Position numbers and translations under genes: made by a program | Notes under the pieces: model-generated | The model's database searches: none | Seen by the model: the letters and a program-made list of their open reading frames with translations, nothing else | Told to the model about the DNA's origin: nothing | Shown: positions 1 to 64,000 of the stretch, piece by piece | Numbering within the stretch: position 1 is the stretch's first letter | Layout of the letters: each line of letters begins with the position of its first letter | Assembly (NCBI GenBank): GCA_040876835.1 | Contig: JBBDOX010000016.1 | Location: 98,875-162,874, forward strand | Length of the DNA: 64,000 bases | Direction: 5' to 3' | Source: Candidatus Anderseniibacteriota bacterium | Lineage (GTDB): Bacteria > Patescibacteriota > Andersenbacteria > UBA10190

Positions 1-372
1 AATAGCTCGATTGTCATCGACGACAGCTATTCCGCCAGTGAAGATGCGGTGTGCAATGCAGTAAAACATCTTTCGCAATTCCCGCGGAGTGATAAGCGGG
101 TTATTATGGTTCCAGTGATTGAACTTGGCACAGAAGGATCAGCTGTACATACGCGCTTAAGCAAAGTGTTAGCTGCAAGCAAGGCGCGCGTATTTGTGTA
201 TGGGGACACATTCGCAGAGGAGTTGTCGTCAGCAATTCCCGCTGATCAAATTTCGTGGTTCGCTGATGCTAAAGCATTAGCCTCAGCGGCGACGGAAGGA
301 GTATCAAAAGATACTGTTGTTTTGCTGGAAGGCCGTATTCCCGCGGTTGTCCGTAAGTCCTTTTTTCTCTAA
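1..372 (+). CDS. murF: UDP-N-acetylmuramoyl-tripeptide--D-alanyl-D-alanine ligase (MurF-like Mur ligase), C-terminal fragment; 5' end lies outside the window
   Basis: Frame +1 from nt 1 reads NSSIVIDDSYSASEDAV...RVIMVPVIELGTEGSAVHTRL. IDDSYSAS resembles the Mur-ligase C-terminal IDDSYNANP motif and is followed by the conserved ELG...H segment. The listed ORF 49-372 is the internal GTG-initiated remainder of this frame. Confidence 0.55.
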   Translation, partial: NSSIVIDDSYSASEDAVCNAVKHLSQFPRSDKRVIMVPVIELGTEGSAVHTRLSKVLAASKARVFVYGDTFAEELSSAIPADQISWFADAKALASAATEGVSKDTVVLLEGRIPAVVRKSFFL

Positions 373-377
373 GTCCT

Positions 378-1649
378 ATGCAGCGACCGGTCACTATTTC
401 TCTCTCCCCCAATACCGAACTGGACGATATCCGGCAGGCGCATCGGGTATTGTGGCACCCGGCATCCTGGAAAGATACATCAATCTTTTCAGAGATCACC
501 AGCGCTCTTTCTTCGCATCTAGGTGGAAGAATGATTGCCCTTACCAGTTCGGCTCGCCAGGCTTTGTATGACGGCTTGCGGGCTGCCGGAATCGGCAAGG
601 GTGATGAAGTTATAGTTCAGGCTTTCACCTGCATTGCTGTACCCGAGCCGATTCTCTGGCTTAGCGCTACACCTGTCTATGCCGATATCATTCCGGATAC
701 GTACAATATTGATCCAGCAAGTGTGCGGGAGCGGATAACTGAAAAAACAAAGGCAATTATCATACAGCATACATTCGGTATTCCCGGACCGATTGAGGAG
801 CTTCGGGCAATCGCACGAGAGCACAACCTGCTGCTGATCGAGGATTGTGCCCATGCTTTAGGGGGCACCTATCACAATCAAGCGTTGGGTACATTCGGAG
901 ACATGGCCATTTTGAGCTTTGGTCGTGACAAGACGCTATCATCAGTGTTTGGGGGAGCGGTTGTGAGCGCTAATCAAACCCTTATCCGACGCATCCAGCA
1001 ATACGCTCAGGAGCGTTCATATCCGCCTCATCGCTGGGTATTCCAACAGCTGATGCACCCTGTTCTGCTCCACCTTCTTCTACCTCTGTATTTCACCGGC
1101 GGTATAGGCAAGGCAGCCTTAGTGCTCGCTCAGAAGTTGGGGATATTAAGCAAGGCCGTAGCTGTCGAAGAGCGGCAGGGTCGCCGACCTGGACATTTTC
1201 GTTATCGCTTCTCTCCAGCTTTAGGTCATCTGCTTCATATGCAGATCCATAAACTCCAGCGATTTACCAAAGCACGTCAAGATCTTGTTCGTGTGTACTT
1301 GGATGAGTTACGCGATGTTGTAACGCTGCCCACTATCCCGGCAAACTGCGAGCCGGCCTGGCTGCGATTTCCTATTTTGTCTAAAGACCCCAGGAAACTC
1401 CGAGACGAGGCGTTGGGTCAGGAGATGATGCTGGGTGACTGGTACGATGCCCCGCTCGTGCCCAGCACATGCTCCCTTGAAGCATTTAAATATACAGCGG
1501 GTTCCTGCCCGAATGCTGAGGACGTCGCACGTCGGGTGGTGAATCTTCCGACGTATCCCCTCTTAACTGACAAGCAGGCGACTCAGGTGGTGGAATTGGT
1601 AAAACACACCGAAGGCAGTAGTCTTGAATCATGGAATTTCGAGAAGTAA
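378..1649 (+). CDS. DegT/DnrJ/EryC1/StrS-family PLP-dependent sugar aminotransferase
   Basis: 423 aa. Characteristic layout: AxTSSARQAL near the N-terminus, then DEVIVQAFTCIA, then IEDCAHALG, then SFGRDKTLSS with the putative PLP lysine. Family assignment follows from the ordering of these motifs. Confidence 0.7.
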   Translation: MQRPVTISLSPNTELDDIRQAHRVLWHPASWKDTSIFSEITSALSSHLGGRMIALTSSARQALYDGLRAAGIGKGDEVIVQAFTCIAVPEPILWLSATPVYADIIPDTYNIDPASVRERITEKTKAIIIQHTFGIPGPIEELRAIAREHNLLLIEDCAHALGGTYHNQALGTFGDMAILSFGRDKTLSSVFGGAVVSANQTLIRRIQQYAQERSYPPHRWVFQQLMHPVLLHLLLPLYFTGGIGKAALVLAQKLGILSKAVAVEERQGRRPGHFRYRFSPALGHLLHMQIHKLQRFTKARQDLVRVYLDELRDVVTLPTIPANCEPAWLRFPILSKDPRKLRDEALGQEMMLGDWYDAPLVPSTCSLEAFKYTAGSCPNAEDVARRVVNLPTYPLLTDKQATQVVELVKHTEGSSLESWNFEK

Positions 1650-2650
1650 CAGATAAGAGACAGTGGAATGATTTTGTATTGGCCAAAGCGCCCAATACGT
1701 TTTTACAGTCCTGGGAGTGGGGTCAGATACAACAGCGTGATGGTGAGAAGGTTCGATACTTGGGATGGTTTGATGAAGAGCAACAGGTTGGCGCATCGCT
1801 GCTCATAACCGTAAAGGCGAGACGGGGTACTCATTTATTCTGCCCGCATGGCCCGATTGGAAAAGATGAGGTGACAACCCGTAAAATTATCCGGGAACTC
1901 GTTCAGCAGGTCCCGGCCTTTGCTCGGGAAGATGGTGCTGTAGCCCTGCGCATTGCTCCTCTGCTGGAAACTACAGTGGATACGAAGCAGCTCTTTAAAG
2001 ATCTCGGCTTCCGTCCATCCCCACTGCATGTTCACGCGGAACTTACCTGGGTGAAGGATATTTCCGCAGATGAGGAGTCCTTGCTTACTGCTATGCGCAA
2101 GACAACCCGGCACGCTATCAAGAAAGCCCAGAAGGAAGGTGTAACGGTTGAAGTTGTCCGCAATATCACAGCCTTAGATCGCTTTTGGCCCTTGTATATC
2201 GCGACAAAAAACCGTCACGAGTTTGTCCCGTTTCCTAAAGAGTTTATTGCGGCGCAGTTTGAAGAATTCATGAAGGAAGATCGGGCCTTTGCTATCATTG
2301 CTCGATACAATAATGAAGACGTAGCAGCCGCTGTCATTTTCCAGTTTGGCTCTACTTCTTTCTACTACCACGGTGCTTCAACGAAACTACCAGCATCCGT
2401 ACCGGCAGCTCAGCTGCTGCAGTGGGAGGCAATACGGGAAGCCAAACACAGTGGTGCAACCCGGTATAATTTCTGGGGAATTGCGCCAGACGATCAGCCG
2501 AATCATCCCTTCGCCGGCATCACGACATTTAAAAAAGGATTCGGTGGTAAAGCTGTAGATTACCTACACGCCCAGGACCTGCCGCTGTCGCCCAGGTACT
2601 GGAAACTGTGGGCTATAGATACGTATCGGAGAATACGCCGCGGGTTCTAG
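1631..2650 (+). CDS. FemAB-family (FemX-like) peptidoglycan interpeptide aminoacyl-transferase
   Basis: 339 aa. The N-terminal 'TFLQSWEWGQ' is typical of FemAB and lipid II aminoacyl transferases. The ORF overlaps the upstream gene by 19 nt. Confidence 0.5.
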   Translation: MEFREVTDKRQWNDFVLAKAPNTFLQSWEWGQIQQRDGEKVRYLGWFDEEQQVGASLLITVKARRGTHLFCPHGPIGKDEVTTRKIIRELVQQVPAFAREDGAVALRIAPLLETTVDTKQLFKDLGFRPSPLHVHAELTWVKDISADEESLLTAMRKTTRHAIKKAQKEGVTVEVVRNITALDRFWPLYIATKNRHEFVPFPKEFIAAQFEEFMKEDRAFAIIARYNNEDVAAAVIFQFGSTSFYYHGASTKLPASVPAAQLLQWEAIREAKHSGATRYNFWGIAPDDQPNHPFAGITTFKKGFGGKAVDYLHAQDLPLSPRYWKLWAIDTYRRIRRGF

Positions 2651-3054
2651 TATTTGTTCGCTTCAAGAGCAGAAATTCGTTTCTCGTACCGCTCCTGTTT
2701 TTCCTTGATCATCAGAACTTCATCACTACGGGCGGCACCGACATCCACCATTCGGTTATCAATATATGAATCAATATGTTCAAACAATTCATCAAATCGT
2801 TTATCCATTCTGCTCTCTAGACCATTCAAGTCGCTCTTTGTAGCCATCCTGAGTGTCTCCATATCATCCTTTGTAGCCATCCTGAGTGTCTCCATATCAT
2901 CCTTTGTAGCCATCCTGTTTTCAAGTGCCTTTAAATCGTCCTTGGTGGCAACCTGCTGAAACGCGGAATTTACCGCGTGCATCGCTTCGTTAAACTCACC
3001 TCGAGTGACAGGCTCATTAGGATCACCTTCGGCGGGAAGAATTTCAGCAATCAT
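2647..3054 (-). CDS. Small hydrophilic coiled-coil-like protein with 11-aa tandem repeats (RMATKDDMETL x2 plus a degenerate third)
   Basis: 135 aa ORF. It overlaps the upstream gene by 4 nt (ATGA) and is the last gene of a minus-strand operon. It contains a perfect 33-bp tandem DNA repeat. Confidence 0.5.
   Translation of the reverse strand: MIAEILPAEGDPNEPVTRGEFNEAMHAVNSAFQQVATKDDLKALENRMATKDDMETLRMATKDDMETLRMATKSDLNGLESRMDKRFDELFEHIDSYIDNRMVDVGAARSDEVLMIKEKQERYEKRISALEANKY
2841..2917. repeat. Perfect tandem direct repeat: 33-bp unit 'tagccatcctgagtgtctccatatcatcctttg' x2 (2841-2873, 2874-2906) plus an 11-bp partial third copy
   Basis: Read directly from the sequence. The repeat is in frame within CDS 2647-3054 and encodes KDDMETLRMAT repeats. 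Confidence 0.9.
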
Positions 3055-4511
3055 TCGCTCATTATGCCATCAGTTTCTGCGGTCAGCAACGCTTGTGAAG
3101 TAACTGCGGCGACAATCCAGAAAATCGCGTTTGTGGGAAAGATATCCCAGATATCAATGATAAGGGCTTGAACGAGAAAAGCGGTTAAGAATGCTCCGGC
3201 CCACAGACCAATCAGAGGCTTTTGTGTTCGAGCAATGCGCACGGCCGCACTTCCCACCCGCCAGTACAGCCAACCGTAGAGCACTAGCCCTACTACTCCC
3301 ATTTCTATAAACGTCTTCAGGTACTGGTTATCAACAAGAGTTTGGTCTTTCGTCAGTTGCACACTACGGGAGGCACCGGTGGCGATATCGTAGACTCCCA
3401 GATCAGTTTCACGGAAATTTTGCTCAAGCACGTCTCCTAACCCCCGTCCGAATACTGCTTCTGCATACGTCATGGGAGCAATCAAGCGCACGAGAAACTC
3501 GAGACGCTCCTCATTACTGCCGTAGGTAGGATCCACAATTGATCGCAGAAGCGGCCCAGCAGGAGTCGCTGTGACAAGCAGAATTCCCAGCAGCAATCCC
3601 CCGACTCCAAATCCGGTCGCCAGACTGGCAACTTTTTTTCTGGAGAGGCGTCCTGCTGCCAGATGCAGCAGGTAGAGTAGTCCCCCAACACCAAGAGCTG
3701 CTGCCAAGCCAAGCCAGACTCCTCGTGAATAGGTGGCGTATGTCACTATAAGAGACAGTATAACCGTTGCTAACACACCAGCTCGAATCTTCATTGAACG
3801 GACTGACACAGCAATTGCTACCAGCAATGTTTGGACAGTAATTAGGTATTCTCCGAAAATACTGGGGTGAGCCAGGATTCCGGAGATGCGCGGAATCCAG
3901 TTCTGGGTTAGCGGTTCAAACCGGAGCACCGCACTGTCCTGGGCAAAGAACCACTGCCAGGCGCCTAGAGATAATGTGACGATAAACGTGGCCAGTACCC
4001 ACCCCAGGCGCTGCTGCAAGGTTTTTTTATCATGCCGTAGGTACAGCACTCCGAAAAACAGGAGGATATACAACACGATATCTCGCAAGCGCAAAATACC
4101 CAGCACAAGAGAATCCGCCTGAAGGGCGGAAATAGTTGACCAGATCACTAAGGCTACGATCGGTGCCCACAAGATATTACGGCGATACTCCAATTTCTTC
4201 GCAAGCAGCGGAATGAAGAACATCCGCATAAATAACGTGATGATAATAACATCTTTAATGAGAGAGAAGGTGCCGATTGTCTGCGTAATTTTAAGCATTG
4301 GCAGAATGGGCATTAACACCAGAAAAAGGAGAAAGCCTTCCTCTGGATATTCCCATACCCACCAGGCAACAGCGGCAAACAGTAGAGTAAAGACGCCAAA
4401 TTGCAGACTAAAGAAAAAACTGATAAACGCTGCCACCAGGGTAATAATAAGCGCCCAGGCATAGCGCGGGTTAACTGTTAATCCTCTTGCATGTTCAAAG
4501 CGTCCAATCAT
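3051..4511 (-). CDS. O-antigen ligase / O-antigen polymerase family (Wzy_C) polytopic membrane protein
   Basis: 486 aa with about 10-12 hydrophobic segments. It carries a 'YATYSRGVWLGL' SRG motif, and later 'DNQYLKTFIEMGVVGLVLY', which resembles the Wzy_C H/N-x-YL...G..G signature. Confidence 0.55.
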   Translation of the reverse strand: MIGRFEHARGLTVNPRYAWALIITLVAAFISFFFSLQFGVFTLLFAAVAWWVWEYPEEGFLLFLVLMPILPMLKITQTIGTFSLIKDVIIITLFMRMFFIPLLAKKLEYRRNILWAPIVALVIWSTISALQADSLVLGILRLRDIVLYILLFFGVLYLRHDKKTLQQRLGWVLATFIVTLSLGAWQWFFAQDSAVLRFEPLTQNWIPRISGILAHPSIFGEYLITVQTLLVAIAVSVRSMKIRAGVLATVILSLIVTYATYSRGVWLGLAAALGVGGLLYLLHLAAGRLSRKKVASLATGFGVGGLLLGILLVTATPAGPLLRSIVDPTYGSNEERLEFLVRLIAPMTYAEAVFGRGLGDVLEQNFRETDLGVYDIATGASRSVQLTKDQTLVDNQYLKTFIEMGVVGLVLYGWLYWRVGSAAVRIARTQKPLIGLWAGAFLTAFLVQALIIDIWDIFPTNAIFWIVAAVTSQALLTAETDGIMSE

Positions 4512-5410
4512 GATATAAGCACTTTTTTATTTTTCTTCTGCACCATTCGATGCTTTAATGATGCCGGAAGAGACAGAAGGACGGCAACCGGGAACAAAAG
4601 CGTGAGAACTGCACCAGCAATGATTCCCAGATGTTTGTTTGCATACCGGTAACCACTCACGAGAAAAGGTAGCGAGCGTCGCAGTCCCACTAGTTGATTA
4701 AAACTTACTCCCCCGTAGTGCAGTACAGCAGCGTTCGGTGTATACATAGTTTTCCATCCAGCCTGCTGGGCTCGTTTGCAGTAATCAACCTCTTCAAACC
4801 AGATCCAATACCTTTCATCTAGCGGGCCGACCGCATCCATAGTTTCGTCGCGAATAAGATAGGCTGCCCCCTTTACTTCGTCCACCACCGTTTCGGTACT
4901 GATCCCAGCCTGCCCCTTCATGCTGTTGGGAAACAGTGAATGCAACTTCAGGTACACCGTAATAAGTGTTCCTAGTGTAGGAAAAGAATGAACGGAAGCC
5001 TGAAACTTTCCCCCCGGCTCAAACAGTTTTGGCCCCACAATACCTACATCGCCGTGCCGATCCAATACGTTCAGCATTGTCAGGAGGGCTGCCGGTTGAA
5101 CTTCCGTATCGGGATTTAATAACAGGATATGCTGATCCATTCCATGAGCGTGCAAAGTCCAATCAATGCCTACGTTATTGGCTTTGGCAAACCCTGCATT
5201 TGTTTTTAACTGCTTCCACTCAACCGGTATACCGTAGGTATCCACCTTAGCCTGCTCAACCGAATCATCCGTTGATGCGTTGTCAACCACTACCACCTGA
5301 GTGATCAGATCTTTTTCCGGTAAGGCGCTCAAAGATTCCAGACAACGCTTAAGCAGCGATCCAGTATTCCAGTTAACGATGATTACAGATAAACCTTTCA
5401 TGACAGACAC
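4508..5410 (-). CDS. GT2-family glycosyltransferase
   Basis: 300 aa. 'LSVIIVNWNTGSLLKRCLESL...VVVVDNASTDDS' is the classic GT-A N-terminus. Confidence 0.8.
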   Translation of the reverse strand: MSVMKGLSVIIVNWNTGSLLKRCLESLSALPEKDLITQVVVVDNASTDDSVEQAKVDTYGIPVEWKQLKTNAGFAKANNVGIDWTLHAHGMDQHILLLNPDTEVQPAALLTMLNVLDRHGDVGIVGPKLFEPGGKFQASVHSFPTLGTLITVYLKLHSLFPNSMKGQAGISTETVVDEVKGAAYLIRDETMDAVGPLDERYWIWFEEVDYCKRAQQAGWKTMYTPNAAVLHYGGVSFNQLVGLRRSLPFLVSGYRYANKHLGIIAGAVLTLLFPVAVLLSLPASLKHRMVQKKNKKVLIS

Positions 5411-6501
5411 CGATTAATAATATCAAACGTTTGTTGTGCTGTTTTCTCCCAGGTAAACTTCTGGGCTTGAGCAAGGCTCTTTGTAATGAGCTTGTCTCGC
5501 TCAAGGCGCGCCTGCTGAATACCACGAGCAATACTCGTAGGGTTATAGGGATCAACAAGTATAGCAGCCTCCCCGGCCACTTCTGGCATGGAGGAAACAT
5601 CACTCGTAACAACAGGTGCGCCACACGCCATCGCTTCTATAATCGGGATACCAAAGCCCTCATACAAGCTGACCAACGTAAATACTTCAGCATAAGTATA
5701 TAAAGCCGGGAGAAGTTCGTCGGATACGCGACCCAGCAATAAAATGTCCCTGACATAGGGTGAGGACTTGATACGATCTTCAATCGGTTTTCGTAGCCAA
5801 CCGTGACTGCCGCCGATAACCAGCTGTATTTCCGAGTCCTCCTTTTTAAGTTCTTCGAATGCTTCAATTAAACGAACCAGATTTTTTCGAGGCTGAATTT
5901 GTCCAAGATACAAGATATATGGCTTGCGTAATGCCGGATAGGCAGTTGCAAGTTGTTTCCAAGCAGATTCCTTCTCCTGCACATCAAACTTTTCATGATC
6001 CACACCGTGATGGACGACGTGCACATTCTTAGTACGGCCATATATCTTTTTAATATCATCAGCTGTTGTTTGAGACACCGCAATTAGGTGATCAGCCTCA
6101 ATAATTGCCTGTGCACCGAAAATGGTTAGCAACAGCCAGTTCTTGTAAGTAAACTGCTCGGGGAAGTAATGATAGGCCAGATCATGAATGACTGCGAGGG
6201 TTTTCATTTTGCGGGGACGAACAAGGGGCAGCTGCTGAATTGGCATAAACAAAAGATCCGGCTTTTCTTTATACAACTCCATCGGCATTCGGGACTGAGT
6301 CCAGTATTTCGGCCACGGAGACGGCGCCCACGCTGCATTATCTCTCAGCCTTGGGTGTGCCGGAACCTGACATTGCAGCATCATCTTCCAGGTATGTTCA
6401 GGTGCTACTTTTGGAAGACGGGCGACGAGCTCGTATGTGTACCGAGTCGTTCCGTCAGCCTGGCCGGCACACAGATCGGATGCATCAAAGGCGATTTTCA
6501 T
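5398..6501 (-). CDS. GT4-family (GT-B) glycosyltransferase
   Basis: 367 aa. 'SLYEGFGIPIIEAMACGAPVVTSDVSSMPEVAG' is the Glycos_transf_1 signature. Confidence 0.8.
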   Translation of the reverse strand: MKIAFDASDLCAGQADGTTRYTYELVARLPKVAPEHTWKMMLQCQVPAHPRLRDNAAWAPSPWPKYWTQSRMPMELYKEKPDLLFMPIQQLPLVRPRKMKTLAVIHDLAYHYFPEQFTYKNWLLLTIFGAQAIIEADHLIAVSQTTADDIKKIYGRTKNVHVVHHGVDHEKFDVQEKESAWKQLATAYPALRKPYILYLGQIQPRKNLVRLIEAFEELKKEDSEIQLVIGGSHGWLRKPIEDRIKSSPYVRDILLLGRVSDELLPALYTYAEVFTLVSLYEGFGIPIIEAMACGAPVVTSDVSSMPEVAGEAAILVDPYNPTSIARGIQQARLERDKLITKSLAQAQKFTWEKTAQQTFDIINRCLS

Positions 6502-9173
6502 GACCGTAGCGTATCACGAATTAATGCAAGTAATTGCCCCACACGGGCATCCCATCCATGCTGTCGAGCTAGTTCTTTCCGTTTAATTTCCCCCAGCGTC
6601 TCATGTCGCATCCACTCTTCGATTAATCGCTCGAATTCCCTCGACGAATGAGCATAGCCGATCAAATCCTCATACTGCTTCAATTCAGGCAATCCGGAAA
6701 CCACCAGCGGTTTGCCCGTAGCCATAAACTCCCAGAACTTTAGGGGGAAGCTGGCCTTGTTGTACGCGCTCGCCCGGTATGGAATGACGCAAACATCAAA
6801 GTAGTGGACATACGCAGGTACGTCTTCTCGCACGATTGTTCCCATTATGTGCACATTCGGTAGCTTTACCAACTCCGTTAAGGCTGGAGTTCTTTCATCA
6901 ACAACTGGCGACCCGACAAAAACAAATTGCCAGTCTGGATGCGCGCGAGCTACTGACTTAAGAAGCTCGAAATCAAATTTGTAAGCATCTAGCGCACCAA
7001 CCGATCCTATGATCGGATGCGGGATATCCTGAAGCGCTTCGAGCGCCCCCTGCTGCGCTGTTGCGGATACGGGTTTACTAAACAGTTCAACATCCCCAGC
7101 ATTCAAAACCAGACGCACGTTCTTGTGCTGACCTTTCTTCATGTCATATAGCGCTTTAGAAGTAACAGTGACGAGATCAGAGTGCTGAAATATCCGGTGT
7201 TCTTCAGCATGAACGCGTTTCGGATTGCGACTTACCCCCGCCTGCATCGCGTGATTATCAACACAGTCATATATCACCGTTGAGTTCGAAAAGGCATTCA
7301 GGTACTCAGCCGCCTCCGTGTCATAAATCCACATCACCTGTGTTCCCTCTCGAAAACCCAGCCACCAAGCCTTGCTCAACACACACCAGCGATTGAGGTA
7401 GTGATTCAGCAGTGCCACCCAGCGGTATTCACGGGAACCGGGAATGAGATTCCACTGAGAAATAACGTAGAGGTTTTGCTCATGTTGCTGATACCAGAGT
7501 ACTTGTTTTGCGAATTGAAGAAGTTCAGCAGGCTTCGCTAGGCGTTTCAAGAGATACCGCAGTATCCACACGCGTGGTTCGACGTACAATACGCGGTGCT
7601 GCTTCGCGACGCGATGCATCACGTGCTGACGATTCGTCCAGGTAGGTTGCAAATATTCCGCGCCGGCAAAACAGACAACATTCCATTGGTCGCTGGTAGT
7701 TTCTGCTCCCTTTTGTCGCTTAAGGAGACGAGCGACCTTGGTTGGAATCAGCTGGCTGCGATGGGCTTCGTACCCGGTATATACGCCGATGAGGATAAAT
7801 CCGATGATCCGATACACCAGACTAGGCTCCTGAAACAGCCACCAAACACTAGCAAATAACAGTGTAAGGAGTACTGCCAGCGGTTTCGTTAGGAGGGCAA
7901 TTCCATGTAGCCGCTTCGCGACCACGTTCATCCACACATAAGAGATAGCGGCGCCAGCCAACATGGCTGCACTGGCAAGTAGCGGATCAGGCTTAACAAA
8001 CAGGATCCATACTGTGAGAACCGCAGTTGTTGCCAGCATGACACCATAGATTGACATTCGGCGCTTCGGATCATTAGCCGGTACAAAAATGCTGCTGGTA
8101 CCGATATCCAGGAGGGCGTACAGAAAGAACGCGAGCGTCATCAGCCAGATAATGGGCTCGGCCGGGAGGTACTGCGGTCCGATGATGTACCGCAGTATTT
8201 CGGGCGTGAAGAATAACAGAACGAGTGTCATGAGCATCATCAGCACTAACACCCGATGCATATTCTTGGTTACATTCTTTGAAAATTCTTTCCGTTCGCT
8301 CTCATACAACGAGCTCATCCAGGCGAGGTTTACTTCGGAGAGTGCCATAGCAATAATGGTTAGCTTGGATCCAAAAGTAGACGAAACGTTCAGATATCCC
8401 AATTCTTCTACCGTTACAATCCCGCCTAGCGCTAAGATTGGCAGTCGCTGCCAGACCACAAAAAAGATGCGAGCCACATACATAAAGGCGCCGATGCGCA
8501 TTACGTTCCGCCCATATTTCTTTATATCTGCCTTATTCGGTAGCGACAGATTTCCTGCCAGATATTTGCGTAACAGCCACCAGAACATCACGACCATGAC
8601 GGTAGTGGTGAGAATAACTGCCCAGAAAAATCCACTGACACTAAAGCGCCAGGTTAGATACCCAAAGGCTGCGACATTCAATGTCGCGGTAATAATTTGC
8701 ACCCAGTACAGGGCGGCAAACTTTTTCATGCCGGTTAAGGTGGCGCCGAATACGTCTTGGAACCCTTGCAGTACGAGCGAAGCAGCAAATAGATAGATGT
8801 ATGGAATAATCTCCGGTTTGTTATATACCTTCACGGCAATAACGCCGGCTAGAGCCATCAGGCCAAGTGAGAGCGGAAGAGTAACTGCTTGCCTGACAAT
8901 ATTCGATACCCAAAACACCTTCCCTATCTCATCTTTTTTCTTTCTGATAGCGATCTCGCGAATAGCGCCATCGACGATGCCGAGGTGTTGTGAGACGCCA
9001 ATAACGCTGCCAATGGACATAACAAGGCCCACTAAACCGAATTCGGCGGGTGATAGGACGCGGACGATGATAATGCTTTGAATGACGCCTAAGACGGTAG
9101 TAACCGCCTTAGTCGTTAATGAGAAGAATTGGGTTCGCGCTAAATCCATAAGGCGTATTGTAACCCGTAACAA
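6498..9173 (-). CDS. Fusion protein: N-terminal Wzx-like polysaccharide flippase (MOP superfamily, about 480 aa, about 14 TM) plus a C-terminal GT4-like glycosyltransferase domain
   Basis: 891 aa uninterrupted ORF. The N-terminus resembles polysaccharide-biosynthesis (Wzx) proteins. The C-terminal about 390 aa ends 'FVFVGSPV...YRASAYNKASFPLKFWEFMATGKPLVVSGLPE', typical of a GT-B C-domain. Confidence 0.65.
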   Translation of the reverse strand: MLRVTIRLMDLARTQFFSLTTKAVTTVLGVIQSIIIVRVLSPAEFGLVGLVMSIGSVIGVSQHLGIVDGAIREIAIRKKKDEIGKVFWVSNIVRQAVTLPLSLGLMALAGVIAVKVYNKPEIIPYIYLFAASLVLQGFQDVFGATLTGMKKFAALYWVQIITATLNVAAFGYLTWRFSVSGFFWAVILTTTVMVVMFWWLLRKYLAGNLSLPNKADIKKYGRNVMRIGAFMYVARIFFVVWQRLPILALGGIVTVEELGYLNVSSTFGSKLTIIAMALSEVNLAWMSSLYESERKEFSKNVTKNMHRVLVLMMLMTLVLLFFTPEILRYIIGPQYLPAEPIIWLMTLAFFLYALLDIGTSSIFVPANDPKRRMSIYGVMLATTAVLTVWILFVKPDPLLASAAMLAGAAISYVWMNVVAKRLHGIALLTKPLAVLLTLLFASVWWLFQEPSLVYRIIGFILIGVYTGYEAHRSQLIPTKVARLLKRQKGAETTSDQWNVVCFAGAEYLQPTWTNRQHVMHRVAKQHRVLYVEPRVWILRYLLKRLAKPAELLQFAKQVLWYQQHEQNLYVISQWNLIPGSREYRWVALLNHYLNRWCVLSKAWWLGFREGTQVMWIYDTEAAEYLNAFSNSTVIYDCVDNHAMQAGVSRNPKRVHAEEHRIFQHSDLVTVTSKALYDMKKGQHKNVRLVLNAGDVELFSKPVSATAQQGALEALQDIPHPIIGSVGALDAYKFDFELLKSVARAHPDWQFVFVGSPVVDERTPALTELVKLPNVHIMGTIVREDVPAYVHYFDVCVIPYRASAYNKASFPLKFWEFMATGKPLVVSGLPELKQYEDLIGYAHSSREFERLIEEWMRHETLGEIKRKELARQHGWDARVGQLLALIRDTLRS

Positions 9174-9219
9174 CTAGCGCGTCTTAGGGAGTTTTGCAAG
9201 TAGAAGAAATTTATTAAAC

Positions 9220-9248
9220 AAAAAAATAGCAGCGTTTTCTACACTGCT
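9220..9248 (-). terminator. Rho-independent terminator for gene 9278-9739
   Basis: On the minus-strand RNA an 8-bp stem (AGCAGUGU / ACGCUGCU, including one G-U pair) with a 5-nt loop is followed by AUUUUUUU. On the plus strand this is 9228-9235 and 9241-9248, with the A-run at 9220-9226. Confidence 0.5.
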
Positions 9249-9277
9249 GATTCCTTCAATCAAAGTGCTTAGCCGCC

Positions 9278-9739
9278 CTACTCCTGCGCTGGCCAGGGAG
9301 GAGCCATCTGGGCAAGGTGATTCAGTTTGCTTCGTACCGTGGAAATGATGCGCTCAATCTGAATACGGACGCGGTTCCGTTTGTCCTGACTGACCGGCTC
9401 ATCATAGTACCGCTGCACTGACCCTGATTCGAACAGAGACGAGACAAGATCATCCGTTGATGCGAGCCCGTGCGTATCCGGCCCCGGGGTGAACCGCCAC
9501 AGTCCGTCTGCCCTAAACGAGTAGTTTTCGAAGACGTCAAGAATGTAGTTGTGGCTTCCTTGTTTGCGCATCGTCTCGAGGAGCGCTTTGATGGCCTGCG
9601 CCTCTTCCCCTTCAAGTAAATCGCGGAGCTCCGAGATGGCGCGATCGAACGCTTCCTGGAAAAGAGTGGTCGAAGACCATCTTTTTGCAGCGTCTTGCCA
9701 TCGATTCACCCATTCCTTGCTATCAACTTGATCAGACAC
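9278..9739 (-). CDS. Hypothetical soluble protein (153 aa)
   Basis: ORF with its own downstream terminator. G+C is higher than in the neighbouring genes. No recognisable motif. Confidence 0.45.
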   Translation of the reverse strand: MSDQVDSKEWVNRWQDAAKRWSSTTLFQEAFDRAISELRDLLEGEEAQAIKALLETMRKQGSHNYILDVFENYSFRADGLWRFTPGPDTHGLASTDDLVSSLFESGSVQRYYDEPVSQDKRNRVRIQIERIISTVRSKLNHLAQMAPPWPAQE

Positions 9740-9846
9740 TTGCTGTCTCCCCTATGTTAAGGAACATTCGTCTGTGTCCTCGCAGTCACGCTAGAGCGAC
9801 AAACAAGACAGTCTTATTTAGCATATGCATTAAAAAATTGCAACGG

Positions 9847-10941
9847 TTATCTTTGTAGCAGCAAGTCTAACTTCTTCGCTTGGACTTTCCAGATAAACCT
9901 CTGTCTAGCCCGCTTCTGTCCCTCGTCCCCTAAACGAATCGCAAGTGTTGTATCTAGCAATAATTTTTCCAGTGCTCCCTTTATGCCATCAGCATCCCCC
10001 TCTTCTACTAACAGCCCCGTCTCGTTATCAACAACGGCTCCCGGCACTCCCCCATGTTTCGTTCCAATAACAGGAGTTCCCGCTGCATTCGCTTCTAAAT
10101 ACACAATTCCAAATCCCTCTATATCCCCATCAACATTCTTTGGCGTTAAAGCGAATACGGAAGCTCCAGCTAAAAGTGCTGGCAGGTCAGCTTCATCAAC
10201 GTGGCCTAAGAATTTTGGTTGAACAAATAACTGTCGTGAAAGCTGTTGCAGCCGCTCTTTCTCCGGCCCCTCACCAACAATCACCAGCTGAACATCGCCA
10301 AGGGTTGTTTGTTCTAGCTTTGAATATGCTGTGATTAAATCATCAACGCCTTTGCGAGGTATAAGCCGGGCGACGATAATGATGTATGGCTTCTCGATGT
10401 CGTATTTTTCTAATACGTCTCCATTCTCTGACGCATTAAGATACGTTTCCTCAACTCCAGGTTGTACCTCCACAAGCTTATCAGACGTAACACCAAGTGC
10501 TTCTAACTTTGATTTCGTATGATCATTTATATACACAACCGATTGTGCGTGAGTCAGCGCTTGGATTAGCTTCTTCTTCTTGGTCTTCTCCCACTCTTCA
10601 ATTTCCATCGCATATGTGAAGACGATATACGGAACTCCATATTTCTTGTTTAGTATATATCCAAGTAACCCTTCGAATAATCCTTTGCCGCAAAGTAACA
10701 TATCAATTTCTTTCCGCTTAGCTTTTCTGGCGATATGCCAGTACAGCGGCAACCACGCCGGTTTTATAATCGGCCAAAAGAAACGCCTAGCGGTAATACC
10801 CTCACCGCCCGTACTGCCTTGGGGCGCTATAACTTCAACCTCGTGGTTCAGTAGTCGCAGCTCTTTCACAAGGTTGGTAAGATATCGCTCGATACCTCCA
10901 ACCCGAGGTGGCCAGTTTTCTGTCAGCAGTAATATCTTCAT
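9847..10941 (-). CDS. GT4-family glycosyltransferase
   Basis: 364 aa. N-terminal 'MKILLLTENWPPRVGGIERY'. C-terminal 'GFGIVYLEANAAGTPVIGTKHGGVPGAV'. Confidence 0.8.
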   Translation of the reverse strand: MKILLLTENWPPRVGGIERYLTNLVKELRLLNHEVEVIAPQGSTGGEGITARRFFWPIIKPAWLPLYWHIARKAKRKEIDMLLCGKGLFEGLLGYILNKKYGVPYIVFTYAMEIEEWEKTKKKKLIQALTHAQSVVYINDHTKSKLEALGVTSDKLVEVQPGVEETYLNASENGDVLEKYDIEKPYIIIVARLIPRKGVDDLITAYSKLEQTTLGDVQLVIVGEGPEKERLQQLSRQLFVQPKFLGHVDEADLPALLAGASVFALTPKNVDGDIEGFGIVYLEANAAGTPVIGTKHGGVPGAVVDNETGLLVEEGDADGIKGALEKLLLDTTLAIRLGDEGQKRARQRFIWKVQAKKLDLLLQR

Positions 10942-11033
10942 AGCCTCATGCTAGCTGGAATTGACAGAGTATTCCATGCCGCATACCGTCGTACCAGGAG
11001 GTGTTCTGAAAGCACATTTCAAGGGGAGGCATC

Positions 11034-11501
11034 ATGTTGGACTACGGCCGTCCTTTTGTTTGGCGCCAGGTCACGTACATCCGGTTCGAAGATCTCAGCG
11101 GTCATGTGCTGGATGAGAATGAGCCGGAGGAGAAGATAGTCTGGCACCCAGAAGCTTTGCCGTTTCGCGCTCAAGTGCAGGAGATGGCAAGAAGGCCAGC
11201 CGAGACATTTCGAGGATTTTGTTTCCTCTCGGCCCTTGCAACTGTGCTAGTACTGGCAGCTCTGACAGAGCTCCCAGTGTACGTTCCCGTTCCGTGGCGT
11301 TCGAACTGGAACGTGGCAGTTGGGCTCCTGGTACTGGCGGCAGGACTCGGCACAGGCTCTATCGTCTACTTGTGGGAACGCCTCAAGGCACGCGCGTTGC
11401 TCACGGAGGTAATCAAGAGGCACCCTGCCTTTTTGAAGGCCCTGCAGGAGACTGAGGATTACCGGCTCCTTGATGAGATCAAGAAGATGACAGGGAGATG
11501 A
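11034..11501 (+). CDS. Hypothetical small membrane protein (155 aa, 2 predicted TM)
   Basis: Strong SD 'aaggggagg' lies just upstream of the ATG. Two hydrophobic segments. Followed by a terminator. Confidence 0.45.
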   Translation: MLDYGRPFVWRQVTYIRFEDLSGHVLDENEPEEKIVWHPEALPFRAQVQEMARRPAETFRGFCFLSALATVLVLAALTELPVYVPVPWRSNWNVAVGLLVLAAGLGTGSIVYLWERLKARALLTEVIKRHPAFLKALQETEDYRLLDEIKKMTGR

Positions 11502-11506
11502 CGCAA

Positions 11507-11534
11507 CCGCGACACGGATCGCGGCTCTTTTTTT
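11507..11534 (+). terminator. Rho-independent terminator
   Basis: ccgcga (11507-11512) and tcgcgg (11519-11524) form a 6-bp GC stem with a 6-nt loop, followed by a T7 run at 11528-11534. It sits 6 nt after the stop of 11034-11501. Confidence 0.6.
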
Positions 11535-11560
11535 GACACTCGCTCTTATTCCGATATTAT
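11533..11560 (+). promoter_or_regulatory. Sigma70-like promoter: TTGACA, 16-nt spacer, TATTAT
   Basis: TTGACA at 11533-11538 and TATTAT at 11555-11560. It lies about 70 nt upstream of the small ORF 11633-11911. Confidence 0.45.
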
Positions 11561-11632
11561 ACGTTGGTCAGCAGAAGAGGTTGGCAAATACAAACTCATC
11601 ACCACCAAGTCGTTATCTAAGGAGGGTTAAGC

Positions 11633-11911
11633 TTGGAAGAGGAAATGTTCTTTGTTGAGCGTGGCGGGACAGTAATCTGTGTGGCCCTGGGCAGCACAAA
11701 GGAAGGAACGTATGTGTACAGCCGAGGAGCTACTGAGATGTTTCCCACTGCTCCGGTGTGGTTTGACCGAAGCCAACTTCGGCACTCCCACTCCTACCGA
11801 GGACGGATCTTCGGACACCTTCTGAGGCGGTGTCGCGCAGACCATGACAAGGCATGTGACTTTTGGAGTCGCTTTACGGCAATACTCCGATGCCTCAGTG
11901 TCCCCACCTAA
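11633..11911 (+). CDS. Hypothetical small protein (92 aa) with a TTG start
   Basis: SD 'aaggaggg' at 11619-11626 lies 6 nt before TTG at 11633. The stop codon is embedded in a terminator hairpin. A dedicated promoter lies upstream. Confidence 0.4.
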   Translation: MEEEMFFVERGGTVICVALGSTKEGTYVYSRGATEMFPTAPVWFDRSQLRHSHSYRGRIFGHLLRRCRADHDKACDFWSRFTAILRCLSVPT

Positions 11912-11927
11912 CCCGCGGTGGGTTTTT
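11902..11927 (+). terminator. Rho-independent terminator
   Basis: cccacc (11903-11908) and ggtggg (11917-11922) form a stem with an 8-nt loop, followed by TTTTT at 11923-11927. Confidence 0.45.
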
Positions 11928-13356
11928 AATATGCTTTAACCAGCTTTACCCCCTTGAAGTAATAGCTCAGAATTTTTTGAAAGCTCCAACCATCAGCCTT
12001 GGCAAACCCAAAGGCTCCTTGAGCACTCATACCAACACAGTGTCCCCTACAACTACTCGAAGCGTGATGCGGATCTTTTACCGAGTGCTGGAGATGAGGG
12101 AAACGGCTTGTGTTCCAGACTTCCTTGGCACTGCGAGTGCGCCCATCAGAATCCGAGAAGTATACTGTGGTCACCAAGTTATCTGCCTGACTATCAGTCA
12201 CTACAACTCCCTTTGTCTTATCAAAGATACTCGACATGCGAGAAGTTATAAGTTCATATTCATATCCACGGTAAAGCTGGTCATCGGCAGTATTAGTAAT
12301 GTCATATCCTTTAGCGGGATTTCGTCCGCCAGTAACTACCTTGTGGTAAAGAGCATATGTTCGAGCCGCTGCTCCCAGGGCTTTAATATATTCCTCTGGC
12401 CCCTCTCCTGAAGTTTCGGCTAATCCACGCAGATAATACTCCAAACGAAGCTCATTAATCGCCCACAACTCATTACACCCATTGCACTTTCGGATTTCAA
12501 TAATCCCCCGAAAACGATTGTAGTTCTTACCGGCATATGTAACGGAGGGATCGCTGTAGCTGGTTATTTGCATGATCGCCTGATTAAGAGGCACCAGACG
12601 AATTTCTCCAACTGTATCAAAACTAACTCCCGAGCCGCGCACGTGGTACTTACCATCAGACCAGGAGACCTGTACGTCATCGTCCTTACCGAGAGTTCCC
12701 AAAACCTTAAAGCCACCCTCCCGAATCTGGTAGGAACCATTGGCGGTAACATGAATTGCTCTACCATCGGTTTTGAAAATCCCGATCCGGATTTGATCAC
12801 CAGCTGGATGAGTGCTCACCCCAGCAATACTTCTACGAATAATGCCGCCTCCAGCAGACGCCACAGCTGCAGCCGGCTTCTGTCCACAAATAGTGTCCGA
12901 TCCCTTTCGAGACTTTTTCGCATGGTGATATTTCATCGAACCAATCAAAGCGGTCCGAGACTTAATCTCCCCACACGAAATGCGCTTTCTCCACCAGGCT
13001 TTTTCGGTGTTGGAAGGATCTGAGCTATAAATTTGTACAAAGAGAGGCAAGACATCTTTTATCATGGTCTGCTTATCATTAGAGCCTATGATCGTAGTAG
13101 CTGCGGCGGCTGGGGCAGTGCTGCCGCCCCCCGCTTTCTGGTAATACATGGCTCCAAGCAAAGCTTCATAGGTTTTCTTTTCACCCCTAACGACACGTCC
13201 CGCCCAATAGAGGTTTTCTGTAGGAGTGGGGTTTTTCCCATAAGCGGTGCGGAAAGCCTCATTGACACGACTTACCAATGGTGGGGTTTGAGCATGGGCG
13301 TTTCCAGCAAATAAAAGAATAACCAGACAGCCCAATGCGAAGGAAAGTTTCTTCAT
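11926..13356 (-). CDS. Secreted SpoIID/LytB-domain protein (amidase-enhancer / lytic transglycosylase-like)
   Basis: Signal peptide MKKLSFALGCLVILLFAGNAHAQ. The C-terminal region 'ELWAINELRLEYYLRGLAETSGEGPEEYIKALGAAARTYALYH' matches the SpoIID/LytB core pattern. The listed ORF extends to a TTG at 13392, but the ATG at 13356 is preferred. Confidence 0.55.
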   Translation of the reverse strand: MKKLSFALGCLVILLFAGNAHAQTPPLVSRVNEAFRTAYGKNPTPTENLYWAGRVVRGEKKTYEALLGAMYYQKAGGGSTAPAAAATTIIGSNDKQTMIKDVLPLFVQIYSSDPSNTEKAWWRKRISCGEIKSRTALIGSMKYHHAKKSRKGSDTICGQKPAAAVASAGGGIIRRSIAGVSTHPAGDQIRIGIFKTDGRAIHVTANGSYQIREGGFKVLGTLGKDDDVQVSWSDGKYHVRGSGVSFDTVGEIRLVPLNQAIMQITSYSDPSVTYAGKNYNRFRGIIEIRKCNGCNELWAINELRLEYYLRGLAETSGEGPEEYIKALGAAARTYALYHKVVTGGRNPAKGYDITNTADDQLYRGYEYELITSRMSSIFDKTKGVVVTDSQADNLVTTVYFSDSDGRTRSAKEVWNTSRFPHLQHSVKDPHHASSSCRGHCVGMSAQGAFGFAKADGWSFQKILSYYFKGVKLVKAY

Positions 13357-13454
13357 AGCCTGTGCATAATACCAAATTAGGCGGGATGCCAAAATGTTGA
13401 CATATTATTCTTATTATAGTATTGTAATATCCAATTTATACTACAATAGATACT

Positions 13455-14447
13455 ATGGAGTCTTCCAAAAAACTCGTTGTTATCATTCCTGCCCTTAACG
13501 AGGAAAAAACCATCGCGGAAGTAATTTCCGCAATTCCCAATCACTTGGAAGCGATTACCCTTACCCAAGTTATTGTTGTGAATGATGGTTCAACGGATAC
13601 TACTGCTGCAGTCGCCGGTGAGGCCGGCGCAACTGTCGTTTCTCACCACAAGCCGATGGGTGTGGGTGCTGCTTTCCATACTGGTATTAAGGAGGCTTTA
13701 ATGGCAGGGGCAGATGTTATTATAAACATCGACGCTGACGGTCAATTTGACCCGAGCGATATTCCTCGCCTCCTCAAGCCTATCCTCGACAATGATGCTG
13801 ATTTTGTGACGGCCAGTCGTTTTGCCGACCCCGCGCTAGCTCCTCACATGCCGGATGTAAAACGATGGGGCAATGGATGGGTTACCACGATTGTAAATAT
13901 CTTAACCGGGAAAAAGTTCACCGATGTGTCCTGTGGCTTTCGTGCATATTCACGGGAAGCGGCACTGCGCCTAACTCTCTTCGGACACTTCACCTATACT
14001 CAGGAAACTTTCATTGATCTGGCTTTTAAGAATATGCGTATCTTGGAAGTTCCTCTGAAAGTGCGCGGTGAACGGGAGCACGGCACCTCACGCGTGGCGT
14101 CTAATCTTTGGCGCTACGGAACGAAATCAGCAACGATTATGTTTCGAGCTGCTCGAGATTACAAGCCATTTTACTTTATTGGTGTTCCAGGAATTATCAT
14201 TTTCATGATTGGTGTAGCAGGTGGACTCTTTGTCCTCAACCATTATCTACAAACGGGACAAACCTCTCCCTTTCGCTCCCTCGTTACTGTTTCGGGAATT
14301 TTATTAATTATCGGATTTCTGGTGTTCTTTATTTCGCTCTTAGCCGACATGTTGCACCGCAACCGCGTCCTGATTGAAGAAATGCTCTACCTGGCTCGTA
14401 AGGAAGCGTATGGACGGGAAGCCCACCGAAATGACAAAACTGCTTAA
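13455..14447 (+). CDS. GT2 polyprenyl-phosphate sugar synthase (Dpm1/GtrB/ArnC-like) with a C-terminal 2-TM anchor
   Basis: 330 aa. 'VVIIPALNEEKTIAEVI...VIVVNDGSTDTTA...INIDADGQFDP' is the GT-A core. The C-terminal hydrophobic pair is typical of GtrB-like enzymes. Confidence 0.75.
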   Translation: MESSKKLVVIIPALNEEKTIAEVISAIPNHLEAITLTQVIVVNDGSTDTTAAVAGEAGATVVSHHKPMGVGAAFHTGIKEALMAGADVIINIDADGQFDPSDIPRLLKPILDNDADFVTASRFADPALAPHMPDVKRWGNGWVTTIVNILTGKKFTDVSCGFRAYSREAALRLTLFGHFTYTQETFIDLAFKNMRILEVPLKVRGEREHGTSRVASNLWRYGTKSATIMFRAARDYKPFYFIGVPGIIIFMIGVAGGLFVLNHYLQTGQTSPFRSLVTVSGILLIIGFLVFFISLLADMLHRNRVLIEEMLYLARKEAYGREAHRNDKTA

Positions 14448-15525
14448 GGTTCTGTTAATCAGCCGCTCATACGGTCAGCATGCCGGTGGGATGGAGCGGC
14501 TCAGTTATGAGCTCATTGATTCTGTTTCTCAACTGCCGGAGATAGAAGCCACGGCTATTGTGAACAATACTCCCGCAGGAGCTTCGCTGATGCGAGTGCG
14601 GCTGCAATCTCTTTTGTTTATTACTTTAATTGCGCCCCGAGCAATCTGGGCTGCACGCACGGCTGACGTCGTTCACTTAGGTGATCCTCTTTTGAGCAAA
14701 ATTGGTTGGTTTATACAAAAACTTTGGCATAAGCCGGTCACTGTAACCGTCCACGGATTGGACGTGCAGTACAGTAATCCTCTATACCGTTTATACTTAC
14801 GATTCTTTTTCCGAAATTTTGATGCCTATATCGCGATTAGCGAGCATGCCAAGGAGGCTTTACTTCGCTGGCGCGTCGCTGGAACTATCCATGTTATCCC
14901 TCCTGGCATCCACGACCGCTTGCATGACCCTACTATTACTAGGGAGCAGCTAACTGATCTCTTAAAAACAGATATATCTCATAAAGTTGTGCTATTAACT
15001 GCTGGGCGCCTCGTGGCCCGCAAAGGACACGCCTGGTTTATCACCAATGTTCTCCCCCTACTACCTGAGCATTTCATATACGTCATAGCAGGCGATGGGC
15101 AGGAGCGATCTTCCATTGAGCAAGCCGTGAAGCAGGATCAGCTGCAAAATCGTGTCATCATGCTAGGGCGCGTGTCGAACGATACACTCCGCACCCTCTA
15201 CAACACAGTTGATATATTTATCCAGCCAAATATTCCCATGTCGACTGATGCTGAAGGGTTTGGGATCGTATTAACTGAAGCTGCGCTATGTGATCGTATA
15301 GTTATCGCAGCAAATATTGATGGTATTCCGGCAGCTATTCATGACAAAAAGAATGGGTATCTAGTGGAGGCTCAACAAGCCTCGAGATGGCGCGATGTGG
15401 TTCTAGCGGCGCAAAAGCTGCCGAATGCTCGTGAATATACCCTGACTCAATTTTCCTGGGACAAAATCAGTCAGCAGTATCGGTCAGTTTTTCAACAACT
15501 GTCACAAACTGAGGAAACGGTTTAA
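14410..15525 (+). CDS. GT4-family glycosyltransferase
   Basis: 'SRSYGQHAGGMERLSYEL...' then 'EGFGIVLTEAALCDRIVIAANIDGIPAAI'. The ATG at 14410 has an 'aaggaag' SD. The listed ORF starts at 14374. Confidence 0.7.
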   Translation: MDGKPTEMTKLLKVLLISRSYGQHAGGMERLSYELIDSVSQLPEIEATAIVNNTPAGASLMRVRLQSLLFITLIAPRAIWAARTADVVHLGDPLLSKIGWFIQKLWHKPVTVTVHGLDVQYSNPLYRLYLRFFFRNFDAYIAISEHAKEALLRWRVAGTIHVIPPGIHDRLHDPTITREQLTDLLKTDISHKVVLLTAGRLVARKGHAWFITNVLPLLPEHFIYVIAGDGQERSSIEQAVKQDQLQNRVIMLGRVSNDTLRTLYNTVDIFIQPNIPMSTDAEGFGIVLTEAALCDRIVIAANIDGIPAAIHDKKNGYLVEAQQASRWRDVVLAAQKLPNAREYTLTQFSWDKISQQYRSVFQQLSQTEETV

Positions 15526-16099
15526 CGTCACCGTTTTCTTCCCGCCACCTTCGCCACGAGGGTAACGTACCTTCATAAGTACAGGTATTAGTATCAACAA
15601 TCATCTCCGGTAGAATCTCCCATTTCTCAAGATAGTGGCCAACGGCTTGGCGTAAGGATAGGTACGTTTTCTCTTTCCGACGCTCGACAGCAGTGGGAAA
15701 TAGCTTGGTAAATTGTTGTATTTCTTCCCCTTCATATTCAAAACCAAAATGTTTTTCACAGATATGCGGGCCGATCCAGACATACTCGATATCTGGCAGG
15801 GATATGCTTAGTGCTACTTGATCGAGAATAGAGCGAAGTAGTGATTTACGACTGATGTGTAAGACAAGCGCCTGCTGTACCGTCGTAATCACTAATGGCA
15901 TACAATCAGCCGTCCGCACCCCTGCTCGCTCCCCTGAGGCAATAAGAAACCCGCCCGCGTCAGAGCCTACTTCCGGCGAGACACTTGCTGGTTGAATCGT
16001 TCCGGTGTGTGTGCCCGTGACTGGCAGTAAAATAGTTGATGCCTCCTCTTGAGGAATGATTCGAACCCGCCAGGTGTCCAATATCCACTCTCGTGTCAT
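15467..16099 (-). CDS. YfiH/PgeF-like (DUF152) protein, a putative peptidoglycan editing factor
   Basis: 210 aa. The 'VRTADCMPLV' motif resembles the conserved TADCxPV of the YfiH family. The overall match is weak. Confidence 0.4.
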   Translation of the reverse strand: MTREWILDTWRVRIIPQEEASTILLPVTGTHTGTIQPASVSPEVGSDAGGFLIASGERAGVRTADCMPLVITTVQQALVLHISRKSLLRSILDQVALSISLPDIEYVWIGPHICEKHFGFEYEGEEIQQFTKLFPTAVERRKEKTYLSLRQAVGHYLEKWEILPEMIVDTNTCTYEGTLPSWRRWREENGDVKPFPQFVTVVEKLTDTAD

Positions 16100-17892
16100 C
16101 GAAGGGCGTAAATTGCTACCGGACCATTCGTAAAGACTGGTTCGCTATTTAGAGTATCAACTGTTTCCTGCCAGACGGCTGAAGTTTCTTGAGTAATTAG
16201 TAAATAATCCGCTTCAGATAGCAATGCAGCCTGGGTCTCTTTGTCTCCTTCTCTCGCCATCAGGAGCATGCTGTAAATTTCGTCATTGGGAGATAGCCAG
16301 AAATCAGCGCGCAGCATTGCCCGTCCTGTAAACGCCGGGACTGCAAATGGTGGCTGCTCGGAAGTAATAAATACTGCGTCACGGACAGTATTATCTTCAA
16401 TCCACCACAAGGCTTCACGCATGGAAGTTGCGATAACCTGCTCGTCTTTGAATATAAGATTATCGTAGGTACTCGCCACACTGCCTCCTGCTGGCAGGGC
16501 AACCAGCAGGAGTACCGCCGCTACCGCAGCAAAGCCGGCAGCCTTCTCCCCAATATTTTTTGTGCTATACATCAACTCCCGCTTAACGTAAAAAAAGAGT
16601 TGAATGATGAGCCCTAGCACTAATGGAAAGCCAATAAGGAGGCCGTGATAGAAAAAGCGAGAAGCATTTCCCACTACAATTTCCCGGCCGGAGAAAAAGA
16701 ATGTAATGAATGACAGGAGGATAAGGAAAGAGGCAGAGGCACCAAGGAAAGGTTCGCGCGATAATTGCTGGAAGACAGCAACAATAAGAGGAACAACGAC
16801 AATTGAAAGGCGCAGCATGTCGAAAGCCCCGATATATGAAATACCAGGTAGGGAAAACTGTGCATCACCCGGGGTAGCCACAAGGTACAATCCGGCAAGA
16901 ATGATTCCCCCCACCAGAAAGACTTGCCGTTCCGCTAACAATCTTCCCTTGTCAGTCACCCGCAAACCTGCAAACACCAAAAGAAGTGTTATGGCTGCAG
17001 TGCCTGTGACAGCATTGGAAAAAAGGAGAGCCACACCAGCTGCCAGTGCCGTCAGAACATATATAGTCTGCGCTTTCTTTTTCAAACCATAGCCAACCCG
17101 AAGAAGAGCAGTCTGTAATATAAAAATAGAGGTTATAAAAAAGTGGCTCTGAGGGTATACGTATCCGTCCCAGCTAACAGCCAAAACATAGATAACAATT
17201 AGACTCTGAAGGGCATAAATCATCCAGGCAGAAGGCACTCCTACCCAGCGCTCACGGTTGGGCTCGATCATAACTATGTCCCACAGAAGAAAAAAGAGCG
17301 GTATAAGAACCACCAGCTGTATGTATGTCATAAACGGCATGAAATGAAACCAGTTGGCTCCAACATGAACGGCATCAAGAAAAGTAGCCAGCCCAGCATG
17401 CAGCAGTGTCGGATACTCTAGGTAACCGTTAGCGGCAAAGGGATTCTCATTTACCAGGCCTGCAGTTGAGAATGAACGCTGTGTTAGCGCCATTAGAGTG
17501 GCCGTGTCCCCGTTATAAAATCCGTGCGTAATCCACTTATTGTCTTTAAACCCGTTGTGCTGGGCAATTAAGACAGCCCCCGCAATAACCAATCCGAGGG
17601 GTAGCAACACCCATGCGTCTCTCTTGCCACTCCCCACTCCATTTCCATATGGCAGATGCCATCGTTTGTAGAAAGATCCAAACGCGACCAGAAGGACAGC
17701 TGATCCAGCAACGAAAACGGTTGGTGTCGAAATCGATTGCAGTATTGTGCGGTCTAGCAATGTTAGTGTCAGCCATCCTGTTTGCCAGAGAGCACCAGCT
17801 ACTCCAAGATACGTTAACGCGCGTCGATGAGTGAACAGAACCCCGCTAGCAAGTAGCGAAGCAACTCCTAGCAACACAATGGCAATTAGCAT
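16096..17892 (-). CDS. Large polytopic membrane protein (598 aa) with a C-terminal extracytoplasmic domain; putative GT-C-like glycosyltransferase
   Basis: At least 12 hydrophobic segments followed by an approximately 130-aa hydrophilic C-terminus. No firm motif. Confidence 0.4.
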   Translation of the reverse strand: MLIAIVLLGVASLLASGVLFTHRRALTYLGVAGALWQTGWLTLTLLDRTILQSISTPTVFVAGSAVLLVAFGSFYKRWHLPYGNGVGSGKRDAWVLLPLGLVIAGAVLIAQHNGFKDNKWITHGFYNGDTATLMALTQRSFSTAGLVNENPFAANGYLEYPTLLHAGLATFLDAVHVGANWFHFMPFMTYIQLVVLIPLFFLLWDIVMIEPNRERWVGVPSAWMIYALQSLIVIYVLAVSWDGYVYPQSHFFITSIFILQTALLRVGYGLKKKAQTIYVLTALAAGVALLFSNAVTGTAAITLLLVFAGLRVTDKGRLLAERQVFLVGGIILAGLYLVATPGDAQFSLPGISYIGAFDMLRLSIVVVPLIVAVFQQLSREPFLGASASFLILLSFITFFFSGREIVVGNASRFFYHGLLIGFPLVLGLIIQLFFYVKRELMYSTKNIGEKAAGFAAVAAVLLLVALPAGGSVASTYDNLIFKDEQVIATSMREALWWIEDNTVRDAVFITSEQPPFAVPAFTGRAMLRADFWLSPNDEIYSMLLMAREGDKETQAALLSEADYLLITQETSAVWQETVDTLNSEPVFTNGPVAIYALR

Positions 17893-17958
17893 GGGCTAAG
17901 CATGACAAAATAAACGAGTCATGGCAATATAGCGGCTTCATCTGCTAGGGTATAGGTA

Positions 17959-18669
17959 ATGAAATCTCTCTCCCTTATCATTCCGGCATATAATGAAGAA
18001 AAGCGTCTGCCGCCGTTTCTGAAGTCTATCGCAGACTATGTTCAACAGCATCCTGACTACATTCAGGAACTTCTTGTTATCGACGACGGTAGCAATGACA
18101 ACACGGCAGCTGTTACCGAAAAACTGGCCCGGGAACTTCCCGGATTTAAACTGATTAAGCAGCCAAGTAATCAGGGAAAAGGAGCAGCTATAAAAACCGG
18201 TGTCCAGGCAGCGACTACTGAGCTAGTTGTTTTCATAGATGCAGACGGAGCTACTCCCGTTACAGAGTTACCAGCCATGCGGGAAGCTCTAACTTCGGCC
18301 CAAATTGCTGTTGGTAACCGCTGGATGCCTGGAGCTAAGGTTCACCGCAGCTCTCCTCTTAGGCACATTTCCGGCTGGGTGTATAAGACATACATGAGCA
18401 TGTTCGGCCTAAGTGGTATCGACACTATGTGTGGCTTTAAAGGGTATGAAGTCTCTGTTGCCCGGGATTTATTTCACGACCTAATAGAGCCGCGCTGGCT
18501 CTTTGATACCGAAATCGCCTATAAGGCGGTACAGCGCGGATATCGAATCAAAAACTTTCCAATTGAATGGAAGTCAGTTGACGGCAGTAAGCTAAGCTCG
18601 TTTGATTTACTCAAGTCAGCAATGTCTATCTGGCCGCTTATCCAGAGAATAAAGAAACAGAAAATATGA
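17959..18669 (+). CDS. GT2 Dpm1/ALG5-like polyprenyl-phosphate glycosyltransferase (soluble)
   Basis: 236 aa. 'SLIIPAYNEEKRLPPFL...VIDDGSNDNTA...VFIDADGATP'. Confidence 0.75.
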   Translation: MKSLSLIIPAYNEEKRLPPFLKSIADYVQQHPDYIQELLVIDDGSNDNTAAVTEKLARELPGFKLIKQPSNQGKGAAIKTGVQAATTELVVFIDADGATPVTELPAMREALTSAQIAVGNRWMPGAKVHRSSPLRHISGWVYKTYMSMFGLSGIDTMCGFKGYEVSVARDLFHDLIEPRWLFDTEIAYKAVQRGYRIKNFPIEWKSVDGSKLSSFDLLKSAMSIWPLIQRIKKQKI

Positions 18670-19109
18670 ATCAAAAGTATGAGCAATTTCATGTTGGGGT
18701 AAAAGGGTGCATTACCCGGAGCGACGAAGTTCTGTTGCTGGAGGCAGTTGATTATAAAGGGAATGCGCACTGGGATTTTCCTGGCGGAAGAGTACGAGAT
18801 AATGAGACGATAGAACAGACCCTTATACGGGAGTTGAAGGAAGAAATTCCTTCGATTATTAGTTCTGATATTCAAATCGGCCGGGTCATTCATGTGGGTC
18901 GTCTTCTTCAGAACACCGGAGATGGGCTACCACTAATCTTAATCTTTTTCCGTATCAAGACCGAGCTACCTGTTGTGAGACTCAGTCGTGAGCATACCGG
19001 TCACCGCTGGGTTACGGCAGATGATGTTGAAACTCTCCAGAAGGCCAGTGGTATTCGTCTGGATGAAGAAGCTGAGGGAAAAGCATTACGTAAACTGTTC
19101 AACCTATGA
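18666..19109 (+). CDS. NUDIX hydrolase
   Basis: Nudix box 'GGRVRDNETIEQTLIRELKEEI' (GX5EX7REUXEEXGU). Confidence 0.8.
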   Translation: MNQKYEQFHVGVKGCITRSDEVLLLEAVDYKGNAHWDFPGGRVRDNETIEQTLIRELKEEIPSIISSDIQIGRVIHVGRLLQNTGDGLPLILIFFRIKTELPVVRLSREHTGHRWVTADDVETLQKASGIRLDEEAEGKALRKLFNL

Positions 19110-20248
19110 AAATCGCCTTTGTCACTACGCAGACGCTTGCCGGTTCCACTGTTGTTGGGCGTGTCCTCCCGCTTGCGAAAAAACTCGCCGGCACGCACGA
19201 AGTTTATATGTTTGTACATGAGAGTGGCGTAGAGCTCCCTGATGAAATAAAAATTGAAAGTATTGGAAAAGATCCGTTCATTCGTACAGCTTCGGGCAAG
19301 AAAAGATTGCGCGGCATAGCTCTTATAGGACGGATGCTGTTAAACGCCTGGCAAACACTTTTAGCACTGGTTCATGTTCAGCCTGATGTGGCTATTATTG
19401 TTAAACCGCTCCCTCAAAATGTATTGGCAGTTTGGTTGTGGCATCTCTTTAACTCGAAACGAAGGGTAATTTTAGATGTCGACGACTTTGAACTAACAGC
19501 CAACGACCTCGCATCAGTCTATCAGCGAGCGACAGTTCACTGGGCAGAGCGCAGCGGGGCATCAATATCATCCGCTATTGCTACCGCAACTCCTTTTCTC
19601 GAAGACCACTTTCGACAGCTTACCGCGGCGAAAAAACATATAGAGCTCCTTCCAACTCCTTTACCACTGAGCATATCAAGAATTGTTAGTGACTCTTCTC
19701 TGCACACCTTGCTATACATCGGAAGTGTTTCCAGATCCTCAGGACATCGTGTGGATTTACTACCTGAAATTCTTGAGTATGTGCGTCGGGAAATCCCAAA
19801 CGTCACGCTTACAATTGCCGGCTCGGGAGATGATATAGAGGGTTTAAAAAAACAATTTGAAGCCAAGGGCCTTACGTCAGCCGTAACATGGCTAGGGCGA
19901 TTCTCATTCAATCAAGTTCCTCAGATACTTTCTGAAACCGCAGTGATCATTGATCCGATTGACGGCAGTATTGTGAATCGTTCAAAAAGCAGTTTTCGTG
20001 TCGCCCTAGCAGCAGCCGTCGGAATGCCAATCGTAACCAGTAATATTGGAATTCGTCCCCTACTTCTGCCGGAACATCTTCATACGCGCTTTTTTGCTCA
20101 ACCTGGTGACGCCACATCATACGCAAAACAAGTCATTGACCTGCTCGAAAGTCCGCTATCCACACAAGATGGTGACAGTTTACTTGCACGGGCAGGGCAG
20201 AACACTCCGGAAACCATGGCCCAGGCGTACGGAAAACTCCTCGTCTAG
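19106..20248 (+). CDS. GT4-like (GT-B) glycosyltransferase
   Basis: 380 aa. C-terminal 'AAAVGMPIVTSNIGIRPLL', with a GT-B-like two-domain layout. Confidence 0.5.
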   Translation: MKIAFVTTQTLAGSTVVGRVLPLAKKLAGTHEVYMFVHESGVELPDEIKIESIGKDPFIRTASGKKRLRGIALIGRMLLNAWQTLLALVHVQPDVAIIVKPLPQNVLAVWLWHLFNSKRRVILDVDDFELTANDLASVYQRATVHWAERSGASISSAIATATPFLEDHFRQLTAAKKHIELLPTPLPLSISRIVSDSSLHTLLYIGSVSRSSGHRVDLLPEILEYVRREIPNVTLTIAGSGDDIEGLKKQFEAKGLTSAVTWLGRFSFNQVPQILSETAVIIDPIDGSIVNRSKSSFRVALAAAVGMPIVTSNIGIRPLLLPEHLHTRFFAQPGDATSYAKQVIDLLESPLSTQDGDSLLARAGQNTPETMAQAYGKLLV

Positions 20249-20288
20249 CTCCTTTCGATGTTGGCTTGAATCGCTGTATGCTATCCGT

Positions 20289-22628
20289 ATGTTAACTGAG
20301 CTTAATTTTTGGCAGGCAATATGGGTCGTTATCCTGCCTTTGCTCGTTATTGCTGTTCCCGGAAAATTCCTGGTTTCTTTTTCGAACCCGCGCAATATTG
20401 CAGCAACAGCCGTACATATTTTTGTATCTAGTTTAAGTATCTGGACTCTTGGCGCACTGCTGCTGACAGTTATTCATCTGCCATTAAGTGTTTTTTATGG
20501 GATTGGCATTGTTGTCTGTCTAGGGTTGCTATGGTGGCATCGTTACCAGTTATTCCAGCTTAAAACTCTATGGTATGTACTGGCGATTACTCTCCCTCTC
20601 CTTATTACCTATGCCGCCTTTACGATTCCGTATCTACGCATTCACAACGGACTACCCACCGGGGATTCTCAGAAAGCGATTTACTGGGCTCAAGATGTCT
20701 TGGAGCGCCCTGCTTTACCTGACTACAGTCGAGCGCCGGCGGTATTGAATAGAGATCCGGTTGATTTCTTTACGCCCGGACTGCATTCCCTGGTTGCTGC
20801 GGTTATGGACCTTTCTCCTGCTCCACTTATGTCTGTGGGCTTACTCGCCCTCGTTATATCTGTCGCAGTGGCGTTTCTGGCTGCGGCAATAATTAAGGAG
20901 CTATTTGATGATTACCCCCATATTATTCCACCGCTTCTAGCCGCAGTTTTTGTACTGACCAATTTTCGCTTTCTACGGTATATTCGTGAGCCAGGATACC
21001 ATTTCCAGAATCTCGTCGGGGAGTTCTTTCTATTTGCGTTAGTGTTCTATGGTCTGCGATTCATAAAGAAAAAGAAAACCAGTGATGTGATTCTGGGAGT
21101 AGCTGCGGGTCTTTCGCTTATCTTTACTCACCAGTTCTCAGCATTTATCGCTCCTTTCGTTTTAATACCGATTGTTATTGCGGCTTTAGTCAAAGACCGT
21201 CAACATATCCGGCAGTTCTTTTGGAAGCACGTTGCAGCCGCCGTTGCCTTGATGATCGCCGCTGCCATCATCATCGGAGGCGGGTTTCTCCTGGGGCTTC
21301 ACCAAAAAATTCCGCACATTTTCTCTAGCGACCCACATCTCATTTCTCTTGTTCGCCCGCTCACGGAATACCCACTCACCATGGGATCTATATGGTTTGT
21401 AAGCGGTATTGCCGGATTTATTCTCATGTTGTGGCAGGCGAAGAAATATCAGGCACACTATGAGGCGGTTTGGGCCTTCGCCGGAGTGACGCTGGTTATC
21501 CTTCTGCTTTCGCAGGGCCCGCGACTATATATCGATATTCCTCCCGTTCGCGCCCTCCTGTACTCGATCGTGCCGTTGAGTATTGGCGCCGCATATTTCT
21601 TTGCCAAGCTCCTGCAGACTATTCGAATGTCAAATAGTCTGCTCATTCGCTTCGTACTTACGGGCATCTGGCTGGTAGTGATATTCTTTCCCGCATGGTC
21701 ATCAACGGGTAGGGCGTTTACAACAACTAGTCACACTGTTCAAACGAACTCGACGCTAACTCCTGAGCAACTCGTTCTTGTTGATGCAATAAAGGAACAG
21801 ACCACCGATCCCACAGCTGGGATACTCATTGATGATTATAACCGTCGCAGCAGTTCCTGGTTAATTCTCTCGGGGCAACCAATGTACACCAGAATCGCTG
21901 CGGATATTGAACGACAGATGGAGGAGGCTGAGCAGTCGCCGACTCGAGAAGAGCTATATCTTACTCTTCTGGATTACGAGAAAATATTTTCATTGGGTAG
22001 CAGGCCTGAACTGATTCACCTGCTCTACAAGCACAACATTCACTGGGTTACGGGAATATCAAAAAGCAGCAATACGTCTTTCGCAAAAAACCCTGCTTTA
22101 GCTCCAGTGGCCACCGACGGAGACATTACGCTGTATAGCCCAGAAGAGGCTGTGTCGTGCGAAATTAATTCTCGCTGCGCCTGGCTTCTTCGGGCCAGCA
22201 CCCTCGTTAATGATATCGGGGATAACGAAGATACGTTCGAACATCTACCAGCCAGTATTCGCGCTGCCCGCTTATCAACTCCTCAGCAAAACATTACATC
22301 CACCTTCCGAACCACCACTGCACCAATTATTCCCTTGGCATTTAATGTTGGGGACTTTGCTCGTATTTTGTGGGATAAGGAGCACACTGGCCGCCCAGAT
22401 ACGGCGGTCGAACTGATGATCGAATTTGCTTACACGCCTTCTAACCCCCTAACTATCCTAACAGCGACCGGAGTACCCTACCCCATCCCGCCCACAGGAG
22501 TAATCCGAATTCCCGGGCGTGAGGTGCCTTTCGATGAGCGCGGATTTATAACCCTGAGTGTACAAAACCCCGCGCAGGAACTTGTCGCAATTGATATGAT
22601 TGCCTTAGGGTTAAGCCACATTCCATGA
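20289..22628 (+). CDS. Large polytopic membrane protein (780 aa) with a C-terminal soluble domain; YfhO/GT-C-like
   Basis: The start was moved to the ATG at 20289, the first in-frame start after the upstream stop at 20246-20248. N-terminal loop motif 'PTGDSQKAIYW'. About 12 TM followed by an approximately 330-aa hydrophilic domain. Confidence 0.45.
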   Translation: MLTELNFWQAIWVVILPLLVIAVPGKFLVSFSNPRNIAATAVHIFVSSLSIWTLGALLLTVIHLPLSVFYGIGIVVCLGLLWWHRYQLFQLKTLWYVLAITLPLLITYAAFTIPYLRIHNGLPTGDSQKAIYWAQDVLERPALPDYSRAPAVLNRDPVDFFTPGLHSLVAAVMDLSPAPLMSVGLLALVISVAVAFLAAAIIKELFDDYPHIIPPLLAAVFVLTNFRFLRYIREPGYHFQNLVGEFFLFALVFYGLRFIKKKKTSDVILGVAAGLSLIFTHQFSAFIAPFVLIPIVIAALVKDRQHIRQFFWKHVAAAVALMIAAAIIIGGGFLLGLHQKIPHIFSSDPHLISLVRPLTEYPLTMGSIWFVSGIAGFILMLWQAKKYQAHYEAVWAFAGVTLVILLLSQGPRLYIDIPPVRALLYSIVPLSIGAAYFFAKLLQTIRMSNSLLIRFVLTGIWLVVIFFPAWSSTGRAFTTTSHTVQTNSTLTPEQLVLVDAIKEQTTDPTAGILIDDYNRRSSSWLILSGQPMYTRIAADIERQMEEAEQSPTREELYLTLLDYEKIFSLGSRPELIHLLYKHNIHWVTGISKSSNTSFAKNPALAPVATDGDITLYSPEEAVSCEINSRCAWLLRASTLVNDIGDNEDTFEHLPASIRAARLSTPQQNITSTFRTTTAPIIPLAFNVGDFARILWDKEHTGRPDTAVELMIEFAYTPSNPLTILTATGVPYPIPPTGVIRIPGREVPFDERGFITLSVQNPAQELVAIDMIALGLSHIP

Positions 22629-24076
22629 AACAATCACGACTCACTGGTGCTGTCTTTCTGATGGGAGCCCAAGCTTTTGTGCTCGGCTTGGGATATATCA
22701 CACACCTCATCATTGGACGATTGTTGGGGCCGGGGCCATACGGCGTCTATGGCGTCGTGCTGTCCATACAGTCAATTTTGGGAATATTCTTGGCCCTTGG
22801 AGTACCAAGTGCCGTATCGCGTTTTGTAGCTCAAGATGAGCAGCACGCTAAAAGTATCTTACGTCAGGCGCTCAGACTACAGGCATATATCGCCGTTGGG
22901 TTATCTCTCAGTACAGTTCTACTCGCTCCAGTTATTGCTCGGATACTAAACGATACCAACCTGACGCCGATTATCTACTTTGTTGCATTGGTTATCTTCT
23001 CTCAAGCGTTTTATCAAGTGCACGCTCAGTTCTTAAGTGGCATGCACTTTTTCAATCGGCAGGCAGCACTAACATCTCTGTATGCTGTGGCCAAACTTGT
23101 TGGAGCCTTGGCTCTCATCTTTGTGTTCGGAGTGTACGGAGCCTTCGCTGGCTTTATTGTCGGAGGTACCATTGCAGCGGCTGTGGGGTGGTACTGGACG
23201 AAAAAAGTTGGCGGCGATCGACACAAAAAACTACCAATGAAGTCTTTTCTTTCTTTCGCCGGAATCTACGTTCTGATTCTTGTTGGTCTCCAGCTACTCA
23301 TGAGCCTGGATTTATTTATGGTCAAGGCTCTTTTACAGGATGATGTGCAGGCAGGCTATTATAATGCGGCCGTAACCCTGTCACGTATTTCCTACTTCAT
23401 TCTCCAAGGGCTGACTTATATTATTCTGCCCAGTGTCTCCGCTCTAACCAAACCGGGAATGTCACATGATAAGGCGGCTGCATTTATTCGTGACGTCCTG
23501 CGGTATTTAATCGCCCTTATAGTTCCCAGCGTTGCTTTGGCGGCAGCAACCAGTAAGAATCTCATTATTCTGTTCCTCTCTCGTGAATATTTACCTGCCG
23601 CACCTCTCCTCACAGTGTTGATGGTGGGTCTAGGCGGGTTAGCCTTTTATCTCCTGCTCACAACAATTGTCGCAGGAGCCGGTAAGGCCAAGATTGGGCT
23701 GTATATTACAGTTGGACTCATTGTGTTGAGCGCTATCCTGGGCACCATTCTAATACCTCGTTTTGGCTTAATCGGCGGCGCCTGGCAAACAACAATTACC
23801 TCGCTCGTGGGGCTACTAGTCCTGGGAGTATATTCTTTCCGAACTTTCAGCATTCCTGTGCCGGTGAAAAGTGTTATTAACATTATTATTGCTACCGGCA
23901 TCGCTGTTGCGCCGACATATGTCTGGTCAGCTCCCTCGCTTCTACTACCAGTCCAATACGTCGTTTTGCTGTTGCTGTATATTATTGCGCTATGGGTTCT
24001 GGGTGAAATTTCAGTCAAGGATCGCACGTATCTTGCTTCTCTGCATCCGAAGCTTAAGTGGGTGATTAAGAAGTAG
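22625..24076 (+). CDS. Wzx-like oligosaccharide/polysaccharide flippase (MOP superfamily)
   Basis: 483 aa with about 12-14 TM. Its profile is similar to polysaccharide biosynthesis proteins. It overlaps the upstream gene by 4 nt. Confidence 0.6.
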   Translation: MKQSRLTGAVFLMGAQAFVLGLGYITHLIIGRLLGPGPYGVYGVVLSIQSILGIFLALGVPSAVSRFVAQDEQHAKSILRQALRLQAYIAVGLSLSTVLLAPVIARILNDTNLTPIIYFVALVIFSQAFYQVHAQFLSGMHFFNRQAALTSLYAVAKLVGALALIFVFGVYGAFAGFIVGGTIAAAVGWYWTKKVGGDRHKKLPMKSFLSFAGIYVLILVGLQLLMSLDLFMVKALLQDDVQAGYYNAAVTLSRISYFILQGLTYIILPSVSALTKPGMSHDKAAAFIRDVLRYLIALIVPSVALAAATSKNLIILFLSREYLPAAPLLTVLMVGLGGLAFYLLLTTIVAGAGKAKIGLYITVGLIVLSAILGTILIPRFGLIGGAWQTTITSLVGLLVLGVYSFRTFSIPVPVKSVINIIIATGIAVAPTYVWSAPSLLLPVQYVVLLLLYIIALWVLGEISVKDRTYLASLHPKLKWVIKK

Positions 24077-24079
24077 TAT

Positions 24080-24664
24080 ATGAACGCTGGTCTGCAAATA
24101 CTTATCACCTTAATTGCCGCGGTTATAATAACCGGCGGTATATTTGCGTTATCGCTAGTTCTGTCCGGGGAGCGAGCATACGGATTAATCGAGAACATCG
24201 ACGGGGTTCCTTTTACCGTGGCTAATGAGGCAACACTGGTCACGGAAAAACTTGCCCACCTTGATGTGTACTTACGGGAACCTGCATTGTTTAAGCGACT
24301 AGTCATAACTGTGGAATTCGACCCGCAGAACCTGCGGCAACTAGATGTAGGAGTTCGAGAAGGAGAGTTTTGGCTGAGCTATCCCAGGCATACGATTTAT
24401 GACGCTTTGCAGCACACGTCGGGTCGCAAAAGTATAACTATTCCAATTAACCTTACAGACAAGTTGCAAGATTCAGATCGTTCAGTTGACGTAATGTTCT
24501 TTGCTGCAGCCGAAGGGGCAACCTCAAAGGAGGATGAAGGCGTTGATGATACTGCGCTGTGGGAGTTGTATAACTTCACAGCACATACGGAGTTTACGTT
24601 TCCAACTACAGATGAGATGAAAGATTACATCCGCAGCGTTATTAAGCGCGAGCGACCCCTGTAA
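24080..24664 (+). CDS. Hypothetical N-terminally anchored extracytoplasmic protein (194 aa)
   Basis: A single N-terminal TM followed by a hydrophilic domain. Confidence 0.4.
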   Translation: MNAGLQILITLIAAVIITGGIFALSLVLSGERAYGLIENIDGVPFTVANEATLVTEKLAHLDVYLREPALFKRLVITVEFDPQNLRQLDVGVREGEFWLSYPRHTIYDALQHTSGRKSITIPINLTDKLQDSDRSVDVMFFAAAEGATSKEDEGVDDTALWELYNFTAHTEFTFPTTDEMKDYIRSVIKRERPL

Positions 24665-24667
24665 TAT

Positions 24668-24835
24668 ATGGTAAATACTTTTACAGACCGTGTATTTTGG
24701 ACACTCTTGATTGCCATCGGAATCATTGCTGCTGCCCGTTGGCTACATCCCGCAACTTTTAGCGTGCAAACATTTCTGGTCGTGACTGTGATTACCTTTA
24801 TTGTGGGGGTTCTGTATCTTAAAAAATCCTCCTAA
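24668..24835 (+). CDS. Small 2-TM membrane protein (55 aa), missed by the ORF track
   Basis: The ATG at 24668 lies 3 nt after the upstream stop. Translation is MVNTFTDRVFWTLLIAIGIIAAARWLHPATFSVQTFLVVTVITFIVGVLYLKKSS. Its stop overlaps the next start in a TAATG junction at 24833-24837. Confidence 0.35.
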   Translation: MVNTFTDRVFWTLLIAIGIIAAARWLHPATFSVQTFLVVTVITFIVGVLYLKKSS

Positions 24836-26055
24836 TGCTGTCCTCGCGTACAATATTTGGCTTTCTAGCTATTCTCCTGGGACTGGTATTGTGCCTGGTG
24901 CGAGCTGATCGCCAATTCATTTTCCTAGCTCCAACTGAAGGCTCCCCACACACCGTAACACTCAAAAACAACACTACCTATGCTCAAGAATTCTCGGTCT
25001 ATGAAGACTCTATCAGTGTGTTGGCGCTTTACCTTCGTCCTCTTCAGCGGAACCTTCCTGCAGATTCTGTTCAGGTTGAACTATTACAAGATGGCGAAGT
25101 CGTCAGTAGTCACGCCGTTCCAGGGATATTTCTTGATCCTGATTCCTCGGCGCAAATTCCTGTTGACCCTCCCCTTCACGTAACTCCAGGGCAAAAGCTA
25201 ACAGTCCAGATAACAGTACCTGCAACTCTTAGTGAAAAAGTTGGTGTTCAGCTGCGGCAGCCAGATGAAACGTTTAACATCCAGGACACTACGTTTTCTA
25301 TCGATGGAGTAGTCCAGGATGCACCATTGGCCTACCAGGTATTTCAACAGACGATTCCTGTTTTTCCTCTTCAGGTTGGTGGATTATTAATTTTGACAGG
25401 AATATACCTGCTAGCACAGCAGTATTTACGCAGACGCCCCGAAGTGCAGCTAGGATTCGTCGCCGGCGCTAGTGTCTTGTACTCTCTGCCGTTGATATTG
25501 TCTGGCAGAGTATCGATTACCCTTATTGTTCTTCAGGTTGTCGCTGCGTTACTGACAGCTGTCGCGCTACGGCGGCATCAACTTTCCCTGCCCGCAATTA
25601 TGCTTGGCAGTCTGGTATTTGCGCTTACCACCTGGTGGGTAATGCATGTAGTGGGGTCATCATTATCCTTTGATCCGTTATCGATAAAGGATGCCCTGTG
25701 GGACCCCAATCAGGTCGTCTCTTCGCATGCTGCGGGATCCTATATCGGTATCCCTGCTACGCTTCTGGCAATACTTGGAATTATTACTGCCGGCAGACGG
25801 TTTATGAGCTTTATTTACATTGCCTTACTCACCAGTCTTCTGACATTTTTACAGCCCATTGCCATTCCGCATCTTGTTATCATCCCCGTATTTATATTAA
25901 GCTGGTTTGCCTCTTTCGGACTTGAAGCTCTGTATGTCTTCCTGGGCAAAAAAACGCTGATATCAGATGTGCTGATTATCGCTCTTGCTGTTATTGTCCT
26001 CCTTGATCTATATACGGTGGGCTCTGCTTCACTTCAATCAACACTGTCCTTATGA
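24835..26055 (+). CDS. Hypothetical membrane protein (406 aa): N-terminal anchor, an approximately 170-aa external domain, then a polytopic segment
   Basis: Hydropathy pattern only. Confidence 0.4.
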   Translation: MLSSRTIFGFLAILLGLVLCLVRADRQFIFLAPTEGSPHTVTLKNNTTYAQEFSVYEDSISVLALYLRPLQRNLPADSVQVELLQDGEVVSSHAVPGIFLDPDSSAQIPVDPPLHVTPGQKLTVQITVPATLSEKVGVQLRQPDETFNIQDTTFSIDGVVQDAPLAYQVFQQTIPVFPLQVGGLLILTGIYLLAQQYLRRRPEVQLGFVAGASVLYSLPLILSGRVSITLIVLQVVAALLTAVALRRHQLSLPAIMLGSLVFALTTWWVMHVVGSSLSFDPLSIKDALWDPNQVVSSHAAGSYIGIPATLLAILGIITAGRRFMSFIYIALLTSLLTFLQPIAIPHLVIIPVFILSWFASFGLEALYVFLGKKTLISDVLIIALAVIVLLDLYTVGSASLQSTLSL

Positions 26056-27635
26056 GCGTCAAATCAACAACCGAATTTCAGCAAACAGCCAGCAGTGCCG
26101 GAGTGATCGGTTTGGCTGCCTTTGGCGGAGCGCTAGTGGGCTTTGTCCTACAACTCCTCGTTGCCTATTACTTTGGAGCTGGCGGAACAACGGATGCCTT
26201 CTTTATGGCGCAGTCGACTTCCGAGCTACTGGGAAAATTACTGATGGGAGGATCAATCACGGCCGTGTTCATTCCCATGTTCGTCGAACGACTGACGAAA
26301 GGTAAAAAAACCGATGCCTGGAGTTTGGCTCTAAACATCCTGCACCTCATGGCGGCTTTATATCTGATATTCATTGTTCTGCTACTTGCCTTTACTCGAC
26401 CGTTTGTGGCGTTTATAGCGCCTGGATTTACTGGAGAAACATTTGACCTAACTGTTACGCTCCTGCGGGTATTACTGCCCTCCTTCTTTTTCCTCTTCCT
26501 AGTTGAACTAGCGACATCAATGCTGCATTCCCTGCGCCAGTTTGCTCTTCCTGCACTCCTACGAGTGGTTGCTCCCGTGACATCTATTGTAACAATTATT
26601 CTCTCGGTACAACTGCTCGGCATCTACTCGTTGGCCCTGGGCACTGTCATTGGTGCAATTCTACAGTTTAGTATTCTGGCCTGGGGCTTGCGACGCCAAG
26701 GCCTAACATATCGCTTCATCTTTGCGCCCAAAGACCCAGCCATCCGACGCCTGCTGCAGCTGGTTTACCCTTTCATCTTTTCGGTTTTGGTGACTCAGGG
26801 AGCGGGCATTGTGTATCGTATTCTGGTGTCCGACTTAAGTTCTGGGAGCTTAGCATCACTAAAGTTTGCCGAGAAGATTACGCAACTACTAATGATTATG
26901 TTCCTCAATTCGGTAACCCTTGTGATCTATCCCCTGTTGTCAGAAAAAGCCGGCAAGAAAGATGCACCGGGGATGCAGGAGACAATGGCTTCAGCAATCC
27001 GCCTCATTTTCTTTGTGACCATTCCGTTGGTCATTGGCGTTGCCCTGCTACGAGATCCGCTAATTGATGCTGTATACGAGCGCGGCTCCTTTAGTGCTGA
27101 AGATGCTGCTATGACAAGCATCGCGCTTCTCTTCTTAGTTATTGGCCTAACCACGAACGGTATAAGTTCCGTTTTCGGACATGCAGTACTCGCCCTGCAG
27201 CAGACACGTGCGGCAGTAGCCGTGACGGTTGCCTCTCAGGTGATCGCTATTGCGTTGTTTGTTCTCCTTGTTCCCCCGATGCAGCACGCAGGCTTGGCCT
27301 TAGCCTCTTCCTTGGTGCCAGTGAGTGCTGCTTTACTGTATTTTCTGTACTTGCGACGCCATGTGCCAAATATGTCATTAATCTTTGTTCATCGCACCTA
27401 TGCAAAAACAGCCGTACTGGCAATAGCACTTGCTGCCGCTATTATATTGTCGCTTGCTCTGGTTCGACAGCTCCCACTTCCGTCCGGAGTTAGTTCTTTC
27501 GCAAGCTTGGTCATCCCGAGCGTTATTGGAGCTCTGCTCTTCTTTGGCGGAGCGTATCTCTGGAAGGTACAAGAAATGCATGAGGTTCTGGGTATTGTGC
27601 AGGGTAAAGTTGCCAAATGGCGTCAGGCGCCGTAA
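26052..27635 (+). CDS. murJ: MurJ/MviN-family lipid-linked glycan flippase
   Basis: 527 aa. The N-terminal 'LLVAYYFGAGGTTDAFFMAQSTSELLGKLLMGGSITAVFIPMF' is characteristic of MurJ. About 14 TM. Confidence 0.75.
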   Translation: MSVKSTTEFQQTASSAGVIGLAAFGGALVGFVLQLLVAYYFGAGGTTDAFFMAQSTSELLGKLLMGGSITAVFIPMFVERLTKGKKTDAWSLALNILHLMAALYLIFIVLLLAFTRPFVAFIAPGFTGETFDLTVTLLRVLLPSFFFLFLVELATSMLHSLRQFALPALLRVVAPVTSIVTIILSVQLLGIYSLALGTVIGAILQFSILAWGLRRQGLTYRFIFAPKDPAIRRLLQLVYPFIFSVLVTQGAGIVYRILVSDLSSGSLASLKFAEKITQLLMIMFLNSVTLVIYPLLSEKAGKKDAPGMQETMASAIRLIFFVTIPLVIGVALLRDPLIDAVYERGSFSAEDAAMTSIALLFLVIGLTTNGISSVFGHAVLALQQTRAAVAVTVASQVIAIALFVLLVPPMQHAGLALASSLVPVSAALLYFLYLRRHVPNMSLIFVHRTYAKTAVLAIALAAAIILSLALVRQLPLPSGVSSFASLVIPSVIGALLFFGGAYLWKVQEMHEVLGIVQGKVAKWRQAP

Positions 27636-27840
27636 GATCGTTATTCTTTCGTTACTTGTTCAAATCCCGCGTAAAGCGTTCGTCGATATTCTCCTGCAGT
27701 TTGGTAAGCTGATTTTGAACTTGACCCGCAAACAGCGCAAGATCTCCGTGGGTTGCTAAGATATCGTCGTGAATATCGGACGTGCCTTTTTTAACCATAT
27801 GTGTACTATACCGCAGCTGATTTAATGCTAAAGTGTATTC

Positions 27841-28929
27841 ATGAAATTCGCCGTTATTGAATATAGCTCCAAAACAGGCGCAATCTGGAAGCATACTTCA
27901 GAGCGGCCAAACTATCTGTGTGACCCAGTAAAGGAGATTGATCCAACCAGTTTTGGCTGCTATGTATCAGCCCTGCAAGGTGAGCATATTCCCCTCCTAG
28001 CCCTTATTAAGCCCAATTTCTATAAAAAGGTAATAAAGCGCCTAAGTGGATCCTGGCCCGGCCAGTACGATCTCTCCTACTTAGAGCCCTTTGATGCGCT
28101 CCTAGTGGTTTATCAGATAAGTGATGGACATGAGATGGTACGGCTTGTTAAGCGTCTTAAAAAGGAGTTTCCCGACAAGGTCATCGTGGGGGTGCCGACT
28201 CAGCCATGGGGCTTGTTAGAAATACACTGGAACAAGAACCCTCAAGCTAAATCTGAGATAGTTGATTTCATGAATGCCTGTGACGTGTTTCTGACAATTG
28301 TTAAGAGCACTCAGGAGCGCTGGCAGGCCATGACAAAAACTCCTGTAGAATACCTCCCTCAACCCTATCCCGTTGAGTATGCCGAACGTCATTTTCTTTC
28401 AAGAGAGAGAAAGGATAACGTAATTTTCGTCGCAGGTGTAACTGACCGGCCGAATATCATAAAAGGCCACCGCATTGCTAAACAATTGCAGCAGGAGTTT
28501 CCGGAATACGTTATTCACGTTACAAAAATTGATGGTATGCCGCTTGATACCTCAGAGTTGGAAGGGTCGCCGTACAAGGTTATGCCATTCGAGTTGTGGC
28601 AAGAACATCTTTGGTCTATGTCGAAGGTGAAACTGGTTATAAATACCGACTACACGCAAACACGCGGGCGAGTACAGGTTGACTGTGCTGCAGTGGGGAC
28701 TCCAAGCATTGGAGCAGACTCCGACGGCCAAATCGATCTGTTTTCTGACCTGCCTGCGGACAGTAAACAGACAGAAGAAGAGCTGCTTGCTCAAGCACGT
28801 CGTCTTCTAATCGAGCCTGAATTTTATGATGCAGTGGCGCAAAAGGCAAAAGAAAGATTACGAGCATGTAATTATGAGGAATCAGCTAGGCGTCTAACAG
28901 CCGTGATTCAAAGGTTTCGGCAACAATAA
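27841..28929 (+). CDS. Hypothetical protein, possibly a GT-B-fold glycosyltransferase-like protein
   Basis: 362 aa. 'GRVQVDCAAVGTPSIG' resembles the GT-B C-domain donor-binding loop. Otherwise unassigned. Confidence 0.35.
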   Translation: MKFAVIEYSSKTGAIWKHTSERPNYLCDPVKEIDPTSFGCYVSALQGEHIPLLALIKPNFYKKVIKRLSGSWPGQYDLSYLEPFDALLVVYQISDGHEMVRLVKRLKKEFPDKVIVGVPTQPWGLLEIHWNKNPQAKSEIVDFMNACDVFLTIVKSTQERWQAMTKTPVEYLPQPYPVEYAERHFLSRERKDNVIFVAGVTDRPNIIKGHRIAKQLQQEFPEYVIHVTKIDGMPLDTSELEGSPYKVMPFELWQEHLWSMSKVKLVINTDYTQTRGRVQVDCAAVGTPSIGADSDGQIDLFSDLPADSKQTEEELLAQARRLLIEPEFYDAVAQKAKERLRACNYEESARRLTAVIQRFRQQ

Positions 28930-28933
28930 ATAT

Positions 28934-30010
28934 ATGAAGAAGTTCTTGATCAGGCATTTGGGAAACATGGGAGACATGCTGTTTTTCGTCTCTCCCGTTC
29001 TTGAAACACTGAAGAAGAAATATCCCGATAGTCACATCACCTTCGTTACTGCCTGGGGGTTTAAAACTACTAAGCGACCCTTTCCTTTTGTTTCAAAGAA
29101 AGAATTCTGGGGAGACCGGAATCAAAGTGGGTTCTGCATCGCGCTCATGATGCATAATCCGCACATTGACGAGCTTGTTCACTGGCACGATGAGGACCTC
29201 TCGCTCGAAGGAATGATTTGCGCTGAAGAAGGTCGAAGGTTTCCGACGTGGAATAAGAGTTATTACGAGAAACAGAAAGAGTCCGGTAAATATGACGGCG
29301 TGTATGAGCTTGATTTTGGGATCGGGTACGAGGATAACCCCCTGGATCGAATGTATGAAGCCATTGGTATGTCCGGGGAAATGTTTTCAGATTATAAAAT
29401 ACATCTCACCGAGGATGACAAAGCGATTGCCAAAGCTGCTATGGAGCAGCATTCCACGCCGCGCATTGTGCTGCTAGAAGGCTTAGAAGGAACTACAACC
29501 CGCGGCTGGGACCCGGGAAAGATTCCAGCACTTGAAGCTGCAATTAAAAAGAACTATGGAGTAAAACCCATCTGGTTTGGCGGACGATACACACCCACAT
29601 TTGAAGGACGCCCCCTAACCCTGAGAGAGAATATTGCCACCCTGACTTTCTGTGACGCCGCTATTGGTGTTATGTCTGGCCCTCTGCATTTTGCGGCCGC
29701 AGTCGGGTGTCCAACCATTACCCTATATGGTGATCAGCCCTTACATAGAGCTGCACCTGCCTATTTTTTAAATGAATACATTCATAGTCCAAAAAAGTAT
29801 CATCGCACGATTATGGGGCCGACAAATTGGAATGAAATAAAGTTTTTAAAGGATGATTCTACGTTTGTAAATCTTACCCCCGTAGAGGTTAAAGCACAGG
29901 GTTACGAAAATTGGCAGAACCCCGGGCGCCAATCGACCAAAAGCTGCCTAGCAGTTATTACCGTAGATGAAATAATGGTGGTGCTTGCTGATGTTCTGGC
30001 AACAGATTAA
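28934..30010 (+). CDS. GT9-like (heptosyltransferase-family) glycosyltransferase
   Basis: The N-terminal 'RHLGNMGDMLFFVSPVLETLKKKYPDSHITFVT' and C-terminal 'GVMSGPLHFAAAVGCPTITLYGD' resemble the GT9 signatures (R.SALGD...P and NDSGPMHLAAA.G.P...LFGP). Confidence 0.5.
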   Translation: MKKFLIRHLGNMGDMLFFVSPVLETLKKKYPDSHITFVTAWGFKTTKRPFPFVSKKEFWGDRNQSGFCIALMMHNPHIDELVHWHDEDLSLEGMICAEEGRRFPTWNKSYYEKQKESGKYDGVYELDFGIGYEDNPLDRMYEAIGMSGEMFSDYKIHLTEDDKAIAKAAMEQHSTPRIVLLEGLEGTTTRGWDPGKIPALEAAIKKNYGVKPIWFGGRYTPTFEGRPLTLRENIATLTFCDAAIGVMSGPLHFAAAVGCPTITLYGDQPLHRAAPAYFLNEYIHSPKKYHRTIMGPTNWNEIKFLKDDSTFVNLTPVEVKAQGYENWQNPGRQSTKSCLAVITVDEIMVVLADVLATD

Positions 30011-30019
30011 GGTACGAAT

Positions 30020-30727
30020 ATGCAAAATCCCTGGGTAGTAATCCCGACATATAACGAAAAAGCTAATATTGAACAGATGGTGCCTCAGCTGTTCGGTCTC
30101 AATATTGAAAATCTTCATGTTCTTGTTGTCGACGACAATTCCCCCGATGGGACAGCTGGAGCAGTACGAGAATTTCAAAAGAAGTATTCCAATCTTCATC
30201 TGGAAGTACGGGGAAAAAAAGCAGGACTGGGACGAGCTTATGTGCACGGGTTTCAATATGCCCTCGATCACGGCGCAGATGCCGTTGTTCAAATGGATGC
30301 TGATTTCTCTCACGACCCCAAGGATGTGCCTAAGCTGCTCCACGCTCTCCAGAAGCATGACCTTGTGATTGGCTCGCGTTACGCTAACGGCATCAGCGTT
30401 ATTAACTGGCCCCTGAAGCGCCTGCTTATTAGCATTGCCGGGAATCTTTATGCAAGTAAAATCACCGGACTGCCAATCAAAGACGCTACCGGCGGACTAA
30501 AAGCGTGGCGGGCGCAAACATTGCGCGAAATTGACCTGCCAACCGTAGCCGCTGATGGCTATGGGTTTCAAGTTGTCATGAACTACCGTGCCTGGAAACA
30601 AAAAAAAACCATTGCCGAAATACCGATCATTTTTACTGAGCGTCGAGAAGGCCAATCCAAGATGAGCAAAAGTATTATTTGGGAAGCTTTGTGGTTGGTT
30701 TGGAAGCTGCGTTTTTTTGGTAAATAA
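30020..30727 (+). CDS. GT2 Dpm1-like polyprenyl-phosphate mannose/glucose synthase (soluble)
   Basis: 235 aa. 'VVIPTYNEKANIEQMV...LVVDDNSPDGT...VQMDADFSHDP'. Contains an A9 homopolymer at 30600-30608. Confidence 0.8.
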   Translation: MQNPWVVIPTYNEKANIEQMVPQLFGLNIENLHVLVVDDNSPDGTAGAVREFQKKYSNLHLEVRGKKAGLGRAYVHGFQYALDHGADAVVQMDADFSHDPKDVPKLLHALQKHDLVIGSRYANGISVINWPLKRLLISIAGNLYASKITGLPIKDATGGLKAWRAQTLREIDLPTVAADGYGFQVVMNYRAWKQKKTIAEIPIIFTERREGQSKMSKSIIWEALWLVWKLRFFGK

Positions 30728-30860
30728 GATTTGTTTGTTTAGCCTTTTAACCCCCGTTGATGGCTCGACTAACTCATAATAGTGGAAATGACATATCGTC
30801 TGATTTCAGTGTACGCTAAATTGTGCGTCTTATAGCACTAATTCCTAAGCGAAAGATACG

Positions 30861-32045
30861 ATGAAACTTCTTTTCTCTGTTCCCACTGGCTATCACTTGC
30901 GCGAACTCCTTATGCCACTCAAGGAGCATCTGGAGGCCGATAGTGCAATTGAACAAGTCATTGTTATGACTCCAGGAGCTAGGTATCGCACCGAAATATT
31001 TGCGTTGTACCCTGAAAAATTCGTATTCATTGAAAACCCCGCCATTGAAAATATCGAGGCGCATAAAACTCTTCTCCAAGAGCATCATCCTGACATTGTC
31101 ATAACCGATACAGTCGGTATCGACTTCCTTGATTATCCGGTCCTGAAAGCAGCGCAGGAACTACGGCTGAAAACACTGACGTTCATTGCCAGCTGGGACA
31201 ATGTTTGGAAGATAAACCGCCATATGCAGGCCGGAAAAAATGTCGCTTTTGCTGATTCTTTCATTGTCTGGAACGAGATGATGAAAGAACACCTGCTCTC
31301 CATAGTGTCTCCAGTTTTAGGCGAACAGGTCGCTGTCATTGGCGCTCCCCGACTCGACTATTTCTGGCACGAGGACAGAATTCCAACCAAACAGGCTCTA
31401 TATGAATACTTAGGGCTTACTGATACAAGCCGCCCCTTAATCCATTTTTCTACAACCGAACTCTACCCTATGGGCTACCTAGTAAAGGCTATCCGAGAGG
31501 GTATAACCAAAGGGGAAATACCACGAAATCCCTATCTATATGCTTCAGTGCATCCAGGCGGCAATATGGATAATCACAAGGATCTTAAGCAGTACGACGT
31601 TACTGTCCGCTACTCTTTCGGCCGACGGGACAATGCCCCGATGAAAGAGTTTGCATACAATATTACTCCTGATGAGCAATATATGCTGACGGCCGTGTTC
31701 AAGCATGCGGATCTCTTAATTAATCACTCCTCTAGTACTGCGCTTGAATCATTGATTGCCAAAACACCGGTCATCAACGTGAAGTATGGTCAACCACTCG
31801 ACTGGTGGCGCTGGTATCGATCAAGTGTGTACAGTGACTTCAAGGAACACTATTTAGACATCGTGAAATACAATGCTACGCGAGTTGTTCATAACAATAA
31901 GCAGCTTGTATCGGCAACAAAAGAACTACTAGAGAATCCTGTAATAGATGAGGGAGCACGCGCCAAAACGGTGCAGCGAATGATCTCTACCGTTGACGGT
32001 ACTACTGGACAAAGAGTACTTAATAGGATAAAACAGCTTGTTTAG
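30861..32045 (+). CDS. CDP-glycerol glycerophosphotransferase (TagB/TagF)-like or capsule-biosynthesis GT-B-like protein
   Basis: 394 aa. 'LINHSSSTALESLIAKTPVINVKYGQ' resembles the TagF-family C-terminal motif (TDYSS...E...KP.I). Weak match. Confidence 0.35.
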   Translation: MKLLFSVPTGYHLRELLMPLKEHLEADSAIEQVIVMTPGARYRTEIFALYPEKFVFIENPAIENIEAHKTLLQEHHPDIVITDTVGIDFLDYPVLKAAQELRLKTLTFIASWDNVWKINRHMQAGKNVAFADSFIVWNEMMKEHLLSIVSPVLGEQVAVIGAPRLDYFWHEDRIPTKQALYEYLGLTDTSRPLIHFSTTELYPMGYLVKAIREGITKGEIPRNPYLYASVHPGGNMDNHKDLKQYDVTVRYSFGRRDNAPMKEFAYNITPDEQYMLTAVFKHADLLINHSSSTALESLIAKTPVINVKYGQPLDWWRWYRSSVYSDFKEHYLDIVKYNATRVVHNNKQLVSATKELLENPVIDEGARAKTVQRMISTVDGTTGQRVLNRIKQLV

Positions 32046-32060
32046 CACATAACTTGGAAT

Positions 32061-32708
32061 ATGACGAAACGTGGAGCTGTCACTATCGTATTCGATGATG
32101 GGTATAAGCAGGTATACGAGACTGTCGTCCCCATGTTGACCAAATACCGTATCCCAGGGGTCTTTGCAGTGCCACTGGATTTTGCAGCTATTGAGCGAAG
32201 TGAGAAGCGATTGGTAACCCCCTGGCAGGAGTGGAAAAAAATTGAGACAGATGGGCATGAGATCGCAGCTCATACAGTATCCCATCGGAATCTGACTACC
32301 TTGCAAGACGTGGAGCTCGACCAGGAACTTCGCGAGCCGGAACAGGTACTGGGCGCGACCACTGTTGTCTATCCGGGCGGAGCTTACAACGAACAAGTGG
32401 TAGCCACAGCCCAAAAATATTACAGAGCTGGACGAACAGTCGTAAGAGGATTTGAGTCGTTTCAACCAGCTGACTCTATGCGACTGAAAAGTTTCAACTT
32501 CACACAGAAGAATTTTTCTGTCTGGAAAGTAAATGCGTTAGCGACTTGGGCTTACCTAACTAATACTTGGCTGATTGAAACATATCACATGGTTGATGAT
32601 GACGAGCTGATGCATTCTGTCCCCCTTTCGGCCTTTAAGAAGCATCTTGAATTCATCAAACGTCTTCCCATTGCTACCGAAACAATTCGACAGCATCTTT
32701 CCTTATGA
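32061..32708 (+). CDS. Polysaccharide deacetylase (CE4/NodB homology domain)
   Basis: 'VTIVFDDGYKQVYE...DGHEIAAHTVSHRNL' motifs. Confidence 0.75.
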   Translation: MTKRGAVTIVFDDGYKQVYETVVPMLTKYRIPGVFAVPLDFAAIERSEKRLVTPWQEWKKIETDGHEIAAHTVSHRNLTTLQDVELDQELREPEQVLGATTVVYPGGAYNEQVVATAQKYYRAGRTVVRGFESFQPADSMRLKSFNFTQKNFSVWKVNALATWAYLTNTWLIETYHMVDDDELMHSVPLSAFKKHLEFIKRLPIATETIRQHLSL

Positions 32709-33478
32709 GTCTCTCTGCTGCCATTATTGCCAAGAACGCGGAAGGCTCGCTCGAGCATACGCTGCGCTCAGTGCAATTTGTCGATGAAATCGTGGTGGTG
32801 GTCGATTCGAGTAGCACTGATAAGACGGCTCAGATTGCCAAAAAATATGGAGCCATTGTCTTCGAGCGTCCCTGGGCGGGGTACGGCCAGCAGAAAAACT
32901 TTGCCCTGGAACAAACATCTTCCGAGTGGGTATTATTTATAGATGCTGATGAAGAAGTTTCCTCCGAGCTGCAAGAAGCAATTAAACTGGCAGTTGCAAA
33001 CGGTCACCATGATGTTTACTGGATTCGAGTGATAACCGTATTCCTCGGCAAGCCCCTCCATCGCCTCTACGGTCATAACCCTCGCTTACTTAAGCGTTCC
33101 GCAGCCCGATGGACAAACAGTTTTGTACATGAGCAGCTGGTTACCTCCGATGGAGATGATGTAAAATTTGGCGATCGGGACCATGGTTTGTTAACTGCTC
33201 CGTTACTGCATTACTCCCATCCCACTTTAGCCTCATATATACAAAAAATGCATCAGTATACAACGCTGGATGCTCGTCAGATGCGCTCTACTGGTAAGCT
33301 GCGTTCAGGTAAGCCCATCCCTTCTCACCCCCTACTTCCGTTGCACCTCTCCGTAAAGCAATTTGTAAAGCTTTACTTCTATAGGCGTGGTATTCTCGAC
33401 GGTTTTGCAGGTTTTATGTGGAGTCTTATGTCAGCGTATTATGAGTGGGAAATGGCCACTAAATACAAAAGGGTATGA
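32705..33478 (+). CDS. GT2-family glycosyltransferase
   Basis: 'LSAAIIAKNAEGSLEHTLRSV...VVVVDSSSTDKT...LFIDADEEVS'. Confidence 0.8.
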   Translation: MSLSAAIIAKNAEGSLEHTLRSVQFVDEIVVVVDSSSTDKTAQIAKKYGAIVFERPWAGYGQQKNFALEQTSSEWVLFIDADEEVSSELQEAIKLAVANGHHDVYWIRVITVFLGKPLHRLYGHNPRLLKRSAARWTNSFVHEQLVTSDGDDVKFGDRDHGLLTAPLLHYSHPTLASYIQKMHQYTTLDARQMRSTGKLRSGKPIPSHPLLPLHLSVKQFVKLYFYRRGILDGFAGFMWSLMSAYYEWEMATKYKRV

Positions 33479-34620
33479 GAATAGTACACACAGCTTTGCG
33501 ATATCCTCCCGCCTCAGGCGGCGCAGAAACGTACATCCAAAATATTGTCGAACGAACGCGAGACATTGAAGCTGGACGTGATGTACGCGTACTAACAAGC
33601 AGAATGCGCACTCATGGCCCAATTAGCGAGCTTGATCCTGAGCTGCTTGTAGATGATCCTCCATATGTTCAACGACTTCACCATGCCAGCACACTAGGAA
33701 TATCATATCCCCGCCTACAAGCTCTCCGGTATTACTTAGGACACCATAAGCCTGACGTACTCCACGGATATGGATTTTGGTACCAGCCGGCTGACACTGC
33801 TGCTCGATACGCGCTGCATCATCATATTCCTTTCATTTTTCATCCAATCTATTACGAGAATGAAATCAGACAAAAAGCGGTATGGCAATTGTACAAACAA
33901 GTAATCGGGCGAAAAACGTTTGCCACTGCAGACATTGTGGTTGTTATCTCGCCCCAGGAACAACAACTTATAGAACAGGCCGGATTCCCGGTAAACCGTT
34001 TCGAGTTAATTCCACCGGGGATTGATACCTCCCGCTTTGAAACAACGTGTCCTAATCCTTTTATGGAGCGAGAAATAGCTGGCCCTATACTTCTGTCGGT
34101 CTCCCGGATTGCCGAAAGCAAAGGAATTCAGGATATCATTGCCATTCTACCTGATATTATTCGCATAGTACCGGATCTTCAGTATGTTATTGTCGGTGAG
34201 GACTTTGGATACAGGGAAACTCTACTGCAACAAGCAAACATCGTGGGCGTCTCAGACCACCTTCACTTCCTTGGGAAGGTATCTGATACCGAGCTGGCCG
34301 GAGCCTATCAGCATGCAGATGTCTTTGTGCACCCATCTCACTATGAAGCCTTTGGGATTGTTGTGGCTGAGGCACTGGCTGCCGGTACTCCCGTCGTTGC
34401 CCGAAACGCGTCAGCTATTCCTTTCGTGGCCCCACATGAAAAAGCAGGTCTTTTGTGTTCAACCTCTGAGGAATTTACTCGGTCAATTACAACCCTCTTA
34501 CAGAATCCAGGGTTGCGTCAGCAGTATGGCGCTCAAGGGAAACAGCGCGTTGTGAAAGAATTCGGTTGGGATAAAGTAATAAAAAAAGTGGTCGCGTTGT
34601 ACGACTCACTTGATAAGTAA
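33475..34620 (+). CDS. GT4-family glycosyltransferase
   Basis: 'MRIVHTALRYPPASGGAETY', then 'HYEAFGIVVAEALAAGTPVVARNASAIPFV'. Confidence 0.8.
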   Translation: MRIVHTALRYPPASGGAETYIQNIVERTRDIEAGRDVRVLTSRMRTHGPISELDPELLVDDPPYVQRLHHASTLGISYPRLQALRYYLGHHKPDVLHGYGFWYQPADTAARYALHHHIPFIFHPIYYENEIRQKAVWQLYKQVIGRKTFATADIVVVISPQEQQLIEQAGFPVNRFELIPPGIDTSRFETTCPNPFMEREIAGPILLSVSRIAESKGIQDIIAILPDIIRIVPDLQYVIVGEDFGYRETLLQQANIVGVSDHLHFLGKVSDTELAGAYQHADVFVHPSHYEAFGIVVAEALAAGTPVVARNASAIPFVAPHEKAGLLCSTSEEFTRSITTLLQNPGLRQQYGAQGKQRVVKEFGWDKVIKKVVALYDSLDK

Positions 34621-35040
34621 CTGTAGAAGCTTCCGAGCTTCCCCGTTGACCTCCGCCACGTGTCCCCAGAGCAGCTCCAGCGCTTCACTGGACACCAACT
34701 CTGGCCGCTCGAAGCGCATCAGGAAGGCCCCGATAGCTGCTGCGATGACACGGCGATACTCATGTTTCGGCTCGTCGCCAAACTCACTATCGCGCACGAG
34801 CGACTGGGCGTAGGAGATGCTCCCCAGGAGCTCGTCCAGATCATCCTCCGCCTTCAAATCTACCCAGTCTTTCGCCAGGACTCCAATGCGTGCCTGCTGC
34901 TCGACTGGGAGGCTAGCGAAGGCGATATGGCACCGTGCAATATCGCCCACCCCTTGAGAATGGATCCAGCTGTACACCTTTCTGATCGCAACACGAGTTT
35001 CCGCCTTGAGCGCCATTTTTCCCTCTTGCTTTCCTGACAC
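34606..35040 (-). CDS. Hypothetical protein (144 aa) in a G+C-enriched islet
   Basis: ORFs are present on both strands of this G+C-rich segment. The minus-strand ORF has the more protein-like composition. It overlaps the upstream convergent gene by 15 nt and lies 3 nt from the divergent gene 35044-36126. Confidence 0.3.
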   Translation of the reverse strand: MSGKQEGKMALKAETRVAIRKVYSWIHSQGVGDIARCHIAFASLPVEQQARIGVLAKDWVDLKAEDDLDELLGSISYAQSLVRDSEFGDEPKHEYRRVIAAAIGAFLMRFERPELVSSEALELLWGHVAEVNGEARKLLQLLIK

Positions 35041-35043
35041 GGA

Positions 35044-36126
35044 ATGAACTACGGTACAAGCAGTATGGCAACAAACAGATATGAGAGCAAAAATGTTTTA
35101 TTCGTGGCCCTCTCCGGTATCGGCAATTTCCTCATGCAGCTTCCTACTATTGAAGCATTCAAAGAAGCCCGACCCAAGGCTCGCATTACTGTATGGGTCG
35201 CCCCCCGCGGCACTAAAGTAGTTGCAGAGGCCTCTCCCTTTATTGATTCTGTTATTGAGGCCCCTATTAAGACTTCATTGCTGGGACACATTCAGATGAA
35301 CTGGAAGCTAGCTCAGCGGCGATTCGACACGGGAATTGTGTTGTCGCCTGGGCAACTCGTCAAAAGCGCTGCATATACATTCTTAGCTGGAATCCCGATT
35401 CGTGTCGGCAACACGTACCCGTTTCGAGGACAGCAGCACAGTCGTTTTCTGTTAACTCATCCCGTTATTGAAGAGGAGAATCGCCACGATATTGAACAAA
35501 ATCTGTGCCTGCTTGAGCCCCTTCAGATACCGACTGAAAATTTCTGGAACGCCTCCTACCATCTGCACGTCCCTGAAGACCATCAAGTAAAAGCTAGGGA
35601 GTTTCTTAAGCAAAAGAGGATCCCAACTGATAAACACCTGGTGGGAATTCATGCCGGATCGGCTCCAGATTTTCCGTGGAAACGCTGGCCGCTCGATCGC
35701 TTTTCAACAGTCGCTCGTCACCTCATCGATAAACAAAATGCTCATGTATTACTCTTTGGCGGTCCGGATGAAGACAGTCAAAAAGAGGAGCTCAGACAGC
35801 TCATTAACCATTCTGCGGTTACGTCCGTTTCCGCTCCCCTCCTAACTACCGCAGCTATCATGCGACACCTCAAATACGTGATTACAAATGATTCGGGATT
35901 AATGCACCTGGCTGCAGCCTCCGGAGTAAAGGTGTTCGGATTCTTTGGCCCGACCGATGAAATCAAAACCGGCCCGCGCGGAATTGCTAGCACAGTTATT
36001 CGCGCGGAGAATACAGTGCCAGTCTACAACACTGAAGAAAATTACAACCTGGGCTCGGGGCCGCACGAAACCATGTTGTCCATTACTCCCGAACTGGTTA
36101 TATCAACAATTCTTACAGCGTCCTAG
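35044..36126 (+). CDS. GT9-family glycosyltransferase (ADP-heptose:LPS heptosyltransferase-like)
   Basis: 'VLFVALSGIGNFLMQLPTIEAFKEARPKARITVWVAP' and 'ITNDSGLMHLAAASGVKVFGFFGPTD' are canonical GT9 motifs. Confidence 0.7.
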   Translation: MNYGTSSMATNRYESKNVLFVALSGIGNFLMQLPTIEAFKEARPKARITVWVAPRGTKVVAEASPFIDSVIEAPIKTSLLGHIQMNWKLAQRRFDTGIVLSPGQLVKSAAYTFLAGIPIRVGNTYPFRGQQHSRFLLTHPVIEEENRHDIEQNLCLLEPLQIPTENFWNASYHLHVPEDHQVKAREFLKQKRIPTDKHLVGIHAGSAPDFPWKRWPLDRFSTVARHLIDKQNAHVLLFGGPDEDSQKEELRQLINHSAVTSVSAPLLTTAAIMRHLKYVITNDSGLMHLAAASGVKVFGFFGPTDEIKTGPRGIASTVIRAENTVPVYNTEENYNLGSGPHETMLSITPELVISTILTAS

Positions 36127-37340
36127 GAAGCTATCTCGTAAAATTGTTCATATTGTGCAGCAATAGTTTGAATCGTCAGATTCTGTTCTACCCACCTACG
36201 GGCATTACGCTGCATTTCCCGCTTTGCATAACGGTCTATCGTTAGGGCTTTTATTATGTTCTGCTCCAATGATTTGGGCACACCAGCCTCACACACCAAC
36301 CCCGTTTCGCCATCGGTGACAAACTCGCCGGGACCGCCCAAGTTAGAAGTAATCACAGTTTTTCCTCGAGCCATCCCTTCGATAACAGTACGCCCAAACG
36401 GCTCGATCCACATATGTGGTGCCACAACAACAGCCGCCTTATCATACGTCTGCATAATCTGCCAATGAGGAACAGATTCCTCGAACGTCACCGAATACTG
36501 CAACCCTCGTGCCGCTACATATTGTTCATATTCTTTCTTCTGAGCACCACGACCAACAATAACTAAGTGGACCTGAGGAACTGCCTTTATAACATTGGTC
36601 CAGATACTTAGTAGCACGCGAACGCCTTTGTAATCTTCCACGCGGCCGATGTATAACACCTGTGCGGCTTCACCCTCGTGAAAAGGCTCTGTTAAGTACT
36701 CCGGATCAATTGGGTTGTAAATAACCGCTGTAAGAGCTTCTGAGAGGTTCTGAAATTTAGAAATTTCTTTCTGCTGACTGTGTGAAATGTAAATATGGTT
36801 CTTGATACGCAAAAATGCCTCCTGACGATATTTAATATTGTAGGCATACTGCCAGAACCGAAGAAGGTTGCGAGGAAACGGCGCTTCCCGCACGCGATGG
36901 GAGTCCCAGATCGACTTCCAGCGAAATGGCTCCTGCGGGATTTGGCCTGTCCAAAGGTAATGATTGGTATCTCCAGCTATTTGGGCATAATCACGCGCTG
37001 TCAGCACAACGCGGGGATGACTAATTTCGGAGAGCACCAGTGCCGAACGAAAATCATGAGCATGGAGAATGTCGTACTGCGTGCAATCAACTACTTTCTG
37101 AACCTGGCGGGACATCCGCCTACTTGCCCGCCTTTCAAATAAAGGCTTACCCGTTAGCCCTAGTGGCAATCGCGTTACGTGTACCCCTTCCAGCTCTGTA
37201 TCTTCGCGACGCATTCCTTCACACACCACATGAACTTCATGACCAGCCTGAACAAGTCCACGCGCAATAAGATGAGTTGAGATTTCACCTCCGCCGCTCG
37301 TGTTTGGCGGATAGTGGCCGGATAAAAAAAGAAGCTTCAT
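36123..37340 (-). CDS. GT4-family glycosyltransferase
   Basis: 'MKLLFLSGHYPPNTSGGGEISTH', then 'WIEPFGRTVIEGMARGKTVITSNLGGPGEFV'. Confidence 0.8.
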   Translation of the reverse strand: MKLLFLSGHYPPNTSGGGEISTHLIARGLVQAGHEVHVVCEGMRREDTELEGVHVTRLPLGLTGKPLFERRASRRMSRQVQKVVDCTQYDILHAHDFRSALVLSEISHPRVVLTARDYAQIAGDTNHYLWTGQIPQEPFRWKSIWDSHRVREAPFPRNLLRFWQYAYNIKYRQEAFLRIKNHIYISHSQQKEISKFQNLSEALTAVIYNPIDPEYLTEPFHEGEAAQVLYIGRVEDYKGVRVLLSIWTNVIKAVPQVHLVIVGRGAQKKEYEQYVAARGLQYSVTFEESVPHWQIMQTYDKAAVVVAPHMWIEPFGRTVIEGMARGKTVITSNLGGPGEFVTDGETGLVCEAGVPKSLEQNIIKALTIDRYAKREMQRNARRWVEQNLTIQTIAAQYEQFYEIAS

Positions 37341-37351
37341 ACTCCTTCAGT

Positions 37352-38509
37352 CTATATCAATCGTTTGTAGACCTCGAGCTCCTGTTTAGCTGCCGTGTCC
37401 CAGGAAAACATCTTCGCCCGCACTAACCCCTGACTACGCAACTCATCAACGAGTTTACTATCCTGTAGAACATGCTGCATATGCTCTGAAAGAACTGCTA
37501 CATCCAGCGGATCATGCGTTAAGGCGGCGCTTCCCACCACTTCCGGCAGTGATGTAGTGTTAGAACATATAACAGGTGTGCCAGCGGCCATTGCCTGTAA
37601 TGGCGGCAATCCAAAACCTTCATGAGTAGAGGGAAAGACAAACATATCAGCAAGATTGAAAAACTCGTTGAGCTCCTGATTAGACAGAGGGGAGTTAATA
37701 ATCCGTATAGCCTCACGTAGCTGGAGCCGATCAATCGTTCTCAGCAATAGTTCCCGCCCTGACGCTATACCAGGTGCTCCAACCTTAACAAAGACAGCAT
37801 TTGGAAATGCCTTACGTATCCGACTAAAAGCCTCAACAGCTGTAACAAGATTCTTTCGGACATGGTCAGAGCCAACATACAATATTATAGGTCCTGCCTG
37901 AGTCTCCAGCTGGAGCCGCTTACGCAGCTGTTGGTATCCGACCGTATTTGAAAAATTCTCAATGGGAAAAAATTCTCTCCCTACCCCGTTGTAAATAACG
38001 GTAATGCGCTCATCCGGGATATCGTATCGGTCCTGCACGGCCTTCTTGGTATAGTCTGATACGCAAATAATCTGATTCGCGCGAGCAATCCCGCTGTATA
38101 GGTACCGGTTGATGAGATATGCTTGCTTATCCTGCGGATCGAGGAGTTCGATGATGTCATGAACTGTAACCACGCTTGGTGACAGCTTCCCTGCTAAAAA
38201 GCTCAGTGTTTGATTAGTCAGATGATACAACCCAAAATCTGGACTATTTTTATCGCGAACATACTGCACCAGACGCGTTCCCAGCCGCACCCATTGCACA
38301 CTCTTTGCATTTAGCAATCCCGGCCAGCTTGAAAACTCAAACAACTGCTGCCCATCCACAGCTAGAGATCTAGTCTGCCCATCAAGCCGAAACTCGCTCG
38401 GCTGGACTTCGGCTGCATATTGCTCTTTGAGTATTGAAACGATGGCATGAGCACGGTGGCCCACTCCGCTATAACTACTTCCGTTTGTAATGTAGGCAAT
38501 CCTTGACAT
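37352..38509 (-). CDS. GT4-family glycosyltransferase
   Basis: The start was trimmed to the ATG at 38509 ([18 protein letters not shown]...). The listed ORF extends to 38899, deep into the upstream gene. C-terminal '[32 protein letters not shown]'. Confidence 0.7.
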
Positions 38510-38513
38510 CGAC

Positions 38514-39659
38514 CTACAATACTGCCACTCGATCGTACACGGCAAGCGTTTTCTGAATAACTGGCGGCCAGGAGAATTGCATCGCATGTCGCTGCCCTTG
38601 CTGAATAAGACTATCCCGCAAAGCTCTGTCCTGAAGCACCCGCAGTATTTCCTCTGATAGTCTCTGTACGAAGTCCTTATCTTGAAGTCTTGAAGCAACC
38701 GTTCCTTCCGAAAACGGTACAATGATTCCTTCTTGACCGACTGCTTCAGGCAGCGCGCCACCGTCACTTGTAATAACCGGTGTACCGCATGCCATCGCCT
38801 CCAATGGCGGAAATCCCCACCCCTCATATATACTCGGCCATACAAAGATATCAGCAGCTGTGTACAAGGCAGGTAAATCCTCATACCCCACTTTCCCAAG
38901 GATACGTACCCGACTTTCTAATTGAAGTTCGCCTACCAGGTGCTCCGTATCATCCCGCTTGTCCGCAGCTCGTCCAGCAATAACAACAGTGTGGGGAATT
39001 TGATTCTGTATCCTGGCGAAAGCCCGCAGTAATGCGGCAATATTTTTTCGCGCATCTCGCGTACCCACAAAGAGAATGTACGGACCCGTTATGTTATACA
39101 ACCGTAGAATCCGTCGTACACTCTCCTGCTCCACCGGTTTAAAGTGATCATGATTGATACCAAGGGGAGTCACCGTAATTTTATGGGGGTTAACATGCAG
39201 ATGCTCAATAATCCCACGCTTACTTGCCTCCGAAATTGTCAGAATGTGATCAGATTGACTGGCAGCTCGCTGAAGGGCCCGCGGCCAATACAGACGGCGT
39301 AGTGGTGATTGCATATTCGGCAGTAACAGGGGAATGACATCATGTATTGTTACAATCGTCGGGAAACGCTTGTGTACTGGGACGTCAGCCTTCGTGAAGT
39401 GCACGATGTCGGGCTGTAACCGGTTAAGAGCTTTTGGCACCTGTTGGTTAAGCCAGAACGGCAGAAACGCCTCCGCGTGAAGTGGAACTACTTCCCCATG
39501 CGCTGCTGGAAAAATACTCTCCTGTCGTTTATCACTATACAGAACCGTGACGTCATACTTTCCCGGCTCTTTCAGCAGGTATGAGATAAGCTCCCTAGTA
39601 TATGTCTGGATACCACCACCAGGTCCGGACAAAGATCGAGCTTCAATAACAAGCTTCAT
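38514..39659 (-). CDS. GT4-family glycosyltransferase
   Basis: 'MKLVIEARSLSGPGGGIQTY', then 'IYEGWGFPPLEAMACGTPVITSDGGALPEAVG'. Confidence 0.8.
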   Translation of the reverse strand: MKLVIEARSLSGPGGGIQTYTRELISYLLKEPGKYDVTVLYSDKRQESIFPAAHGEVVPLHAEAFLPFWLNQQVPKALNRLQPDIVHFTKADVPVHKRFPTIVTIHDVIPLLLPNMQSPLRRLYWPRALQRAASQSDHILTISEASKRGIIEHLHVNPHKITVTPLGINHDHFKPVEQESVRRILRLYNITGPYILFVGTRDARKNIAALLRAFARIQNQIPHTVVIAGRAADKRDDTEHLVGELQLESRVRILGKVGYEDLPALYTAADIFVWPSIYEGWGFPPLEAMACGTPVITSDGGALPEAVGQEGIIVPFSEGTVASRLQDKDFVQRLSEEILRVLQDRALRDSLIQQGQRHAMQFSWPPVIQKTLAVYDRVAVL

Positions 39660-39662
39660 ATA

Positions 39663-40808
39663 TTAGGCAATCTTAACGGCACGCTGTAATACCGTCTCAA
39701 ATTGTCGCGTGGTGTTATCAACGTAGAAAGCTGTCGCCTTTTTCGCATTTGCAGCACTCATGCGCTGAGACAAATCCTCATCTGAAAGTAATCGCCTCAC
39801 CGCCTCAGCCAAACGTTGCGGATGATCGGAGTCCACCAGGATAGCGTTCTCTCCATCAATGAGAAAATCAAGCTGTCCTCCATCGCTTGGTGCCACCAGG
39901 GGCAGCCCCGCGTCCATCGCTTCAATAAAGACGATCCCGAATCCCTCGTGCTTGGCAGCCGAGACGTACATGTCTGCCGCTCGCAAAAGTTGAAGTTTCC
40001 TCTCTTCTGAAATAAACCCCGTGAGTGTTACACGCTCCTGCAAGCCGTAATCTTTGATCCGCTTAAGCAGATTAGCCCTTAATGGGCCGTCACCAACGAT
40101 AAGCAAGTGAGCCTGTGGCACGTCCTTCCAGGCATCTAGTAGTACTTCATACCCCTTGCGTGGAATTAAACGCCCTACCGAAACTGCCACTTTCACATTC
40201 GCTGGCAGCCCAAGAGACTCTCGAGAGGTCACCTCTGTGTGTTGAGGCACAATGCCTAGCGGTGTGACTGTAATATTTTTCGTAACACCGTGCAGTTGCT
40301 GCGCTCGCCGCTTGGTATCCTCCGAAATAGCAGTGCAAGAAACCGCTGCTCGAGAAATAAGTCGTATTAAAGCACGGAACAACAAATGACGATGAGGGGA
40401 AATGCTTTTTGTAGGATCATAAATATCTCCGCCAATGAAGCTCAAAACAAACGGGATTCTGAAAAGCTTCACCAGGGCATAAGCTGGCAAACCGCTTGGC
40501 AACACAAACTGAGCGTTAAGCACATCAAATTTATCTCCCAAGCAAAGCCAAAATCCCCGCCACAATGCTGCCGGAACAAATGTTAGCATCGAAATGAAGC
40601 TTGCAGTTGGCAGATCGCTTCGCCCCCACACAGGCACCCGGTGCACTCGGACACCGAACGTTATTTCGTCAGGGACAGTATTCTTGGTAGCTGAGGTTAA
40701 CACATGAACTTCATGTTTCTTGGCGAGCTCCTCAGCAATTTGCTTTGTTGCCACTCCTCCCCCGCCTCCCAGTGGCGGATATTCATAATTAACAATTAGA
40801 ATTTTCAT
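39663..40808 (-). CDS. GT4-family glycosyltransferase
   Basis: 'MKILIVNYEYPPLGGGGGVATKQ', then 'KHEGFGIVFIEAMDAGLPLVAPSDGGQLDFL'. Confidence 0.8.
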   Translation of the reverse strand: MKILIVNYEYPPLGGGGGVATKQIAEELAKKHEVHVLTSATKNTVPDEITFGVRVHRVPVWGRSDLPTASFISMLTFVPAALWRGFWLCLGDKFDVLNAQFVLPSGLPAYALVKLFRIPFVLSFIGGDIYDPTKSISPHRHLLFRALIRLISRAAVSCTAISEDTKRRAQQLHGVTKNITVTPLGIVPQHTEVTSRESLGLPANVKVAVSVGRLIPRKGYEVLLDAWKDVPQAHLLIVGDGPLRANLLKRIKDYGLQERVTLTGFISEERKLQLLRAADMYVSAAKHEGFGIVFIEAMDAGLPLVAPSDGGQLDFLIDGENAILVDSDHPQRLAEAVRRLLSDEDLSQRMSAANAKKATAFYVDNTTRQFETVLQRAVKIA

Positions 40809-42919
40809 CTTGATTCAACCGTTAAAACTGGATTTTGAATAATGAGTTTCCCAGGTCCCCTCGACTGTATTAAAAGCTGGTGCTCTCCCGGAAGTAGCTC
40901 ATATCGCATTGACACACTGCCGCTACGATCAAACGTTGATGCTTGTTGCTCATCAATCCATATCTGACCCGAAGTAGTATTCTCTGGAGGCAATTGAAAG
41001 GAGATAATAACACTTTTCACGGACGTGGTGGTGTTGATTAGTGTCACCGTCGCTATTTCCGGAACTTCCGCAAAAACGCTACTGCGCACTTTATCAAACC
41101 CCACGCTCATCCACCCTTCCCCGCGCATGAGCAGCACACCGTCACCATGCTGGCTGGCTGGCTTCGTAAACACCCGAACGTCATCGTAGTCAACCGCGGC
41201 GAACCCTGCCCGCTGAGCCAGAAAGGTCTCCAAAGCTGAATTTTGTAAAGCGGATAAAGAATCAGTATGAACAACCACATTAGCAGCCTTGAGATAATCC
41301 ATTGCATCAAGCAGTGAATCATTCAGAGACTGACCAAAAAACTCTTCGCGATCTTCCCGTAGCTCAGTCGTTCGCAGTAACATTATCTGTCTAACACCAG
41401 GAAGCTGCTTAGCTAGAACGAAAGCCTCGTCGTCTAACGCGCGTTCCAAAGCAATGTTGCCCAGTACTTCCTTATGATGTTTGTTGCTAGCGTACAAGGC
41501 CCGCGAGGCAATCGTGTAGTTAGTCGCAGCGGGAATTTCCAGAACCGTGCCGCTAGCATCCGCTGCAATGTATTCGTATGCTGCCGAAAGCTTGGTGGAT
41601 TGAATTGGAACAGGCAGAAATAAAAACTCAATCAGTACTGCAACTCCAACTGCAACTGCACTACCACGCCGCTTTAGCTGTGTTGCCAGCACTAGACCGA
41701 AAAGCACCGTAGCCGCTAATCCCACCAGCGCTCCCGCCCGCGCCACTGCTCTAATGGAAGAGAAAACCGGTAAACTGTCGATCGCTTCATACGGCAACGG
41801 CAGAATTGTAACCGTTCCAAAAATATGCAGTCGTGGACCTAGGCTGATGATAAAAAAGATGGCCACCACAATATTCCAGAACCACTTGGTGCGTTTATCT
41901 ATCTGCTGGTGGAAAAAAGCTATGAGTAACAAAACAATAAACCCAATAAATTGAGTTGCTTCAGATATATTTCCCGTAAAGCCACCCGGGTCCGCATACA
42001 AAGGAGTAGCAATCTGTCCCCAGAGGGAGTGAAATGCCGCCGGAACCACATAGGCAAAGGGGTCAGCCGAAAAACGCACTAGCTGTTGGTATCCTAAGTT
42101 AAGAGACGAATCTGCCTGCAGCGCTAAGCGAATAGTAGGAAGGTATGACAAAAAAATGATACTACCTGCGATCAGTAAAATTCCAATCCCACTATAGGCA
42201 GTCCGACGCGTAAGTGCAGTCCGCACGTCAGCGCGATAGTAGACAGCAGCGATGGTGGCAAACAGCATCAACCAGAGGAAATAGTGATGTTCTGTCCACC
42301 CCTGCACAATAAGTAAGGCAGCTAATCCAATTACCTTAAGTTGAGTCGCCTTACGAATGAAACTGATACTGAGAACAATAATGAACGGGATCCATTGAAG
42401 CTGCATGGCTCCAAAGTGCCCGTAGGCGTGAGCAACGTGATATGGCAGAAACATATAGGTCATACCAGCAATAAAAGCTGCCGCCTCAGGTAGTTTTTCG
42501 TTTCTAGAAGCCAACGTGCCAACAAGCAAAAACACTGCATAGCCTGACAGTATAAATGACAATAGCCACACGATGTTGTATGCAAGCGGCTGACCAAATA
42601 ACCACTGTACCCACATCCAGGGCCAGACGGATAGATTAACTAATGCAGGCTGACTGCGACCAAAAAACTCCTCCGCCACATATGTCCCGACACTGCCCGC
42701 CTGTACCGCCTCGCTCAACATTTGTGCTTTATGCTCAAAGCGCCACATAGTCTGCCAGGGATCACCTCCGCTTCCGGCCACATGCGTTCCAATGTACCCA
42801 GCCACAGGCCAGGTCATGAATAACCCAAGGAGAAGATATCCTCCAACTACAACAAGGTGCGTATTAATCCTTTTCTGCAACGAGGACATAGTGAACAGCA
42901 AACAATTTACGCTTATCAA
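40805..42919 (-). CDS. Large polytopic membrane protein (704 aa) with a C-terminal extracytoplasmic domain; YfhO/GT-C-like
   Basis: N-terminal loop motif 'AGSGGDPWQTMW'. About 12 TM followed by an approximately 230-aa hydrophilic tail. Confidence 0.45.
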   Translation of the reverse strand: MISVNCLLFTMSSLQKRINTHLVVVGGYLLLGLFMTWPVAGYIGTHVAGSGGDPWQTMWRFEHKAQMLSEAVQAGSVGTYVAEEFFGRSQPALVNLSVWPWMWVQWLFGQPLAYNIVWLLSFILSGYAVFLLVGTLASRNEKLPEAAAFIAGMTYMFLPYHVAHAYGHFGAMQLQWIPFIIVLSISFIRKATQLKVIGLAALLIVQGWTEHHYFLWLMLFATIAAVYYRADVRTALTRRTAYSGIGILLIAGSIIFLSYLPTIRLALQADSSLNLGYQQLVRFSADPFAYVVPAAFHSLWGQIATPLYADPGGFTGNISEATQFIGFIVLLLIAFFHQQIDKRTKWFWNIVVAIFFIISLGPRLHIFGTVTILPLPYEAIDSLPVFSSIRAVARAGALVGLAATVLFGLVLATQLKRRGSAVAVGVAVLIEFLFLPVPIQSTKLSAAYEYIAADASGTVLEIPAATNYTIASRALYASNKHHKEVLGNIALERALDDEAFVLAKQLPGVRQIMLLRTTELREDREEFFGQSLNDSLLDAMDYLKAANVVVHTDSLSALQNSALETFLAQRAGFAAVDYDDVRVFTKPASQHGDGVLLMRGEGWMSVGFDKVRSSVFAEVPEIATVTLINTTTSVKSVIISFQLPPENTTSGQIWIDEQQASTFDRSGSVSMRYELLPGEHQLLIQSRGPGKLIIQNPVLTVESR

Positions 42920-43595
42920 CTACTCTATCAATGGCAATGGTCAATTTACTGCACCAATAAGTGAGCTCATGCACAACTAGTCCAATTATTGGAATGTCAT
43001 GAGTTACCCCAATAAGTAACGTAGCGGGAATGTGCTGCAAGAAAGCAATAAGCCCTCCACTAGGTTCAATCGTTTTAATTCGAAAACCGGCGTCAGTGAC
43101 TAATACCTCTAATCCATACTTTGTGTATCGGTAGAAATCATACGGCTCGTTGTGCAGATAACCCAAGTGCGGAACAGTAATAATTACCTTTCCTCCTGGG
43201 CGAAGGACACGATAAAATTCTTTTAATGCCTTGGCCGGATACGGAACGTGCTCGAGCACTTCAACACATAAGACTGTGTCGAAAGAATTATCCTCAAAGG
43301 ACATATCTTGAATGTCCCCCACTTTATCTAACTCTGGATGCGTCTCCTTAAAATCAATGCTTTTGTAGGAACAACCAGCGTCCCGAACTAAGTGCCGGTA
43401 CGATAACGTACCCGCACCTGCATCCAGCAAGTCCCCTTTCGCGTGCTTCCGTAATTTCGAATCAACGACCTCAAGCAACAATAGCACTAAAGCGCTACGC
43501 TCCCAGAATTTTTTTGTGCCTGTCGTTGCCCGTGACGAAGCAGCCCAGCCTTCCTTAATCTTTGTGTGCATAGGAATACATGTAGTCTCACTCAA
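42864..43595 (-). CDS. Class I SAM-dependent methyltransferase
   Basis: 'LLDAGAGTLSYRHL...DNSFDTVLCVEVLEHVPYPAKALKEFYRVLRPGGKVIITVP' (Methyltransf_11-like). Confidence 0.75.
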   Translation of the reverse strand: MSETTCIPMHTKIKEGWAASSRATTGTKKFWERSALVLLLLEVVDSKLRKHAKGDLLDAGAGTLSYRHLVRDAGCSYKSIDFKETHPELDKVGDIQDMSFEDNSFDTVLCVEVLEHVPYPAKALKEFYRVLRPGGKVIITVPHLGYLHNEPYDFYRYTKYGLEVLVTDAGFRIKTIEPSGGLIAFLQHIPATLLIGVTHDIPIIGLVVHELTYWCSKLTIAIDRVVDKRKLFAVHYVLVAEKD

Positions 43596-43652
43596 TTGTT
43601 ATACAGCGTCAACTTGCAGGAATGGCCCCACACAGCCTCTGTTCCGTAAGCA

Positions 43653-44570
43653 TTGAACCCCATAGCCAAGGAACAAAATATCTCCTACAGTATACCAATG
43701 AGCTTAGCTTCACGTGACGAGAAATTTGTTGCCCGGGTTGTCGAACTACAAAGCAATATGCCAGACCATCTGGTATGTGATGCCCATGCCGACCGAGAAA
43801 AACTGGCTCGAGACTGGTTGGACGAAACACGAGACCTCGACCGCTGGAAACTGATCGAGCGGCTACTCCCGATTGATCTAAAAAAATCTAAGACGTTAGA
43901 AATTGGAAGCGGCGTGGGAACATTTGTGATGGCTGGGGTTCGCCAGGGGCTTTCTGTAGACGGTATTGAGCCGGTAAAGGAGTTAGTAGAGTTGAATAAC
44001 GAGAGGCTACAGCAGGAAGGTATATCAGCTGACGTGCGTGTCGGTACTGGAGAGCATCTACCATATCCTGATCAGTCGTACGACCTTGCTACCTCCTTTC
44101 AGGTATTAGAGCACGTTGACGATCCCCAGCAGGTTATTAACGAGTCACTGCGAGTTTTGCGCCCGGGTGGCTACATATTCTTCATCATCCCCAGTTATCA
44201 TTCTTTCTGGGAAGGGCATTATGGTATTTTCTGGTGGCCGAACCTGCATCGGTATAAACCCCTTATGAGCCGATACATCCGCCTCATGCGCCGCGATCCG
44301 GCTTACGCAGACACTCTTAACTTCATTACTCCCCAGCTCCTTCACGAGGCTGTATCCAAAGCTCCCATCAAAGCAAATATTGAGAATCTTGGTTATGAGG
44401 TATGGCGGGAACGGCTGTACAAGAAAATGCCCGCGTGGGGCTACACCAGTCGTCTTCTGAGGGTTGTCGAGATAGCTCGAAAGCTTCGACTATTAAAGAT
44501 CGTCGAGGTCTTGGGCAAGCGGTGGGAATTTTATACTCCGATTATTTTTGTTTGCCGACGAGACTCCTAG
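43653..44570 (+). CDS. Class I SAM-dependent methyltransferase
   Basis: 'TLEIGSGVGTFVMAG...SYDLATSFQVLEHVDDPQQVINESLRVLRPGGYIFFIIP'. Confidence 0.75.
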   Translation: MNPIAKEQNISYSIPMSLASRDEKFVARVVELQSNMPDHLVCDAHADREKLARDWLDETRDLDRWKLIERLLPIDLKKSKTLEIGSGVGTFVMAGVRQGLSVDGIEPVKELVELNNERLQQEGISADVRVGTGEHLPYPDQSYDLATSFQVLEHVDDPQQVINESLRVLRPGGYIFFIIPSYHSFWEGHYGIFWWPNLHRYKPLMSRYIRLMRRDPAYADTLNFITPQLLHEAVSKAPIKANIENLGYEVWRERLYKKMPAWGYTSRLLRVVEIARKLRLLKIVEVLGKRWEFYTPIIFVCRRDS

Positions 44571-44571
44571 T

Positions 44572-46095
44572 CTATAAAGATGGTTCTTGAAAAATCCATA
44601 CGTACGGGAGCTTATTAACTGTCACAACGTGCACGGGAACTCGCTCCGGATCATCCAAATACCGCTTCGTAAAATCTGACTCAACCGAATCAGGCGCCCG
44701 CTCAAACATTGACCGATAGATGACTACATAGTCAGTATCATCACTCATATGTTCCAGCGAAGTTACATACCCAGTCCCTCCAAATTTATTCCAGCTGTAT
44801 TCAAACACGCTGCTGTAAAAAGCTACAACACTAGCTTGAGGGTCGCGCGCAGCAATATATTTTGCCGCCTCTTCTAATCCTTCACCCCACCCGAGTTTTT
44901 GCCGCTCGTGAAACGGAAGCAGACGATTGTAGTGACTCAAGTAATACGGATGAAGGCGAAAATCTGTAATAGCAAGTAAAAGAATGGGTAGGGCTGCCAA
45001 GACCAGCCCCACTTGGGGGGTGATAAAACGCTTAAGCAAGATAACTAATTGACGCAGTCCCATAACTGCCCAAATATCTACTGTAAGCAGTAGAAACAGC
45101 AGATAACGATCAGCCCGATCATTACTAGCATGGAGACACAGGGCATACACAAGACCGGAAGCCAGCAGAGTAAATAACATAAAGCGCACATGAGTCCTCT
45201 TTTCACGCCAGAAAGTTGCGACGCTCACAACGAAGAGAATTGAGATAGCCGCCGTCAGACGCATTGGGCCTTCTCGCATGTAGTACCACCACTGCGTCGA
45301 AGTTTCTCCCAATCGTCGATTGGAAGAGGAAGAATACCCACTGATGTTAGACCATAGATAGTCGAGTACTCCCAAGGCATCAACCCACAAAGCGGGCCAA
45401 ACAGCAAAAGCGGTGGCGACAGCTATGACAACCCAAAACCCCACTGTACTTCCCACCTGTTTTACCCGATGAGTTTTTTGCCAGACGTCCCACGCGACAA
45501 TCAAAGCAATCGGTCCAAGTGCGAAAAGAGCAAATATTTTTGTTGTAACGGCGAGTCCTGCCAGAATGGCGCTGAAAACAAGATAACGAGTTTCATACCC
45601 GTTGGAGCCTCCCTCCTTTCTGGCAACGCATAGACCGAGCACTGCAGTTAATAGTAAGAGAGCCAGTAGAGCATCCGTATGAACGACACGACTATGAGCG
45701 ATCAGGAACGGATCTAAAGCCAGTATGAAGCCGGTAATTACACCCCAGCGCCAAGCTAGAACCCTCACCAGAAAGTAGGTAGCAACAGCGATAAGCAAAC
45801 CTGTGGCAACAGCGATCGACGCCTGAGAGGCTGCCAGAGAATTAAAATGGGTGGTTACAGCTGACAGCCAGGTAGTGGTAACACCGGGCTGAAAGGCAAC
45901 TCTCGTATCAGCCATATGCAGACTGGCAAAGGCTTCCATAAACTTTGCACCCCTCGCCAGCCAAAGACGCTCATCAATTGTGAAGATTGTCCCGAGAGTT
46001 ATGATCCGCGGAACAAAAATTGCTGCAAATAAACCGACAAGAATGCTAACTCGTTGTATCAGTGTCATTCGCATAATCTGGTAGTATAGTAACAC
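44572..46095 (-). CDS. GT-C-fold glycosyltransferase, ArnT/PMT_2-like (paralog A of a local triad)
   Basis: 507 aa polytopic. A DE motif in the first loop (TIDERLW), then 'QPGVTTTWL', 'ALDPFLIAHSRVVHTDALL', and C-terminal 'QKLGWGEGLEEAAKYIAARDP'. Confidence 0.5.
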   Translation of the reverse strand: MLLYYQIMRMTLIQRVSILVGLFAAIFVPRIITLGTIFTIDERLWLARGAKFMEAFASLHMADTRVAFQPGVTTTWLSAVTTHFNSLAASQASIAVATGLLIAVATYFLVRVLAWRWGVITGFILALDPFLIAHSRVVHTDALLALLLLTAVLGLCVARKEGGSNGYETRYLVFSAILAGLAVTTKIFALFALGPIALIVAWDVWQKTHRVKQVGSTVGFWVVIAVATAFAVWPALWVDALGVLDYLWSNISGYSSSSNRRLGETSTQWWYYMREGPMRLTAAISILFVVSVATFWREKRTHVRFMLFTLLASGLVYALCLHASNDRADRYLLFLLLTVDIWAVMGLRQLVILLKRFITPQVGLVLAALPILLLAITDFRLHPYYLSHYNRLLPFHERQKLGWGEGLEEAAKYIAARDPQASVVAFYSSVFEYSWNKFGGTGYVTSLEHMSDDTDYVVIYRSMFERAPDSVESDFTKRYLDDPERVPVHVVTVNKLPYVWIFQEPSL

Positions 46096-46099
46096 TATT

Positions 46100-48388
46100 A
46101 TGCTGAAGAAAATTCGGGAAATCTACGAATTATGGCGAAGTATCGTGGTTCTTTTGAGTATAGTCATGATTGGAGGAGTGGCATTTCTGCTGCCGCTAGC
46201 GTTACCGGAATTTGTCATTGTCAGCGGCCCGGGCGGCAGCGGAGTATACGCGGAGCTCTCTCCCGGCACGACGTTTCGTCAAAACATAGAGATTCCGGAA
46301 AATCCGGCTAATAGCCTGTTTATCGCTTTAGAACATTCATCCGAGGCATCTCGCATCCAGGGACACCTTATCTCCTCTACTAACAGCTCTCCAATTGACA
46401 TCGGCTTTGGCCAACCAGCTAGAATACCAGTAACCGAAGAACGATCTATCTCAGGAGCATGGTGGCCAATTCCGGCTCTTGAGGCAGATGTTGGGCATGC
46501 TATTGAAATCTCGATTACAGACACAGCCCGGGATCCTATAAACATTGTAGCTGACGAGCGATCAACAGATAGCCAAGATGCAACGGTTCTAATTGATATT
46601 GCAGATGAGAAGCATCGACTGCCCTTAGCCCTCTCGACTACTCATCTGCGCCGACAACTGCGCTGGCCAGGGTTAACATCGCAAGACAAACAGTCGACAC
46701 AGCAAGCTGCTCTCTGGGCAGGATTGTCAGTTCTTTTCGTTATCGCAAGCATACTTGCAGTCAATGCCCTGGCTAAAGCTTCAAGGAATACAAAACAAAT
46801 GGTTTTTCTTATCCTAGGGAGCTGCGTGCTCATTGGAGGAATAGCTGCCCGAGTCTGGTTTGCGCGACAGCTTCCGCTGATAAATGATGAGCAGTTTTAC
46901 GTGTATGATGCAGTTTTATTCAGCCCTTCAGACCCCCACTTCTGGAAAAGCCCTCTCCTTATTACAGGTCTTCGCGTTTGGATGTCTATTACGGGCGCCT
47001 CTTCTCTCCTGGCTCTTCGCACCCTCCCTATACTCATATGTGCTGCTGCCTTAAGCTTGCTCGCCTACACCGCCTATCGACTAGCCGGTAAAGTTGCCGG
47101 AGCTGCAACATTGGTAGTTGGAATGCTCCTTCCGACGGTGATCCCATACACCTCGCTGATCATGACTGAGCATATGATGCTGCTACCGGCAATTGGAGCC
47201 GCCACACTGACAATATCCTTGCGGGACAGAAAAAAAATACTATGGTGGCAGTTGCTAATTGTGAGTGTGTTAGTGGGAGTAACCACTCTCGCTCGCTGGA
47301 GCGGAATTTTCTGGCTCATAGCTATTGTTTTGCTGTTCCGTATACGGGCTCCCCGCGAATATGCGAGAAGAGTTGGATGGCTGATTCTTCCCTACGTCGC
47401 CGCGTTCTTGGCCTTTATTGCTATATTTCCGAATATTCTACGTGGCTGGCGCATCACAGAAATGTTCGCGGAATTTTTCGAGCAATCCAGTGCCAGGGGA
47501 TGGCTAACAAAGTTTGCTGCCTGGCGCGTTCCTTTCGCCAATATTACCCCCCTGCTTGTAATAAGTGCCTGGGGATATAGCGGAGGCAACCGTGTACGGC
47601 GGATAATATATGCAATGATTGTCCTTGTTCTTATCCTCACTATCTTCCCAGTGCTGGAAATAGGCTCTCGCCTTCCAACGTATCCTCAGTACCAACAACT
47701 TGCCATATTCCTCCCCCTTACTCTGTTGTTTTTAGGGTTCACGTTTAAACCAATTTACTCAAGGCGGGCTCTTCTTGATGTCGCTATATTTAGCATACCT
47801 CCAGTTATTTCCTATATTATTTTCCATAAGATTAACGCAAAGTATCTGGCTGAATTCATGCCCGTTTTCATTCTTATGGCCGGTCTAGGTCTGGGAGTAA
47901 TATTCCAGCATATTCGTCAGAGGAAAGTTGCGGGAGGCCTTGCCTTCTTCATTTTGATTCTGTGGCTTCTCCCCTGGGTACAGCAGCCAATTAAGCATCC
48001 CTACGCTGGCACGCTTTCGGTTGAGGCAGTTACTGAAACAGTAGAGTATTTGAAAAAGAATAGCCGTTCCGATGAAAAGGTGCTGACCGGGGCAAATCTC
48101 ATTCCTCTCCTGGCTCAACGTGATCCGGCAAACAGAATTTCTCATCCCGCTTGGATTGCCCCTATGTTTCGAGGTCGGCCCGACGAGCGGTTTAACCAAC
48201 TATTTGATCCTGTAGCTGATCAGCTAGAGGCTCAGCAGATCCCGTGGGTAATTGACGAAAAGCTCACAACCGATACATATCGTGAACATCCCCGCATCGA
48301 TGCTATCCTCGCTGAGAAATATGAGGTGGTAAAGACAATTGAAAATGATCAGTCGGGACCCATAACTATTTTACGCCCGGCGCTGTGA
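46100..48388 (+). CDS. Large GT-C-like membrane protein (762 aa): N-terminal anchor, about 180-aa external domain, then a PMT_2/ArnT-like core with a DE motif
   Basis: 'LINDEQFYVYDAV', then multi-TM, then a C-terminal hydrophilic domain. Contains an A8 run at 47230-47237. Confidence 0.45.
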   Translation: MLKKIREIYELWRSIVVLLSIVMIGGVAFLLPLALPEFVIVSGPGGSGVYAELSPGTTFRQNIEIPENPANSLFIALEHSSEASRIQGHLISSTNSSPIDIGFGQPARIPVTEERSISGAWWPIPALEADVGHAIEISITDTARDPINIVADERSTDSQDATVLIDIADEKHRLPLALSTTHLRRQLRWPGLTSQDKQSTQQAALWAGLSVLFVIASILAVNALAKASRNTKQMVFLILGSCVLIGGIAARVWFARQLPLINDEQFYVYDAVLFSPSDPHFWKSPLLITGLRVWMSITGASSLLALRTLPILICAAALSLLAYTAYRLAGKVAGAATLVVGMLLPTVIPYTSLIMTEHMMLLPAIGAATLTISLRDRKKILWWQLLIVSVLVGVTTLARWSGIFWLIAIVLLFRIRAPREYARRVGWLILPYVAAFLAFIAIFPNILRGWRITEMFAEFFEQSSARGWLTKFAAWRVPFANITPLLVISAWGYSGGNRVRRIIYAMIVLVLILTIFPVLEIGSRLPTYPQYQQLAIFLPLTLLFLGFTFKPIYSRRALLDVAIFSIPPVISYIIFHKINAKYLAEFMPVFILMAGLGLGVIFQHIRQRKVAGGLAFFILILWLLPWVQQPIKHPYAGTLSVEAVTETVEYLKKNSRSDEKVLTGANLIPLLAQRDPANRISHPAWIAPMFRGRPDERFNQLFDPVADQLEAQQIPWVIDEKLTTDTYREHPRIDAILAEKYEVVKTIENDQSGPITILRPAL

Positions 48389-49491
48389 AGATACTGATGC
48401 TTAACTATGAGTTCCCTCCAGTGGGAGGTGGCGGTGCCCCAGTAACGTACGAACTATGCCGCGAACTGGTTGGCCGCGGTCATGAGGTAGATGTTGTGAC
48501 CATGCACGCTCGCGGAACAAAGCGGTTTGAAATAGTTGACGGGATTCGCGTCTTTCGCGTACCCGCCCTACGGAAGAAGACCGAGATTTGCTACCCCCAC
48601 GAAATGCTTACGTATGTCCTCTCCGCCTTCTTTTTTTGTTTACGACTTACTAAAAAGAAGAAATATGACATTATGCATGTGCATTTTATTTTTCCCACTG
48701 GTATCCTCGCCTACCCCCTCAAGCTCATTACCAAAATACCGTTAATCGTCACCGCTCACGGATCAGATGTTCCATTCTACAATCCAGAGCGATTTCGGTT
48801 TCTGCATCGGCTAATGCATCCGCTGTGGCAACTTATCGTGCGCCGCGTCGATACCTTGGTGGCTCCATCACAATACATGAAGCATCATATCCAGAAATTT
48901 ACTACCAAAGCAGTGGAAGTTGTTCCTAACGGATTCCGCATGGGAAACCTGCGCCCCTCGACTCGAGAACGCAAGATTCTGATTGTCAGTCGTATTTTTC
49001 GCCGTAAAGGAGTACAGCATTTCCTGGAAGCGATTAAAGATATGGATCTGGACTGGGAAATTACCATTGCCGGAGATGGTCCCTACTTAAGTCACTTAAA
49101 AAAGCAGGCGGAAGTAATCAAGCCGCGAGTTAACTTTGTCGGCTTTGTTCAAAATGAGCAGCTTCGTTCCCTCTATGAAACATCTTCTATTTTCATTTTC
49201 ACCTCTCAAAATGAATCTTTTGGCGTTGTTTTACTTGAGGCCATGAGTGCTGGGCTGGCAATTATTACGACCAACGTTAGCGCACTACCCGAAGTGGTTG
49301 AAAACACGGCTTTATTAGTCGAACCTAATAATCCCCAGCAAATTAGAGCTGCGCTAGACAGCTTGATCCGTGACGAATCCCTAATCCGGGAACTTGGTGA
49401 TAAGGGGAGAGAACGCGCCCGAATATTTAACTGGCCCCATATCGCTCAGCAGTATGAAACACTGTATGCGAAAACGCTTTCTCGCACCTAA
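48385..49491 (+). CDS. GT4-family glycosyltransferase
   Basis: 'MKILMLNYEFPPVGGGGAPVTYEL', then 'QNESFGVVLLEAMSAGLAIITTNVSALPEVV'. Confidence 0.8.
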   Translation: MKILMLNYEFPPVGGGGAPVTYELCRELVGRGHEVDVVTMHARGTKRFEIVDGIRVFRVPALRKKTEICYPHEMLTYVLSAFFFCLRLTKKKKYDIMHVHFIFPTGILAYPLKLITKIPLIVTAHGSDVPFYNPERFRFLHRLMHPLWQLIVRRVDTLVAPSQYMKHHIQKFTTKAVEVVPNGFRMGNLRPSTRERKILIVSRIFRRKGVQHFLEAIKDMDLDWEITIAGDGPYLSHLKKQAEVIKPRVNFVGFVQNEQLRSLYETSSIFIFTSQNESFGVVLLEAMSAGLAIITTNVSALPEVVENTALLVEPNNPQQIRAALDSLIRDESLIRELGDKGRERARIFNWPHIAQQYETLYAKTLSRT

Positions 49492-49559
49492 GCACCATTA
49501 CTCTCACTAGCCATCCTAACGCCCGGAGCGCTGTAAGGCCTCTTTAGCTGGACAGCACG

Positions 49560-50195
49560 ATGGTTGATGGTACTGTAATTTGTATGGCAATACTAAACTT
49601 GATTAAGCGACTCCCTATTGATCTAGGCCAGGGCCATTACCGTCATGAAACGAAGGCCAAAACAGTTGCTTTTGCTCTGGCTGGAGACGGAAACGGAAAA
49701 AAGGCTTTAGATTTCGGCTGCGGAGATGGTTTCTGGTCGGAACAGCTTAAAAGTCGCGGCTGGGACGTAACCTCGGTTGATAATTATGACTTCCGTTACA
49801 AATACACTCAGCAAGTAGATGCCGAACAGAAGCTTTCATTCCCCGACAATACATTTGAGTTAGTTTGGGTACTCGAAGTGGTTGAACATGTTAAGCATGT
49901 AGAGCAGCTTCTCGACGAGTTTAGACGTATCACGAAGCCTGGGGGACGCATAATTATCACTACTCCCAATTCTAATTTCTGGCTCTATCGCATCCTAAGG
50001 CCTTTTGGGATTACTCCGCCGAAAATTCAAAATCCGGATCACAAGCAGTTTTTTTCCTTTGCCGATATGCAGCGTCTGTTCCCCCAGGCATACATATACG
50101 GGTTCTTTCCGTATACCTTGATAAAATTGGTCATCAGTTCCGGGATTGGGTTCCTATCTCCTACCTTTATCGTCATTGAAGATCAGAGCGCATGA
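49560..50195 (+). CDS. Class I SAM-dependent methyltransferase
   Basis: 'ALDFGCGDGFWSEQL...FELVWVLEVVEHVKHVEQLLDEFRRITKPGGRIIITTPN'. Confidence 0.75.
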   Translation: MVDGTVICMAILNLIKRLPIDLGQGHYRHETKAKTVAFALAGDGNGKKALDFGCGDGFWSEQLKSRGWDVTSVDNYDFRYKYTQQVDAEQKLSFPDNTFELVWVLEVVEHVKHVEQLLDEFRRITKPGGRIIITTPNSNFWLYRILRPFGITPPKIQNPDHKQFFSFADMQRLFPQAYIYGFFPYTLIKLVISSGIGFLSPTFIVIEDQSA

Positions 50196-51730
50196 CCCAC
50201 CCCACTATTGAAGTTGAGCGTATAAACGCTCAGCAAAAGAAGATTATTCGCCTCCTTGCTGTCACCACCCTCCTCGTTGTCGCCGTTTTCGGCCCACGCC
50301 TATACCAGCTGGGATCGGTTTTAACAATTGATGAACCCCTGTGGGTAGACCGCGGCAAGAACTTCTTTCAGGCTATTAGCACTTTTCATTTTGCCAATAC
50401 TTTTCCACACACACAGCCTGGAGTTACAACAGCCTGGCTGACTGGTATTGGATCTATCTTTAATAGTCTCGCCGCCGCCCAGGCCGGAATAGCCATGGCT
50501 TCTGGTGCGCTAGTACTTAGCGCCACTTACTTTGCCGTGCTGCTATTCGGCAGACGCTATGGCCTGTTGTTCGGCTTACTTTTGGCCCTTGATCCTTTCC
50601 TAATCGCTCATGGGCGTGTTGCCCACACAGACTCCCTGCTAGCACTTTCCCTTCTTAACGCGACTTTCACTCTTCTGGTGGCCGGATACGCTCGAACTTC
50701 CGCCCTGCGAAAACAAGCTCGCTACTACGTATATTCCGGGGTTTTCTGTGGCCTGGGGGTGCTAACCAAAATTTTCGCTTTCGCTTTCTGGCCCCTGGCT
50801 TTTGTGTTAATTGCTATCCCTCTTTTTCAAAGTAAGCAGTGGCGGTTGATTCTAACACGTTACGTGCTCTGGCTAGGGATTACGGTGTTGACGATCTACA
50901 CCTTGTGGCCGGCTCTTTGGCTGGATGCCGGGGGAGTTGTTTTGCGTATGATGAATGAAATTGCCCCGTTTGCTGAAGGTACTCGGGAGCAGGAAGTGAC
51001 GAATCAGTGGTGGTTCTATTTTCGTGAAACACTCGTTCGCATCACTCCCATTACCAGCATCTTTGGAATAGTTGGATTGATTACCGCGATTAAAAATGTT
51101 AAGGAGCGTCAGAATCAGGCTATCCTCTTGCTGCTGGCAACAGCGATTATATACGCTGTCATTTTAAGTCTCCGCGGAGAAAAAAGTGATCGCTACATCC
51201 TCTTCAGTATGATTTCCTTCATTGGAGTTGCCACCCTTGGGGTGCAGGCGACCATTGGCTGGTTACGCCGCGAATGGCATGGTCGGGAGAAAGTGCTTTT
51301 TACAGTTATAACCACCATTTGTATCTTGTTTCTCACAGTGCAATCAGGTAGGCTCCACCCGCATCAGCTGGCCTATTATAACCAGTTTTACCCATTCAAG
51401 CAGTACCAGAAGATTGGCTGGGGCGAAGGACTCGAGGAGGCAGCTATCTGGGTGAATGAAAACCATCCTGACTGGCCAATTAGCACCTTTTATCCTCGCG
51501 TCTTTGAGCATTTCTACGAGGGCAAGGCAAGTGTTCAGTCGACCGAGCACGAGCCCAACACTAAGCCCTCTCTTCTCATTCTCTACCGCTCTATGCTCGA
51601 ACGCGGCCCTGACACTCCTGAAACTGACATCTTGAATAACTATTTGTTTGCTGGCGTGGAGCCACTCCATGTGGTCACCATCAACAACCTACCATACGTG
51701 TGGATTTACGAACGCATTCCGGGTAAGTAG
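50192..51730 (+). CDS. GT-C-fold glycosyltransferase, ArnT/PMT_2-like (paralog B)
   Basis: 512 aa. 'TIDEPLW', 'QPGVTTAWL', 'ALDPFLIAHGRVAHTDSLL', 'QKIGWGEGLEEAAIWVNENHP'. Confidence 0.5.
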   Translation: MTHPTIEVERINAQQKKIIRLLAVTTLLVVAVFGPRLYQLGSVLTIDEPLWVDRGKNFFQAISTFHFANTFPHTQPGVTTAWLTGIGSIFNSLAAAQAGIAMASGALVLSATYFAVLLFGRRYGLLFGLLLALDPFLIAHGRVAHTDSLLALSLLNATFTLLVAGYARTSALRKQARYYVYSGVFCGLGVLTKIFAFAFWPLAFVLIAIPLFQSKQWRLILTRYVLWLGITVLTIYTLWPALWLDAGGVVLRMMNEIAPFAEGTREQEVTNQWWFYFRETLVRITPITSIFGIVGLITAIKNVKERQNQAILLLLATAIIYAVILSLRGEKSDRYILFSMISFIGVATLGVQATIGWLRREWHGREKVLFTVITTICILFLTVQSGRLHPHQLAYYNQFYPFKQYQKIGWGEGLEEAAIWVNENHPDWPISTFYPRVFEHFYEGKASVQSTEHEPNTKPSLLILYRSMLERGPDTPETDILNNYLFAGVEPLHVVTINNLPYVWIYERIPGK

Positions 51731-51733
51731 GTT

Positions 51734-54112
51734 CTATCGACGTCGATGCAGAATGTAGTCATCGTCCGTCTGAGCCGCGTTCAGCGTAAACACCGGTTCA
51801 AACCTGCTCGCTAAAATTTCCTGTCGCTGAGAATACCCATTGAAATATACTTCGTTAGTTCGGCGATCCGTGAGAACAAAGTTAACCTGCGAATCCAGAA
51901 ATTCTGTAATATTCTCCGGATCCTGGAAATATACTTTTCGTAATTCCGTAGACACTTCCCCTTCCGCCTCGTACAGATACCAGCCTGAATGGCTGTATGA
52001 GAACATAATTTCTCGGTCTGCGAGAGCGGTAAATGCCGACTGCGCTGTAAAAATGGGTTCATTCTCCGGAACAAATCGCTGAATTGCCTGGGATACTTGA
52101 GCAATTTCATCATGCTCAATATCGCCTGCGTGAGGATACTTAAGCGCCAGGTTCCAGCTCAGCAAATACGATAGAGAAACAAGCCACAACAGGCTGAAAT
52201 ATGCCAACATTCGCCCCGGTGTCCGGGTTGCGTTGCGTACAACCCGGACAAATCCGGTAAGGCTCATAGCGGCCATAATAGTAAGTGGTGGCAGGAATTC
52301 CACCAAGTAGTTCTGCACGAAATTTCCCCACGAGCCATACAAGAGAATCAGCAATCCAACCCAGATCCCCCAAAACGCTATCCATCGGGTTTCATAATCA
52401 TTGTTCTCCTGATCGCCTAGGATTCGCAGTACCAGAGCGACAATGTAGACAACGACCGTAGCCAGAGAAGTTGCAATAATGATAAGCGGGGAGCCTGTGG
52501 GCAGTAGATACGCCATGTCGTGCGCGTGCCAGAAGAACATAAACACTCCAGCAGACCAGATAATTAGCACAATGCGGCGAGTCCACGCATTGCGATAATG
52601 CACAGTAAATAAAGGAATAAGAAGCACTCCGAGAATCAGCCAGGGAGAGCTTTTCCAGAGAACTCGAGCATTTTCAGCGATAGAACGAAGAATGGGTTCT
52701 TCGGTATGCTCAGATGCTACAGCCTGTCGCTCGCCAGCAATAGTGAGAGCTTCAATGTTAAACAAAATAGCGGTTTTAGTTTGTCCTATCGTGCCAAGAG
52801 AAGCGAAGACTATACCCGCGGTTATAACGAGTCCAGAGATGACATACGTCGCAACATTGCGCCAGCTGCGGTTAAAGAGCAGCAGGTACAACAACCCCAT
52901 AAAAATTCCCACGGCACTGCTGGCCCGGGTTAAATACGCAATAACCATCAGAGCACCAGCAAGCGCGATATAATACTGATTCTTCTTACTACTCCCTGTG
53001 GCCAGCGCGGCTAGACCGCCGACGACAAACATTGTGCTAACTACCTGCAAGAGGAGAGGTGTTGTCAAAACAACTGCTGCGGGCGATAGAGCTAGCAAAG
53101 CCGCAGTGATTCCGCGTAACAATGGGGTTACTCGGTTGCGTCTCAGAAACACATCAAACAGTAGGATCACCGCACTCCAGGCGATGGCCGATAGTGTCCG
53201 CAGCCACAGTATGGAATCAGGAACAATGATCTGCCACATCTTGAGGAGGTAAATGTATACCGGCCCCTTCGTCAAGAAATCCGCAATTGGCACGTTATGG
53301 ACATTTGTCTGAACAGCATCCTGCAGATATGCGCCCTCATCGTTATTTAACGGAAAAATGTTAGCGCTCCAGAAGTGAAACAGCAGTGCCAGTAAGGCAC
53401 TAATGTACACCACTCTTCGGACACGCACCGCAGGCCTTCGAACCAGTCGATATACCGCCATTAGGGCAAGAGCTACAAAGAATCCTTGAACAAAGTACCG
53501 GCCACCAGCCAAATTTAACCAGACCTGCTCAGGATCAACATGGGTCCAGGGACGCGTGGATATAAAATTAAGAATCCGAGCCTGGCTTCCATTCATACTA
53601 AAAGCATAGTTTCCGCTGATGACAACTGCTTTTACGTATGCATCCCCCTGAATGTATGCGTTATCATCAATCTCCCGATATACCACCACCGTCTTATCGG
53701 CATTGTGGGGGGCCTCCAGTATCCAGGTTAGCTTACGATTTCCATGCAGAGGCTCAAAAGAAAACTTTGCTTCTCCCGACTGTGGTGCGAACATCGGTAT
53801 TACCCGTAGGTCCTCGCCATCCAATCCCTCTCGGATATGCAGCAGAATCGGCCCACTATCTTCTACTAGAATCTCTAAGGGAATGGTCAAAGACTTCAGT
53901 CCAGGAACAGCGATAAAGGACTGTCCCACAGTCCGTGTATCTCCAAAGCTGATTCCGGCTTTTTGATTCGGCGCAGCTGGGATCGTATGGGAAACCGGGA
54001 TAGGGGAAAACAGGTACGTCAGCCCCAATCCGATTAGAATAGTTAACACTAACAACCGGGAATGGCGCTGGAGATATCTGGTGATTAATAATAGTCTGGC
54101 AGCGGTTTTCAT
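51734..54112 (-). CDS. Large GT-C-like membrane protein (792 aa): N-terminal anchor, about 200-aa external domain, then a PMT_2/ArnT-like core with a DE motif
   Basis: 'LNNDEGAYLQDAV', then multi-TM, then a C-terminal hydrophilic domain. Confidence 0.45.
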   Translation of the reverse strand: MKTAARLLLITRYLQRHSRLLVLTILIGLGLTYLFSPIPVSHTIPAAPNQKAGISFGDTRTVGQSFIAVPGLKSLTIPLEILVEDSGPILLHIREGLDGEDLRVIPMFAPQSGEAKFSFEPLHGNRKLTWILEAPHNADKTVVVYREIDDNAYIQGDAYVKAVVISGNYAFSMNGSQARILNFISTRPWTHVDPEQVWLNLAGGRYFVQGFFVALALMAVYRLVRRPAVRVRRVVYISALLALLFHFWSANIFPLNNDEGAYLQDAVQTNVHNVPIADFLTKGPVYIYLLKMWQIIVPDSILWLRTLSAIAWSAVILLFDVFLRRNRVTPLLRGITAALLALSPAAVVLTTPLLLQVVSTMFVVGGLAALATGSSKKNQYYIALAGALMVIAYLTRASSAVGIFMGLLYLLLFNRSWRNVATYVISGLVITAGIVFASLGTIGQTKTAILFNIEALTIAGERQAVASEHTEEPILRSIAENARVLWKSSPWLILGVLLIPLFTVHYRNAWTRRIVLIIWSAGVFMFFWHAHDMAYLLPTGSPLIIIATSLATVVVYIVALVLRILGDQENNDYETRWIAFWGIWVGLLILLYGSWGNFVQNYLVEFLPPLTIMAAMSLTGFVRVVRNATRTPGRMLAYFSLLWLVSLSYLLSWNLALKYPHAGDIEHDEIAQVSQAIQRFVPENEPIFTAQSAFTALADREIMFSYSHSGWYLYEAEGEVSTELRKVYFQDPENITEFLDSQVNFVLTDRRTNEVYFNGYSQRQEILASRFEPVFTLNAAQTDDDYILHRRR

Positions 54113-54140
54113 ATAGCCAGCATACTAGCCTTCGGCTGCT

Positions 54141-54221
54141 TGGCAAAATATGAATGGCCGCTGGTCGCTTTTTAAAAATCTGATAGACTTAATTTCGTGC
54201 AACAGCTGGCAAAATATGAAT
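54141..54221. repeat. Direct repeat 'tggcaaaatatgaat' x2 (54141-54155 and 54207-54221; extended flanks are near-identical), spaced 66 bp
   Basis: Read directly from the sequence. Copy 2 overlaps the start of CDS 54197-54724. Copy 1 lies in the divergent intergenic region. Confidence 0.8.
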
Positions 54222-54724
54222 ATTTAGTAATCGGAGCTTTAGGAATTTTGGCTCTACTAATTATTATTCCTGCTGTCTTTAAGGCCCGAATAGCCGTTCG
54301 AGATGATTTGCGTATGCAGGATATGGCTATTCTCAAACAGGCCGTCGAACAATACAACAATACGCATGATTTTTATGTCACCCCTCCAACCACTACTTCT
54401 CCTTGTACAACATCTATGGAGTTAGACAGCTGGCTATTTGGAAGCAACTCGAGCCTGATCAAGGAGGGGCATATTGATGCTCTACCACACGATGTACGTG
54501 AGTCCACCGATCGGCACTATGTCTACTGTGCTACCGACATTCAGAGTGGGCGCACAACTGGGTATTACCTTGAAGCACACTTGGAACAGCGTCTAGAACC
54601 AGAAATTGGTTTTGATGAGGACGAGAGTCGAAAATTTGACTATCGGATTTTGAATCAGGACGACAAGACTCTGTACCGTGTTTGTGGTGGGACAGAGACA
54701 CAATGCAAACCGCAGGACGCATAA
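54197..54724 (+). CDS. Hypothetical N-terminally anchored small protein (175 aa) with pilin-like architecture (GTG start)
   Basis: An N-terminal hydrophobic helix is followed by an amphipathic segment and a C-terminal Cys pair (VCGGTETQC). There is no canonical prepilin G-F-T-L-I-E site. Confidence 0.35.
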   Translation: MQQLAKYEYLVIGALGILALLIIIPAVFKARIAVRDDLRMQDMAILKQAVEQYNNTHDFYVTPPTTTSPCTTSMELDSWLFGSNSSLIKEGHIDALPHDVRESTDRHYVYCATDIQSGRTTGYYLEAHLEQRLEPEIGFDEDESRKFDYRILNQDDKTLYRVCGGTETQCKPQDA

Positions 54725-56883
54725 CCGGCTTCGTCGGCATAATTATTCTTGGACTGCTTATTCTGAGCAGCTTCGTTCGGCTGCATCCCCGAGCCACCCT
54801 TACGCATACTCCCGATGATAAGCACCTACATCAAGTATTCGGGCGGCACCGTATCACTCAACAGATCGTTGCCCCCACGGACACACTGGCCGGTTTAGAA
54901 CTGTTTGTAGATGAGAACTCACTAACACCCGCGGATGCCCCGCTCTTTCTTCACGTTCGCTTAGCAGGAACGGATGAAGACATTCGCACCGTCAAGCAGT
55001 CTATCGCCAAGACTCAGCATGGCGAGCGCCTTGTGTTTGCCTTTGAACGGATTGAAAATACTCATGACAGGGCATACGAATTCGAGCTCGAAGCTCCTTC
55101 GCTCAATCAGTCCCAAGCGCTCCGTATTCGCTATCAAACTGATGCGAGTAAATATCCGCTTGGTCGGTCATGGTCATCAGATGAGGCAAAGCAAGGCAGC
55201 CTGGGATTCGTTGTGATTGAGGAGCCCTCAGCTCTCGCCATTATCGCTCGATGGATAATCGACTCTGATAATTTCCTTGTATGGCCTTCTATTGCTGCAA
55301 TGATCTTTGGAATACTTGGGTGGCACTACCAGAAAAATGCCGCAAGAGCTGAAACATGGTGGCACGACCGTTGGAATCACGTTCCGCGAAAGCATCTCTT
55401 CTTTTGGTTTCTAGGTATCTTAACCGCTACTTTTTTCCTGTACTGGCCGGCACTGCAGCAGTTTTACTACCACGATGACTTAGCTCTCCTGGCCCGCGGT
55501 ATTCAATTTACCAGTGAGCATCCCTGGGAAATTATTAGCGCCAGGGCATACCTAGAAACGGACCCTTACTCTCAGTTTGCTCTTCCGTTTTGGCGGCCAC
55601 TTTCGGCCGGGATATACCCCCTGGTAACTTTCTTTCTGTTTAAACTCAATAGCGTCGCCGTATTTGCACTCCATCTTCTCCTTACCGGAATTACTGGTGG
55701 CCTTCTCTTCTTGTTAGCACTGCTCTATCTGCAAAAACCGATAGTTAGTGGATTGACGGTCACATTTTGGCTTGCACATTCTTCAAAGGTTGGGGCGCTA
55801 TACTGGTGGAGTTCTTCTCAAGACATTCTTGCCAGCCTCTTAATTCTCACTAGCATACTGCTATATAGCTACTGGCGCTCATATCCTTCTAAGCGCGTTG
55901 TATTGTACGGAGCAATTAGTACAGCAGCTCTGGCAATGCTCTCCAAAGAGCACGCCATTCTAGCTCCCCTCATTATCTGGATCTTTTGTGAATTTCCGCC
56001 TCTTCTTCAGGCCTGGAAGAAAAAATACCTTGTCGCCTCCTTTATACGTATTGCTCCCTTTGTTTTCACAGCGGGTATATATCTTGCCTTACGCACTATT
56101 GCCTTTAGTGATCAAACGTTGCCGGAACTGTTTCGCAACGACACAACCTACGAGATGGCAACGAGCGTGAGCAAAATCGCTCAAAATTTTGTCACTTACG
56201 GTGCCTGGTCAGCTGAGCAATGGATCTGGCCTGAAAATATTTTTAATGGGCTCGATGGCGCTCTTGGAAGCTGGATGTGGGAGATAAAGATTCAGAAACC
56301 GCTGTATCCCGGTATTATTGCGCTCATCGCCCTACTTCTTCTACCCATACTATTCTGGAAAAAAACGAATATTCGAACCAATCTCTTGCTTGGGACTGCA
56401 TGGTGGCTTCTTTTTCTGGGTCCAACGCTTTTTCTTAACCACCAATGGGATGCGCGCTGGTTGTATATGCCTATCTTTGGAGTGGGATTCATCTTGGGTG
56501 TCCTGTTTCTCCTCCTGAAGCCGCAGTTAAGAAATCCACTCGTCATCTTATCTATAGTCGCTCTTCTTGGTTACGGCTTCTGGCAAGCTCGTGACGAAGA
56601 ACATACAAAATTTTCTCGGGAACAAGCAGCGTATAGCCGCGTAGCATTTAATCAATTTAAGGACCAAAAACATGTGCTGAATGCTGACTCCAAAGTAGTG
56701 GTAGTAGGCGTTACTCCTCATCAAACAACCTCGGTCAATGCCTATCTGTTCCGTCTGGCTGGTATGCCAGCCAACACCCCACTTATCCGCACCGATAGGA
56801 TGCCCACAGAATTTTCAGAACATGATATCGTAATTGACATGTCAGATTACGACGCCTTTTACCCTCACTATGATCAGGACTAA
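54682..56883 (+). CDS. Large polytopic membrane protein (733 aa): N-terminal anchor, about 170-aa external domain, then a polytopic core; YfhO/GT-C-like
   Basis: 'WPALQQFYYHDDLALLARG' loop motif. At least 12 hydrophobic segments. Confidence 0.4.
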   Translation: MWWDRDTMQTAGRITGFVGIIILGLLILSSFVRLHPRATLTHTPDDKHLHQVFGRHRITQQIVAPTDTLAGLELFVDENSLTPADAPLFLHVRLAGTDEDIRTVKQSIAKTQHGERLVFAFERIENTHDRAYEFELEAPSLNQSQALRIRYQTDASKYPLGRSWSSDEAKQGSLGFVVIEEPSALAIIARWIIDSDNFLVWPSIAAMIFGILGWHYQKNAARAETWWHDRWNHVPRKHLFFWFLGILTATFFLYWPALQQFYYHDDLALLARGIQFTSEHPWEIISARAYLETDPYSQFALPFWRPLSAGIYPLVTFFLFKLNSVAVFALHLLLTGITGGLLFLLALLYLQKPIVSGLTVTFWLAHSSKVGALYWWSSSQDILASLLILTSILLYSYWRSYPSKRVVLYGAISTAALAMLSKEHAILAPLIIWIFCEFPPLLQAWKKKYLVASFIRIAPFVFTAGIYLALRTIAFSDQTLPELFRNDTTYEMATSVSKIAQNFVTYGAWSAEQWIWPENIFNGLDGALGSWMWEIKIQKPLYPGIIALIALLLLPILFWKKTNIRTNLLLGTAWWLLFLGPTLFLNHQWDARWLYMPIFGVGFILGVLFLLLKPQLRNPLVILSIVALLGYGFWQARDEEHTKFSREQAAYSRVAFNQFKDQKHVLNADSKVVVVGVTPHQTTSVNAYLFRLAGMPANTPLIRTDRMPTEFSEHDIVIDMSDYDAFYPHYDQD

Positions 56884-59749
56884 AGCCATACAACTTCTTC
56901 GCGATAACCGAGTAGGCCTTGCGCTGATCGTTATTGCCTGGATTATATTTTTTAGTCCCATTCTGTCGGGGAAATATGTTTACTTTCTCGATGACTTAAA
57001 AATCATTTACTACCCCTTGGAGTATGAATATGCCCAGGCTCAGGAGAACTGGCAGCTACCTGTGTGGAGTAATACCTTTGGATTTGGGCAACCGCTTATC
57101 GCCTGGGGTCAACTCGGCTTCCTTACCCCCATTCACCTTCTCCTACGGCTTATAGGAATTGCTCCCCTCAATCTTCTACAGGTGTCCGTTGTGTCCTACT
57201 TTTTAGTAGGGCTACTGGGCATGTACACCTTTTTCCGTCAACGCCTCTTTGATCAGCTACCATCAGCCGTGGCTGCTGTTATCTTCGCATTCTCCGGTTT
57301 TGCGATTGGGCATTTGAATCATGTGAACTTTTATACTTCCACCATGCTACTGCCCTGGCTACTGGTGTCAGCATATGCATTACTTCAGAAACCAACCCTG
57401 GGAAGATCTCTTGTTCTTGCCCTAGTTGCCGCTGCCACCACTGTCAGCGGTCAGCCACAGATAGTACTATTTGTCTTTATTGCCGCAGCGGGAGTGAGTC
57501 TGGGACTGCTTATCGAAAAATATGCGCTACAGATTAAAAAGCAAAGAAAACGTATTGCGAAACTAGTATCCTTGACGATCCTGGCCGGCGGCCTGGGCCT
57601 TGTGCTGTCAGCCTTTGCTATTCTCCCTTTGTATGAATTTATTCCGCTTACCGAACGAGCTGAGCCGCTTCCGCCGACAGAGCGTCTGGAATTTAGCTAC
57701 CCGCCCCTCCATGCTGTTACGCTGGTATTACCGTATTTCTTTGGTAATCACGAAAACTACTGGGGGGCTAAGGGCTTTCAGGAACTGGCGGCATTCACGG
57801 GCCTGATCCCGCTATTCCTATCTGGAGCAGCCTTAGTGCGCTGGAAAACTCACAAACCCGAGCGAGTAGTAGGAATACTGTTCATCGCCCTGGCAGTCAT
57901 TATGGCTCTGGGTCGACATTCTTTCCTCTACGCCTACCTGGTCGATCGTCATATTATAACCTCCCTGGGCGTCGCCGGACGATTCGTATTTTTCTTTGAC
58001 CTGGGAATCATGCTGCTGGCCGCGTCCGCGCTTCAGGATCTACAAACTTCAAAGAAGAAGTATGCTTTGCTGGCATGCATAACTGGTCTTCTTTTTACTG
58101 CCGGTATTCTCACCCCCTTCTTCATTTACATGCAGGGCACACCGGATGTCTATACCCGCTTTATTTCTATAGCTTCATCTGCAGACGCTACTTGGATTGC
58201 CGCGCTTCTTGGACTACTGATTATTCCTGCCTACGTCCTTGTGGCATACAGGCAACGATTGGTGAAACCTGTATCGGTGATGATAAGTATCATCGCCACA
58301 GCCACTCTCCTTACATACTCATGGAATTACAATCCGCTTACTTACCGCTCTGCCGCAAACGCTTCAGTTATCTTTGCTGACAACCTCAAACAATACACCA
58401 CCGACAGTGTCACTCCTGCCCGCCTGTACTCTCGTCCCGATCTGATCCAAAATTCCTCTATCACAAAGCATACTGATCCAATTTCTCCTGTCTTTGCTGT
58501 CTACCAGCCGTTTGATATTGAACTAGACAATCTCAGCTGCTTCCGACTGCCTATGCAGTCAGGACCCGAAGCAGTTGGCGAGATTCACCTGGGGTTGCAC
58601 GAAGACCCTCTAGCACAGCCCATTCGCACCCTGACACTTGATAGCGCTGAAGTAGACGCCATATTTGAGGAAAAAGTATGCTTCAATCCGGTTTCAGACA
58701 GTGCCGGTAAACAATACTGGCTCTCAATTACCAGTGATTCCGTCAGTGGAGTAACTCTCTTTTATCAGGACACGGAGCAATCGCAACCTCAAGTATACTT
58801 TGTTCGTAAAGCAGACCCCACAGTCGAGCAATGGCGGCAATCTCAAAAAAACGCGGTGGTAATCGCTGAACCAATCTTCCCCAAACAAATTGACGAGGAA
58901 GCGATTCTTCTAGCCCGTCACTTAAACGTACCTGCCGACAGCTCGAGTGCCCGCTGGATTGGTGCGTTATCTCTGCGTGACTACCGTGCCTTCATCGAAT
59001 TCTTCTTTGCTAATGACAGGGAGCCTATTGACGGAGATGGTCTACATGTTATCCAGCGCTACCGTAATATCCTGAATATGGTTGGAGTTACTCACCTAGC
59101 CCAGATACTCCCCCTCACCAACGAGGACAGCATGTTAAGTAATAACTTCGAGTTAACCGATGAGGTGGCTGTAAGTAACAAGCGCGCCCGCCTATATACC
59201 AATCCACAGGCTTACCCTAAAGCCTTTATGGTAAAAAACGCCGTTTGGAAATCAGCCGCAGACGAGACCCGTGATCGCATGCGTTCATCAGCATTTGATC
59301 CCCAAAAAGTTGTATATATCAGCGGCCCCAGACCCCCGACTGAGCTTGTTAACCAGGACTGGGAGGCAGCTGAAGAGCTGGCCTTAGCCGACACCTCTTC
59401 TCTGACATATACGGCTACTGTTGATCAGTATACCCCCACTCAAGTTGATCTTACCGTTCAAACTGACGAAGACGCCTGGCTGGTGATGACCGACTCCACC
59501 ACTCCGCAATGGCATACAACGATTAACGAGGAGCCCGCTGCACAATATGTTGCGTACTCTGTTTTTAAAGCCGCTTTCATTCCGGCCGGAACCCAGAAAG
59601 TATCCTTCACATATTCCTCCCCGGCAATTGAGTTATCGAAAAACCTAACATTGACGGGCCTAGCTGCCGTTGTCCTTTTATCCGGCCTGACTCTTTATCT
59701 CAGCAAACGCGATTCTTCCTCCGACACCAAGACACCGCCAACTGCATAG
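56870..59749 (+). CDS. YfhO-family-like GT-C membrane glycosyltransferase (about 960 aa)
   Basis: 'FFSPILSGKYVYFLDDLKIIYYPLEYEY' resembles the YfhO N-terminal loop. A polytopic core is followed by a roughly 450-aa C-terminal extracytoplasmic domain. The start is ambiguous between TTG at 56834 and ATG at 56870. Confidence 0.5.
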   Translation: MIRTKAIQLLRDNRVGLALIVIAWIIFFSPILSGKYVYFLDDLKIIYYPLEYEYAQAQENWQLPVWSNTFGFGQPLIAWGQLGFLTPIHLLLRLIGIAPLNLLQVSVVSYFLVGLLGMYTFFRQRLFDQLPSAVAAVIFAFSGFAIGHLNHVNFYTSTMLLPWLLVSAYALLQKPTLGRSLVLALVAAATTVSGQPQIVLFVFIAAAGVSLGLLIEKYALQIKKQRKRIAKLVSLTILAGGLGLVLSAFAILPLYEFIPLTERAEPLPPTERLEFSYPPLHAVTLVLPYFFGNHENYWGAKGFQELAAFTGLIPLFLSGAALVRWKTHKPERVVGILFIALAVIMALGRHSFLYAYLVDRHIITSLGVAGRFVFFFDLGIMLLAASALQDLQTSKKKYALLACITGLLFTAGILTPFFIYMQGTPDVYTRFISIASSADATWIAALLGLLIIPAYVLVAYRQRLVKPVSVMISIIATATLLTYSWNYNPLTYRSAANASVIFADNLKQYTTDSVTPARLYSRPDLIQNSSITKHTDPISPVFAVYQPFDIELDNLSCFRLPMQSGPEAVGEIHLGLHEDPLAQPIRTLTLDSAEVDAIFEEKVCFNPVSDSAGKQYWLSITSDSVSGVTLFYQDTEQSQPQVYFVRKADPTVEQWRQSQKNAVVIAEPIFPKQIDEEAILLARHLNVPADSSSARWIGALSLRDYRAFIEFFFANDREPIDGDGLHVIQRYRNILNMVGVTHLAQILPLTNEDSMLSNNFELTDEVAVSNKRARLYTNPQAYPKAFMVKNAVWKSAADETRDRMRSSAFDPQKVVYISGPRPPTELVNQDWEAAEELALADTSSLTYTATVDQYTPTQVDLTVQTDEDAWLVMTDSTTPQWHTTINEEPAAQYVAYSVFKAAFIPAGTQKVSFTYSSPAIELSKNLTLTGLAAVVLLSGLTLYLSKRDSSSDTKTPPTA

Positions 59750-61740
59750 CGTAGCCGTATAGCAAGATTACCTTCTCTTACGTCACTGTCAGTAATACTT
59801 CCGCTTTGCGAAAAGAACATGTTTGAGTTGCGATACTTATGCTCACTAGTGTATCGGACTGTTGGAGCGTTTCCTGTTGCAGTACCAGTAGCATATATTT
59901 CTACAAACACCGCTTGCCCGCTTCGATTGATCGCTTGCGGCAATGGCAAGGTCATCCATTCATCGTTTGCAATATTGCTAACGGGTACCTCCCAACGATG
60001 AAGCAGGTGACCCTGGAGCGCATCTTTAAGTTCGGCAACAAATACGCCCGAGTCAGCTCTGCCGCTGAATGTCGGTACAAGCACATCAATACCCCCGAGT
60101 TGTTCGTGCTCGACTGCTATTTCCTGCCCTACTCTAACCGCTGTTGTAAGCTCGCCCACATGCCGTTCATATGACCGCTGCTCATATACCCAGGCATATT
60201 CCTTACCAGAAATCATAGCGACAAATACTGGCGTTCGTTTGCTGTAATACTGTTCAACCATCTCCGTAGCTGGATGATCAGCAGCTCGCCCGAACATGTT
60301 GCGATACAGCACGACGAATTGATTCTGGGGATGTTCATGGGCGCCGTAGTCCAGAACCTGGGCGGAAGTATATGCCTGGAGCTCCTGCGGATACCACGAA
60401 GCTACAACAGCCTCAGGATGATTTTCCGAAAGCCACAAGCCCACCTGATCCAACCCCTCTCCCCAGCCCAGTTCCTGACTTAGGTTATCGGGGAATATGG
60501 GGTTACTGTACGCAATCTCGTACGGATGGTACTGCCAAACCACTGTTGCGAGATATATCACAGCAGCGCTTATCGGTACTACCGGAGCTATGCGCCAGCG
60601 TTTAATAGCCATGGTGCCAATGCCAAGAAGAGCAGTGGCCGCCAGTATATCCAGCACCGGGTACACTGGCAAAATGTACCGGTCACCTTTCTTTGCTCCC
60701 AGAGTCATCATGAGCACAAAAAATATCACGAACGATACGAGCAGCAGTACCGGGCGACTATCTCGCCCAGCCAACCCCTCTTTTGCAATACGCCAGATAA
60801 TATACAAGACGGCTAGAGTCGCAAATATTAGCGTTACTGGGGTAGTGCGCGTCACCAGTGCTGCCGGATAATGCCAGGGATTTAAAGTATATTCCTCGGC
60901 CATGTGGTGAGGTGTTACGGCAGCAATTGTTAAGTCTCGTCTAATAAGGTTAGCGTTGCCTTCGGGGTTAGGGACGAATATTAAAGCCGGCCAGGTAAAG
61001 AGAATGAGCAATATAATCATAAGCAACCACGCTACCAGGTCACGACTACGTGCCAGCAAAACACGCTTTAAGAATATCTTTTTGTTCTCATACACCAATA
61101 CTGTCAGTAGGAAAAACGGGATGATAAATATGGCAGGAGCCTTAGTGAGAATAGCCGCAGCTGACAACACCCCCGAGATCACCAGCCACCGGCGGGAATA
61201 ACCTTCTTGCGCGTAGATGATGACTGATAAGGCGGCTAATACCAGTAGGCTCGCCAGCAATGCATCCACATGAGCCACACGTGAATATCCAATCAGAAAA
61301 GGATTTAGTGCAATCAGTATCCCAGCAGTACCAGCCAGCAGCTGTGAAATAGACAGACGACGAAGAAAAATATATATCAGTGGAACTGCCAGTGCATTCA
61401 CGAGCGCAATGGGAAATTGAGCTGCCTTTACAAAATGGATGATATTCGCCAGTGAGAACGGCACGTGGCCGATCATCATTTTAACCGCAATAGCTGTGCC
61501 CGACAGCCACATAGTTGTGACCCCAGGATGCGTTGTCTGCAACATGTCATTAAAACGCAGGTCTTTGAACGCTCGCACGAACTCATAGGAGCGTATCATC
61601 CAGTTTTTTTCATCCGCAGTCAGAAAGGACCCAAGATCAAGCAGACGCGGGAGTGCTGCAATGATAAAAATTCCGATGACAATAAGAATGTCACGTTTAT
61701 GAGTGACGTAAAAACGATGGATATGAGTCCGTACCTGCAT
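59695..61740 (-). CDS. GT-C-fold glycosyltransferase, ArnT/PMT_2-like (paralog C, with an extra C-terminal domain)
   Basis: 681 aa. 'LTADEKNW', 'HPGVTTMWL', 'ALNPFLIGYSRVAHVDALL', 'QELGWGEGLDQVGLWLSENHP'. It overlaps the convergent gene by 55 nt. Confidence 0.5.
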   Translation of the reverse strand: MQVRTHIHRFYVTHKRDILIVIGIFIIAALPRLLDLGSFLTADEKNWMIRSYEFVRAFKDLRFNDMLQTTHPGVTTMWLSGTAIAVKMMIGHVPFSLANIIHFVKAAQFPIALVNALAVPLIYIFLRRLSISQLLAGTAGILIALNPFLIGYSRVAHVDALLASLLVLAALSVIIYAQEGYSRRWLVISGVLSAAAILTKAPAIFIIPFFLLTVLVYENKKIFLKRVLLARSRDLVAWLLMIILLILFTWPALIFVPNPEGNANLIRRDLTIAAVTPHHMAEEYTLNPWHYPAALVTRTTPVTLIFATLAVLYIIWRIAKEGLAGRDSRPVLLLVSFVIFFVLMMTLGAKKGDRYILPVYPVLDILAATALLGIGTMAIKRWRIAPVVPISAAVIYLATVVWQYHPYEIAYSNPIFPDNLSQELGWGEGLDQVGLWLSENHPEAVVASWYPQELQAYTSAQVLDYGAHEHPQNQFVVLYRNMFGRAADHPATEMVEQYYSKRTPVFVAMISGKEYAWVYEQRSYERHVGELTTAVRVGQEIAVEHEQLGGIDVLVPTFSGRADSGVFVAELKDALQGHLLHRWEVPVSNIANDEWMTLPLPQAINRSGQAVFVEIYATGTATGNAPTVRYTSEHKYRNSNMFFSQSGSITDSDVREGNLAIRLRYAVGGVLVSEEESRLLR

Positions 61741-61768
61741 GGCGCCAGTGTATCAATATTTGGTTAAT

Positions 61769-61810
61769 AAAAAAATGAAGCCCCGGGTCACAAGGTGCGA
61801 CGCGGGGCTT
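61769..61810 (-). terminator. Rho-independent terminator (minus strand)
   Basis: aagccccg (61778-61785) and cggggctt (61803-61810) form an 8-bp GC-rich stem with a 17-nt loop. On the minus strand it is followed by UUUUUUU (plus-strand A-run at 61769-61775). Confidence 0.45.
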
Positions 61811-61811
61811 A

Positions 61812-61855
61812 CTGCAGGAGAAGGAAATGAACGATCAAATGTATTTCTCCTGCAG
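61812..61855. repeat. Perfect 11-bp inverted repeat: ctgcaggagaa (61812-61822) and ttctcctgcag (61845-61855), with a 22-nt spacer
   Basis: Read directly from the sequence. It lies adjacent to the terminator hairpin. Confidence 0.8.
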
Positions 61856-61856
61856 G

Positions 61857-62460
61857 AATGGTTCCGAAAGAAGAGAGCTCTCCGCCTGTTGCACAGAGGG
61901 CGTGTCGGGTGAGTTTAGCCCGCACAGAGGCCAAAGCTGGTGCACGACAGGCGGAGAGCCGACAGAGGAAGGCCTCCACCCGCCTGCAAAGCACTCCTGA
62001 CAGGAGACACTTCGTGCCGGATGTACTTTGCGGCGACCCACACTAGACGCGGGTCACAGCGGGTGGAGGGTTCGCGACGGGGAGCTCCTGGCGAAAGATC
62101 TTCCCGACGCTATCTGGAAAGACATAGACTCAAGACGTCCACACATGCCGAACAAGTCCGGCAAAGCTTGCTTGGTAGGCCCCCTCAGAACCCTAGGCAA
62201 GCTGTCTTGTCCTATCCTCCTCGAGGAGAGTTAGAGTTACATCTTCCCAAAGTACGTGCGTGATGCAGAGCGCATCACGCGGGCCGGCGGCGCCGGTCAG
62301 TCGCTATTGATGCTCCCACGGCCAGCGTACGACACACGCATTTTGGGGGTCTCCTCTTCCTCTGAGAAATTGAAAGTGGCTAGCTTCTCACCATGAGAAG
62401 CTGCCTGACAAAGGTATAATTTGTTTACACCTAGACTCAGGAATTGTCAATAATGCCGAC
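61857..62460. other. G+C-enriched non-coding region rich in nested helices; candidate structured RNA of unknown class, or decayed remnant
   Basis: No credible ORF (only Arg-rich, SD-less frames). Nested complementary pairs include ctccgcctgt (61880-61889) with acaggcggag (61947-61956), caggcgg with ccgcctg, and agcttctc with gagaagct (62382-62402). Confidence 0.3.
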
Positions 62461-62495
62461 TTACAGTACTAATATTTACCCCTAATAAGCCATTA

Positions 62496-63281
62496 TTATA
62501 TCCCCACTATGCGGAAATGCGACAGTTCAGGGCAAAGGTCCCCAGGAGCTGTTCCTCCTGGTGTTTCCAGGCGCCTATAATGCACCAGCCACTTTGCCTG
62601 TTTAGCATCATCTTCTGGCAGCACAGTCAGTTTTGCATTCGTGTGACTGACATATTGAAGCCGATTCCAGATATGAATGTTTTCACTATATACCGGCCCC
62701 GCATCTTCTAAACATCGGATCAACGACCGGGTGTCAGCCAGGTCAGCTGCAGTATTTGTCCGATTTCCTAACGAAAAATCGTTTACACTACCACCGGTTT
62801 TAACGAACGGTATAAATACTCCAAACAACGTCCAGGCAGATAATCCCACTGTCAGTGTAATTACAAGTATTGTTCGAACGGAGGTTAGTTTGATGAATCT
62901 CTCGACGACTGCCCCCACACCCAACCCTGCCAGAATCCACAACCCCAGAACAAACATAGTGAAGTACCGCAAATTGAGACGATCGATTATATAAAGCAAT
63001 ATACCCAGGTGCAGCATTAGTCCCGCAATCCACAACCATATAGCCTTACGGCGCCACAGCAATACAATTGCCAGCATTGCCAGAGCAATAACAATCCAGC
63101 TAATAATCTGCGTAACTGGAGGGGTGAGCTCTAATCCCGTGTAGTTAGCTATATAGGAAGATCCTGATACATATAACATCCACGCCTCTTTGAAAGCCTG
63201 AGCCCGTTCAGAGAACAGTTCCGCAACCGCACCGGGGTCCCCCTGATCTTCTTTGTATAGTGCCAGGACTACAAACTGCAT
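62496..63281 (-). CDS. Polytopic membrane protein; probable C-terminal half of a split PMT_2/ArnT-like GT-C gene
   Basis: 261 aa. It is in the same frame as 63294-63986, separated by a TGA and 12 nt. Confidence 0.4.
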   Translation of the reverse strand: MQFVVLALYKEDQGDPGAVAELFSERAQAFKEAWMLYVSGSSYIANYTGLELTPPVTQIISWIVIALAMLAIVLLWRRKAIWLWIAGLMLHLGILLYIIDRLNLRYFTMFVLGLWILAGLGVGAVVERFIKLTSVRTILVITLTVGLSAWTLFGVFIPFVKTGGSVNDFSLGNRTNTAADLADTRSLIRCLEDAGPVYSENIHIWNRLQYVSHTNAKLTVLPEDDAKQAKWLVHYRRLETPGGTAPGDLCPELSHFRIVGI

Positions 63282-63293
63282 TGCGAAACCAGC

Positions 63294-63986
63294 TCAGAAT
63301 CCTACCGCAGCTTCAACGAAGCTAACACCAAAAAATTTCAGCTGAAACTTAACTCCCTCTTCCCTTTGATCGAGTGCATCTTTCACAAACACTCCAAGCC
63401 CGACAAGACCAGCAGCAGCAAGTGTCGCCAGGAATATAATGTGGTTAGCCAGACCCAATCCACCCGCAAGACCAGCCCACAACCATTTACGCTTCCAGTT
63501 GCGCAATAGAATATTTAGTATCAAGAATGCAAAGAAAGGAAATAGCGTAATCGTCCAGCCCAGTCGCTGATACAGAATATATATTGGAGTAAACGTAAGA
63601 GCCACGAGGCCATATAACCCCGCCCAGCGACCAAACAGTGTGCGCAATACATATTCGGCCAGCCAGAACGTTGCAAACGAGAAGAACAGCATCGGTAGCC
63701 GTATCGCCAAGGTCGTATAGCCAAACAGCAGGATAAATGGAACCCGCAGGTAATCTATCAGCGGTCCGATGTATGACCGCTCGCCTGTAACAGTGATGCC
63801 TTCGCGGGTAAGCAGCTCGTACACATTTTCCCCCTCCGATCCCTCATCCCCCATCAGGCCAGGGGCACTCGAAATCCACAGCGAATTCATCACTACAAAA
63901 AGCGCAAACACTGCCCAAACGGCTCGACGATACCACATATCTGGAGGGTTCTGAGAGTCCATATCTTCTTGTATACTACAACACAT
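63294..63986 (-). CDS. Polytopic membrane protein; probable N-terminal half of a split PMT_2/ArnT-like GT-C gene
   Basis: 230 aa. The first-loop 'MGDEGSEGENVYELL' DE motif is followed by multiple TM and basic loops. Confidence 0.4.
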   Translation of the reverse strand: MCCSIQEDMDSQNPPDMWYRRAVWAVFALFVVMNSLWISSAPGLMGDEGSEGENVYELLTREGITVTGERSYIGPLIDYLRVPFILLFGYTTLAIRLPMLFFSFATFWLAEYVLRTLFGRWAGLYGLVALTFTPIYILYQRLGWTITLFPFFAFLILNILLRNWKRKWLWAGLAGGLGLANHIIFLATLAAAGLVGLGVFVKDALDQREEGVKFQLKFFGVSFVEAAVGF

Positions 63987-64000
63987 GAAGATATCACGAA

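Follow-up and report, generated by a model that had tools for sequence, protein, structure and literature searches.

Results

We analyzed a stretch of 64,000 nucleotides (here called the window) from a Candidatus Andersenbacteria MAG, whose host is an uncultured member of the CPR/Patescibacteria with a tiny genome. Deposited proteins of the window carry the accessions MEX0650086-MEX0650120 [Candidatus Andersenbacteria bacterium], and its MurJ has relatives in Andersenbacteria MAGs at 56 to 84% identity. The window is occupied by a surface-sugar gene island that exceeds 64 kb and adjoins cell-wall genes (Table 1; genes are named by their lower coordinate). On the left it is directly flanked by a Mur ligase, a Peptidase_S11 gene, a MraY-family gene, and MurD, and cell-wall-related genes (MurJ, SpoIID, FemAB, and a YfiH-family gene presumably linked to peptidoglycan editing) also occur inside it. 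An earlier note on this DNA had ended the island at position 63986; we found that it continues for at least 10 kb past that point, and the DNA beyond the window encodes three further GT-C homologues, along with one more membrane protein that resembles them. Since its genes are arranged in at least 12 blocks on both strands, the island is a cluster and not the single operon that had been proposed. GC content is uniform across the window (46 to 50%), and Pfam searches revealed no transposase or integrase in it.

Table 1. Features of the window, with the evidence for each assignment
Position	Strand	Assignment	Evidence and features
378-1649	+	DegT-type sugar aminotransferase	PF01041, 221.6 bits
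1631-2650	+	FemAB-family aminoacyl transferase	PF02388, 135.7 bits
3051-4511	-	Wzy_C (O-antigen ligase/polymerase-like), ~10 TM	PF04932, 49.6 bits (cut-off 31.7)
4508-5410	-	GT2, cytoplasmic	Pfam
5398-6501	-	GT4, cytoplasmic	Pfam
6498-9173	-	Wzx-type flippase (N-terminal, ~10 TM) fused to C-terminal GT4	PF13440/PF01943, residues 16-338; PF13692/PF00534, residues 720-857
9847-10941	-	GT4	PF00534, 137.8 bits
11926-13392	-	SpoIID-domain protein (cell-wall remodelling), N-terminal TM	PF08486, 45.7 bits
13455-14447	+	GT2 polyprenyl-phosphate-sugar synthase-like, GtrB/ArnC/AglJ architecture	PF00535; IDADGQF
14374-15525	+	GT4	Pfam
15467-16099	-	Cu-oxidase_4 (YfiH/PgeF-family) protein	PF02578, 50 bits
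16096-17892	-	GT-C-fold glycosyltransferase, family without Pfam/NCBIfam model	Structure
17959-18669	+	Soluble Dpm1-like GT2, candidate polyprenyl-phosphate-sugar synthase	PF00535, 106.9 bits; IDADGAT
18666-19109	+	NUDIX hydrolase	PF00293 on the gene called in locus L001
19106-20248	+	GT4	Pfam
20289-22628	+	GT-C-type glycosyltransferase, DUF6541-related, C-terminal extracytoplasmic domain	Profile comparison
22625-24076	+	Wzx/MATE-like flippase	PF13440, PF01943, PF01554
24080-24664	+	Conserved 194-aa protein, N-terminal TM	No Pfam match
within 24080-26055	+	55-aa membrane ORF	No Pfam match
24835-26055	+	406-aa polytopic protein, N-terminal outer domain (~170 aa)	No Pfam match
26052-27635	+	MurJ-family flippase	PF03023, 245.1 bits
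27841-28929	+	GT-B-like protein	PF13524, 25.9 bits
28934-30010	+	GT9-like protein	PF01075, 31.8 bits
30020-30727	+	Dpm1-type polyprenyl-phosphate mannose/hexose synthase candidate	DPMS 5MLZ, E 5.2e-31, residues 6-230; MDADFSH
30861-32045	+	TagF-like glycerophosphotransferase-like protein	PF04464, 31 bits
32061-32708	+	CE4 deacetylase	PF01522, 70.2 bits
32705-33478	+	GT2	PF00535
33475-34620	+	GT4	PF00534
35044-36126	+	GT9 (heptosyltransferase family)	PF01075, 111.6 bits
36123-37340, 37352-38899, 38514-39659, 39663-40808	-	Four GT4 in a row	Pfam
40805-42889	-	GT-C-fold glycosyltransferase, C-terminal CBM-like beta-sandwich	Structure
42864-43595	-	SAM-dependent methyltransferase	PF08241 and related families
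43653-44570	+	SAM-dependent methyltransferase	PF08241 and related families
44572-46095	-	PMT-family GT-C	PF02366, 41.1 bits (cut-off 22.7); TIDERLW (DE motif) after TM1
46100-48388	+	PMT_2-like GT-C, N-terminal outer domain (~180 aa)	hhalign vs 51734; INDEQFY
48385-49491	+	GT4	Pfam
49560-50195	+	SAM methyltransferase	Pfam
50192-51730	+	PMT-family GT-C	PF02366, 29.5 bits; TIDEPLW
51734-54112	-	PMT_2-like GT-C, shared accessory domain N-terminal	PF13231, 20.8 bits (weak, under cut-off); NNDEGAY
54197-54724	+	175-aa protein, N-terminal TM	No Pfam match; L028 homologue, 43% identity
54682-56883	+	Orphan polytopic membrane protein, GT-C candidate	Shared accessory domain
56834-59749	+	YfhO-family GT-C	PF09586, 40.9 bits (cut-off 28.5); FLDD after TM1; shared domain, residues 538-662
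59695-61740	-	PMT-family GT-C	PF02366, 33 bits; PF13231, 30.5 bits; TADEKNW; shared domain C-terminal, residues 523-652
61770-62350	-	GC-rich structured segment without ORF, candidate non-coding RNA or leader	Fold z-score
62496-63986	-	PMT_2 (GT39-like) GT-C gene, interrupted	PF13231, 28.8 bits (cut-off 26.1), N-terminal part; MGDEGSEG

Three genes (13455, 17959, and 30020) encode Dpm1/ArnC-like GT2 proteins, in line with the earlier note, which had seen three Dpm1/GtrB-like synthases here. The catalytic DAD motif is intact in all three, and among solved structures each is closest to the P. furiosus Dol-P-Man synthase (5MLZ), with ArnC next. In NCBIfam they score highest against AglJ, PpgS, and Dol-P-hexose transferase, all far under the equivalog cut-offs; for 13455 the best matches are AglJ (144.8 bits) and PpgS. 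This protein carries two C-terminal TM helices, at residues 242 and 279, and the other two have none. Orthologues of 30020 are 69 to 74% identical, the highest value among the core genes compared, and 17959 is 56 to 69% identical to its relatives in the synteny comparison.

ORF calls and Pfam searches recovered the gene classes of the earlier note where it had placed them, including three methyltransferases, two Wzx (one GT4-fused), MurJ, CE4, Wzy_C, and the TagF-like gene. Its estimate of about 17 cytoplasmic GT2/GT4/GT9 enzymes came close to our count of 16, made up of 11 GT4 domains (one of them fused to Wzx), two GT2, two GT9, and one Glyco_trans_1_2, to which the TagF-like gene is additional. 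The true start of the GT4 gene 37352 is probably internal. The genes at 24080-26055 have syntenic orthologues, and the N-terminal domain of 24835 weakly resembles that of 46100/51734 (hhalign 49%). Orthologues of the two genes at 27841-30010 are 55 to 63% identical.

As the earlier note had held, no canonical LPS, WTA, or capsule locus is matched, judged on the window and about 10 kb on either side. No priming phosphoglycosyltransferase was found within the window; the sole PF00953 gene nearby adjoins MurD and is probably MraY. The window also holds no GtrA-type flippase or LCP ligase and nearly no nucleotide-sugar synthesis genes, and a complete pathway therefore cannot be assembled from this DNA.

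The large polytopic GT-C-type genes number 11 and total 22.6 kb, or 35% of the window by coordinate sum, with 8 to 15 hydropathy peaks each. About 12 had been claimed and exposed to the possibility that profile or structure searches would point to other families. A GT-C identity is supported for 10 of the 11, by fold or family; 54682 had no match, and the two ORFs formerly listed as 62496/63294 are one gene. Five exceed the Pfam gathering cut-off, for PMT/PMT_2 (44572, 50192, 59695, and 63294) or YfhO (56834). No Pfam or NCBIfam match was obtained for 16096, 20289, 40805, 46100, or 54682, and three GT-C families have no model in either database that covers the window protein. The assignment of 16096 and 40805 came from structure and that of 46100 and 20289 from profile comparison. 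The top structural matches include AftA, AftB, and AftD, and Pmt2 and Pmt4 are also strong. Pairwise identity among the 11 genes is at most 39% where detectable, and most pairs have no BLAST match, so the set is not the product of recent tandem duplication.

In all 11 proteins an acidic motif directly follows a TM helix. D129 of 16096, D43 of 40805, and D126 of 20289 are invariant or nearly so among 64 to 111 homologues. In 16096, the first large outer loop has invariant F125, G128, D129, E159-Y160-P161, and H165. In 40805 (numbered from the Met at 42889), G41-G42-D43 is invariant and lies where the first outer loop starts; in 20289, the nearly invariant residue sits in a PTGD loop. The latter family is rare (115 representatives in 1.84 billion proteins). 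PF20176 matches 4 of 14 of its orthologues and distant relatives (best, 8.6e-11), one of which, P0195, scores 33.5 bits against a cut-off of 29. The 20289 and 40805 families align by hhalign (90.2%, E 1.5e-6, 461 columns); by this homology, 20289 probably also carries a carbohydrate-binding-module-like domain.

The PMT proteins 50192 and 44572 are 39% identical (BLAST E 1.3e-99). Comparison of 46100 with 51734 by hhalign gave 98% (E 2.5e-13, 505 columns), and 51734 matches Agl23 (TIGR03663) weakly (E 9.2e-7). The family of 46100 is also rare, with only two homologues among 5.8 billion proteins. A single in-frame TGA at 63294-63296 interrupts the last PMT_2 gene, which may be dead; NCBI labels its N-terminal part "glycosyltransferase family 39 protein."

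Six island proteins have in common an uncharacterised accessory domain of 130 residues. This domain is the sole link between 54682 and the GT-C proteins (phmmer E 1.1e-4 in a 53-protein database); searches of Pfam, NCBIfam, PDB, and metagenomes returned no relatives of 54682. The protein, called as 726 aa in loci L030/L031, consists of TM1, the shared domain (residues 60 to 162), a YYHDDLAL motif, and about eight or more TM helices.

Just upstream of the PMT gene 59695 lies a segment with a GC content of 58 to 64%, compared with about 47% in its flanks. Read on the minus strand, where its fold z-score is -7.6 (plus strand, -6.2), it ends in a hairpin followed by U6. An Rfam search of this segment gave no match.

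Synteny divides the island into a core (14.4 to 42.9 kb) conserved across Andersenbacteria MAGs and a variable right arm. The core is kept in 10 to 17 MAG loci, and also in L028 and L029. It begins at the GT4 gene 14374, whose orthologues are 44 to 48% identical in L009-L013. The gene order of 30861-34620 is the same in L028 and partly so in L029, and the GT4 quartet is conserved in both. The gene at the core/arm junction, 40805, is class-wide. Paralogues of PMT, PMT_2, and YfhO abound in the arm, as do methyltransferases; a module of the arm recurs in L026-L028, and in L027 the order is kept at 66 to 93% protein identity. The arms of L026 and L029 have their own small GT2 beside a GT-C. Together, these results confirm that an envelope-glycosylation island is present and support the interpretation given to it in the earlier note.

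Discussion

We consider the locus likely to be a supercluster for the assembly of cell-envelope glycan in a CPR bacterium, adjoining peptidoglycan genes. According to our model, cytoplasmic GT4, GT2, and GT9 enzymes would build one or more lipid-linked oligosaccharides, which the DegT aminotransferase, the FemAB-type acyl/aminoacyl transferase, the three SAM methyltransferases, and the CE4 deacetylase would modify. Wzx-type flippases would transfer the intermediates outward, and Wzy_C would polymerise or ligate them. In parallel, the three Dpm1/ArnC-like GT2 would convert nucleotide sugars into polyprenyl phosphate sugars. Because GtrA is absent, the candidates for flipping these lipid-monophosphate sugars are the MATE/Wzx-like proteins. 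At the outer face, at least 10 GT-C enzymes would spend them, each with a particular sugar or linkage, on the growing polymer and/or on surface proteins. We infer this use of polyprenyl-P-sugar donors outside the cell from what is known of the GT-C families.

This logic has precedents in three-component systems for extracytoplasmic glycosylation (PMC11127046) and, among Gram-positives, in multi-component transmembrane glycosylation (PMC8035078). The GtrA/GtrB/Gtr*, CsbB-GtcA-YfhO, streptococcal Pgf, and GT136 pentofuranose systems described there likewise pair a GT2 synthase with an extracytoplasmic GT-C. YfhO-family and PMT_2 members occur in the island too, and, as in the GT136 system, MATE/Wzx-like proteins could serve here to flip the donor. 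However, those systems use one synthase with one, rarely two, GT-Cs on a polymer made elsewhere, whereas the island has 3 synthases and 10 to 11 GT-C genes in 64 kb, and no GtrA-family protein was found in the window.

The logic also resembles that of mycobacterial and corynebacterial lipomannan, LAM, and arabinogalactan assembly (Ppm1; PimE, MptA/B/C, EmbA/B/C, and AftA-D), in which many GT-Cs build and branch a wall polymer outside the cell from polyprenyl-monophosphate sugars. CBM-like domains on some GT-Cs and a Ppm1-like soluble Dpm1 domain (30020) are shared features. Nevertheless, the island proteins do not belong at the sequence level to Emb, Aft, or Mpt, and Pfam searches of the window revealed neither DPPR synthase nor DprE1/E2. 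The mycobacterial counterparts are dispersed across a 4.4-Mb genome, whereas here the GT-C genes are concentrated in one island.

With Wzx/Wzy-dependent O-antigen and capsule loci, the island shares two Wzx, Wzy_C, many GT4/GT2, and a sugar aminotransferase, but the window lacks their initiating phosphoglycosyltransferase, chain-length regulator, and export apparatus. A Gram-negative envelope is reportedly missing from CPR bacteria (PMC6744442). As a further difference, GT9 proteins occur in the window but lipid A and Kdo genes do not.

It is possible, if doubtful, that protein O-glycosylation is the chief role of the island, in which Dpm1-like donors and PMT, PMT_2, and YfhO paralogues would serve secreted proteins such as S-layer proteins, pilins, or adhesins, as in actinobacterial PMT and streptococcal Pgf systems; the GT4 enzymes would extend protein glycans or serve a separate polymer. 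PMT-family members of Actinobacteria act on proteins, not polymers. PMT/PMT_2, the protein O-mannosyltransferase family, accounts for six or seven of the GT-C genes, each with the DE motif also found in actinobacterial Pmt and fungal Pmt1/2/4 (PMT/GT39), and the differing accessory domains of so many paralogues could mirror differing protein substrates. A Dpm1-type donor synthase is common to the island, O-mannosylation, and archaeal S-layer glycosylation (AglJ, AglB, and Agl23), to which the weak NCBIfam matches to AglJ and Agl23 also point. On the other hand, PMT_2 also covers ArnT-like lipid and polymer glycosyltransferases, and the hallmarks of polymer synthesis are present (Wzx, Wzy_C, 11 GT4 domains, a TagF-like gene, and a CE4 deacetylase). 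The window showed no candidate glycoprotein gene, such as one encoding a secreted protein rich in S/T. Fungal Pmts carry MIR domains, and none was seen here, the 130-residue domain being found instead; Actinobacteria have a single Pmt, far fewer than the paralogues of the island. The CBM-like domain of 40805 is typical of GT-Cs that act on polysaccharides, e.g., Emb and AftD, and such domains on 40805 (and probably 20289) make a polysaccharide the favored acceptor of the enzymes in the conserved core.

Somewhat less probable still, and unlikely in our judgment, is that several independent systems stand side by side at a recombination hotspot: peptidoglycan helpers, a conserved secondary wall polymer locus, and hypervariable surface-decoration modules (a GT-C with a methyltransferase or GT4) swapped between lineages for phage/host evasion. 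The many blocks on both strands and the variable arm indeed mean that the "one pathway" may be several. The scarcity of homologues of 46100 and 54682, the gene with an in-frame stop, and the small GT2 of the L026 and L029 arms also fit such swapping. The uniform GC content and the lack of transposases or integrases argue against it, as do the kept module order in L027 and the class-wide 40805, and the proposal largely refines the glycan assembly model and does not contradict it. That some GT-C-fold proteins are instead scaffolds, polymerases/ligases, or flippase-associated (Agl23-like) factors, which would make the number of active extracytoplasmic transferases much lower, seems improbable.

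Within the glycan assembly model, the variable right arm may diversify surface structure between lineages. The finding gains in notability because the host belongs to the CPR and the locus adjoins MurD, MraY, and MurJ genes. With at least 10 membrane enzymes predicted to add sugars outside the cell, an elaborate surface coat is indicated.

Most large membrane proteins of the locus belong to GT-C families

We examined the 11 large polytopic proteins of the window considered GT-C candidates (ORFs are named here by their start coordinates). Each displayed 8 to 15 hydropathy peaks, and for 16096 and 40805 the secondary structure predicted by AF2 showed long helices all along the chain. Matches above the Pfam gathering cutoff placed 44572, 50192 and 59695 in PMT/PMT_2, 63294 in PMT_2, and 56834 in YfhO. 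ORF 51734 matched PMT_2 weakly (20.8 bits) as well as the Agl23 model, also weakly, and aligned with 46100 over about 505 residues (hhalign, 98%). Acidic residues directly followed a transmembrane (TM) helix in 11 of 11 proteins, as a DE motif in 44572, 50192, 59695, 46100, 51734 and 63294 and as DD in 56834 and 54682. The loop that carries them would lie on the extracytoplasmic side of the membrane. Across 64 to 111 homologues, D129 of 16096 and D43 of 40805 were invariant, and D126 of 20289 was nearly so.

Searches of Pfam and NCBIfam returned nothing useful for 16096, 20289, 40805, 46100 and 54682, even at E values up to 10, and PDB-sequence profile searches gave no GT-C match for the 16096, 20289 and 24835 families. 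Only two homologues of 46100 were found among 5.8 billion proteins, and the 20289 family comprised only 115 cluster representatives in 1.84 billion. The Pfam model DUF6541 was matched by 4 of the 14 orthologues of 20289 and by several of its distant relatives (best E value, 8.6e-11), one relative reaching 33.5 bits against a cutoff of 29; the same model was also touched by the PMT-family protein 44572. Comparisons by hhalign among the unassigned proteins were uninformative with thin profiles and became informative with deeper alignments: a 64-sequence profile of the 20289 family aligned with the 40805 family over 461 columns (90.2%; E value, 1.5e-6). Relatives of 20289 and 40805 in part touched the uncharacterized DUF6541 and DUF6311 models. 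These cross-matches and the hhalign result, rather than a curated statement, suggest that DUF6541 belongs to the GT-C clan. Structure predictions used alignments built from the homologues recovered in the protein searches, and two of the three class-wide families (16096, 20289 and 40805) yielded high-confidence models. Profiles and predicted structures together supported at least 10 GT-C enzymes, in agreement with the assignment in the earlier note.

The exception was 54682, an orphan for which we found no relatives in Pfam, NCBIfam, the PDB (single-sequence search) or metagenomes, and no phmmer match among all ORFs of the loci retrieved for comparison. A metagenome scan with 59695 likewise found no relatives. 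Recent tandem duplication was rejected as the source of the density of these genes, as detectable paralogue identities did not exceed 39%.

ORFs 62496 and 63294 are a single gene in a single frame, cut by one TGA. This in-frame codon (63294-63296, minus strand) splits a PMT_2 (GT39-like) gene into ORFs of 230 and 261 amino acids (AVGF*AGFAMQF), and both NCBI and Logan annotate it as two genes. It could reflect a pseudogene, an assembly error or read-through.

An ORF-free gap of 755 bp separates two GT-C genes. It contains a GC-rich segment (61770-62420; 58 to 64% G+C versus about 47% in the flanks) with a predicted fold far more stable than that of shuffled sequence (z scores of -7.6 on the minus strand and -6.2 on the plus strand). 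The minus-strand end of the segment is a GC hairpin followed by U6; the PMT gene starts about 30 nt further downstream. Visual inspection showed a minus-strand TTGACA box near 62447-62452; a consensus scan called no minus-strand promoter. Searches for Rfam families, tRNA and tmRNA gave no match to the segment, and none of the loci retrieved for comparison contained a copy. It is possibly a structured RNA of a novel kind, or else a long leader of the attenuator type.

An accessory domain is shared by six GT-C-type proteins

We used residues 29 to 175 of a large membrane protein encoded just right of the window (1143-3899 of the right flank) as a phmmer seed against 53 island proteins. A segment of about 130 residues was found in the neighboring protein of that flank, 3896-5869 (E value, 2e-18), and in 59695 (4.5e-6), 56834 (9.6e-6), 54682 (1.1e-4) and 51734 (2.3e-4). 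This uncharacterized domain, predicted to be extracytoplasmic and showing the pattern VGQ…SGR…LRTV…FEPI.DS.GK.Y, is common to six GT-C-type proteins, including both from the flank, and it is all that ties 54682 to the verified GT-C proteins. It follows the first TM helix in some proteins and is C-terminal in others (see the table), which suggests domain shuffling. No convincing Pfam or PDB relative was found; one member matched DUF6212 weakly.

Three putative synthases retain the catalytic motif of dolichol-phosphate mannose synthase

For 13455, 17959 and 30020, the top PDB relative was the dolichol-phosphate mannose synthase of Pyrococcus furiosus (5MLZ), with E values of 4.9e-13, 5.4e-12 and 5.2e-31, respectively, and ArnC came next. 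The closest characterized relatives of all three are therefore lipid-phosphate sugar synthases and not polymer-forming GT2 enzymes. The loss of the catalytic DXD/DAD residues, which would have spoken against this function, was not seen in any of them: all three have a GT-A catalytic domain, in which the DAD of 5MLZ aligned with IDADGQF in 13455, IDADGAT in 17959 and MDADFSH in 30020. Among NCBIfam models, AglJ ranked first for 13455 and 30020, followed by PpgS; for 17959, PgaC_IcaA ranked first and AglJ second. Since all three scored below the equivalog cutoffs, specific orthology cannot be claimed. Hydropathy indicated two C-terminal TM helices in 13455, as in GtrB/ArnC, and none in 17959 and 30020, nor are such helices known from the catalytic domains of Ppm1 and human DPM1. 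No partner protein was identified. Ortholog identity for 30020 (69 to 74%) was the highest among the core genes compared.

Gene inventory and host

The G+C content is 48% throughout the window. Its proteins have the accessions MEX0650086-MEX0650120 and the locus tags WD200_03710-03870; the deposited source is a Candidatus Andersenbacteria bacterium, and the contig is 209,866 bp long. Relatives of its MurJ (56 to 84% identical) came nearly all from Candidatus Andersenbacteria metagenome-assembled genomes (MAGs) among one-genome-per-species GTDB contigs; part of these MAGs carry automatic "Saccharibacteria" labels. The host is accordingly an uncultured member of the CPR/Patescibacteria. ORF listing and Pfam scans covering 48 ORFs recovered all of the gene classes previously named for the locus. 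Further genes encode a DegT aminotransferase, FemAB, SpoIID, a Cu-oxidase_4/YfiH-family protein and a NUDIX hydrolase.

Features of the locus and its right flank (ORFs by start coordinate unless a range is given)
Feature	Location	Remark
GT4 domains (n = 11)	5398, C-terminus of 6498, 9847, 14374, 19106, 33475, 36123, 37352, 38514, 39663, 48385	
Ordinary GT2 (n = 2)	4508, 32705	
GT9 (n = 2)	28934, 35044	28934 weak, 35044 strong
Glyco_trans_1_2 protein (n = 1)	27841	
SAM methyltransferases (n = 3)	42864, 43653, 49560	
Wzx (n = 2)	22625, 6498	PF13440/PF01943; 6498 fused to GT4
MurJ	26052	245 bits
CE4 deacetylase	32061	
Wzy_C protein	3051	PF04932
Accessory domain	54682-56883	residues 60-162
Accessory domain	51734-54112	residues 62-160
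Accessory domain	56834-59749	residues 538-662
Accessory domain	59695-61740	residues 523-652
PMT-family protein, 657 aa	right flank	BLAST 2.5e-66 to 59695
YfhO-like protein, 610 aa	right flank	hhalign 95%
46100/51734-family protein, 918 aa	right flank	hhalign 97%
Large membrane protein, 769 aa	right flank	similar layout

One of the two Wzx flippases and a C-terminal GT4 domain form one ORF of 891 amino acids (6498-9173, minus strand), an unusual architecture. Between the FemAB and Wzy_C genes, ORF 2647-3054 (minus strand) encodes a 135-amino-acid protein, probably a coiled coil, and contains a perfect 33-bp tandem repeat (2.5 copies, 2836-2917) encoding ATKDDMETLRM repeats. A trio conserved across the class lies between Wzx and MurJ and comprises a 194-amino-acid protein with an N-terminal TM helix (24080-24664), a 55-amino-acid membrane ORF (24668-24835) and a 406-amino-acid polytopic protein whose outer domain, at the N-terminus, spans about 170 residues (24835-26055). 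None of the three had a family match; the N-terminal domain of the last weakly resembles the 46100/51734 domain (hhalign, 49%).

The island combines a conserved core with a variable arm and extends beyond the window

The locus had been described as one operon cluster. The cluster is contiguous, but its genes are distributed over both strands and fall into at least a dozen blocks; it is therefore not one operon. Synteny across related genomes was borne out: 14374-37340 was collinear in 10 to 17 Andersenbacteria MAG loci. In two long contigs from relatives, this backbone extends through the four GT4 genes as far as the orthologue of 40805; beyond it lies a variable arm that encodes PMT, a 46100-like protein, methyltransferases and DegT. 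The arm module was seen again in one other contig (66 to 93% protein identity) and in rearranged form in another.

To the right of the window (positions 1-9984 of the flank, from the same sample's assembly), four more large membrane proteins are followed by an epimerase/dehydratase and a GT4 gene. The left flank (1-10000) carries a Mur ligase, two GT2 genes, ScpA/ScpB, Peptidase_S11 (D-Ala-D-Ala carboxypeptidase), an MraY-family gene and MurD. The span 3051-63986, reported earlier as the whole island, thus falls short of its extent, and the island stands beside cell wall (peptidoglycan) synthesis genes.

Discussion

The best-supported reading of these predictions is that the locus is a supercluster for the assembly of cell envelope glycans. 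According to this model, GT4, GT2 and GT9 enzymes would build lipid-linked oligosaccharides in the cytoplasm, and these would be aminated, acylated, methylated and deacetylated. Wzx would move them outward, and the Wzy_C protein would polymerize or ligate them. At least 10 GT-C enzymes would then elaborate the product extracytoplasmically, with polyprenyl-phosphate sugars supplied by the three Dpm1-like enzymes. The presence of these Dpm1/ArnC-like synthases in the locus is in keeping with polyprenyl-phosphate- or -diphosphate-linked donors for the GT-C enzymes. Sequence and predicted structures from a MAG show family or fold identity, conserved motifs and synteny; the donors, the acceptors, the membrane orientation, the flippases and the choice between a single pathway and several we infer.

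Some pathway components were not found in the window. Pfam detected no GtrA-family flippase (PF04138) in window ORFs of at least 150 amino acids; in the locus of one relative, a PMT_2 protein also matched GtrA_DPMS_TM. Wzx and Wzy-type components are both present (6498, 22625 and 3051). No initiating phosphoglycosyltransferase (Bac_transf or Glycos_transf_4) was matched in the window, and the sole PF00953 gene, about 8 kb to its left beside MurD, is probably MraY. The window also lacks an LCP ligase and most nucleotide-sugar synthesis genes.

As to the acceptor, the CBM-like domain of 40805 and the homologous C-terminus of 20289 favor a polysaccharide for the conserved enzymes, judging from predicted models. 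For the PMT-family paralogues, protein glycosylation could equally apply. A wall teichoic acid locus was rejected: the TagF-like match is weak (PF04464, 31 bits, in the C-terminal part of 30861), and the window holds no ABC exporter or CDP-glycerol genes. An LPS-core locus was also rejected; GT9 is present, yet the window has no lipid A/Kdo genes, and a Gram-negative envelope is reported to be absent from CPR bacteria (PMC6744442).

The logic of an envelope glycan supercluster resembles that of three- and multicomponent transmembrane glycosylation systems (PMC11127046, PMC8035078) and, at a larger scale, that of mycobacterial LM/LAM/arabinogalactan assembly. It differs from these known systems in the many GT-C genes within one locus, the absence of GtrA from the window, three class-wide GT-C families whose window members have no Pfam or NCBIfam model, a shared uncharacterized domain, and the CPR host. 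Literature searches on Andersenbacteria or CPR with glycosyltransferase or GT-C, and on DUF6541/DUF6311, returned no paper that describes this locus or an expansion of GT-C enzymes in the CPR.

The conserved core and variable arm suggest a common backbone with lineage-specific decoration. A more speculative scenario, which we consider rather unlikely as a whole, is that Andersenbacteria, despite genomes of about a megabase, produce a large lipoglycan or polysaccharide that is methylated, linked to the wall and assembled for the most part outside the membrane, with polyprenyl-phosphate sugars as building blocks. Such a strategy would resemble that of mycobacteria and have arisen independently; it would draw on at least four GT-C families with novel sequences and on a shared domain, also new, that binds the substrate. 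The variable arm would then determine the surface type of each lineage, and with it host attachment or phage escape.

The 16096, 20289 and 40805 proteins are each a candidate new CAZy family. Together with the highly conserved synthase 30020 and the accessory domain found in six enzymes, these three class-wide families offer assay targets that do not depend on cultivation, and the split between core and arm can serve as a marker of how diverse the surface is in Andersenbacteria metagenomes. Bacteria of the CPR/Patescibacteria group have genomes of about 1 Mb and are thought to be attached to other cells; to our knowledge, their surface chemistry is essentially unknown. In this small-genome lineage, surface glycan assembly takes up more than 64 kb, about 35% of it large GT-C enzymes, a commitment which suggests that surface glycans are important to the way of life of these organisms.

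Follow-up and report, generated by a model that had tools for sequence, protein, structure and literature searches.

Does a single reading frame of Candidatus Andersenbacteria (Patescibacteria/CPR), an uncultivated groundwater bacterium, join a flippase for lipid-linked glycans to a glycosyltransferase (GT), and what would such a union say about the passage of a repeat unit from assembly to export? The coordination of these two steps is an open question for Wzx/Wzy pathways. An earlier note on the window (the whole 64-kb stretch of DNA analysed here) had proposed a natural fusion of a Wzx-type flippase with a GT. Both domains belong to common, well-known families and the type of pathway is known as well.

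One gene with two domains

The mechanical reading frame is open throughout, from a TTG at 9173 to 6498 on the minus strand (891 codons), and the GC content continues along the gene with no compositional break. Translation almost certainly begins at the ATG at 9149 rather than at this TTG, because the identical database protein P0001 (NCBI MAG Candidatus Andersenbacteria, 100% identity and coverage) has 883 aa and all homologues start at the equivalent Met. The uninterrupted 891-aa frame described earlier is therefore present, with its start moved and its product shortened to 883 aa.

For the N-terminal half, Pfam searches recovered Polysacc_synt_3 (PF13440; aa 27-330, E 2.6e-21, 76.6 bits against a cutoff of 23) and Polysacc_synt (PF01943; aa 8-266, 50.9 bits against 28.2), and the matches to both halves of the fusion all exceed the gathering scores. 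Hydropathy and the positive-inside rule gave 14 transmembrane (TM) helices, N-in and C-in, and the AlphaFold2 model (overall pLDDT 88.5) likewise contains 14 TM helices at aa 3-464, in a polytopic, two-bundle fold of the 12-14 TM kind found in solved Wzx, MurJ or MATE proteins. Membership of the Wzx/PST family is also in keeping with the operon, which supplies repeat-unit GTs and a Wzy-type polymerase/ligase, and no match to the MurJ family (PF03023) appeared at E up to 0.1. This half is a Wzx-type flippase of the MOP superfamily, predicted to translocate polyprenyl-PP-linked oligosaccharide; the earlier assignment of an N-terminal MOP-superfamily flippase with about 14 TM helices is confirmed by Pfam, hydropathy and model alike.

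The C-terminal half had been taken for a GT-B/GT4-like domain, of which the GT-B part holds and the canonical GT4 part does not. The model contains both Rossmann lobes of a complete GT-B fold (aa 490-883), and the C-lobe is matched at aa 712-875 by Glyco_trans_1_4 (PF13692, 49.1 bits against 27), Glycos_transf_1 (PF00534, 39.5 bits against 26.4) and Glyco_trans_1_2; the predicted 14-TM, positive-inside topology places the domain in the cytoplasm. In an alignment with six canonical GT4s from the window, Ala799 stands where the EX7E motif has its first Glu and only the second Glu is kept, as the invariant E807, so that the canonical pair of Glu is lacking. The Gly-rich N-lobe motif is absent, with WTNRQH in its place, a 40-aa basic amphipathic insert occupies aa 526-565, and the N-lobe models Glyco_transf_4 and Glyco_trans_4_4 gave no match at E up to 0.1. 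K804, W806 and E807 are invariant among 48 homologues, and K724 and E807 occupy canonical nucleotide-binding positions. The best curated match of the domain was TuaH (NCBIfam NF047676, E 7e-40, aa 614-873), which at 137 bits falls far below the equivalog cutoff of 550 and covers only profile positions 110-380. The motif KFWEFMATGKPLVVSGLPE, with which the domain had been said to end, lies at aa 804-822, about 60 residues short of the C-terminus.

Table 1. Features of the fusion gene and its surroundings, in nucleotide positions of the 64-kb window
Feature	Position	Strand	Remarks
DegT-family sugar aminotransferase, convergent to operon	378..1649	+	Syntenic with operon in Andersenbacteria
FemAB-family protein, convergent to operon	1631..2650	+	Syntenic with operon in Andersenbacteria
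135-aa ORF, operon end	2647..3054	-	No family match; found only in closest relative (L025)
Wzy_C-family membrane protein, putative repeat-unit polymerase or ligase	3051..4511	-	PF04932, E 4.7e-13; syntenic
GT2 glycosyltransferase	4508..5410	-	Neighbour-ORF domain scan and synteny
Canonical GT4 glycosyltransferase (GT4b)	5398..6501	-	Start overlaps fusion stop by 4 bp
Flippase-glycosyltransferase fusion gene	6498..9149	-	883 aa and stop; ATG at 9149
Cytoplasmic GT-B glycosyltransferase domain, aa 489-883, TuaH-like subfamily	6501..7685	-	Invariant motifs WTNRQ, YDCVD.H, FPLKFWE
FPLKFWEF motif, aa 801-808	6726..6749	-	E807 aligns with second Glu of GT4 EX7E
Tether, aa 466-488, QLIPTKVARLLKRQKGAETTSDQ	7686..7754	-	23 aa; length and sequence vary across family; low model confidence
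Wzx-type MOP flippase domain, aa 1-465	7755..9149	-	14 TM helices, N-in and C-in
Terminator-like hairpin then T-run, between 153-aa ORF and fusion gene	9228..9248	-	Consensus scan only; site count not above shuffle expectation
153-aa ORF between GT4a and fusion gene	9278..9739	-	No family match
Canonical GT4 glycosyltransferase (GT4a), upstream of fusion	9847..10941	-	Pfam Glycos_transf_1 and Glyco_transf_4; syntenic in nearly all related loci
SpoIID/LytB-domain protein, conserved upstream neighbour of operon	11926..13392	-	Domain scan and synteny
Second, stand-alone Wzx-type flippase	22625..24076	+	25% identical to fused flippase
Dedicated MurJ lipid II flippase	26052..27635	+	PF03023, E 1.5e-72

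Conservation and origin of the junction

Since relatives with split genes exist, one might suspect that a mis-assembly or a sequencing frameshift had joined two genes here. This suspicion is effectively refuted: the same two-domain architecture recurs in more than 120 protein clusters from independent assemblies (53-85% identity, 850-915 aa), and the junction is stop-free and in one frame in every one of the 31 related genome loci that hold it, the work of independent projects and assemblers. Homology runs unbroken across the junction in the family alignment, and the composition does not change there. The region that had been singled out for inspection (7700-7750) agrees with the junction found (Table 1), and the possibility of an assembly error, pursued through the relatives' assemblies with their identical in-frame junction, came to nothing. 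Nor did the domain calls unseat the flippase, as Polysacc_synt, Polysacc_synt_3 and Glycos_transf_1 were all found. The natural fusion is thus borne out by Pfam matches to both halves, by the AlphaFold2 model, by the clusters and by the 31 loci. It is also fair to have called it unusual, given that only one full-length fused cluster (clustering at 50% identity) stands among the best 150 matches from 1.84 billion representative proteins and that text searches of a library of papers found no description of a natural Wzx-GT fusion.

The search of related genomes, in which the junction loci were all fused, found the pair split and adjacent in more distant relatives. Five of these carry the two genes in the same operon order, three with an ATGA stop/start overlap (L035, L036 and L037); a single in-frame TAA separates flippase and GT genes in L028, and the split pair has overlapping gene calls in the same gene order in L040-L042. 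The GT of the split relatives has the same EX7E pattern as the fused domain, without the first Glu and with the second, and a neighbour-joining tree built on the GT domain groups the fused forms in one clade, sister to the split forms. This pattern points to a single fusion event, from two adjacent genes still separate in sister lineages.

Such ATGA overlaps would make fusion by a 1-nt frameshift easy, and the union may accordingly have been a neutral accident at a gene boundary, in which a stop was lost between translationally coupled genes and the loss tolerated, leaving two independent domains with no meaning beyond co-expression. We regard this as unlikely, although several observations give it some weight. 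In the family alignment, mean column identity reaches 70% in the TM domain and 64% in the GT domain and drops to 34% at aa 457-488; the poorly conserved tether varies in length, and pLDDT falls below 50 at aa 480-484. The pTM of the whole model is only 0.62, which gives no confident packing between the domains; because of this value and of the variable length and sequence of the tether, no fixed GT-flippase interface is demonstrated. Furthermore, the operon, and presumably the pathway with it, is shared by the split relatives, and since sister lineages manage with separate proteins, the covalent linkage is dispensable for function. Against the accident, the fusion persists, without an observed reversion, in 31/31 loci of a clade whose members are down to about 50% identity, and the split relatives too keep this one GT next after the flippase despite three other GTs in the operon, which points to a specific functional pairing. 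Both halves are under constraint, as their column identities and their numerous invariant polar residues (K724 and E807 among them) indicate.

Operon context and the probable role of the fused transferase

About 35 loci are syntenic in the order SpoIID - GT4 - fusion - GT4 - GT2 - Wzy_C, and the 153-aa ORF upstream of the fusion has no counterpart at this position in related loci. With GT4a, GT4b and GT2 beside the fused GT, the operon has, to judge from its genes, the content of a Wzx/Wzy-dependent glycopolymer pathway. Neither the operon nor those ORFs of at least 150 aa that were scanned in the window yielded an initiating phosphoglycosyl transferase, and for this reason the lipid acceptor is assumed. 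More generally, no less than 60 kb of the genome is taken up by glycosyltransferases, several GT-C enzymes and three MOP flippases, and the window is rich in GT-C-type enzymes (PMT, YfhO) requiring lipid-linked donors outside the cell.

The reading that we favour, and consider probable, is that of a repeat-unit GT tethered to its own flippase and so coupling assembly with export. The GT domain would take a sugar from a cytoplasmic nucleotide sugar and add it to a polyprenyl-diphosphate-linked repeat unit at the membrane surface; the tether of roughly 20 residues to TM14 would keep this transfer beside the cytoplasmic entrance of the flippase, and the flippase half would then move the unit across the membrane, to undergo polymerisation or ligation of the Wzy type on the outside. 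What the cell would probably gain is an obligatory 1:1 stoichiometry and co-localisation of the committed assembly step with export, and the coupling would limit dead-end lipid-linked intermediates that sequester carrier lipid.

Two other designs were weighed against the tethered repeat-unit GT. It seems improbable to us that the protein is a synthase-like machine, with a GT-B domain that polymerises processively and a MOP domain through which the lengthening chain is exported, as PelF does with PelG. Close relatives of the fused GT domain do often form part of giant proteins with several GTs in tandem, which brings polymerising enzymes to mind. A complex of a cytoplasmic GT with a MOP-like exporter is, moreover, known from Pel (PMC13254593, which cites Whitfield 2020, PMC7099134). 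Yet Pfam gave no PelG family match at E up to 0.1, PelD/PelE-like domains were absent from the scanned neighbouring ORFs, and a Wzy_C protein with three more GTs in the operon is the signature of repeat-unit assembly with external polymerisation.

Even less credence is due to a maker and flipper of glycolipid, in which the GT would glycosylate diacylglycerol, a phospholipid or polyprenyl-monophosphate and the MOP domain would flip the product as an anchor or an extracytoplasmic sugar donor, in the manner of MprF/PplT. The fold-search relatives of the GT domain include the lipid-acting PimA, PimB', DGD2 and a WaaG, the GT-C-type enzymes of the window need external lipid-linked donors, and the unrelated PplT family has documented fusions of its flippase domain to GT-A or GT-B (bioRxiv 10.1101/2022.03.11.483950). 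The repeat-unit route is nevertheless the better fit for a gene so tightly syntenic with Wzy_C and three GTs. It also counts against a glycolipid that GT2 (GT-A) enzymes are the usual makers of polyprenyl-phosphate sugar donors and that, to our knowledge, no MOP flippase has been established for such donors.

Within the reading of a tethered repeat-unit GT, the fused enzyme, one of four GTs in the operon, may possibly perform the last cytoplasmic transfer, as the earlier note had it, and act as a hand-over or gating step. Wzx flippases strongly prefer cognate, complete units (PMC6436433); accumulating Und-PP intermediates are toxic and stalled units trap carrier lipid (PMC11706664); and in Rhizobium a contact between terminal GT and flippase has been proposed from ambiguous two-hybrid data (PMC7589315). 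We entertain, as a speculation that we put forward with some doubt, a hard-wired hand-over in which the tethered GT would complete or license the unit at the inward-open cavity of the flippase, only finished units would be exported, and the pair in the split relatives would form the same complex non-covalently. If this were true, the family would be a 'Rosetta stone' for Wzx flippases in general docking a specific GT, and the fusion a ready single-chain target for the structure of a GT-Wzx assembly.

The lineage-wide fusion and the always-adjacent split genes of its sisters are an independent, evolutionary argument for one particular GT and the flippase working together as a unit, and they single out which GT to examine for such pairing. 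A single-chain GT-Wzx protein with a soluble domain of about 45 kDa could aid cryo-EM of a small MOP transporter, with the natural split relatives as matched controls, and the locus enlarges what little has been described of how CPR/Patescibacteria make their envelope glycans.

Likeness to known systems

The Wzx flippases (E. coli WzxE, PDB 9g9p; B. subtilis TuaB) share with the fusion their Pfam family and fold (Foldseek TM-score on target 0.84), their operon partners, namely GTs and a Wzy-like protein, and presumably the flipping of polyprenyl-PP-linked repeat units. WzxE, however, spans the membrane with 12 helices and lacks a soluble domain (PMC11706664), whereas the fusion has 14 TM helices and a C-terminal cytoplasmic enzyme of roughly 400 aa. 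Similarity to curated Wzx models is very low (PRK10459, 28.9 bits against a cutoff of 273). TuaH, whose profile best matched the fused GT, is a putative GT of the B. subtilis teichuronic acid operon, which like the present locus joins a Wzx, a Wzy-like protein, GT4 and GT2 enzymes and a TuaH-like GT. Orthology with TuaH is ruled out by the score given above; TuaH itself occurs as a free protein, and its gene is not known to lie next to tuaB. From the canonical retaining GT4s that act on lipid-linked acceptors (PglA, PglH/WlaC, PimA, WaaG) the fused GT differs in its EX7E motif, its WTNRQH, its insert and its lack of a Glyco_transf_4 match, as described above.

In the Pel inner-membrane complex, PelF and PelG (with PelD and PelE) likewise bind a cytoplasmic GT to a polytopic exporter (PMC13254593). 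That association is non-covalent and regulated by c-di-GMP, and it polymerises directly, without Wzy; the fusion itself has no PelG match. A shared design, a lipid-making enzyme fused to the flippase of its product, is found in MprF and the PplT-domain proteins, including PplT with GT-A or GT-B (bioRxiv 10.1101/2022.03.11.483950). Their flippase is unrelated in fold and superfamily to that of the fusion, and their substrates are phospholipids rather than polyprenyl-linked glycans. MviN (Rv3910) of M. tuberculosis, a MurJ with a C-terminal cytoplasmic pseudokinase domain, is like the fusion a 14-TM MOP flippase with a cytoplasmic domain after TM14, the domain of MviN being regulatory and not biosynthetic. 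In the step from MurG to MurJ, a membrane-associated GT-B enzyme finishes a lipid-linked precursor and a 14-TM MOP flippase translocates it. MurG and MurJ are separate proteins, and the fused domains match neither the MurJ Pfam family nor any MurG model at E up to 0.1, but the logic of that pair is conceptually identical to that of the fusion.

Flippase and glycosyltransferase in one reading frame

The stop-free frame at window 6498-9173 (- strand) holds 891 codons when counted from a TTG, the start adopted in an earlier note on this DNA; all homologues of the fusion protein, however, start at the position equivalent to an ATG at 9149, eight codons further in (MDLARTQ...), and an identical 883-aa database protein comes from an NCBI metagenome-assembled genome (MAG) named Candidatus Andersenbacteria. 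We therefore take the gene as 6498-9149, in a bacterium (Candidatus Anderseniibacteriota) that NCBI places in the Parcubacteria group of the Patescibacteria. The central claim of that note, a flippase joined to a glycosyltransferase (GT) in one uninterrupted frame, is borne out by Pfam, topology, AlphaFold2 and Foldseek, and the HMM searches it had suggested matched flippase and GT families alike above gathering scores (see table).

Hydropathy and the positive-inside rule give 14 transmembrane (TM) segments with both termini cytoplasmic, placing the GT domain on the cytoplasmic side. In the AlphaFold2 model, built from 48 homologues (alignment A1; mean pLDDT 88.5, pTM 0.62), the 14 TM helices span aa 3-464; a short helix (aa 470-477) and a stretch of low confidence (aa 480-484) then lead to a complete GT-B fold with two Rossmann lobes (aa 490-883). 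Foldseek searches of the PDB matched the membrane part to WzxE (9g9p, TM-score on target 0.84) and to MurJ, and the soluble part to MshA, HepE, PimB', BshA, PglA and GumK; a sequence search of the PDB returned no relative of the flippase half and none of the GT half. Family, fold and context all identify the N-terminal half as a Wzx/PST-family MOP protein. The C-terminal half falls within the Glycos_transf_1 GT-B clan but outside canonical GT4, from which its EX7E motif and N-lobe signature depart. The automatic JGI label names both domains ('O-antigen/teichoic acid export membrane protein/glycosyltransferase...'); that of NCBI reads 'oligosaccharide flippase family protein' only.

In an alignment with six canonical GT4s encoded in the window, the invariant E807 matches the second Glu of EX7E and K724 the canonical Lys; the first Glu position is occupied by Ala799, preceded by a 5-residue insertion, and an invariant WTNRQ(H) stands in place of the Gly-rich N-lobe motif. 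The N-lobe also carries a basic, amphipathic, helical insert of 40 residues (aa 526-565), plausibly a membrane-surface element. The motif with which the earlier note had ended the domain actually lies at aa 804-822, some 60 residues before the C-terminus. Since stand-alone relatives share all the features of that alignment, the insert included, these are not adaptations to fusion, and the many invariant polar residues (WTNRQ, E524, R526, D628/D631/H633, T663/S664, K724, N797, K804, E807) argue for a working enzyme; the domain forms a distinct GT-B subfamily and looks active. Its best NCBIfam match, TuaH (E 7e-40, aa 614-873), reaches 137 bits against an equivalog cutoff of 550 bits, and on that score the domain is not a TuaH orthologue. 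Some proteobacterial relatives, distant at 24-29% identity, are fusions with UDP-galactopyranose mutase (Glf), as in an Azospirillum protein whose N-terminal half is a distant homologue of the GT domain (about 26% identity), and one lies within an EPS cluster, where it adjoins an acyltransferase and a MOP flippase. Similar matches occur in Sphingobium and in Pantoea genes annotated 'FAD-dependent oxidoreductase'. The GT-Glf fusion suggests that some subfamily members are galactofuranosyltransferases, a lead on donor type that concerns the distant proteobacterial proteins only.

Coordinates of the features discussed (aa, residues of the fusion protein; L0xx, genome loci carrying related genes)
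Feature	Location	Coordinates	Strand	Remarks
Polysacc_synt_3	fusion protein, N-terminal half	aa 27-330		Pfam, E 2.6e-21, above gathering score
Polysacc_synt	fusion protein, N-terminal half	aa 8-266		Pfam, above gathering score
Glyco_trans_1_4, Glycos_transf_1, Glyco_trans_1_2	fusion protein, C-terminal half	aa 712-875		Pfam, above gathering scores
GT4 (GT4a)	window	9847-10941	-	first in operon order
153-aa ORF and terminator-like hairpin	window	9228-9739	-	between GT4a and fusion gene; ORF found in this genome only
GT4 after fusion gene	window	5398-6501	-	4-bp overlap with fusion's stop
GT2	window	4508-5410	-	
Wzy_C protein	window	3051-4511	-	
135-aa ORF	window		-	last in operon order, after Wzy_C
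Second, stand-alone Wzx	window	22625-24076		25% identical to fused flippase
MurJ	window	26052-27635		E 1.5e-72, strong
PMT/PMT_2 GT-C-type membrane proteins (four)	window	44572-46095, 50192-51730, 59695-61740, 63294-63986		
YfhO GT-C-type membrane protein	window	56834-59749		fifth GT-C-type
Large ORFs without Pfam match	window	16096-17892, 20046-22628, 24835-26055, 40805-42919, 46100-48388, 51734-54112, 54682-56883		
Split pair	L035	flippase 7995-9422; GT 9419-10621		ATGA overlap
Split pair	L036	flippase 7986-9410; GT 9407-10576		ATGA overlap
Split pair	L037	flippase ends at 7650; GT start overlaps		ATGA overlap
Split pair	L028	flippase 7995-9422; GT 9423-10592		same frame, single TAA between
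GT-Glf fusion WP_137142992.1	L045, Azospirillum brasilense plasmid p4	6079-8382		767 aa, annotated UDP-galactopyranose mutase

Origin and distribution of the fusion

The earlier note had called for a comparison of fused with split genes in related genomes. A search of 5.8 billion proteins with the fusion protein returned, among the matches listed, at least 120 clusters, almost all of 850-915 aa with 53-85% identity, 95-100% query coverage and both domain sets; their sources are NCBI, JGI, ENA and Logan assemblies. When one genome was scanned for each GTDB species, 38 loci were recovered, and in all 31 that were at least 47% identical and contained the junction, a probe spanning it (aa 400-560) aligned in a single segment without a stop; GC content does not shift along the gene. 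Conservation across assemblies and continuous composition rule out an assembly artefact. Two loci show interruptions away from the junction: the apparent break in L032 is a scaffold gap filled with N, and a Patescibacteria MAG (L021, JACZRJ010000010.1) has an in-frame TAA at 4690-4735, within a variable GT-domain loop; a pseudogene, an error (e.g., of sequencing) or a secondary split at another place could account for it.

In four more distant loci (39-47% identity) the flippase and the GT are two genes, overlapping or directly adjoining (see table), and L040-L042 offer a further split example, with gene calls that overlap and the order GT4 - flippase - GT - GT4 - GT2 - Wzy_C. The stand-alone GTs start with M(K)DVIVFAGAxYDxPLWTNRQH, the exact start point of the fused GT domain (NVVCFAGAEYLQPTWTNRQH), and a neighbour-joining tree built on the GT domain unites every fused sequence in one clade, sister to the split ones. 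The fusion thus has a single origin from adjacent, coupled genes and has been retained across the clade; the simplest history would be one stop loss in the clade ancestor, with a 1-nt shift at the ATGA overlap, followed by retention. A relic of the old start codon in the tether was considered and dropped, since a Met occurs in the 10 residues preceding strand beta-1 in 6 of the 48 fused proteins, not above the expectation from Met frequency.

Both halves are under constraint, with column identities of 70% in the TM domain and 64% in the GT domain against 34% for aa 457-488, and the tether (aa 466-488) varies in length and sequence. This variability, together with the modest pTM, would suit the main rival to a functional coupling, namely a tolerated accident at the gene boundary that secures co-expression only; against such an accident stand the fusion's complete retention and the fact that, of four GTs, one particular GT is conserved next to the flippase, and we regard an accident as improbable.

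The fusion is real and well defined, a new architecture that combines known parts and is confined to a single uncultivated lineage. When 1.84 billion representatives at 50% identity were searched exhaustively with HMMER, 17,116 matched. The best 150 of these include a single full-length fused representative (P0036) and junction-spanning fragments; the others are GTs (385-425 aa) and flippases (475-505 aa) that stand alone, along with large proteins of 775-2277 aa. Each of the ten long matches that we scanned (775-1183 aa) proved to be a tandem GT-GT protein lacking a flippase domain, and one of them carries a methyltransferase at its N-terminus; the C-lobe of the subfamily also recurs in giant proteins of 1000-2277 aa (P0138, P0155, P0181, P0189 and others). 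No record among 72,556 plasmids covered both halves in tblastn. Within the part of the literature covered, and hence as weak negatives, we found no published description of a natural Wzx-GT fusion and nothing relevant on Andersenbacteria glycosyltransferases. Independent fusions with unrelated GT families may exist elsewhere.

Operon and glycan genes of the window

The gene lies in a Wzx/Wzy-type operon. By tblastn, the order SpoIID - GT4 - flippase·GT - GT4 - GT2 - Wzy_C recurs in essentially all related loci and is partly preserved in split relatives too. In those loci GT4a, the canonical GT4 gene upstream, mostly abuts or sits close to the flippase gene; the intervening 153-aa ORF has no family match and was found at the equivalent position in none of the related loci, and the terminator-like hairpin that follows it is a consensus match only. 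Many GTDB representative records with the operon (L001, L003, L006 and others) are titled 'uncultured Candidatus Saccharibacteria bacterium', titles that look like placeholders, since by gene content and in the GT-domain tree these loci group with Andersenbacteria. No operon gene matches an NCBIfam model above its curated cutoff, with the sole exception of a generic SpoIID/LytB domain model (the upstream neighbour), and the scanned ORFs of at least 150 aa in the window include no initiating phosphoglycosyl transferase. In Andersenbacteria, two opposite-strand genes are conserved beside the operon (window 378-2650; L002, L003, L007, L009 and others), one for a DegT-family sugar aminotransferase and one for a FemAB-family protein whose best match, the PEP-CTERM-associated FemAB model, scores below cutoff; the pair hints at a polymer with an amino-acylated amino sugar.

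With a strong MurJ encoded separately, the fused flippase is ruled out as the cell's lipid II flippase. Counting this MurJ and the stand-alone Wzx, both MOP flippases, the genome keeps at least three separate routes of lipid-linked glycan export close together. The Wzy gene and three further GTs fit poorly with a Pel-like synthase, for which any PelG match is also missing, making such an enzyme very unlikely; for the same misfit, a role in flipping a glycolipid seems hardly credible.

The 64-kb window is almost wholly devoted to glycan biosynthesis (13455-63986), very dense for a small-genome CPR bacterium, with at least 17 GT2/GT4/GT9 glycosyltransferases, three SAM methyltransferases, a polysaccharide deacetylase and a weak TagF-like protein. 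Interspersed with the GT genes are seven large ORFs (406-860 aa) for which Pfam gives no match at E up to 1e-5; they may encode uncharacterised membrane glycan-processing proteins.

Proposed coupling of sugar transfer to export

We propose that the GT domain would add one sugar to a polyprenyl-PP-linked repeat unit at the inner membrane face, that the tied flippase would then translocate the unit, and that the Wzy-like protein would polymerise or ligate it outside, the fusion enforcing proximity and a 1:1 stoichiometry. An advantage of such coupling is plausible, since stalled Und-PP intermediates sequester carrier lipid (PMC11706664) and Wzx proteins show a strong preference for the unit cognate to them (PMC6436433). 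The earlier note had assigned the final cytoplasmic transfer to the GT domain, an attractive but conjectural reading; in Rhizobium, a contact between terminal GT and flippase was proposed and left unresolved (PMC7589315). Specific hand-over or gating by the tethered GT is a tentative idea that we would not yet favour. The family offers evolutionary evidence for GT-flippase coupling and a structural-biology target, of moderate interest. Functional parallels are found in MurG followed by MurJ, in PelF-PelG, and in the MprF/PplT synthase-flippase fusions (bioRxiv 10.1101/2022.03.11.483950).

Follow-up and report, generated by a model that had tools for sequence, protein, structure and literature searches.

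A GWGEGL-type subfamily of predicted GT-C glycosyltransferases, represented by three paralogs in an Andersenbacteria glycan island

What do three related membrane proteins, here called A, B and C, contribute to a cell-envelope glycan locus, and did they arise there? The genomes of Patescibacteria are tiny, and the cells live attached to others. The DNA analysed here (the window) comes from an uncultured Candidatus Andersenbacteria (Patescibacteria) and forms a 64-kb cell-envelope glycan island, so that at least 64 kb of a small genome are spent on envelope glycans; this stretch encodes three members of one family and several further GT-C-like proteins. A sequence-only reading had described A, B and C as a locally expanded triad of GT-C enzymes with private motifs, using related lipid-linked donors. 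Our analysis supports the enzyme class and the type of donor, and gives a different account of the motifs and of the origin of the three genes.

Paralogy, fold and conserved residues

The three genes and an additional domain of C are located as follows.

44572..46095, minus strand: paralog A, 507 aa, short-form GWGEGL-type GT-C (Pfam PMT, family HMM), GWGEGL at 44875-44892
50192..51730, plus strand: paralog B, 512 aa, short form, GWGEGL at G409-L414 (nt 51416-51433)
59695..61740, minus strand: paralog C, HPGVTT-type long form of 681 aa, core and C-terminal α/β domain as in A and B, GWGEGL at 60451-60468
59725..60165, minus strand: extra all-β domain of C, residues ~526-672, CBM-like fold

The three ORFs are paralogs, as had been recognised with correct coordinates and strands. 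Pairwise BLASTP with compositional adjustment revealed full-length similarity, with 39% identity over 502 aa between A and B (E = 3e-101), 28% over 516 aa between A and C (E = 2e-43) and 30% over 521 aa between B and C (E = 1e-58). The conserved blocks are located in loops, and A and B share 44% identity in their soluble C-terminal domains. The similarity is thus not confined to hydrophobic helices, and chance or low-complexity similarity is ruled out by the E-values and the soluble-domain conservation. The blocks quoted previously are present in all three proteins, apart from small slips: HPGVTT occurs in C only, while A and B read QPGVTT; A reads HYN where Y(Y/S)N had been given; and C reads FPD instead of PF. 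The true start of A probably lies 7 codons downstream, at 46074, since the same sequence is called in public data as a 500-aa product (P0051, from Andersenbacteria at NCBI, with the name 'phospholipid carrier-dependent glycosyltransferase').

The assignment to GT-C enzymes of the PMT/PMT_2/ArnT type holds by Pfam score, profile alignment and structural similarity. Pfam PMT (PF02366) scores 41.1, 29.5 and 33.0 bits for A, B and C against a gathering cut-off of 22.7, in matches that span only profile positions ~82-233 of 245. NCBIfam contains no equivalog for the three, and a far sub-threshold Agl23 match was obtained for C alone. The family HMM gives them 552-615 bits (A 615), and the next best ORFs of the window 9-16 bits. 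In a six-frame translation of the window (46,089 residues in ORFs of 60 aa or more), the motifs GWGEG, PG[VI]TT, [SG]R[VI].H.D, T.DE..W and xDRY[IL]L are exclusive to A, B and C. When compared with PDB sequences, a profile of 83 sequences reached ArnT and Pmt1, whereas a profile of the three paralogs alone found nothing.

The polytopic membrane core shows the GT-C helix arrangement and is structurally similar to solved GT-Cs, as expected of a GT-C_A enzyme. In the predicted model, B has 11 TM helices followed by a C-terminal α/β domain (residues 414-507). Its key residues are D47-E48, P76GVTT80, R142, H145, D147, K193, W239-P240, R334-Y335 and G409WGEGL414, and each of the three paralogs keeps the complete catalytic set. 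T45-x-D47-E48, at least 90% conserved across the family, lies in a loop (38-92) with two short helices (48-63 and 78-90), corresponding to the acidic motif in the first extracytoplasmic loop (EL1) of GT-C_A enzymes. D47-E48 falls at the position of Pmt1 D77/E78, although the profile alignment itself begins at Pmt1 F81 (PMC7801869). R334-Y335, K193 and D147 are also at least 90% conserved and align with ArnT Y345, K203 and D158. In GT-Cs, the donor phosphate is handled by the Arg/Tyr of clan M7 and by a Lys after TM5 that is paired with an Asp before TM4 (PMC7801869); by alignment, the family has these donor-phosphate residues. PGVTT is aligned at the site of Pmt1 HPPLAK and ArnT E84/K85, and is devoid of a basic residue.

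The first three blocks, all N-terminal, are subfamily versions of generic ligand-binding and catalytic positions of the GT-C/PMT clan, as judged by alignment and the published comparison (PMC7801869). They do carry a subfamily-specific signal, since the remote PMT_2-type proteins of the window differ at the same positions. GWGEGL is subfamily-specific and, as had been proposed, is located outside the TM core: it lies ~20 residues past the last TM helix and opens the external C-terminal α/β domain. Homology to solved GT-Cs is the main basis for the membrane orientation, because the positive-inside count (K+R 8/38 on the N-terminal side vs 10/123 in the short loops of the other side, with AF2 helix boundaries) is only weakly discriminating.

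A profile of the C-terminal domain matched PDB sequences at chance level only (E >= 0.65; LATS1, V-ATPase d1) and found no oligosaccharyltransferase (OST), so that the domain is not linked to the OST WWDYG domain at the sequence level. Matches of the full-length profile to eL24 were weak (E >= 0.02), involved C-terminal positions only and were treated as chance. The idea, formed by eye, that the extra β-domain of C recurs in the neighbouring large membrane proteins was unsupported by BLASTP and phmmer and was dropped.

Family distribution and age of the duplications

At E <= 1e-30 the family comprises 2,887 representatives of 50%-identity clusters. Among species-representative genomes, more than 530 loci were confirmed; they belong to Patescibacteria, Chloroflexota and a small number of further lineages. 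The motifs are at least 90% conserved across this whole family, and are thus common to thousands of proteins in several phyla rather than private to the triad. Our literature search found nothing specific on the subfamily, on GT-C enzymes of CPR bacteria or on GT2-GT-C fusions, and nearly 3,000 clusters without a characterised member represent a real annotation gap. Identification of the donor and acceptor of the family would help to understand how the surfaces of CPR bacteria and Chloroflexota are built chemically, and the homologs in cultured Chloroflexota put this question within experimental reach. Among the Chloroflexota loci are ones from MAGs of Oscillochloris, Litorilinea, Caldilineaceae and Roseiflexaceae.

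The neighbouring genes of the three paralogs bear on the age of the duplications.

38514-40808: GT4 gene (Pfam)
42864-43595, minus strand: class I SAM methyltransferase gene beside A (Pfam Methyltransf_11/23)
43653-44570, plus strand: class I SAM methyltransferase gene beside A (Pfam Methyltransf_11/23)
46100..48388, plus strand: 762-aa polytopic membrane protein between A and B, conserved in related loci L001 and L002
48385-49491, plus strand: GT4 glycosyltransferase upstream of B (Pfam; same order in L001)
49560-50195, plus strand: class I methyltransferase directly upstream of B, overlapping its start by 4 nt (Pfam; same order in L001)
51734..54112, minus strand: 792-aa remote PMT_2-like GT-C candidate (PMT_2 20.8 bits, below cut-off; Agl23-like, E = 9e-7)
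54197..59749, plus strand: conserved module beside C, encoding a membrane-anchored protein (175 aa), a membrane protein (733 aa) and a YfhO-type GT-C (971 aa; YfhO Pfam E = 1.2e-10)

The family genes are indeed interleaved with the two GT4 and three class I methyltransferase genes, as described before. The divergent orientation of the two methyltransferase genes at 42864..44570 is repeated in L001 and L002, and A-type and B-type genes occur together in one module both in the window and in L001. The 762-aa protein, which has no match in Pfam or NCBIfam, is a paralog of the 792-aa protein (BLASTP E = 5e-11), and a 789-aa ortholog of the latter occupies the same position in L004.

The proximity of the three copies, within 17 kb, and the absence of their blocks from the other GT-C proteins of the window would fit a recent, locally expanded private subfamily that arose within the locus. 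The orthologs speak strongly against this. A is 79% identical to its ortholog in another MAG (P0038) and B is likewise 79% identical to its own, the two lying there in the same gene order, yet A and B are far less similar to each other and less still to C. The C ortholog in another MAG is 49% identical and has the same neighbours; C orthologs adjoin the same YfhO-type gene and ~720-aa neighbours (L003, L004). Since other Andersenbacteria carry a separate ortholog of each paralog, with the gene order conserved, the duplications are old, and a local origin, which the wide occurrence of the motifs also contradicts, is very improbable. From these comparisons, A, B and C are anciently diverged paralogs of one large, widespread, uncharacterised subfamily.

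Donor supply and proposed function

The window encodes three GT2 proteins that may supply the donor.

13455..14447, plus strand: candidate polyprenyl-phosphate-sugar synthase, 330 aa, with C-terminal TM helices (best PDB matches Pyrococcus Dol-P-Man synthase 5mlz, E = 4.9e-13, and ArnC, E = 1.7e-12)
17959..18669, plus strand: candidate polyprenyl-phosphate-sugar synthase, 236 aa (5mlz, E = 5.4e-12; ArnC, E = 3.6e-10)
30020..30727, plus strand: candidate polyprenyl-phosphate-mannose-type synthase, 235 aa (5mlz, E = 5.2e-31, full length)

Moreover, 12 of the 120 homologs listed are GT2-GT-C fusions, which also occur in L004 and L006, and the fused GT2 is Dol-P-Man-synthase-like (DPMS/ArnC/GtrB type). 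The best match in the window to the fused GT2 domain of one such homolog (P0036; P0013 is another fusion) is the 330-aa protein (E = 2e-24), and 19 of 78 loci have a DPMS/ArnC-like GT2 no more than 6 kb away. The fusions and the three GT2 genes support polyprenyl-phosphate-sugar donors, consistent with the lipid-linked donors suggested earlier, and the fusions tie donor synthesis to donor use in a direct and testable way. As for a flippase, none of five scanned small unannotated ORFs of the window (107-194 aa) matched a Pfam family, GtrA included, at E <= 0.1. Two Wzx-like proteins and MurJ are encoded in the window, and a GtrA-like ORF is present in L004.

We consider, with a probability of roughly 0.6, that A, B and C are GT-C_A, PMT/ArnT-like membrane glycosyltransferases transferring a single sugar from polyprenyl-phosphate to an acceptor at the outer face. 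A cytoplasmic or membrane-associated GT2 of the DPMS/ArnC/GtrB type would load the sugar onto polyprenyl monophosphate, the lipid-linked sugar would be flipped across the membrane, and each paralog would pass it on outside. The three enzymes may do so in successive additions, and GWGEGL may bind the acceptor, as suggested earlier. Aligned with solved GT-Cs, the family offers candidate roles for its residues: D47-E48 of B, the Asp-Glu pair of EL1, may activate the acceptor; D147 and K193 are the counterparts of ArnT D158 and K203; R334-Y335 matches the Arg/Tyr of clan M7 (ArnT Y345) and may bind the donor phosphate; and PGVTT takes the site of Pmt1 HPPLAK and ArnT E84/K85. Most likely, A, B and C are set apart by sugar, linkage or acceptor, and C, with its CBM-like β-domain, probably acts on or beside a glycan. 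A, B and C are an ordinary enzyme kind from an uncharacterised subfamily; the expected enzymology is conventional GT-C chemistry, and the finding is therefore useful rather than surprising.

Comparison with known systems and alternative functions

The family is distant from ArnT (GT83; Und-P-L-Ara4N:lipid A transferase; PDB 5ezm/5f15), with an identity of only 13-16% and 11 predicted TM helices instead of 13. ArnT Lys85, which contacts the metal ion or the donor phosphate (PMC7801869) and characterises GT83, is absent, its KPPL block being replaced by PGVTT, and the ArnT alignment has no counterpart of GWGEGL. The DegT-type aminotransferase and ArnC-like GT2 genes of the window stand in another context, and an operon of the arn type was not recognised there.

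It is possible, though we hold the view tentatively, that A, B and C are true PMT/GT39 protein O-glycosyl (O-mannosyl) transferases, which would modify Ser/Thr of secreted surface proteins (pilins, S-layer protein) with polyprenyl-phosphate-mannose as the donor. The PF02366 scores lie above gathering, and the DE pair resembles that of PMTs and differs from ArnT. However, the identity to PMTs (yeast Pmt1-Pmt2 6p25, Pmt4 9e61) is 11-15%; the HPPLAK-type block with which the second EL1 helix begins has become (Q/H)PGVTT, with only the Pro kept, plus the His in C-type members; and the family lacks the luminal MIR domain, having the C-terminal α/β domain with GWGEGL instead. The PMT family has been solved as dimers (6p25 Pmt1-Pmt2 heterodimer, 9i5k Pmt4 homodimer), and A and B could likewise form an obligate heterodimer rather than act one after the other. 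Such an assembly would account for the retention of the pair in conserved gene order, and at least two family copies are found in 36 of 78 loci. It is nevertheless unlikely, given that the A and B genes lie on opposite strands with three other genes between them, that many loci have a single copy and that neither paralog lacks any catalytic residue.

GWGEGL is located at a place comparable to the WWDYG of the OST catalytic subunits AglB/PglB/STT3 (GT66), and might be a degenerate WWDYG acceptor pocket in an oligosaccharyltransferase- or ligase-like enzyme for which a polyprenyl-diphosphate carrier would donate a pre-assembled oligosaccharide en bloc. Several observations make this quite improbable: neither WWDYG nor DK/MI was identified in the family; GWGEG and WWDYG have only the W and the final G in common (2/5); the C-terminal-domain profile recovered no OST; OSTs have 13 TM helices, against 11 here; and, while OSTs use a diphosphate-oligosaccharide donor, the Rosetta-stone fusion partner is a monophosphate-sugar synthase, which argues for single-sugar transfer. 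A hybrid is conceivable but doubtful, in which the GWGEGL family, mainly of Patescibacteria and Chloroflexota, would be a distinct unnamed extracytoplasmic glycosyltransferase class with a PMT/ArnT-like monosaccharide-transfer core and an OST-like (CC-unit) C-terminal acceptor-binding domain, GWGEGL playing the role of WWDYG. If so, it would constitute a new protein- or polymer-glycosylating system, self-sufficient in some lineages because the DPMS-like donor synthase is fused to the GT-C.

The single-sugar transfer that we prefer follows the logic of the multi-component glycosylation systems (Gtr*, GtlB (PMT_2), YfhO, CsdB/D/F), in which a GT2 makes the polyprenyl-P-sugar and a GT-C uses it outside; several GT-A/GT-C pairs are possible per genome (PMC8035078, PMC11127046). 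The likeness extends to the YfhO-type GT-C beside C and to the DPMS/GtrB-like GT2 encoded together with the GT-C, in the island or fused to it in homologs. On the other hand, GT2 and GT-C in one polypeptide are unmentioned in these two papers, the signature motifs and the C-terminal domain are different, and the hosts are Patescibacteria and Chloroflexota instead of Firmicutes or Enterobacteria. The island also contains a split GT-C gene at 62496-63986; TGA recoding was ruled out as the explanation, because TGA ends 15 of the 46 genes.

Three members of a widespread GT-C family

The window encodes three paralogous GT-C-fold membrane glycosyltransferases, designated A, B and C:

44572-46095, (-), A, ORF of 507 aa
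50192-51730, (+), B, ORF of 512 aa
59695-61740, (-), C, ORF of 681 aa

The sequence-only reading had located these ORFs correctly, and their similarity spans the entire length (BLASTP: A-B, 39% identity, E = 3e-101; A-C, 28%, E = 2e-43; B-C, 30%, E = 1e-58). The blocks it quoted occur in all three proteins, with slips in detail: HPGVTT is present only in C, A and B having QPGVTT, and A reads HYN and C reads FPD. Six-frame translation of the window confines the signature blocks to A, B and C, which alone among the window ORFs score highly with the family HMM (552-615 bits). An artefact of transmembrane composition is excluded: loops contain the conserved blocks, and A and B share 44% identity over their soluble C-terminal domains.

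All three proteins exceed the Pfam cut-off for PMT (PF02366) and score around that for PMT_2, and no NCBIfam equivalog matches any of them. A protein identical to A, from a Candidatus Andersenbacteria MAG, bears the NCBI name 'phospholipid carrier-dependent glycosyltransferase'. Our 83-sequence profile matches ArnT (5ezm, E = 6.8e-6) and yeast Pmt1 (6p25_A, E = 1.7e-4). The AlphaFold2 models of B (pLDDT 95.1, pTM 0.94) and C (pLDDT 90.2) are confident. In the B model there are 11 TM helices; two short helices lie within the long first external loop, and residues 414-507 form a C-terminal α/β domain. This domain of the family is possibly OST-like. The observation of a related triad is thus confirmed, and the interpretation placed on it is supported in part. 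A, B and C are uncharacterised PMT/ArnT-like GT-C enzymes, most likely serving extracytoplasmic glycosylation that depends on polyprenyl-phosphate sugars.

The motifs had been considered private to the triad, but their broad occurrence identifies them as a family signature that crosses phyla. A profile was searched exhaustively against 1.84 billion cluster representatives and matched 2,887 of them at E <= 1e-30; the best 150 are all full-length matches (E < 1e-132, 487-1,119 aa). Among 134 new members from this search, 79 carry the exact C-terminal block GWGEGL, 113 fit the pattern G.G[EQ]G[LMIV], and 82 have the C-type HPGVTT, the most frequent form. A GWGEGL-pattern scan of species-representative genomes yielded at least 532 confirmed relatives; the best 80 of these loci are distributed over Patescibacteria (Andersenbacteria and others), many Chloroflexota (Anaerolineae, Caldilineaceae, Chloroflexia), some Actinomycetota and one archaeal MAG. 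The literature searched contained no paper on the GWGEGL subfamily, and public annotation gives its members generic labels only. The most useful leads are a large family without a characterised member, the GT2 domains fused to some of its proteins and a C-terminal domain that may be OST-like.

The archaeal member, from a Candidatus Hydrothermarchaeales MAG (JBHIFP010000005.1), is 32% identical to B (E = 1e-53) and has a DPMS-like GT2 nearby; it could reflect horizontal transfer or a binning error.

Conserved sites and probable donor

The quoted blocks are at least 90% conserved among 123 homologs, as are PR36, W51, R54, LTK193, WP240, Y276, R283, DRY335, HP390 and N397 (B numbering). We combined HMMER alignments with a published motif analysis of the GT-C/PMT clan (PMC7801869), which gave the following correspondence.

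Conserved motifs of the family and their counterparts in known GT-C enzymes
TxDE; B D47-E48; EL1 catalytic pair, Pmt1 D77/E78
(Q/H)PGVTT; B 76-80, start of second EL1 helix; Pmt1 HPPLAK, ArnT E84/K85
AHSRVxHTD; last residue B D147, before TM4; Pmt1 'SRYILLD', ArnT D158
LTK; B K193; ArnT K203, Pmt1 'SSSK'
DRY; B R334-Y335; clan M7 Arg/Tyr, ArnT Y345

By position, blocks 1-3 are therefore generic GT-C ligand-binding sites, and only their exact sequences are subfamily-specific. Where the triad has 'DPFLIAHSRVxHTD', remote PMT_2-like proteins of the window have 'TPIYILYQRLGWTIT' or 'LSPAAVVLTTPLLLQ'; these proteins lack GWGEGL. This last block, exact in 111 of the 123 homologs, has no counterpart in the alignments with ArnT and Pmt1. 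As proposed, it lies outside the TM core, ~20 residues past the last TM helix and directly before the first helix of the external C-terminal domain. A, B and C each retain every invariant position and therefore look catalytically competent.

Successive additions from related lipid-linked donors had been envisaged for the triad. Among the matches listed, 12 of 120 homologs contain a GT2 domain (P0006, P0013, P0015, P0020, P0024, P0026, P0032, P0033, P0035, P0036, P0047 and P0052), N-terminal in all three fusions inspected, and such fusions are encoded at the loci L004 (10001-12190) and L006. In L004, from Andersenbacteria, the fusion gene occupies the position of B. The P0036 GT2 domain best matches the Pyrococcus Dol-P-Man synthase (5mlz, E = 1e-18), followed by ArnC and GtrB. 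Free-standing GT2 genes of this type are present in the window:

13455-14447, GT2
17959-18669, GT2
30020-30727, GT2 matching 5mlz (E = 5e-31)

Such a fusion would place donor synthase and donor user in one polypeptide. Together with the three window genes, it provides Rosetta-stone evidence that the family most likely uses polyprenyl-monophosphate sugars. The GT2 N-terminus of P0006 differs from, and is more divergent than, those of P0036 and P0013, suggesting that fusion may have arisen more than once. The inferred donor use matches the established scheme of multi-component transmembrane glycosylation, comprising a GT-A, a flippase and a GT-C, with several GT-A/GT-C pairs known per genome (PMC8035078; PMC11127046). 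A Pfam scan of five small unannotated ORFs of the window (107-194 aa) revealed no GtrA flippase; Wzx-like flippases are encoded in the window.

Old duplications in conserved modules

The triad had been interpreted as a local expansion, which our comparisons do not support. Neighbour-joining places A, B and C in three separate clades, each including orthologs from other MAGs. The contig L001 (~75% nucleotide identity) retains the order methyltransferase, methyltransferase, A-like, 762-aa protein, GT4, methyltransferase, B-like. The A-like and B-like proteins share 79% identity with A and B, respectively, as against 39% between A and B. The C orthologs of L003 and L004 (48-49% identity) adjoin the same YfhO-type gene and a ~720-aa membrane protein. 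Two or more family copies lie within ~13 kb of one another at 36 of the 78 loci, in different phyla. A, B and C are thus old duplications retained in conserved modules. Window positions 40055-48856 are matched at 100% identity by a public contig, L002.

The surrounding glycan island

The entire window is a cell-envelope glycan island, encoding a DegT aminotransferase, FemAB, Wzy_C, two Wzx-like flippases, MurJ, a TagF-like enzyme, a polysaccharide deacetylase, SpoIID, glycosyltransferases (five GT2, about a dozen GT4, two GT9) and several further large membrane proteins, one a YfhO-type GT-C. The triad is interspersed, as had been noted, with GT4 and class I methyltransferase genes, and also with the following:

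46100-48388, (+), 762-aa membrane protein, no above-threshold Pfam match
51734-54112, (-), 792-aa membrane protein, no above-threshold Pfam match
54197-54724, (+), 175-aa protein, one N-terminal TM helix, then 'ARIAVRDDLRMQDMAILKQAVEQY'
54682-56883, (+), 733-aa membrane protein, no above-threshold Pfam match

The 762- and 792-aa proteins are paralogs (BLASTP, E = 5e-11), and the N-terminal ~150 residues of the latter resemble those of the 733-aa protein (E about 4e-4). Corresponding positions hold the 762-aa protein in L001 and L002 and a ~790-aa protein in L004. The 175-aa protein, which looks pilin-like by eye, matches nothing in Pfam at E <= 0.1; it has a 173-aa counterpart at the same position in L004 and could be a substrate or accessory protein.

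Class I SAM methyltransferase genes (42864-44570; 49560-50195), some with hydrophobic C-termini, adjoin the short-form A/B-type paralogs here and in L001, L002 and L004. The pairing recurs at 12 of the 44 loci that are mostly from Patescibacteria, against only 2 of the 34 mostly from Chloroflexota, and may indicate methylated sugars.

An 891-aa protein (6498-9173, (-)) is a fusion with a Wzx-like polysaccharide flippase domain at residues 16-338 and a GT4-type glycosyltransferase domain towards its C-terminus (720-857). Two genes of the heptosyltransferase family GT9, usually associated with LPS core synthesis, occur in this Patescibacteria genome (35044-36126, (+); 28934-30010, (+)).

TGA, TAA and TAG all serve as stop codons, TGA terminating 15 of 46 window genes. 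The ORFs 63294-63986 and 62496-63281 (-) share one frame, with one TGA and four codons between them, and successively match positions 84-199 and 273-369 of the GT-C family profile. Together they look like one remote PMT_2-type GT-C gene at 62496-63986 (-) with an internal stop, hence a pseudogene or an assembly error.
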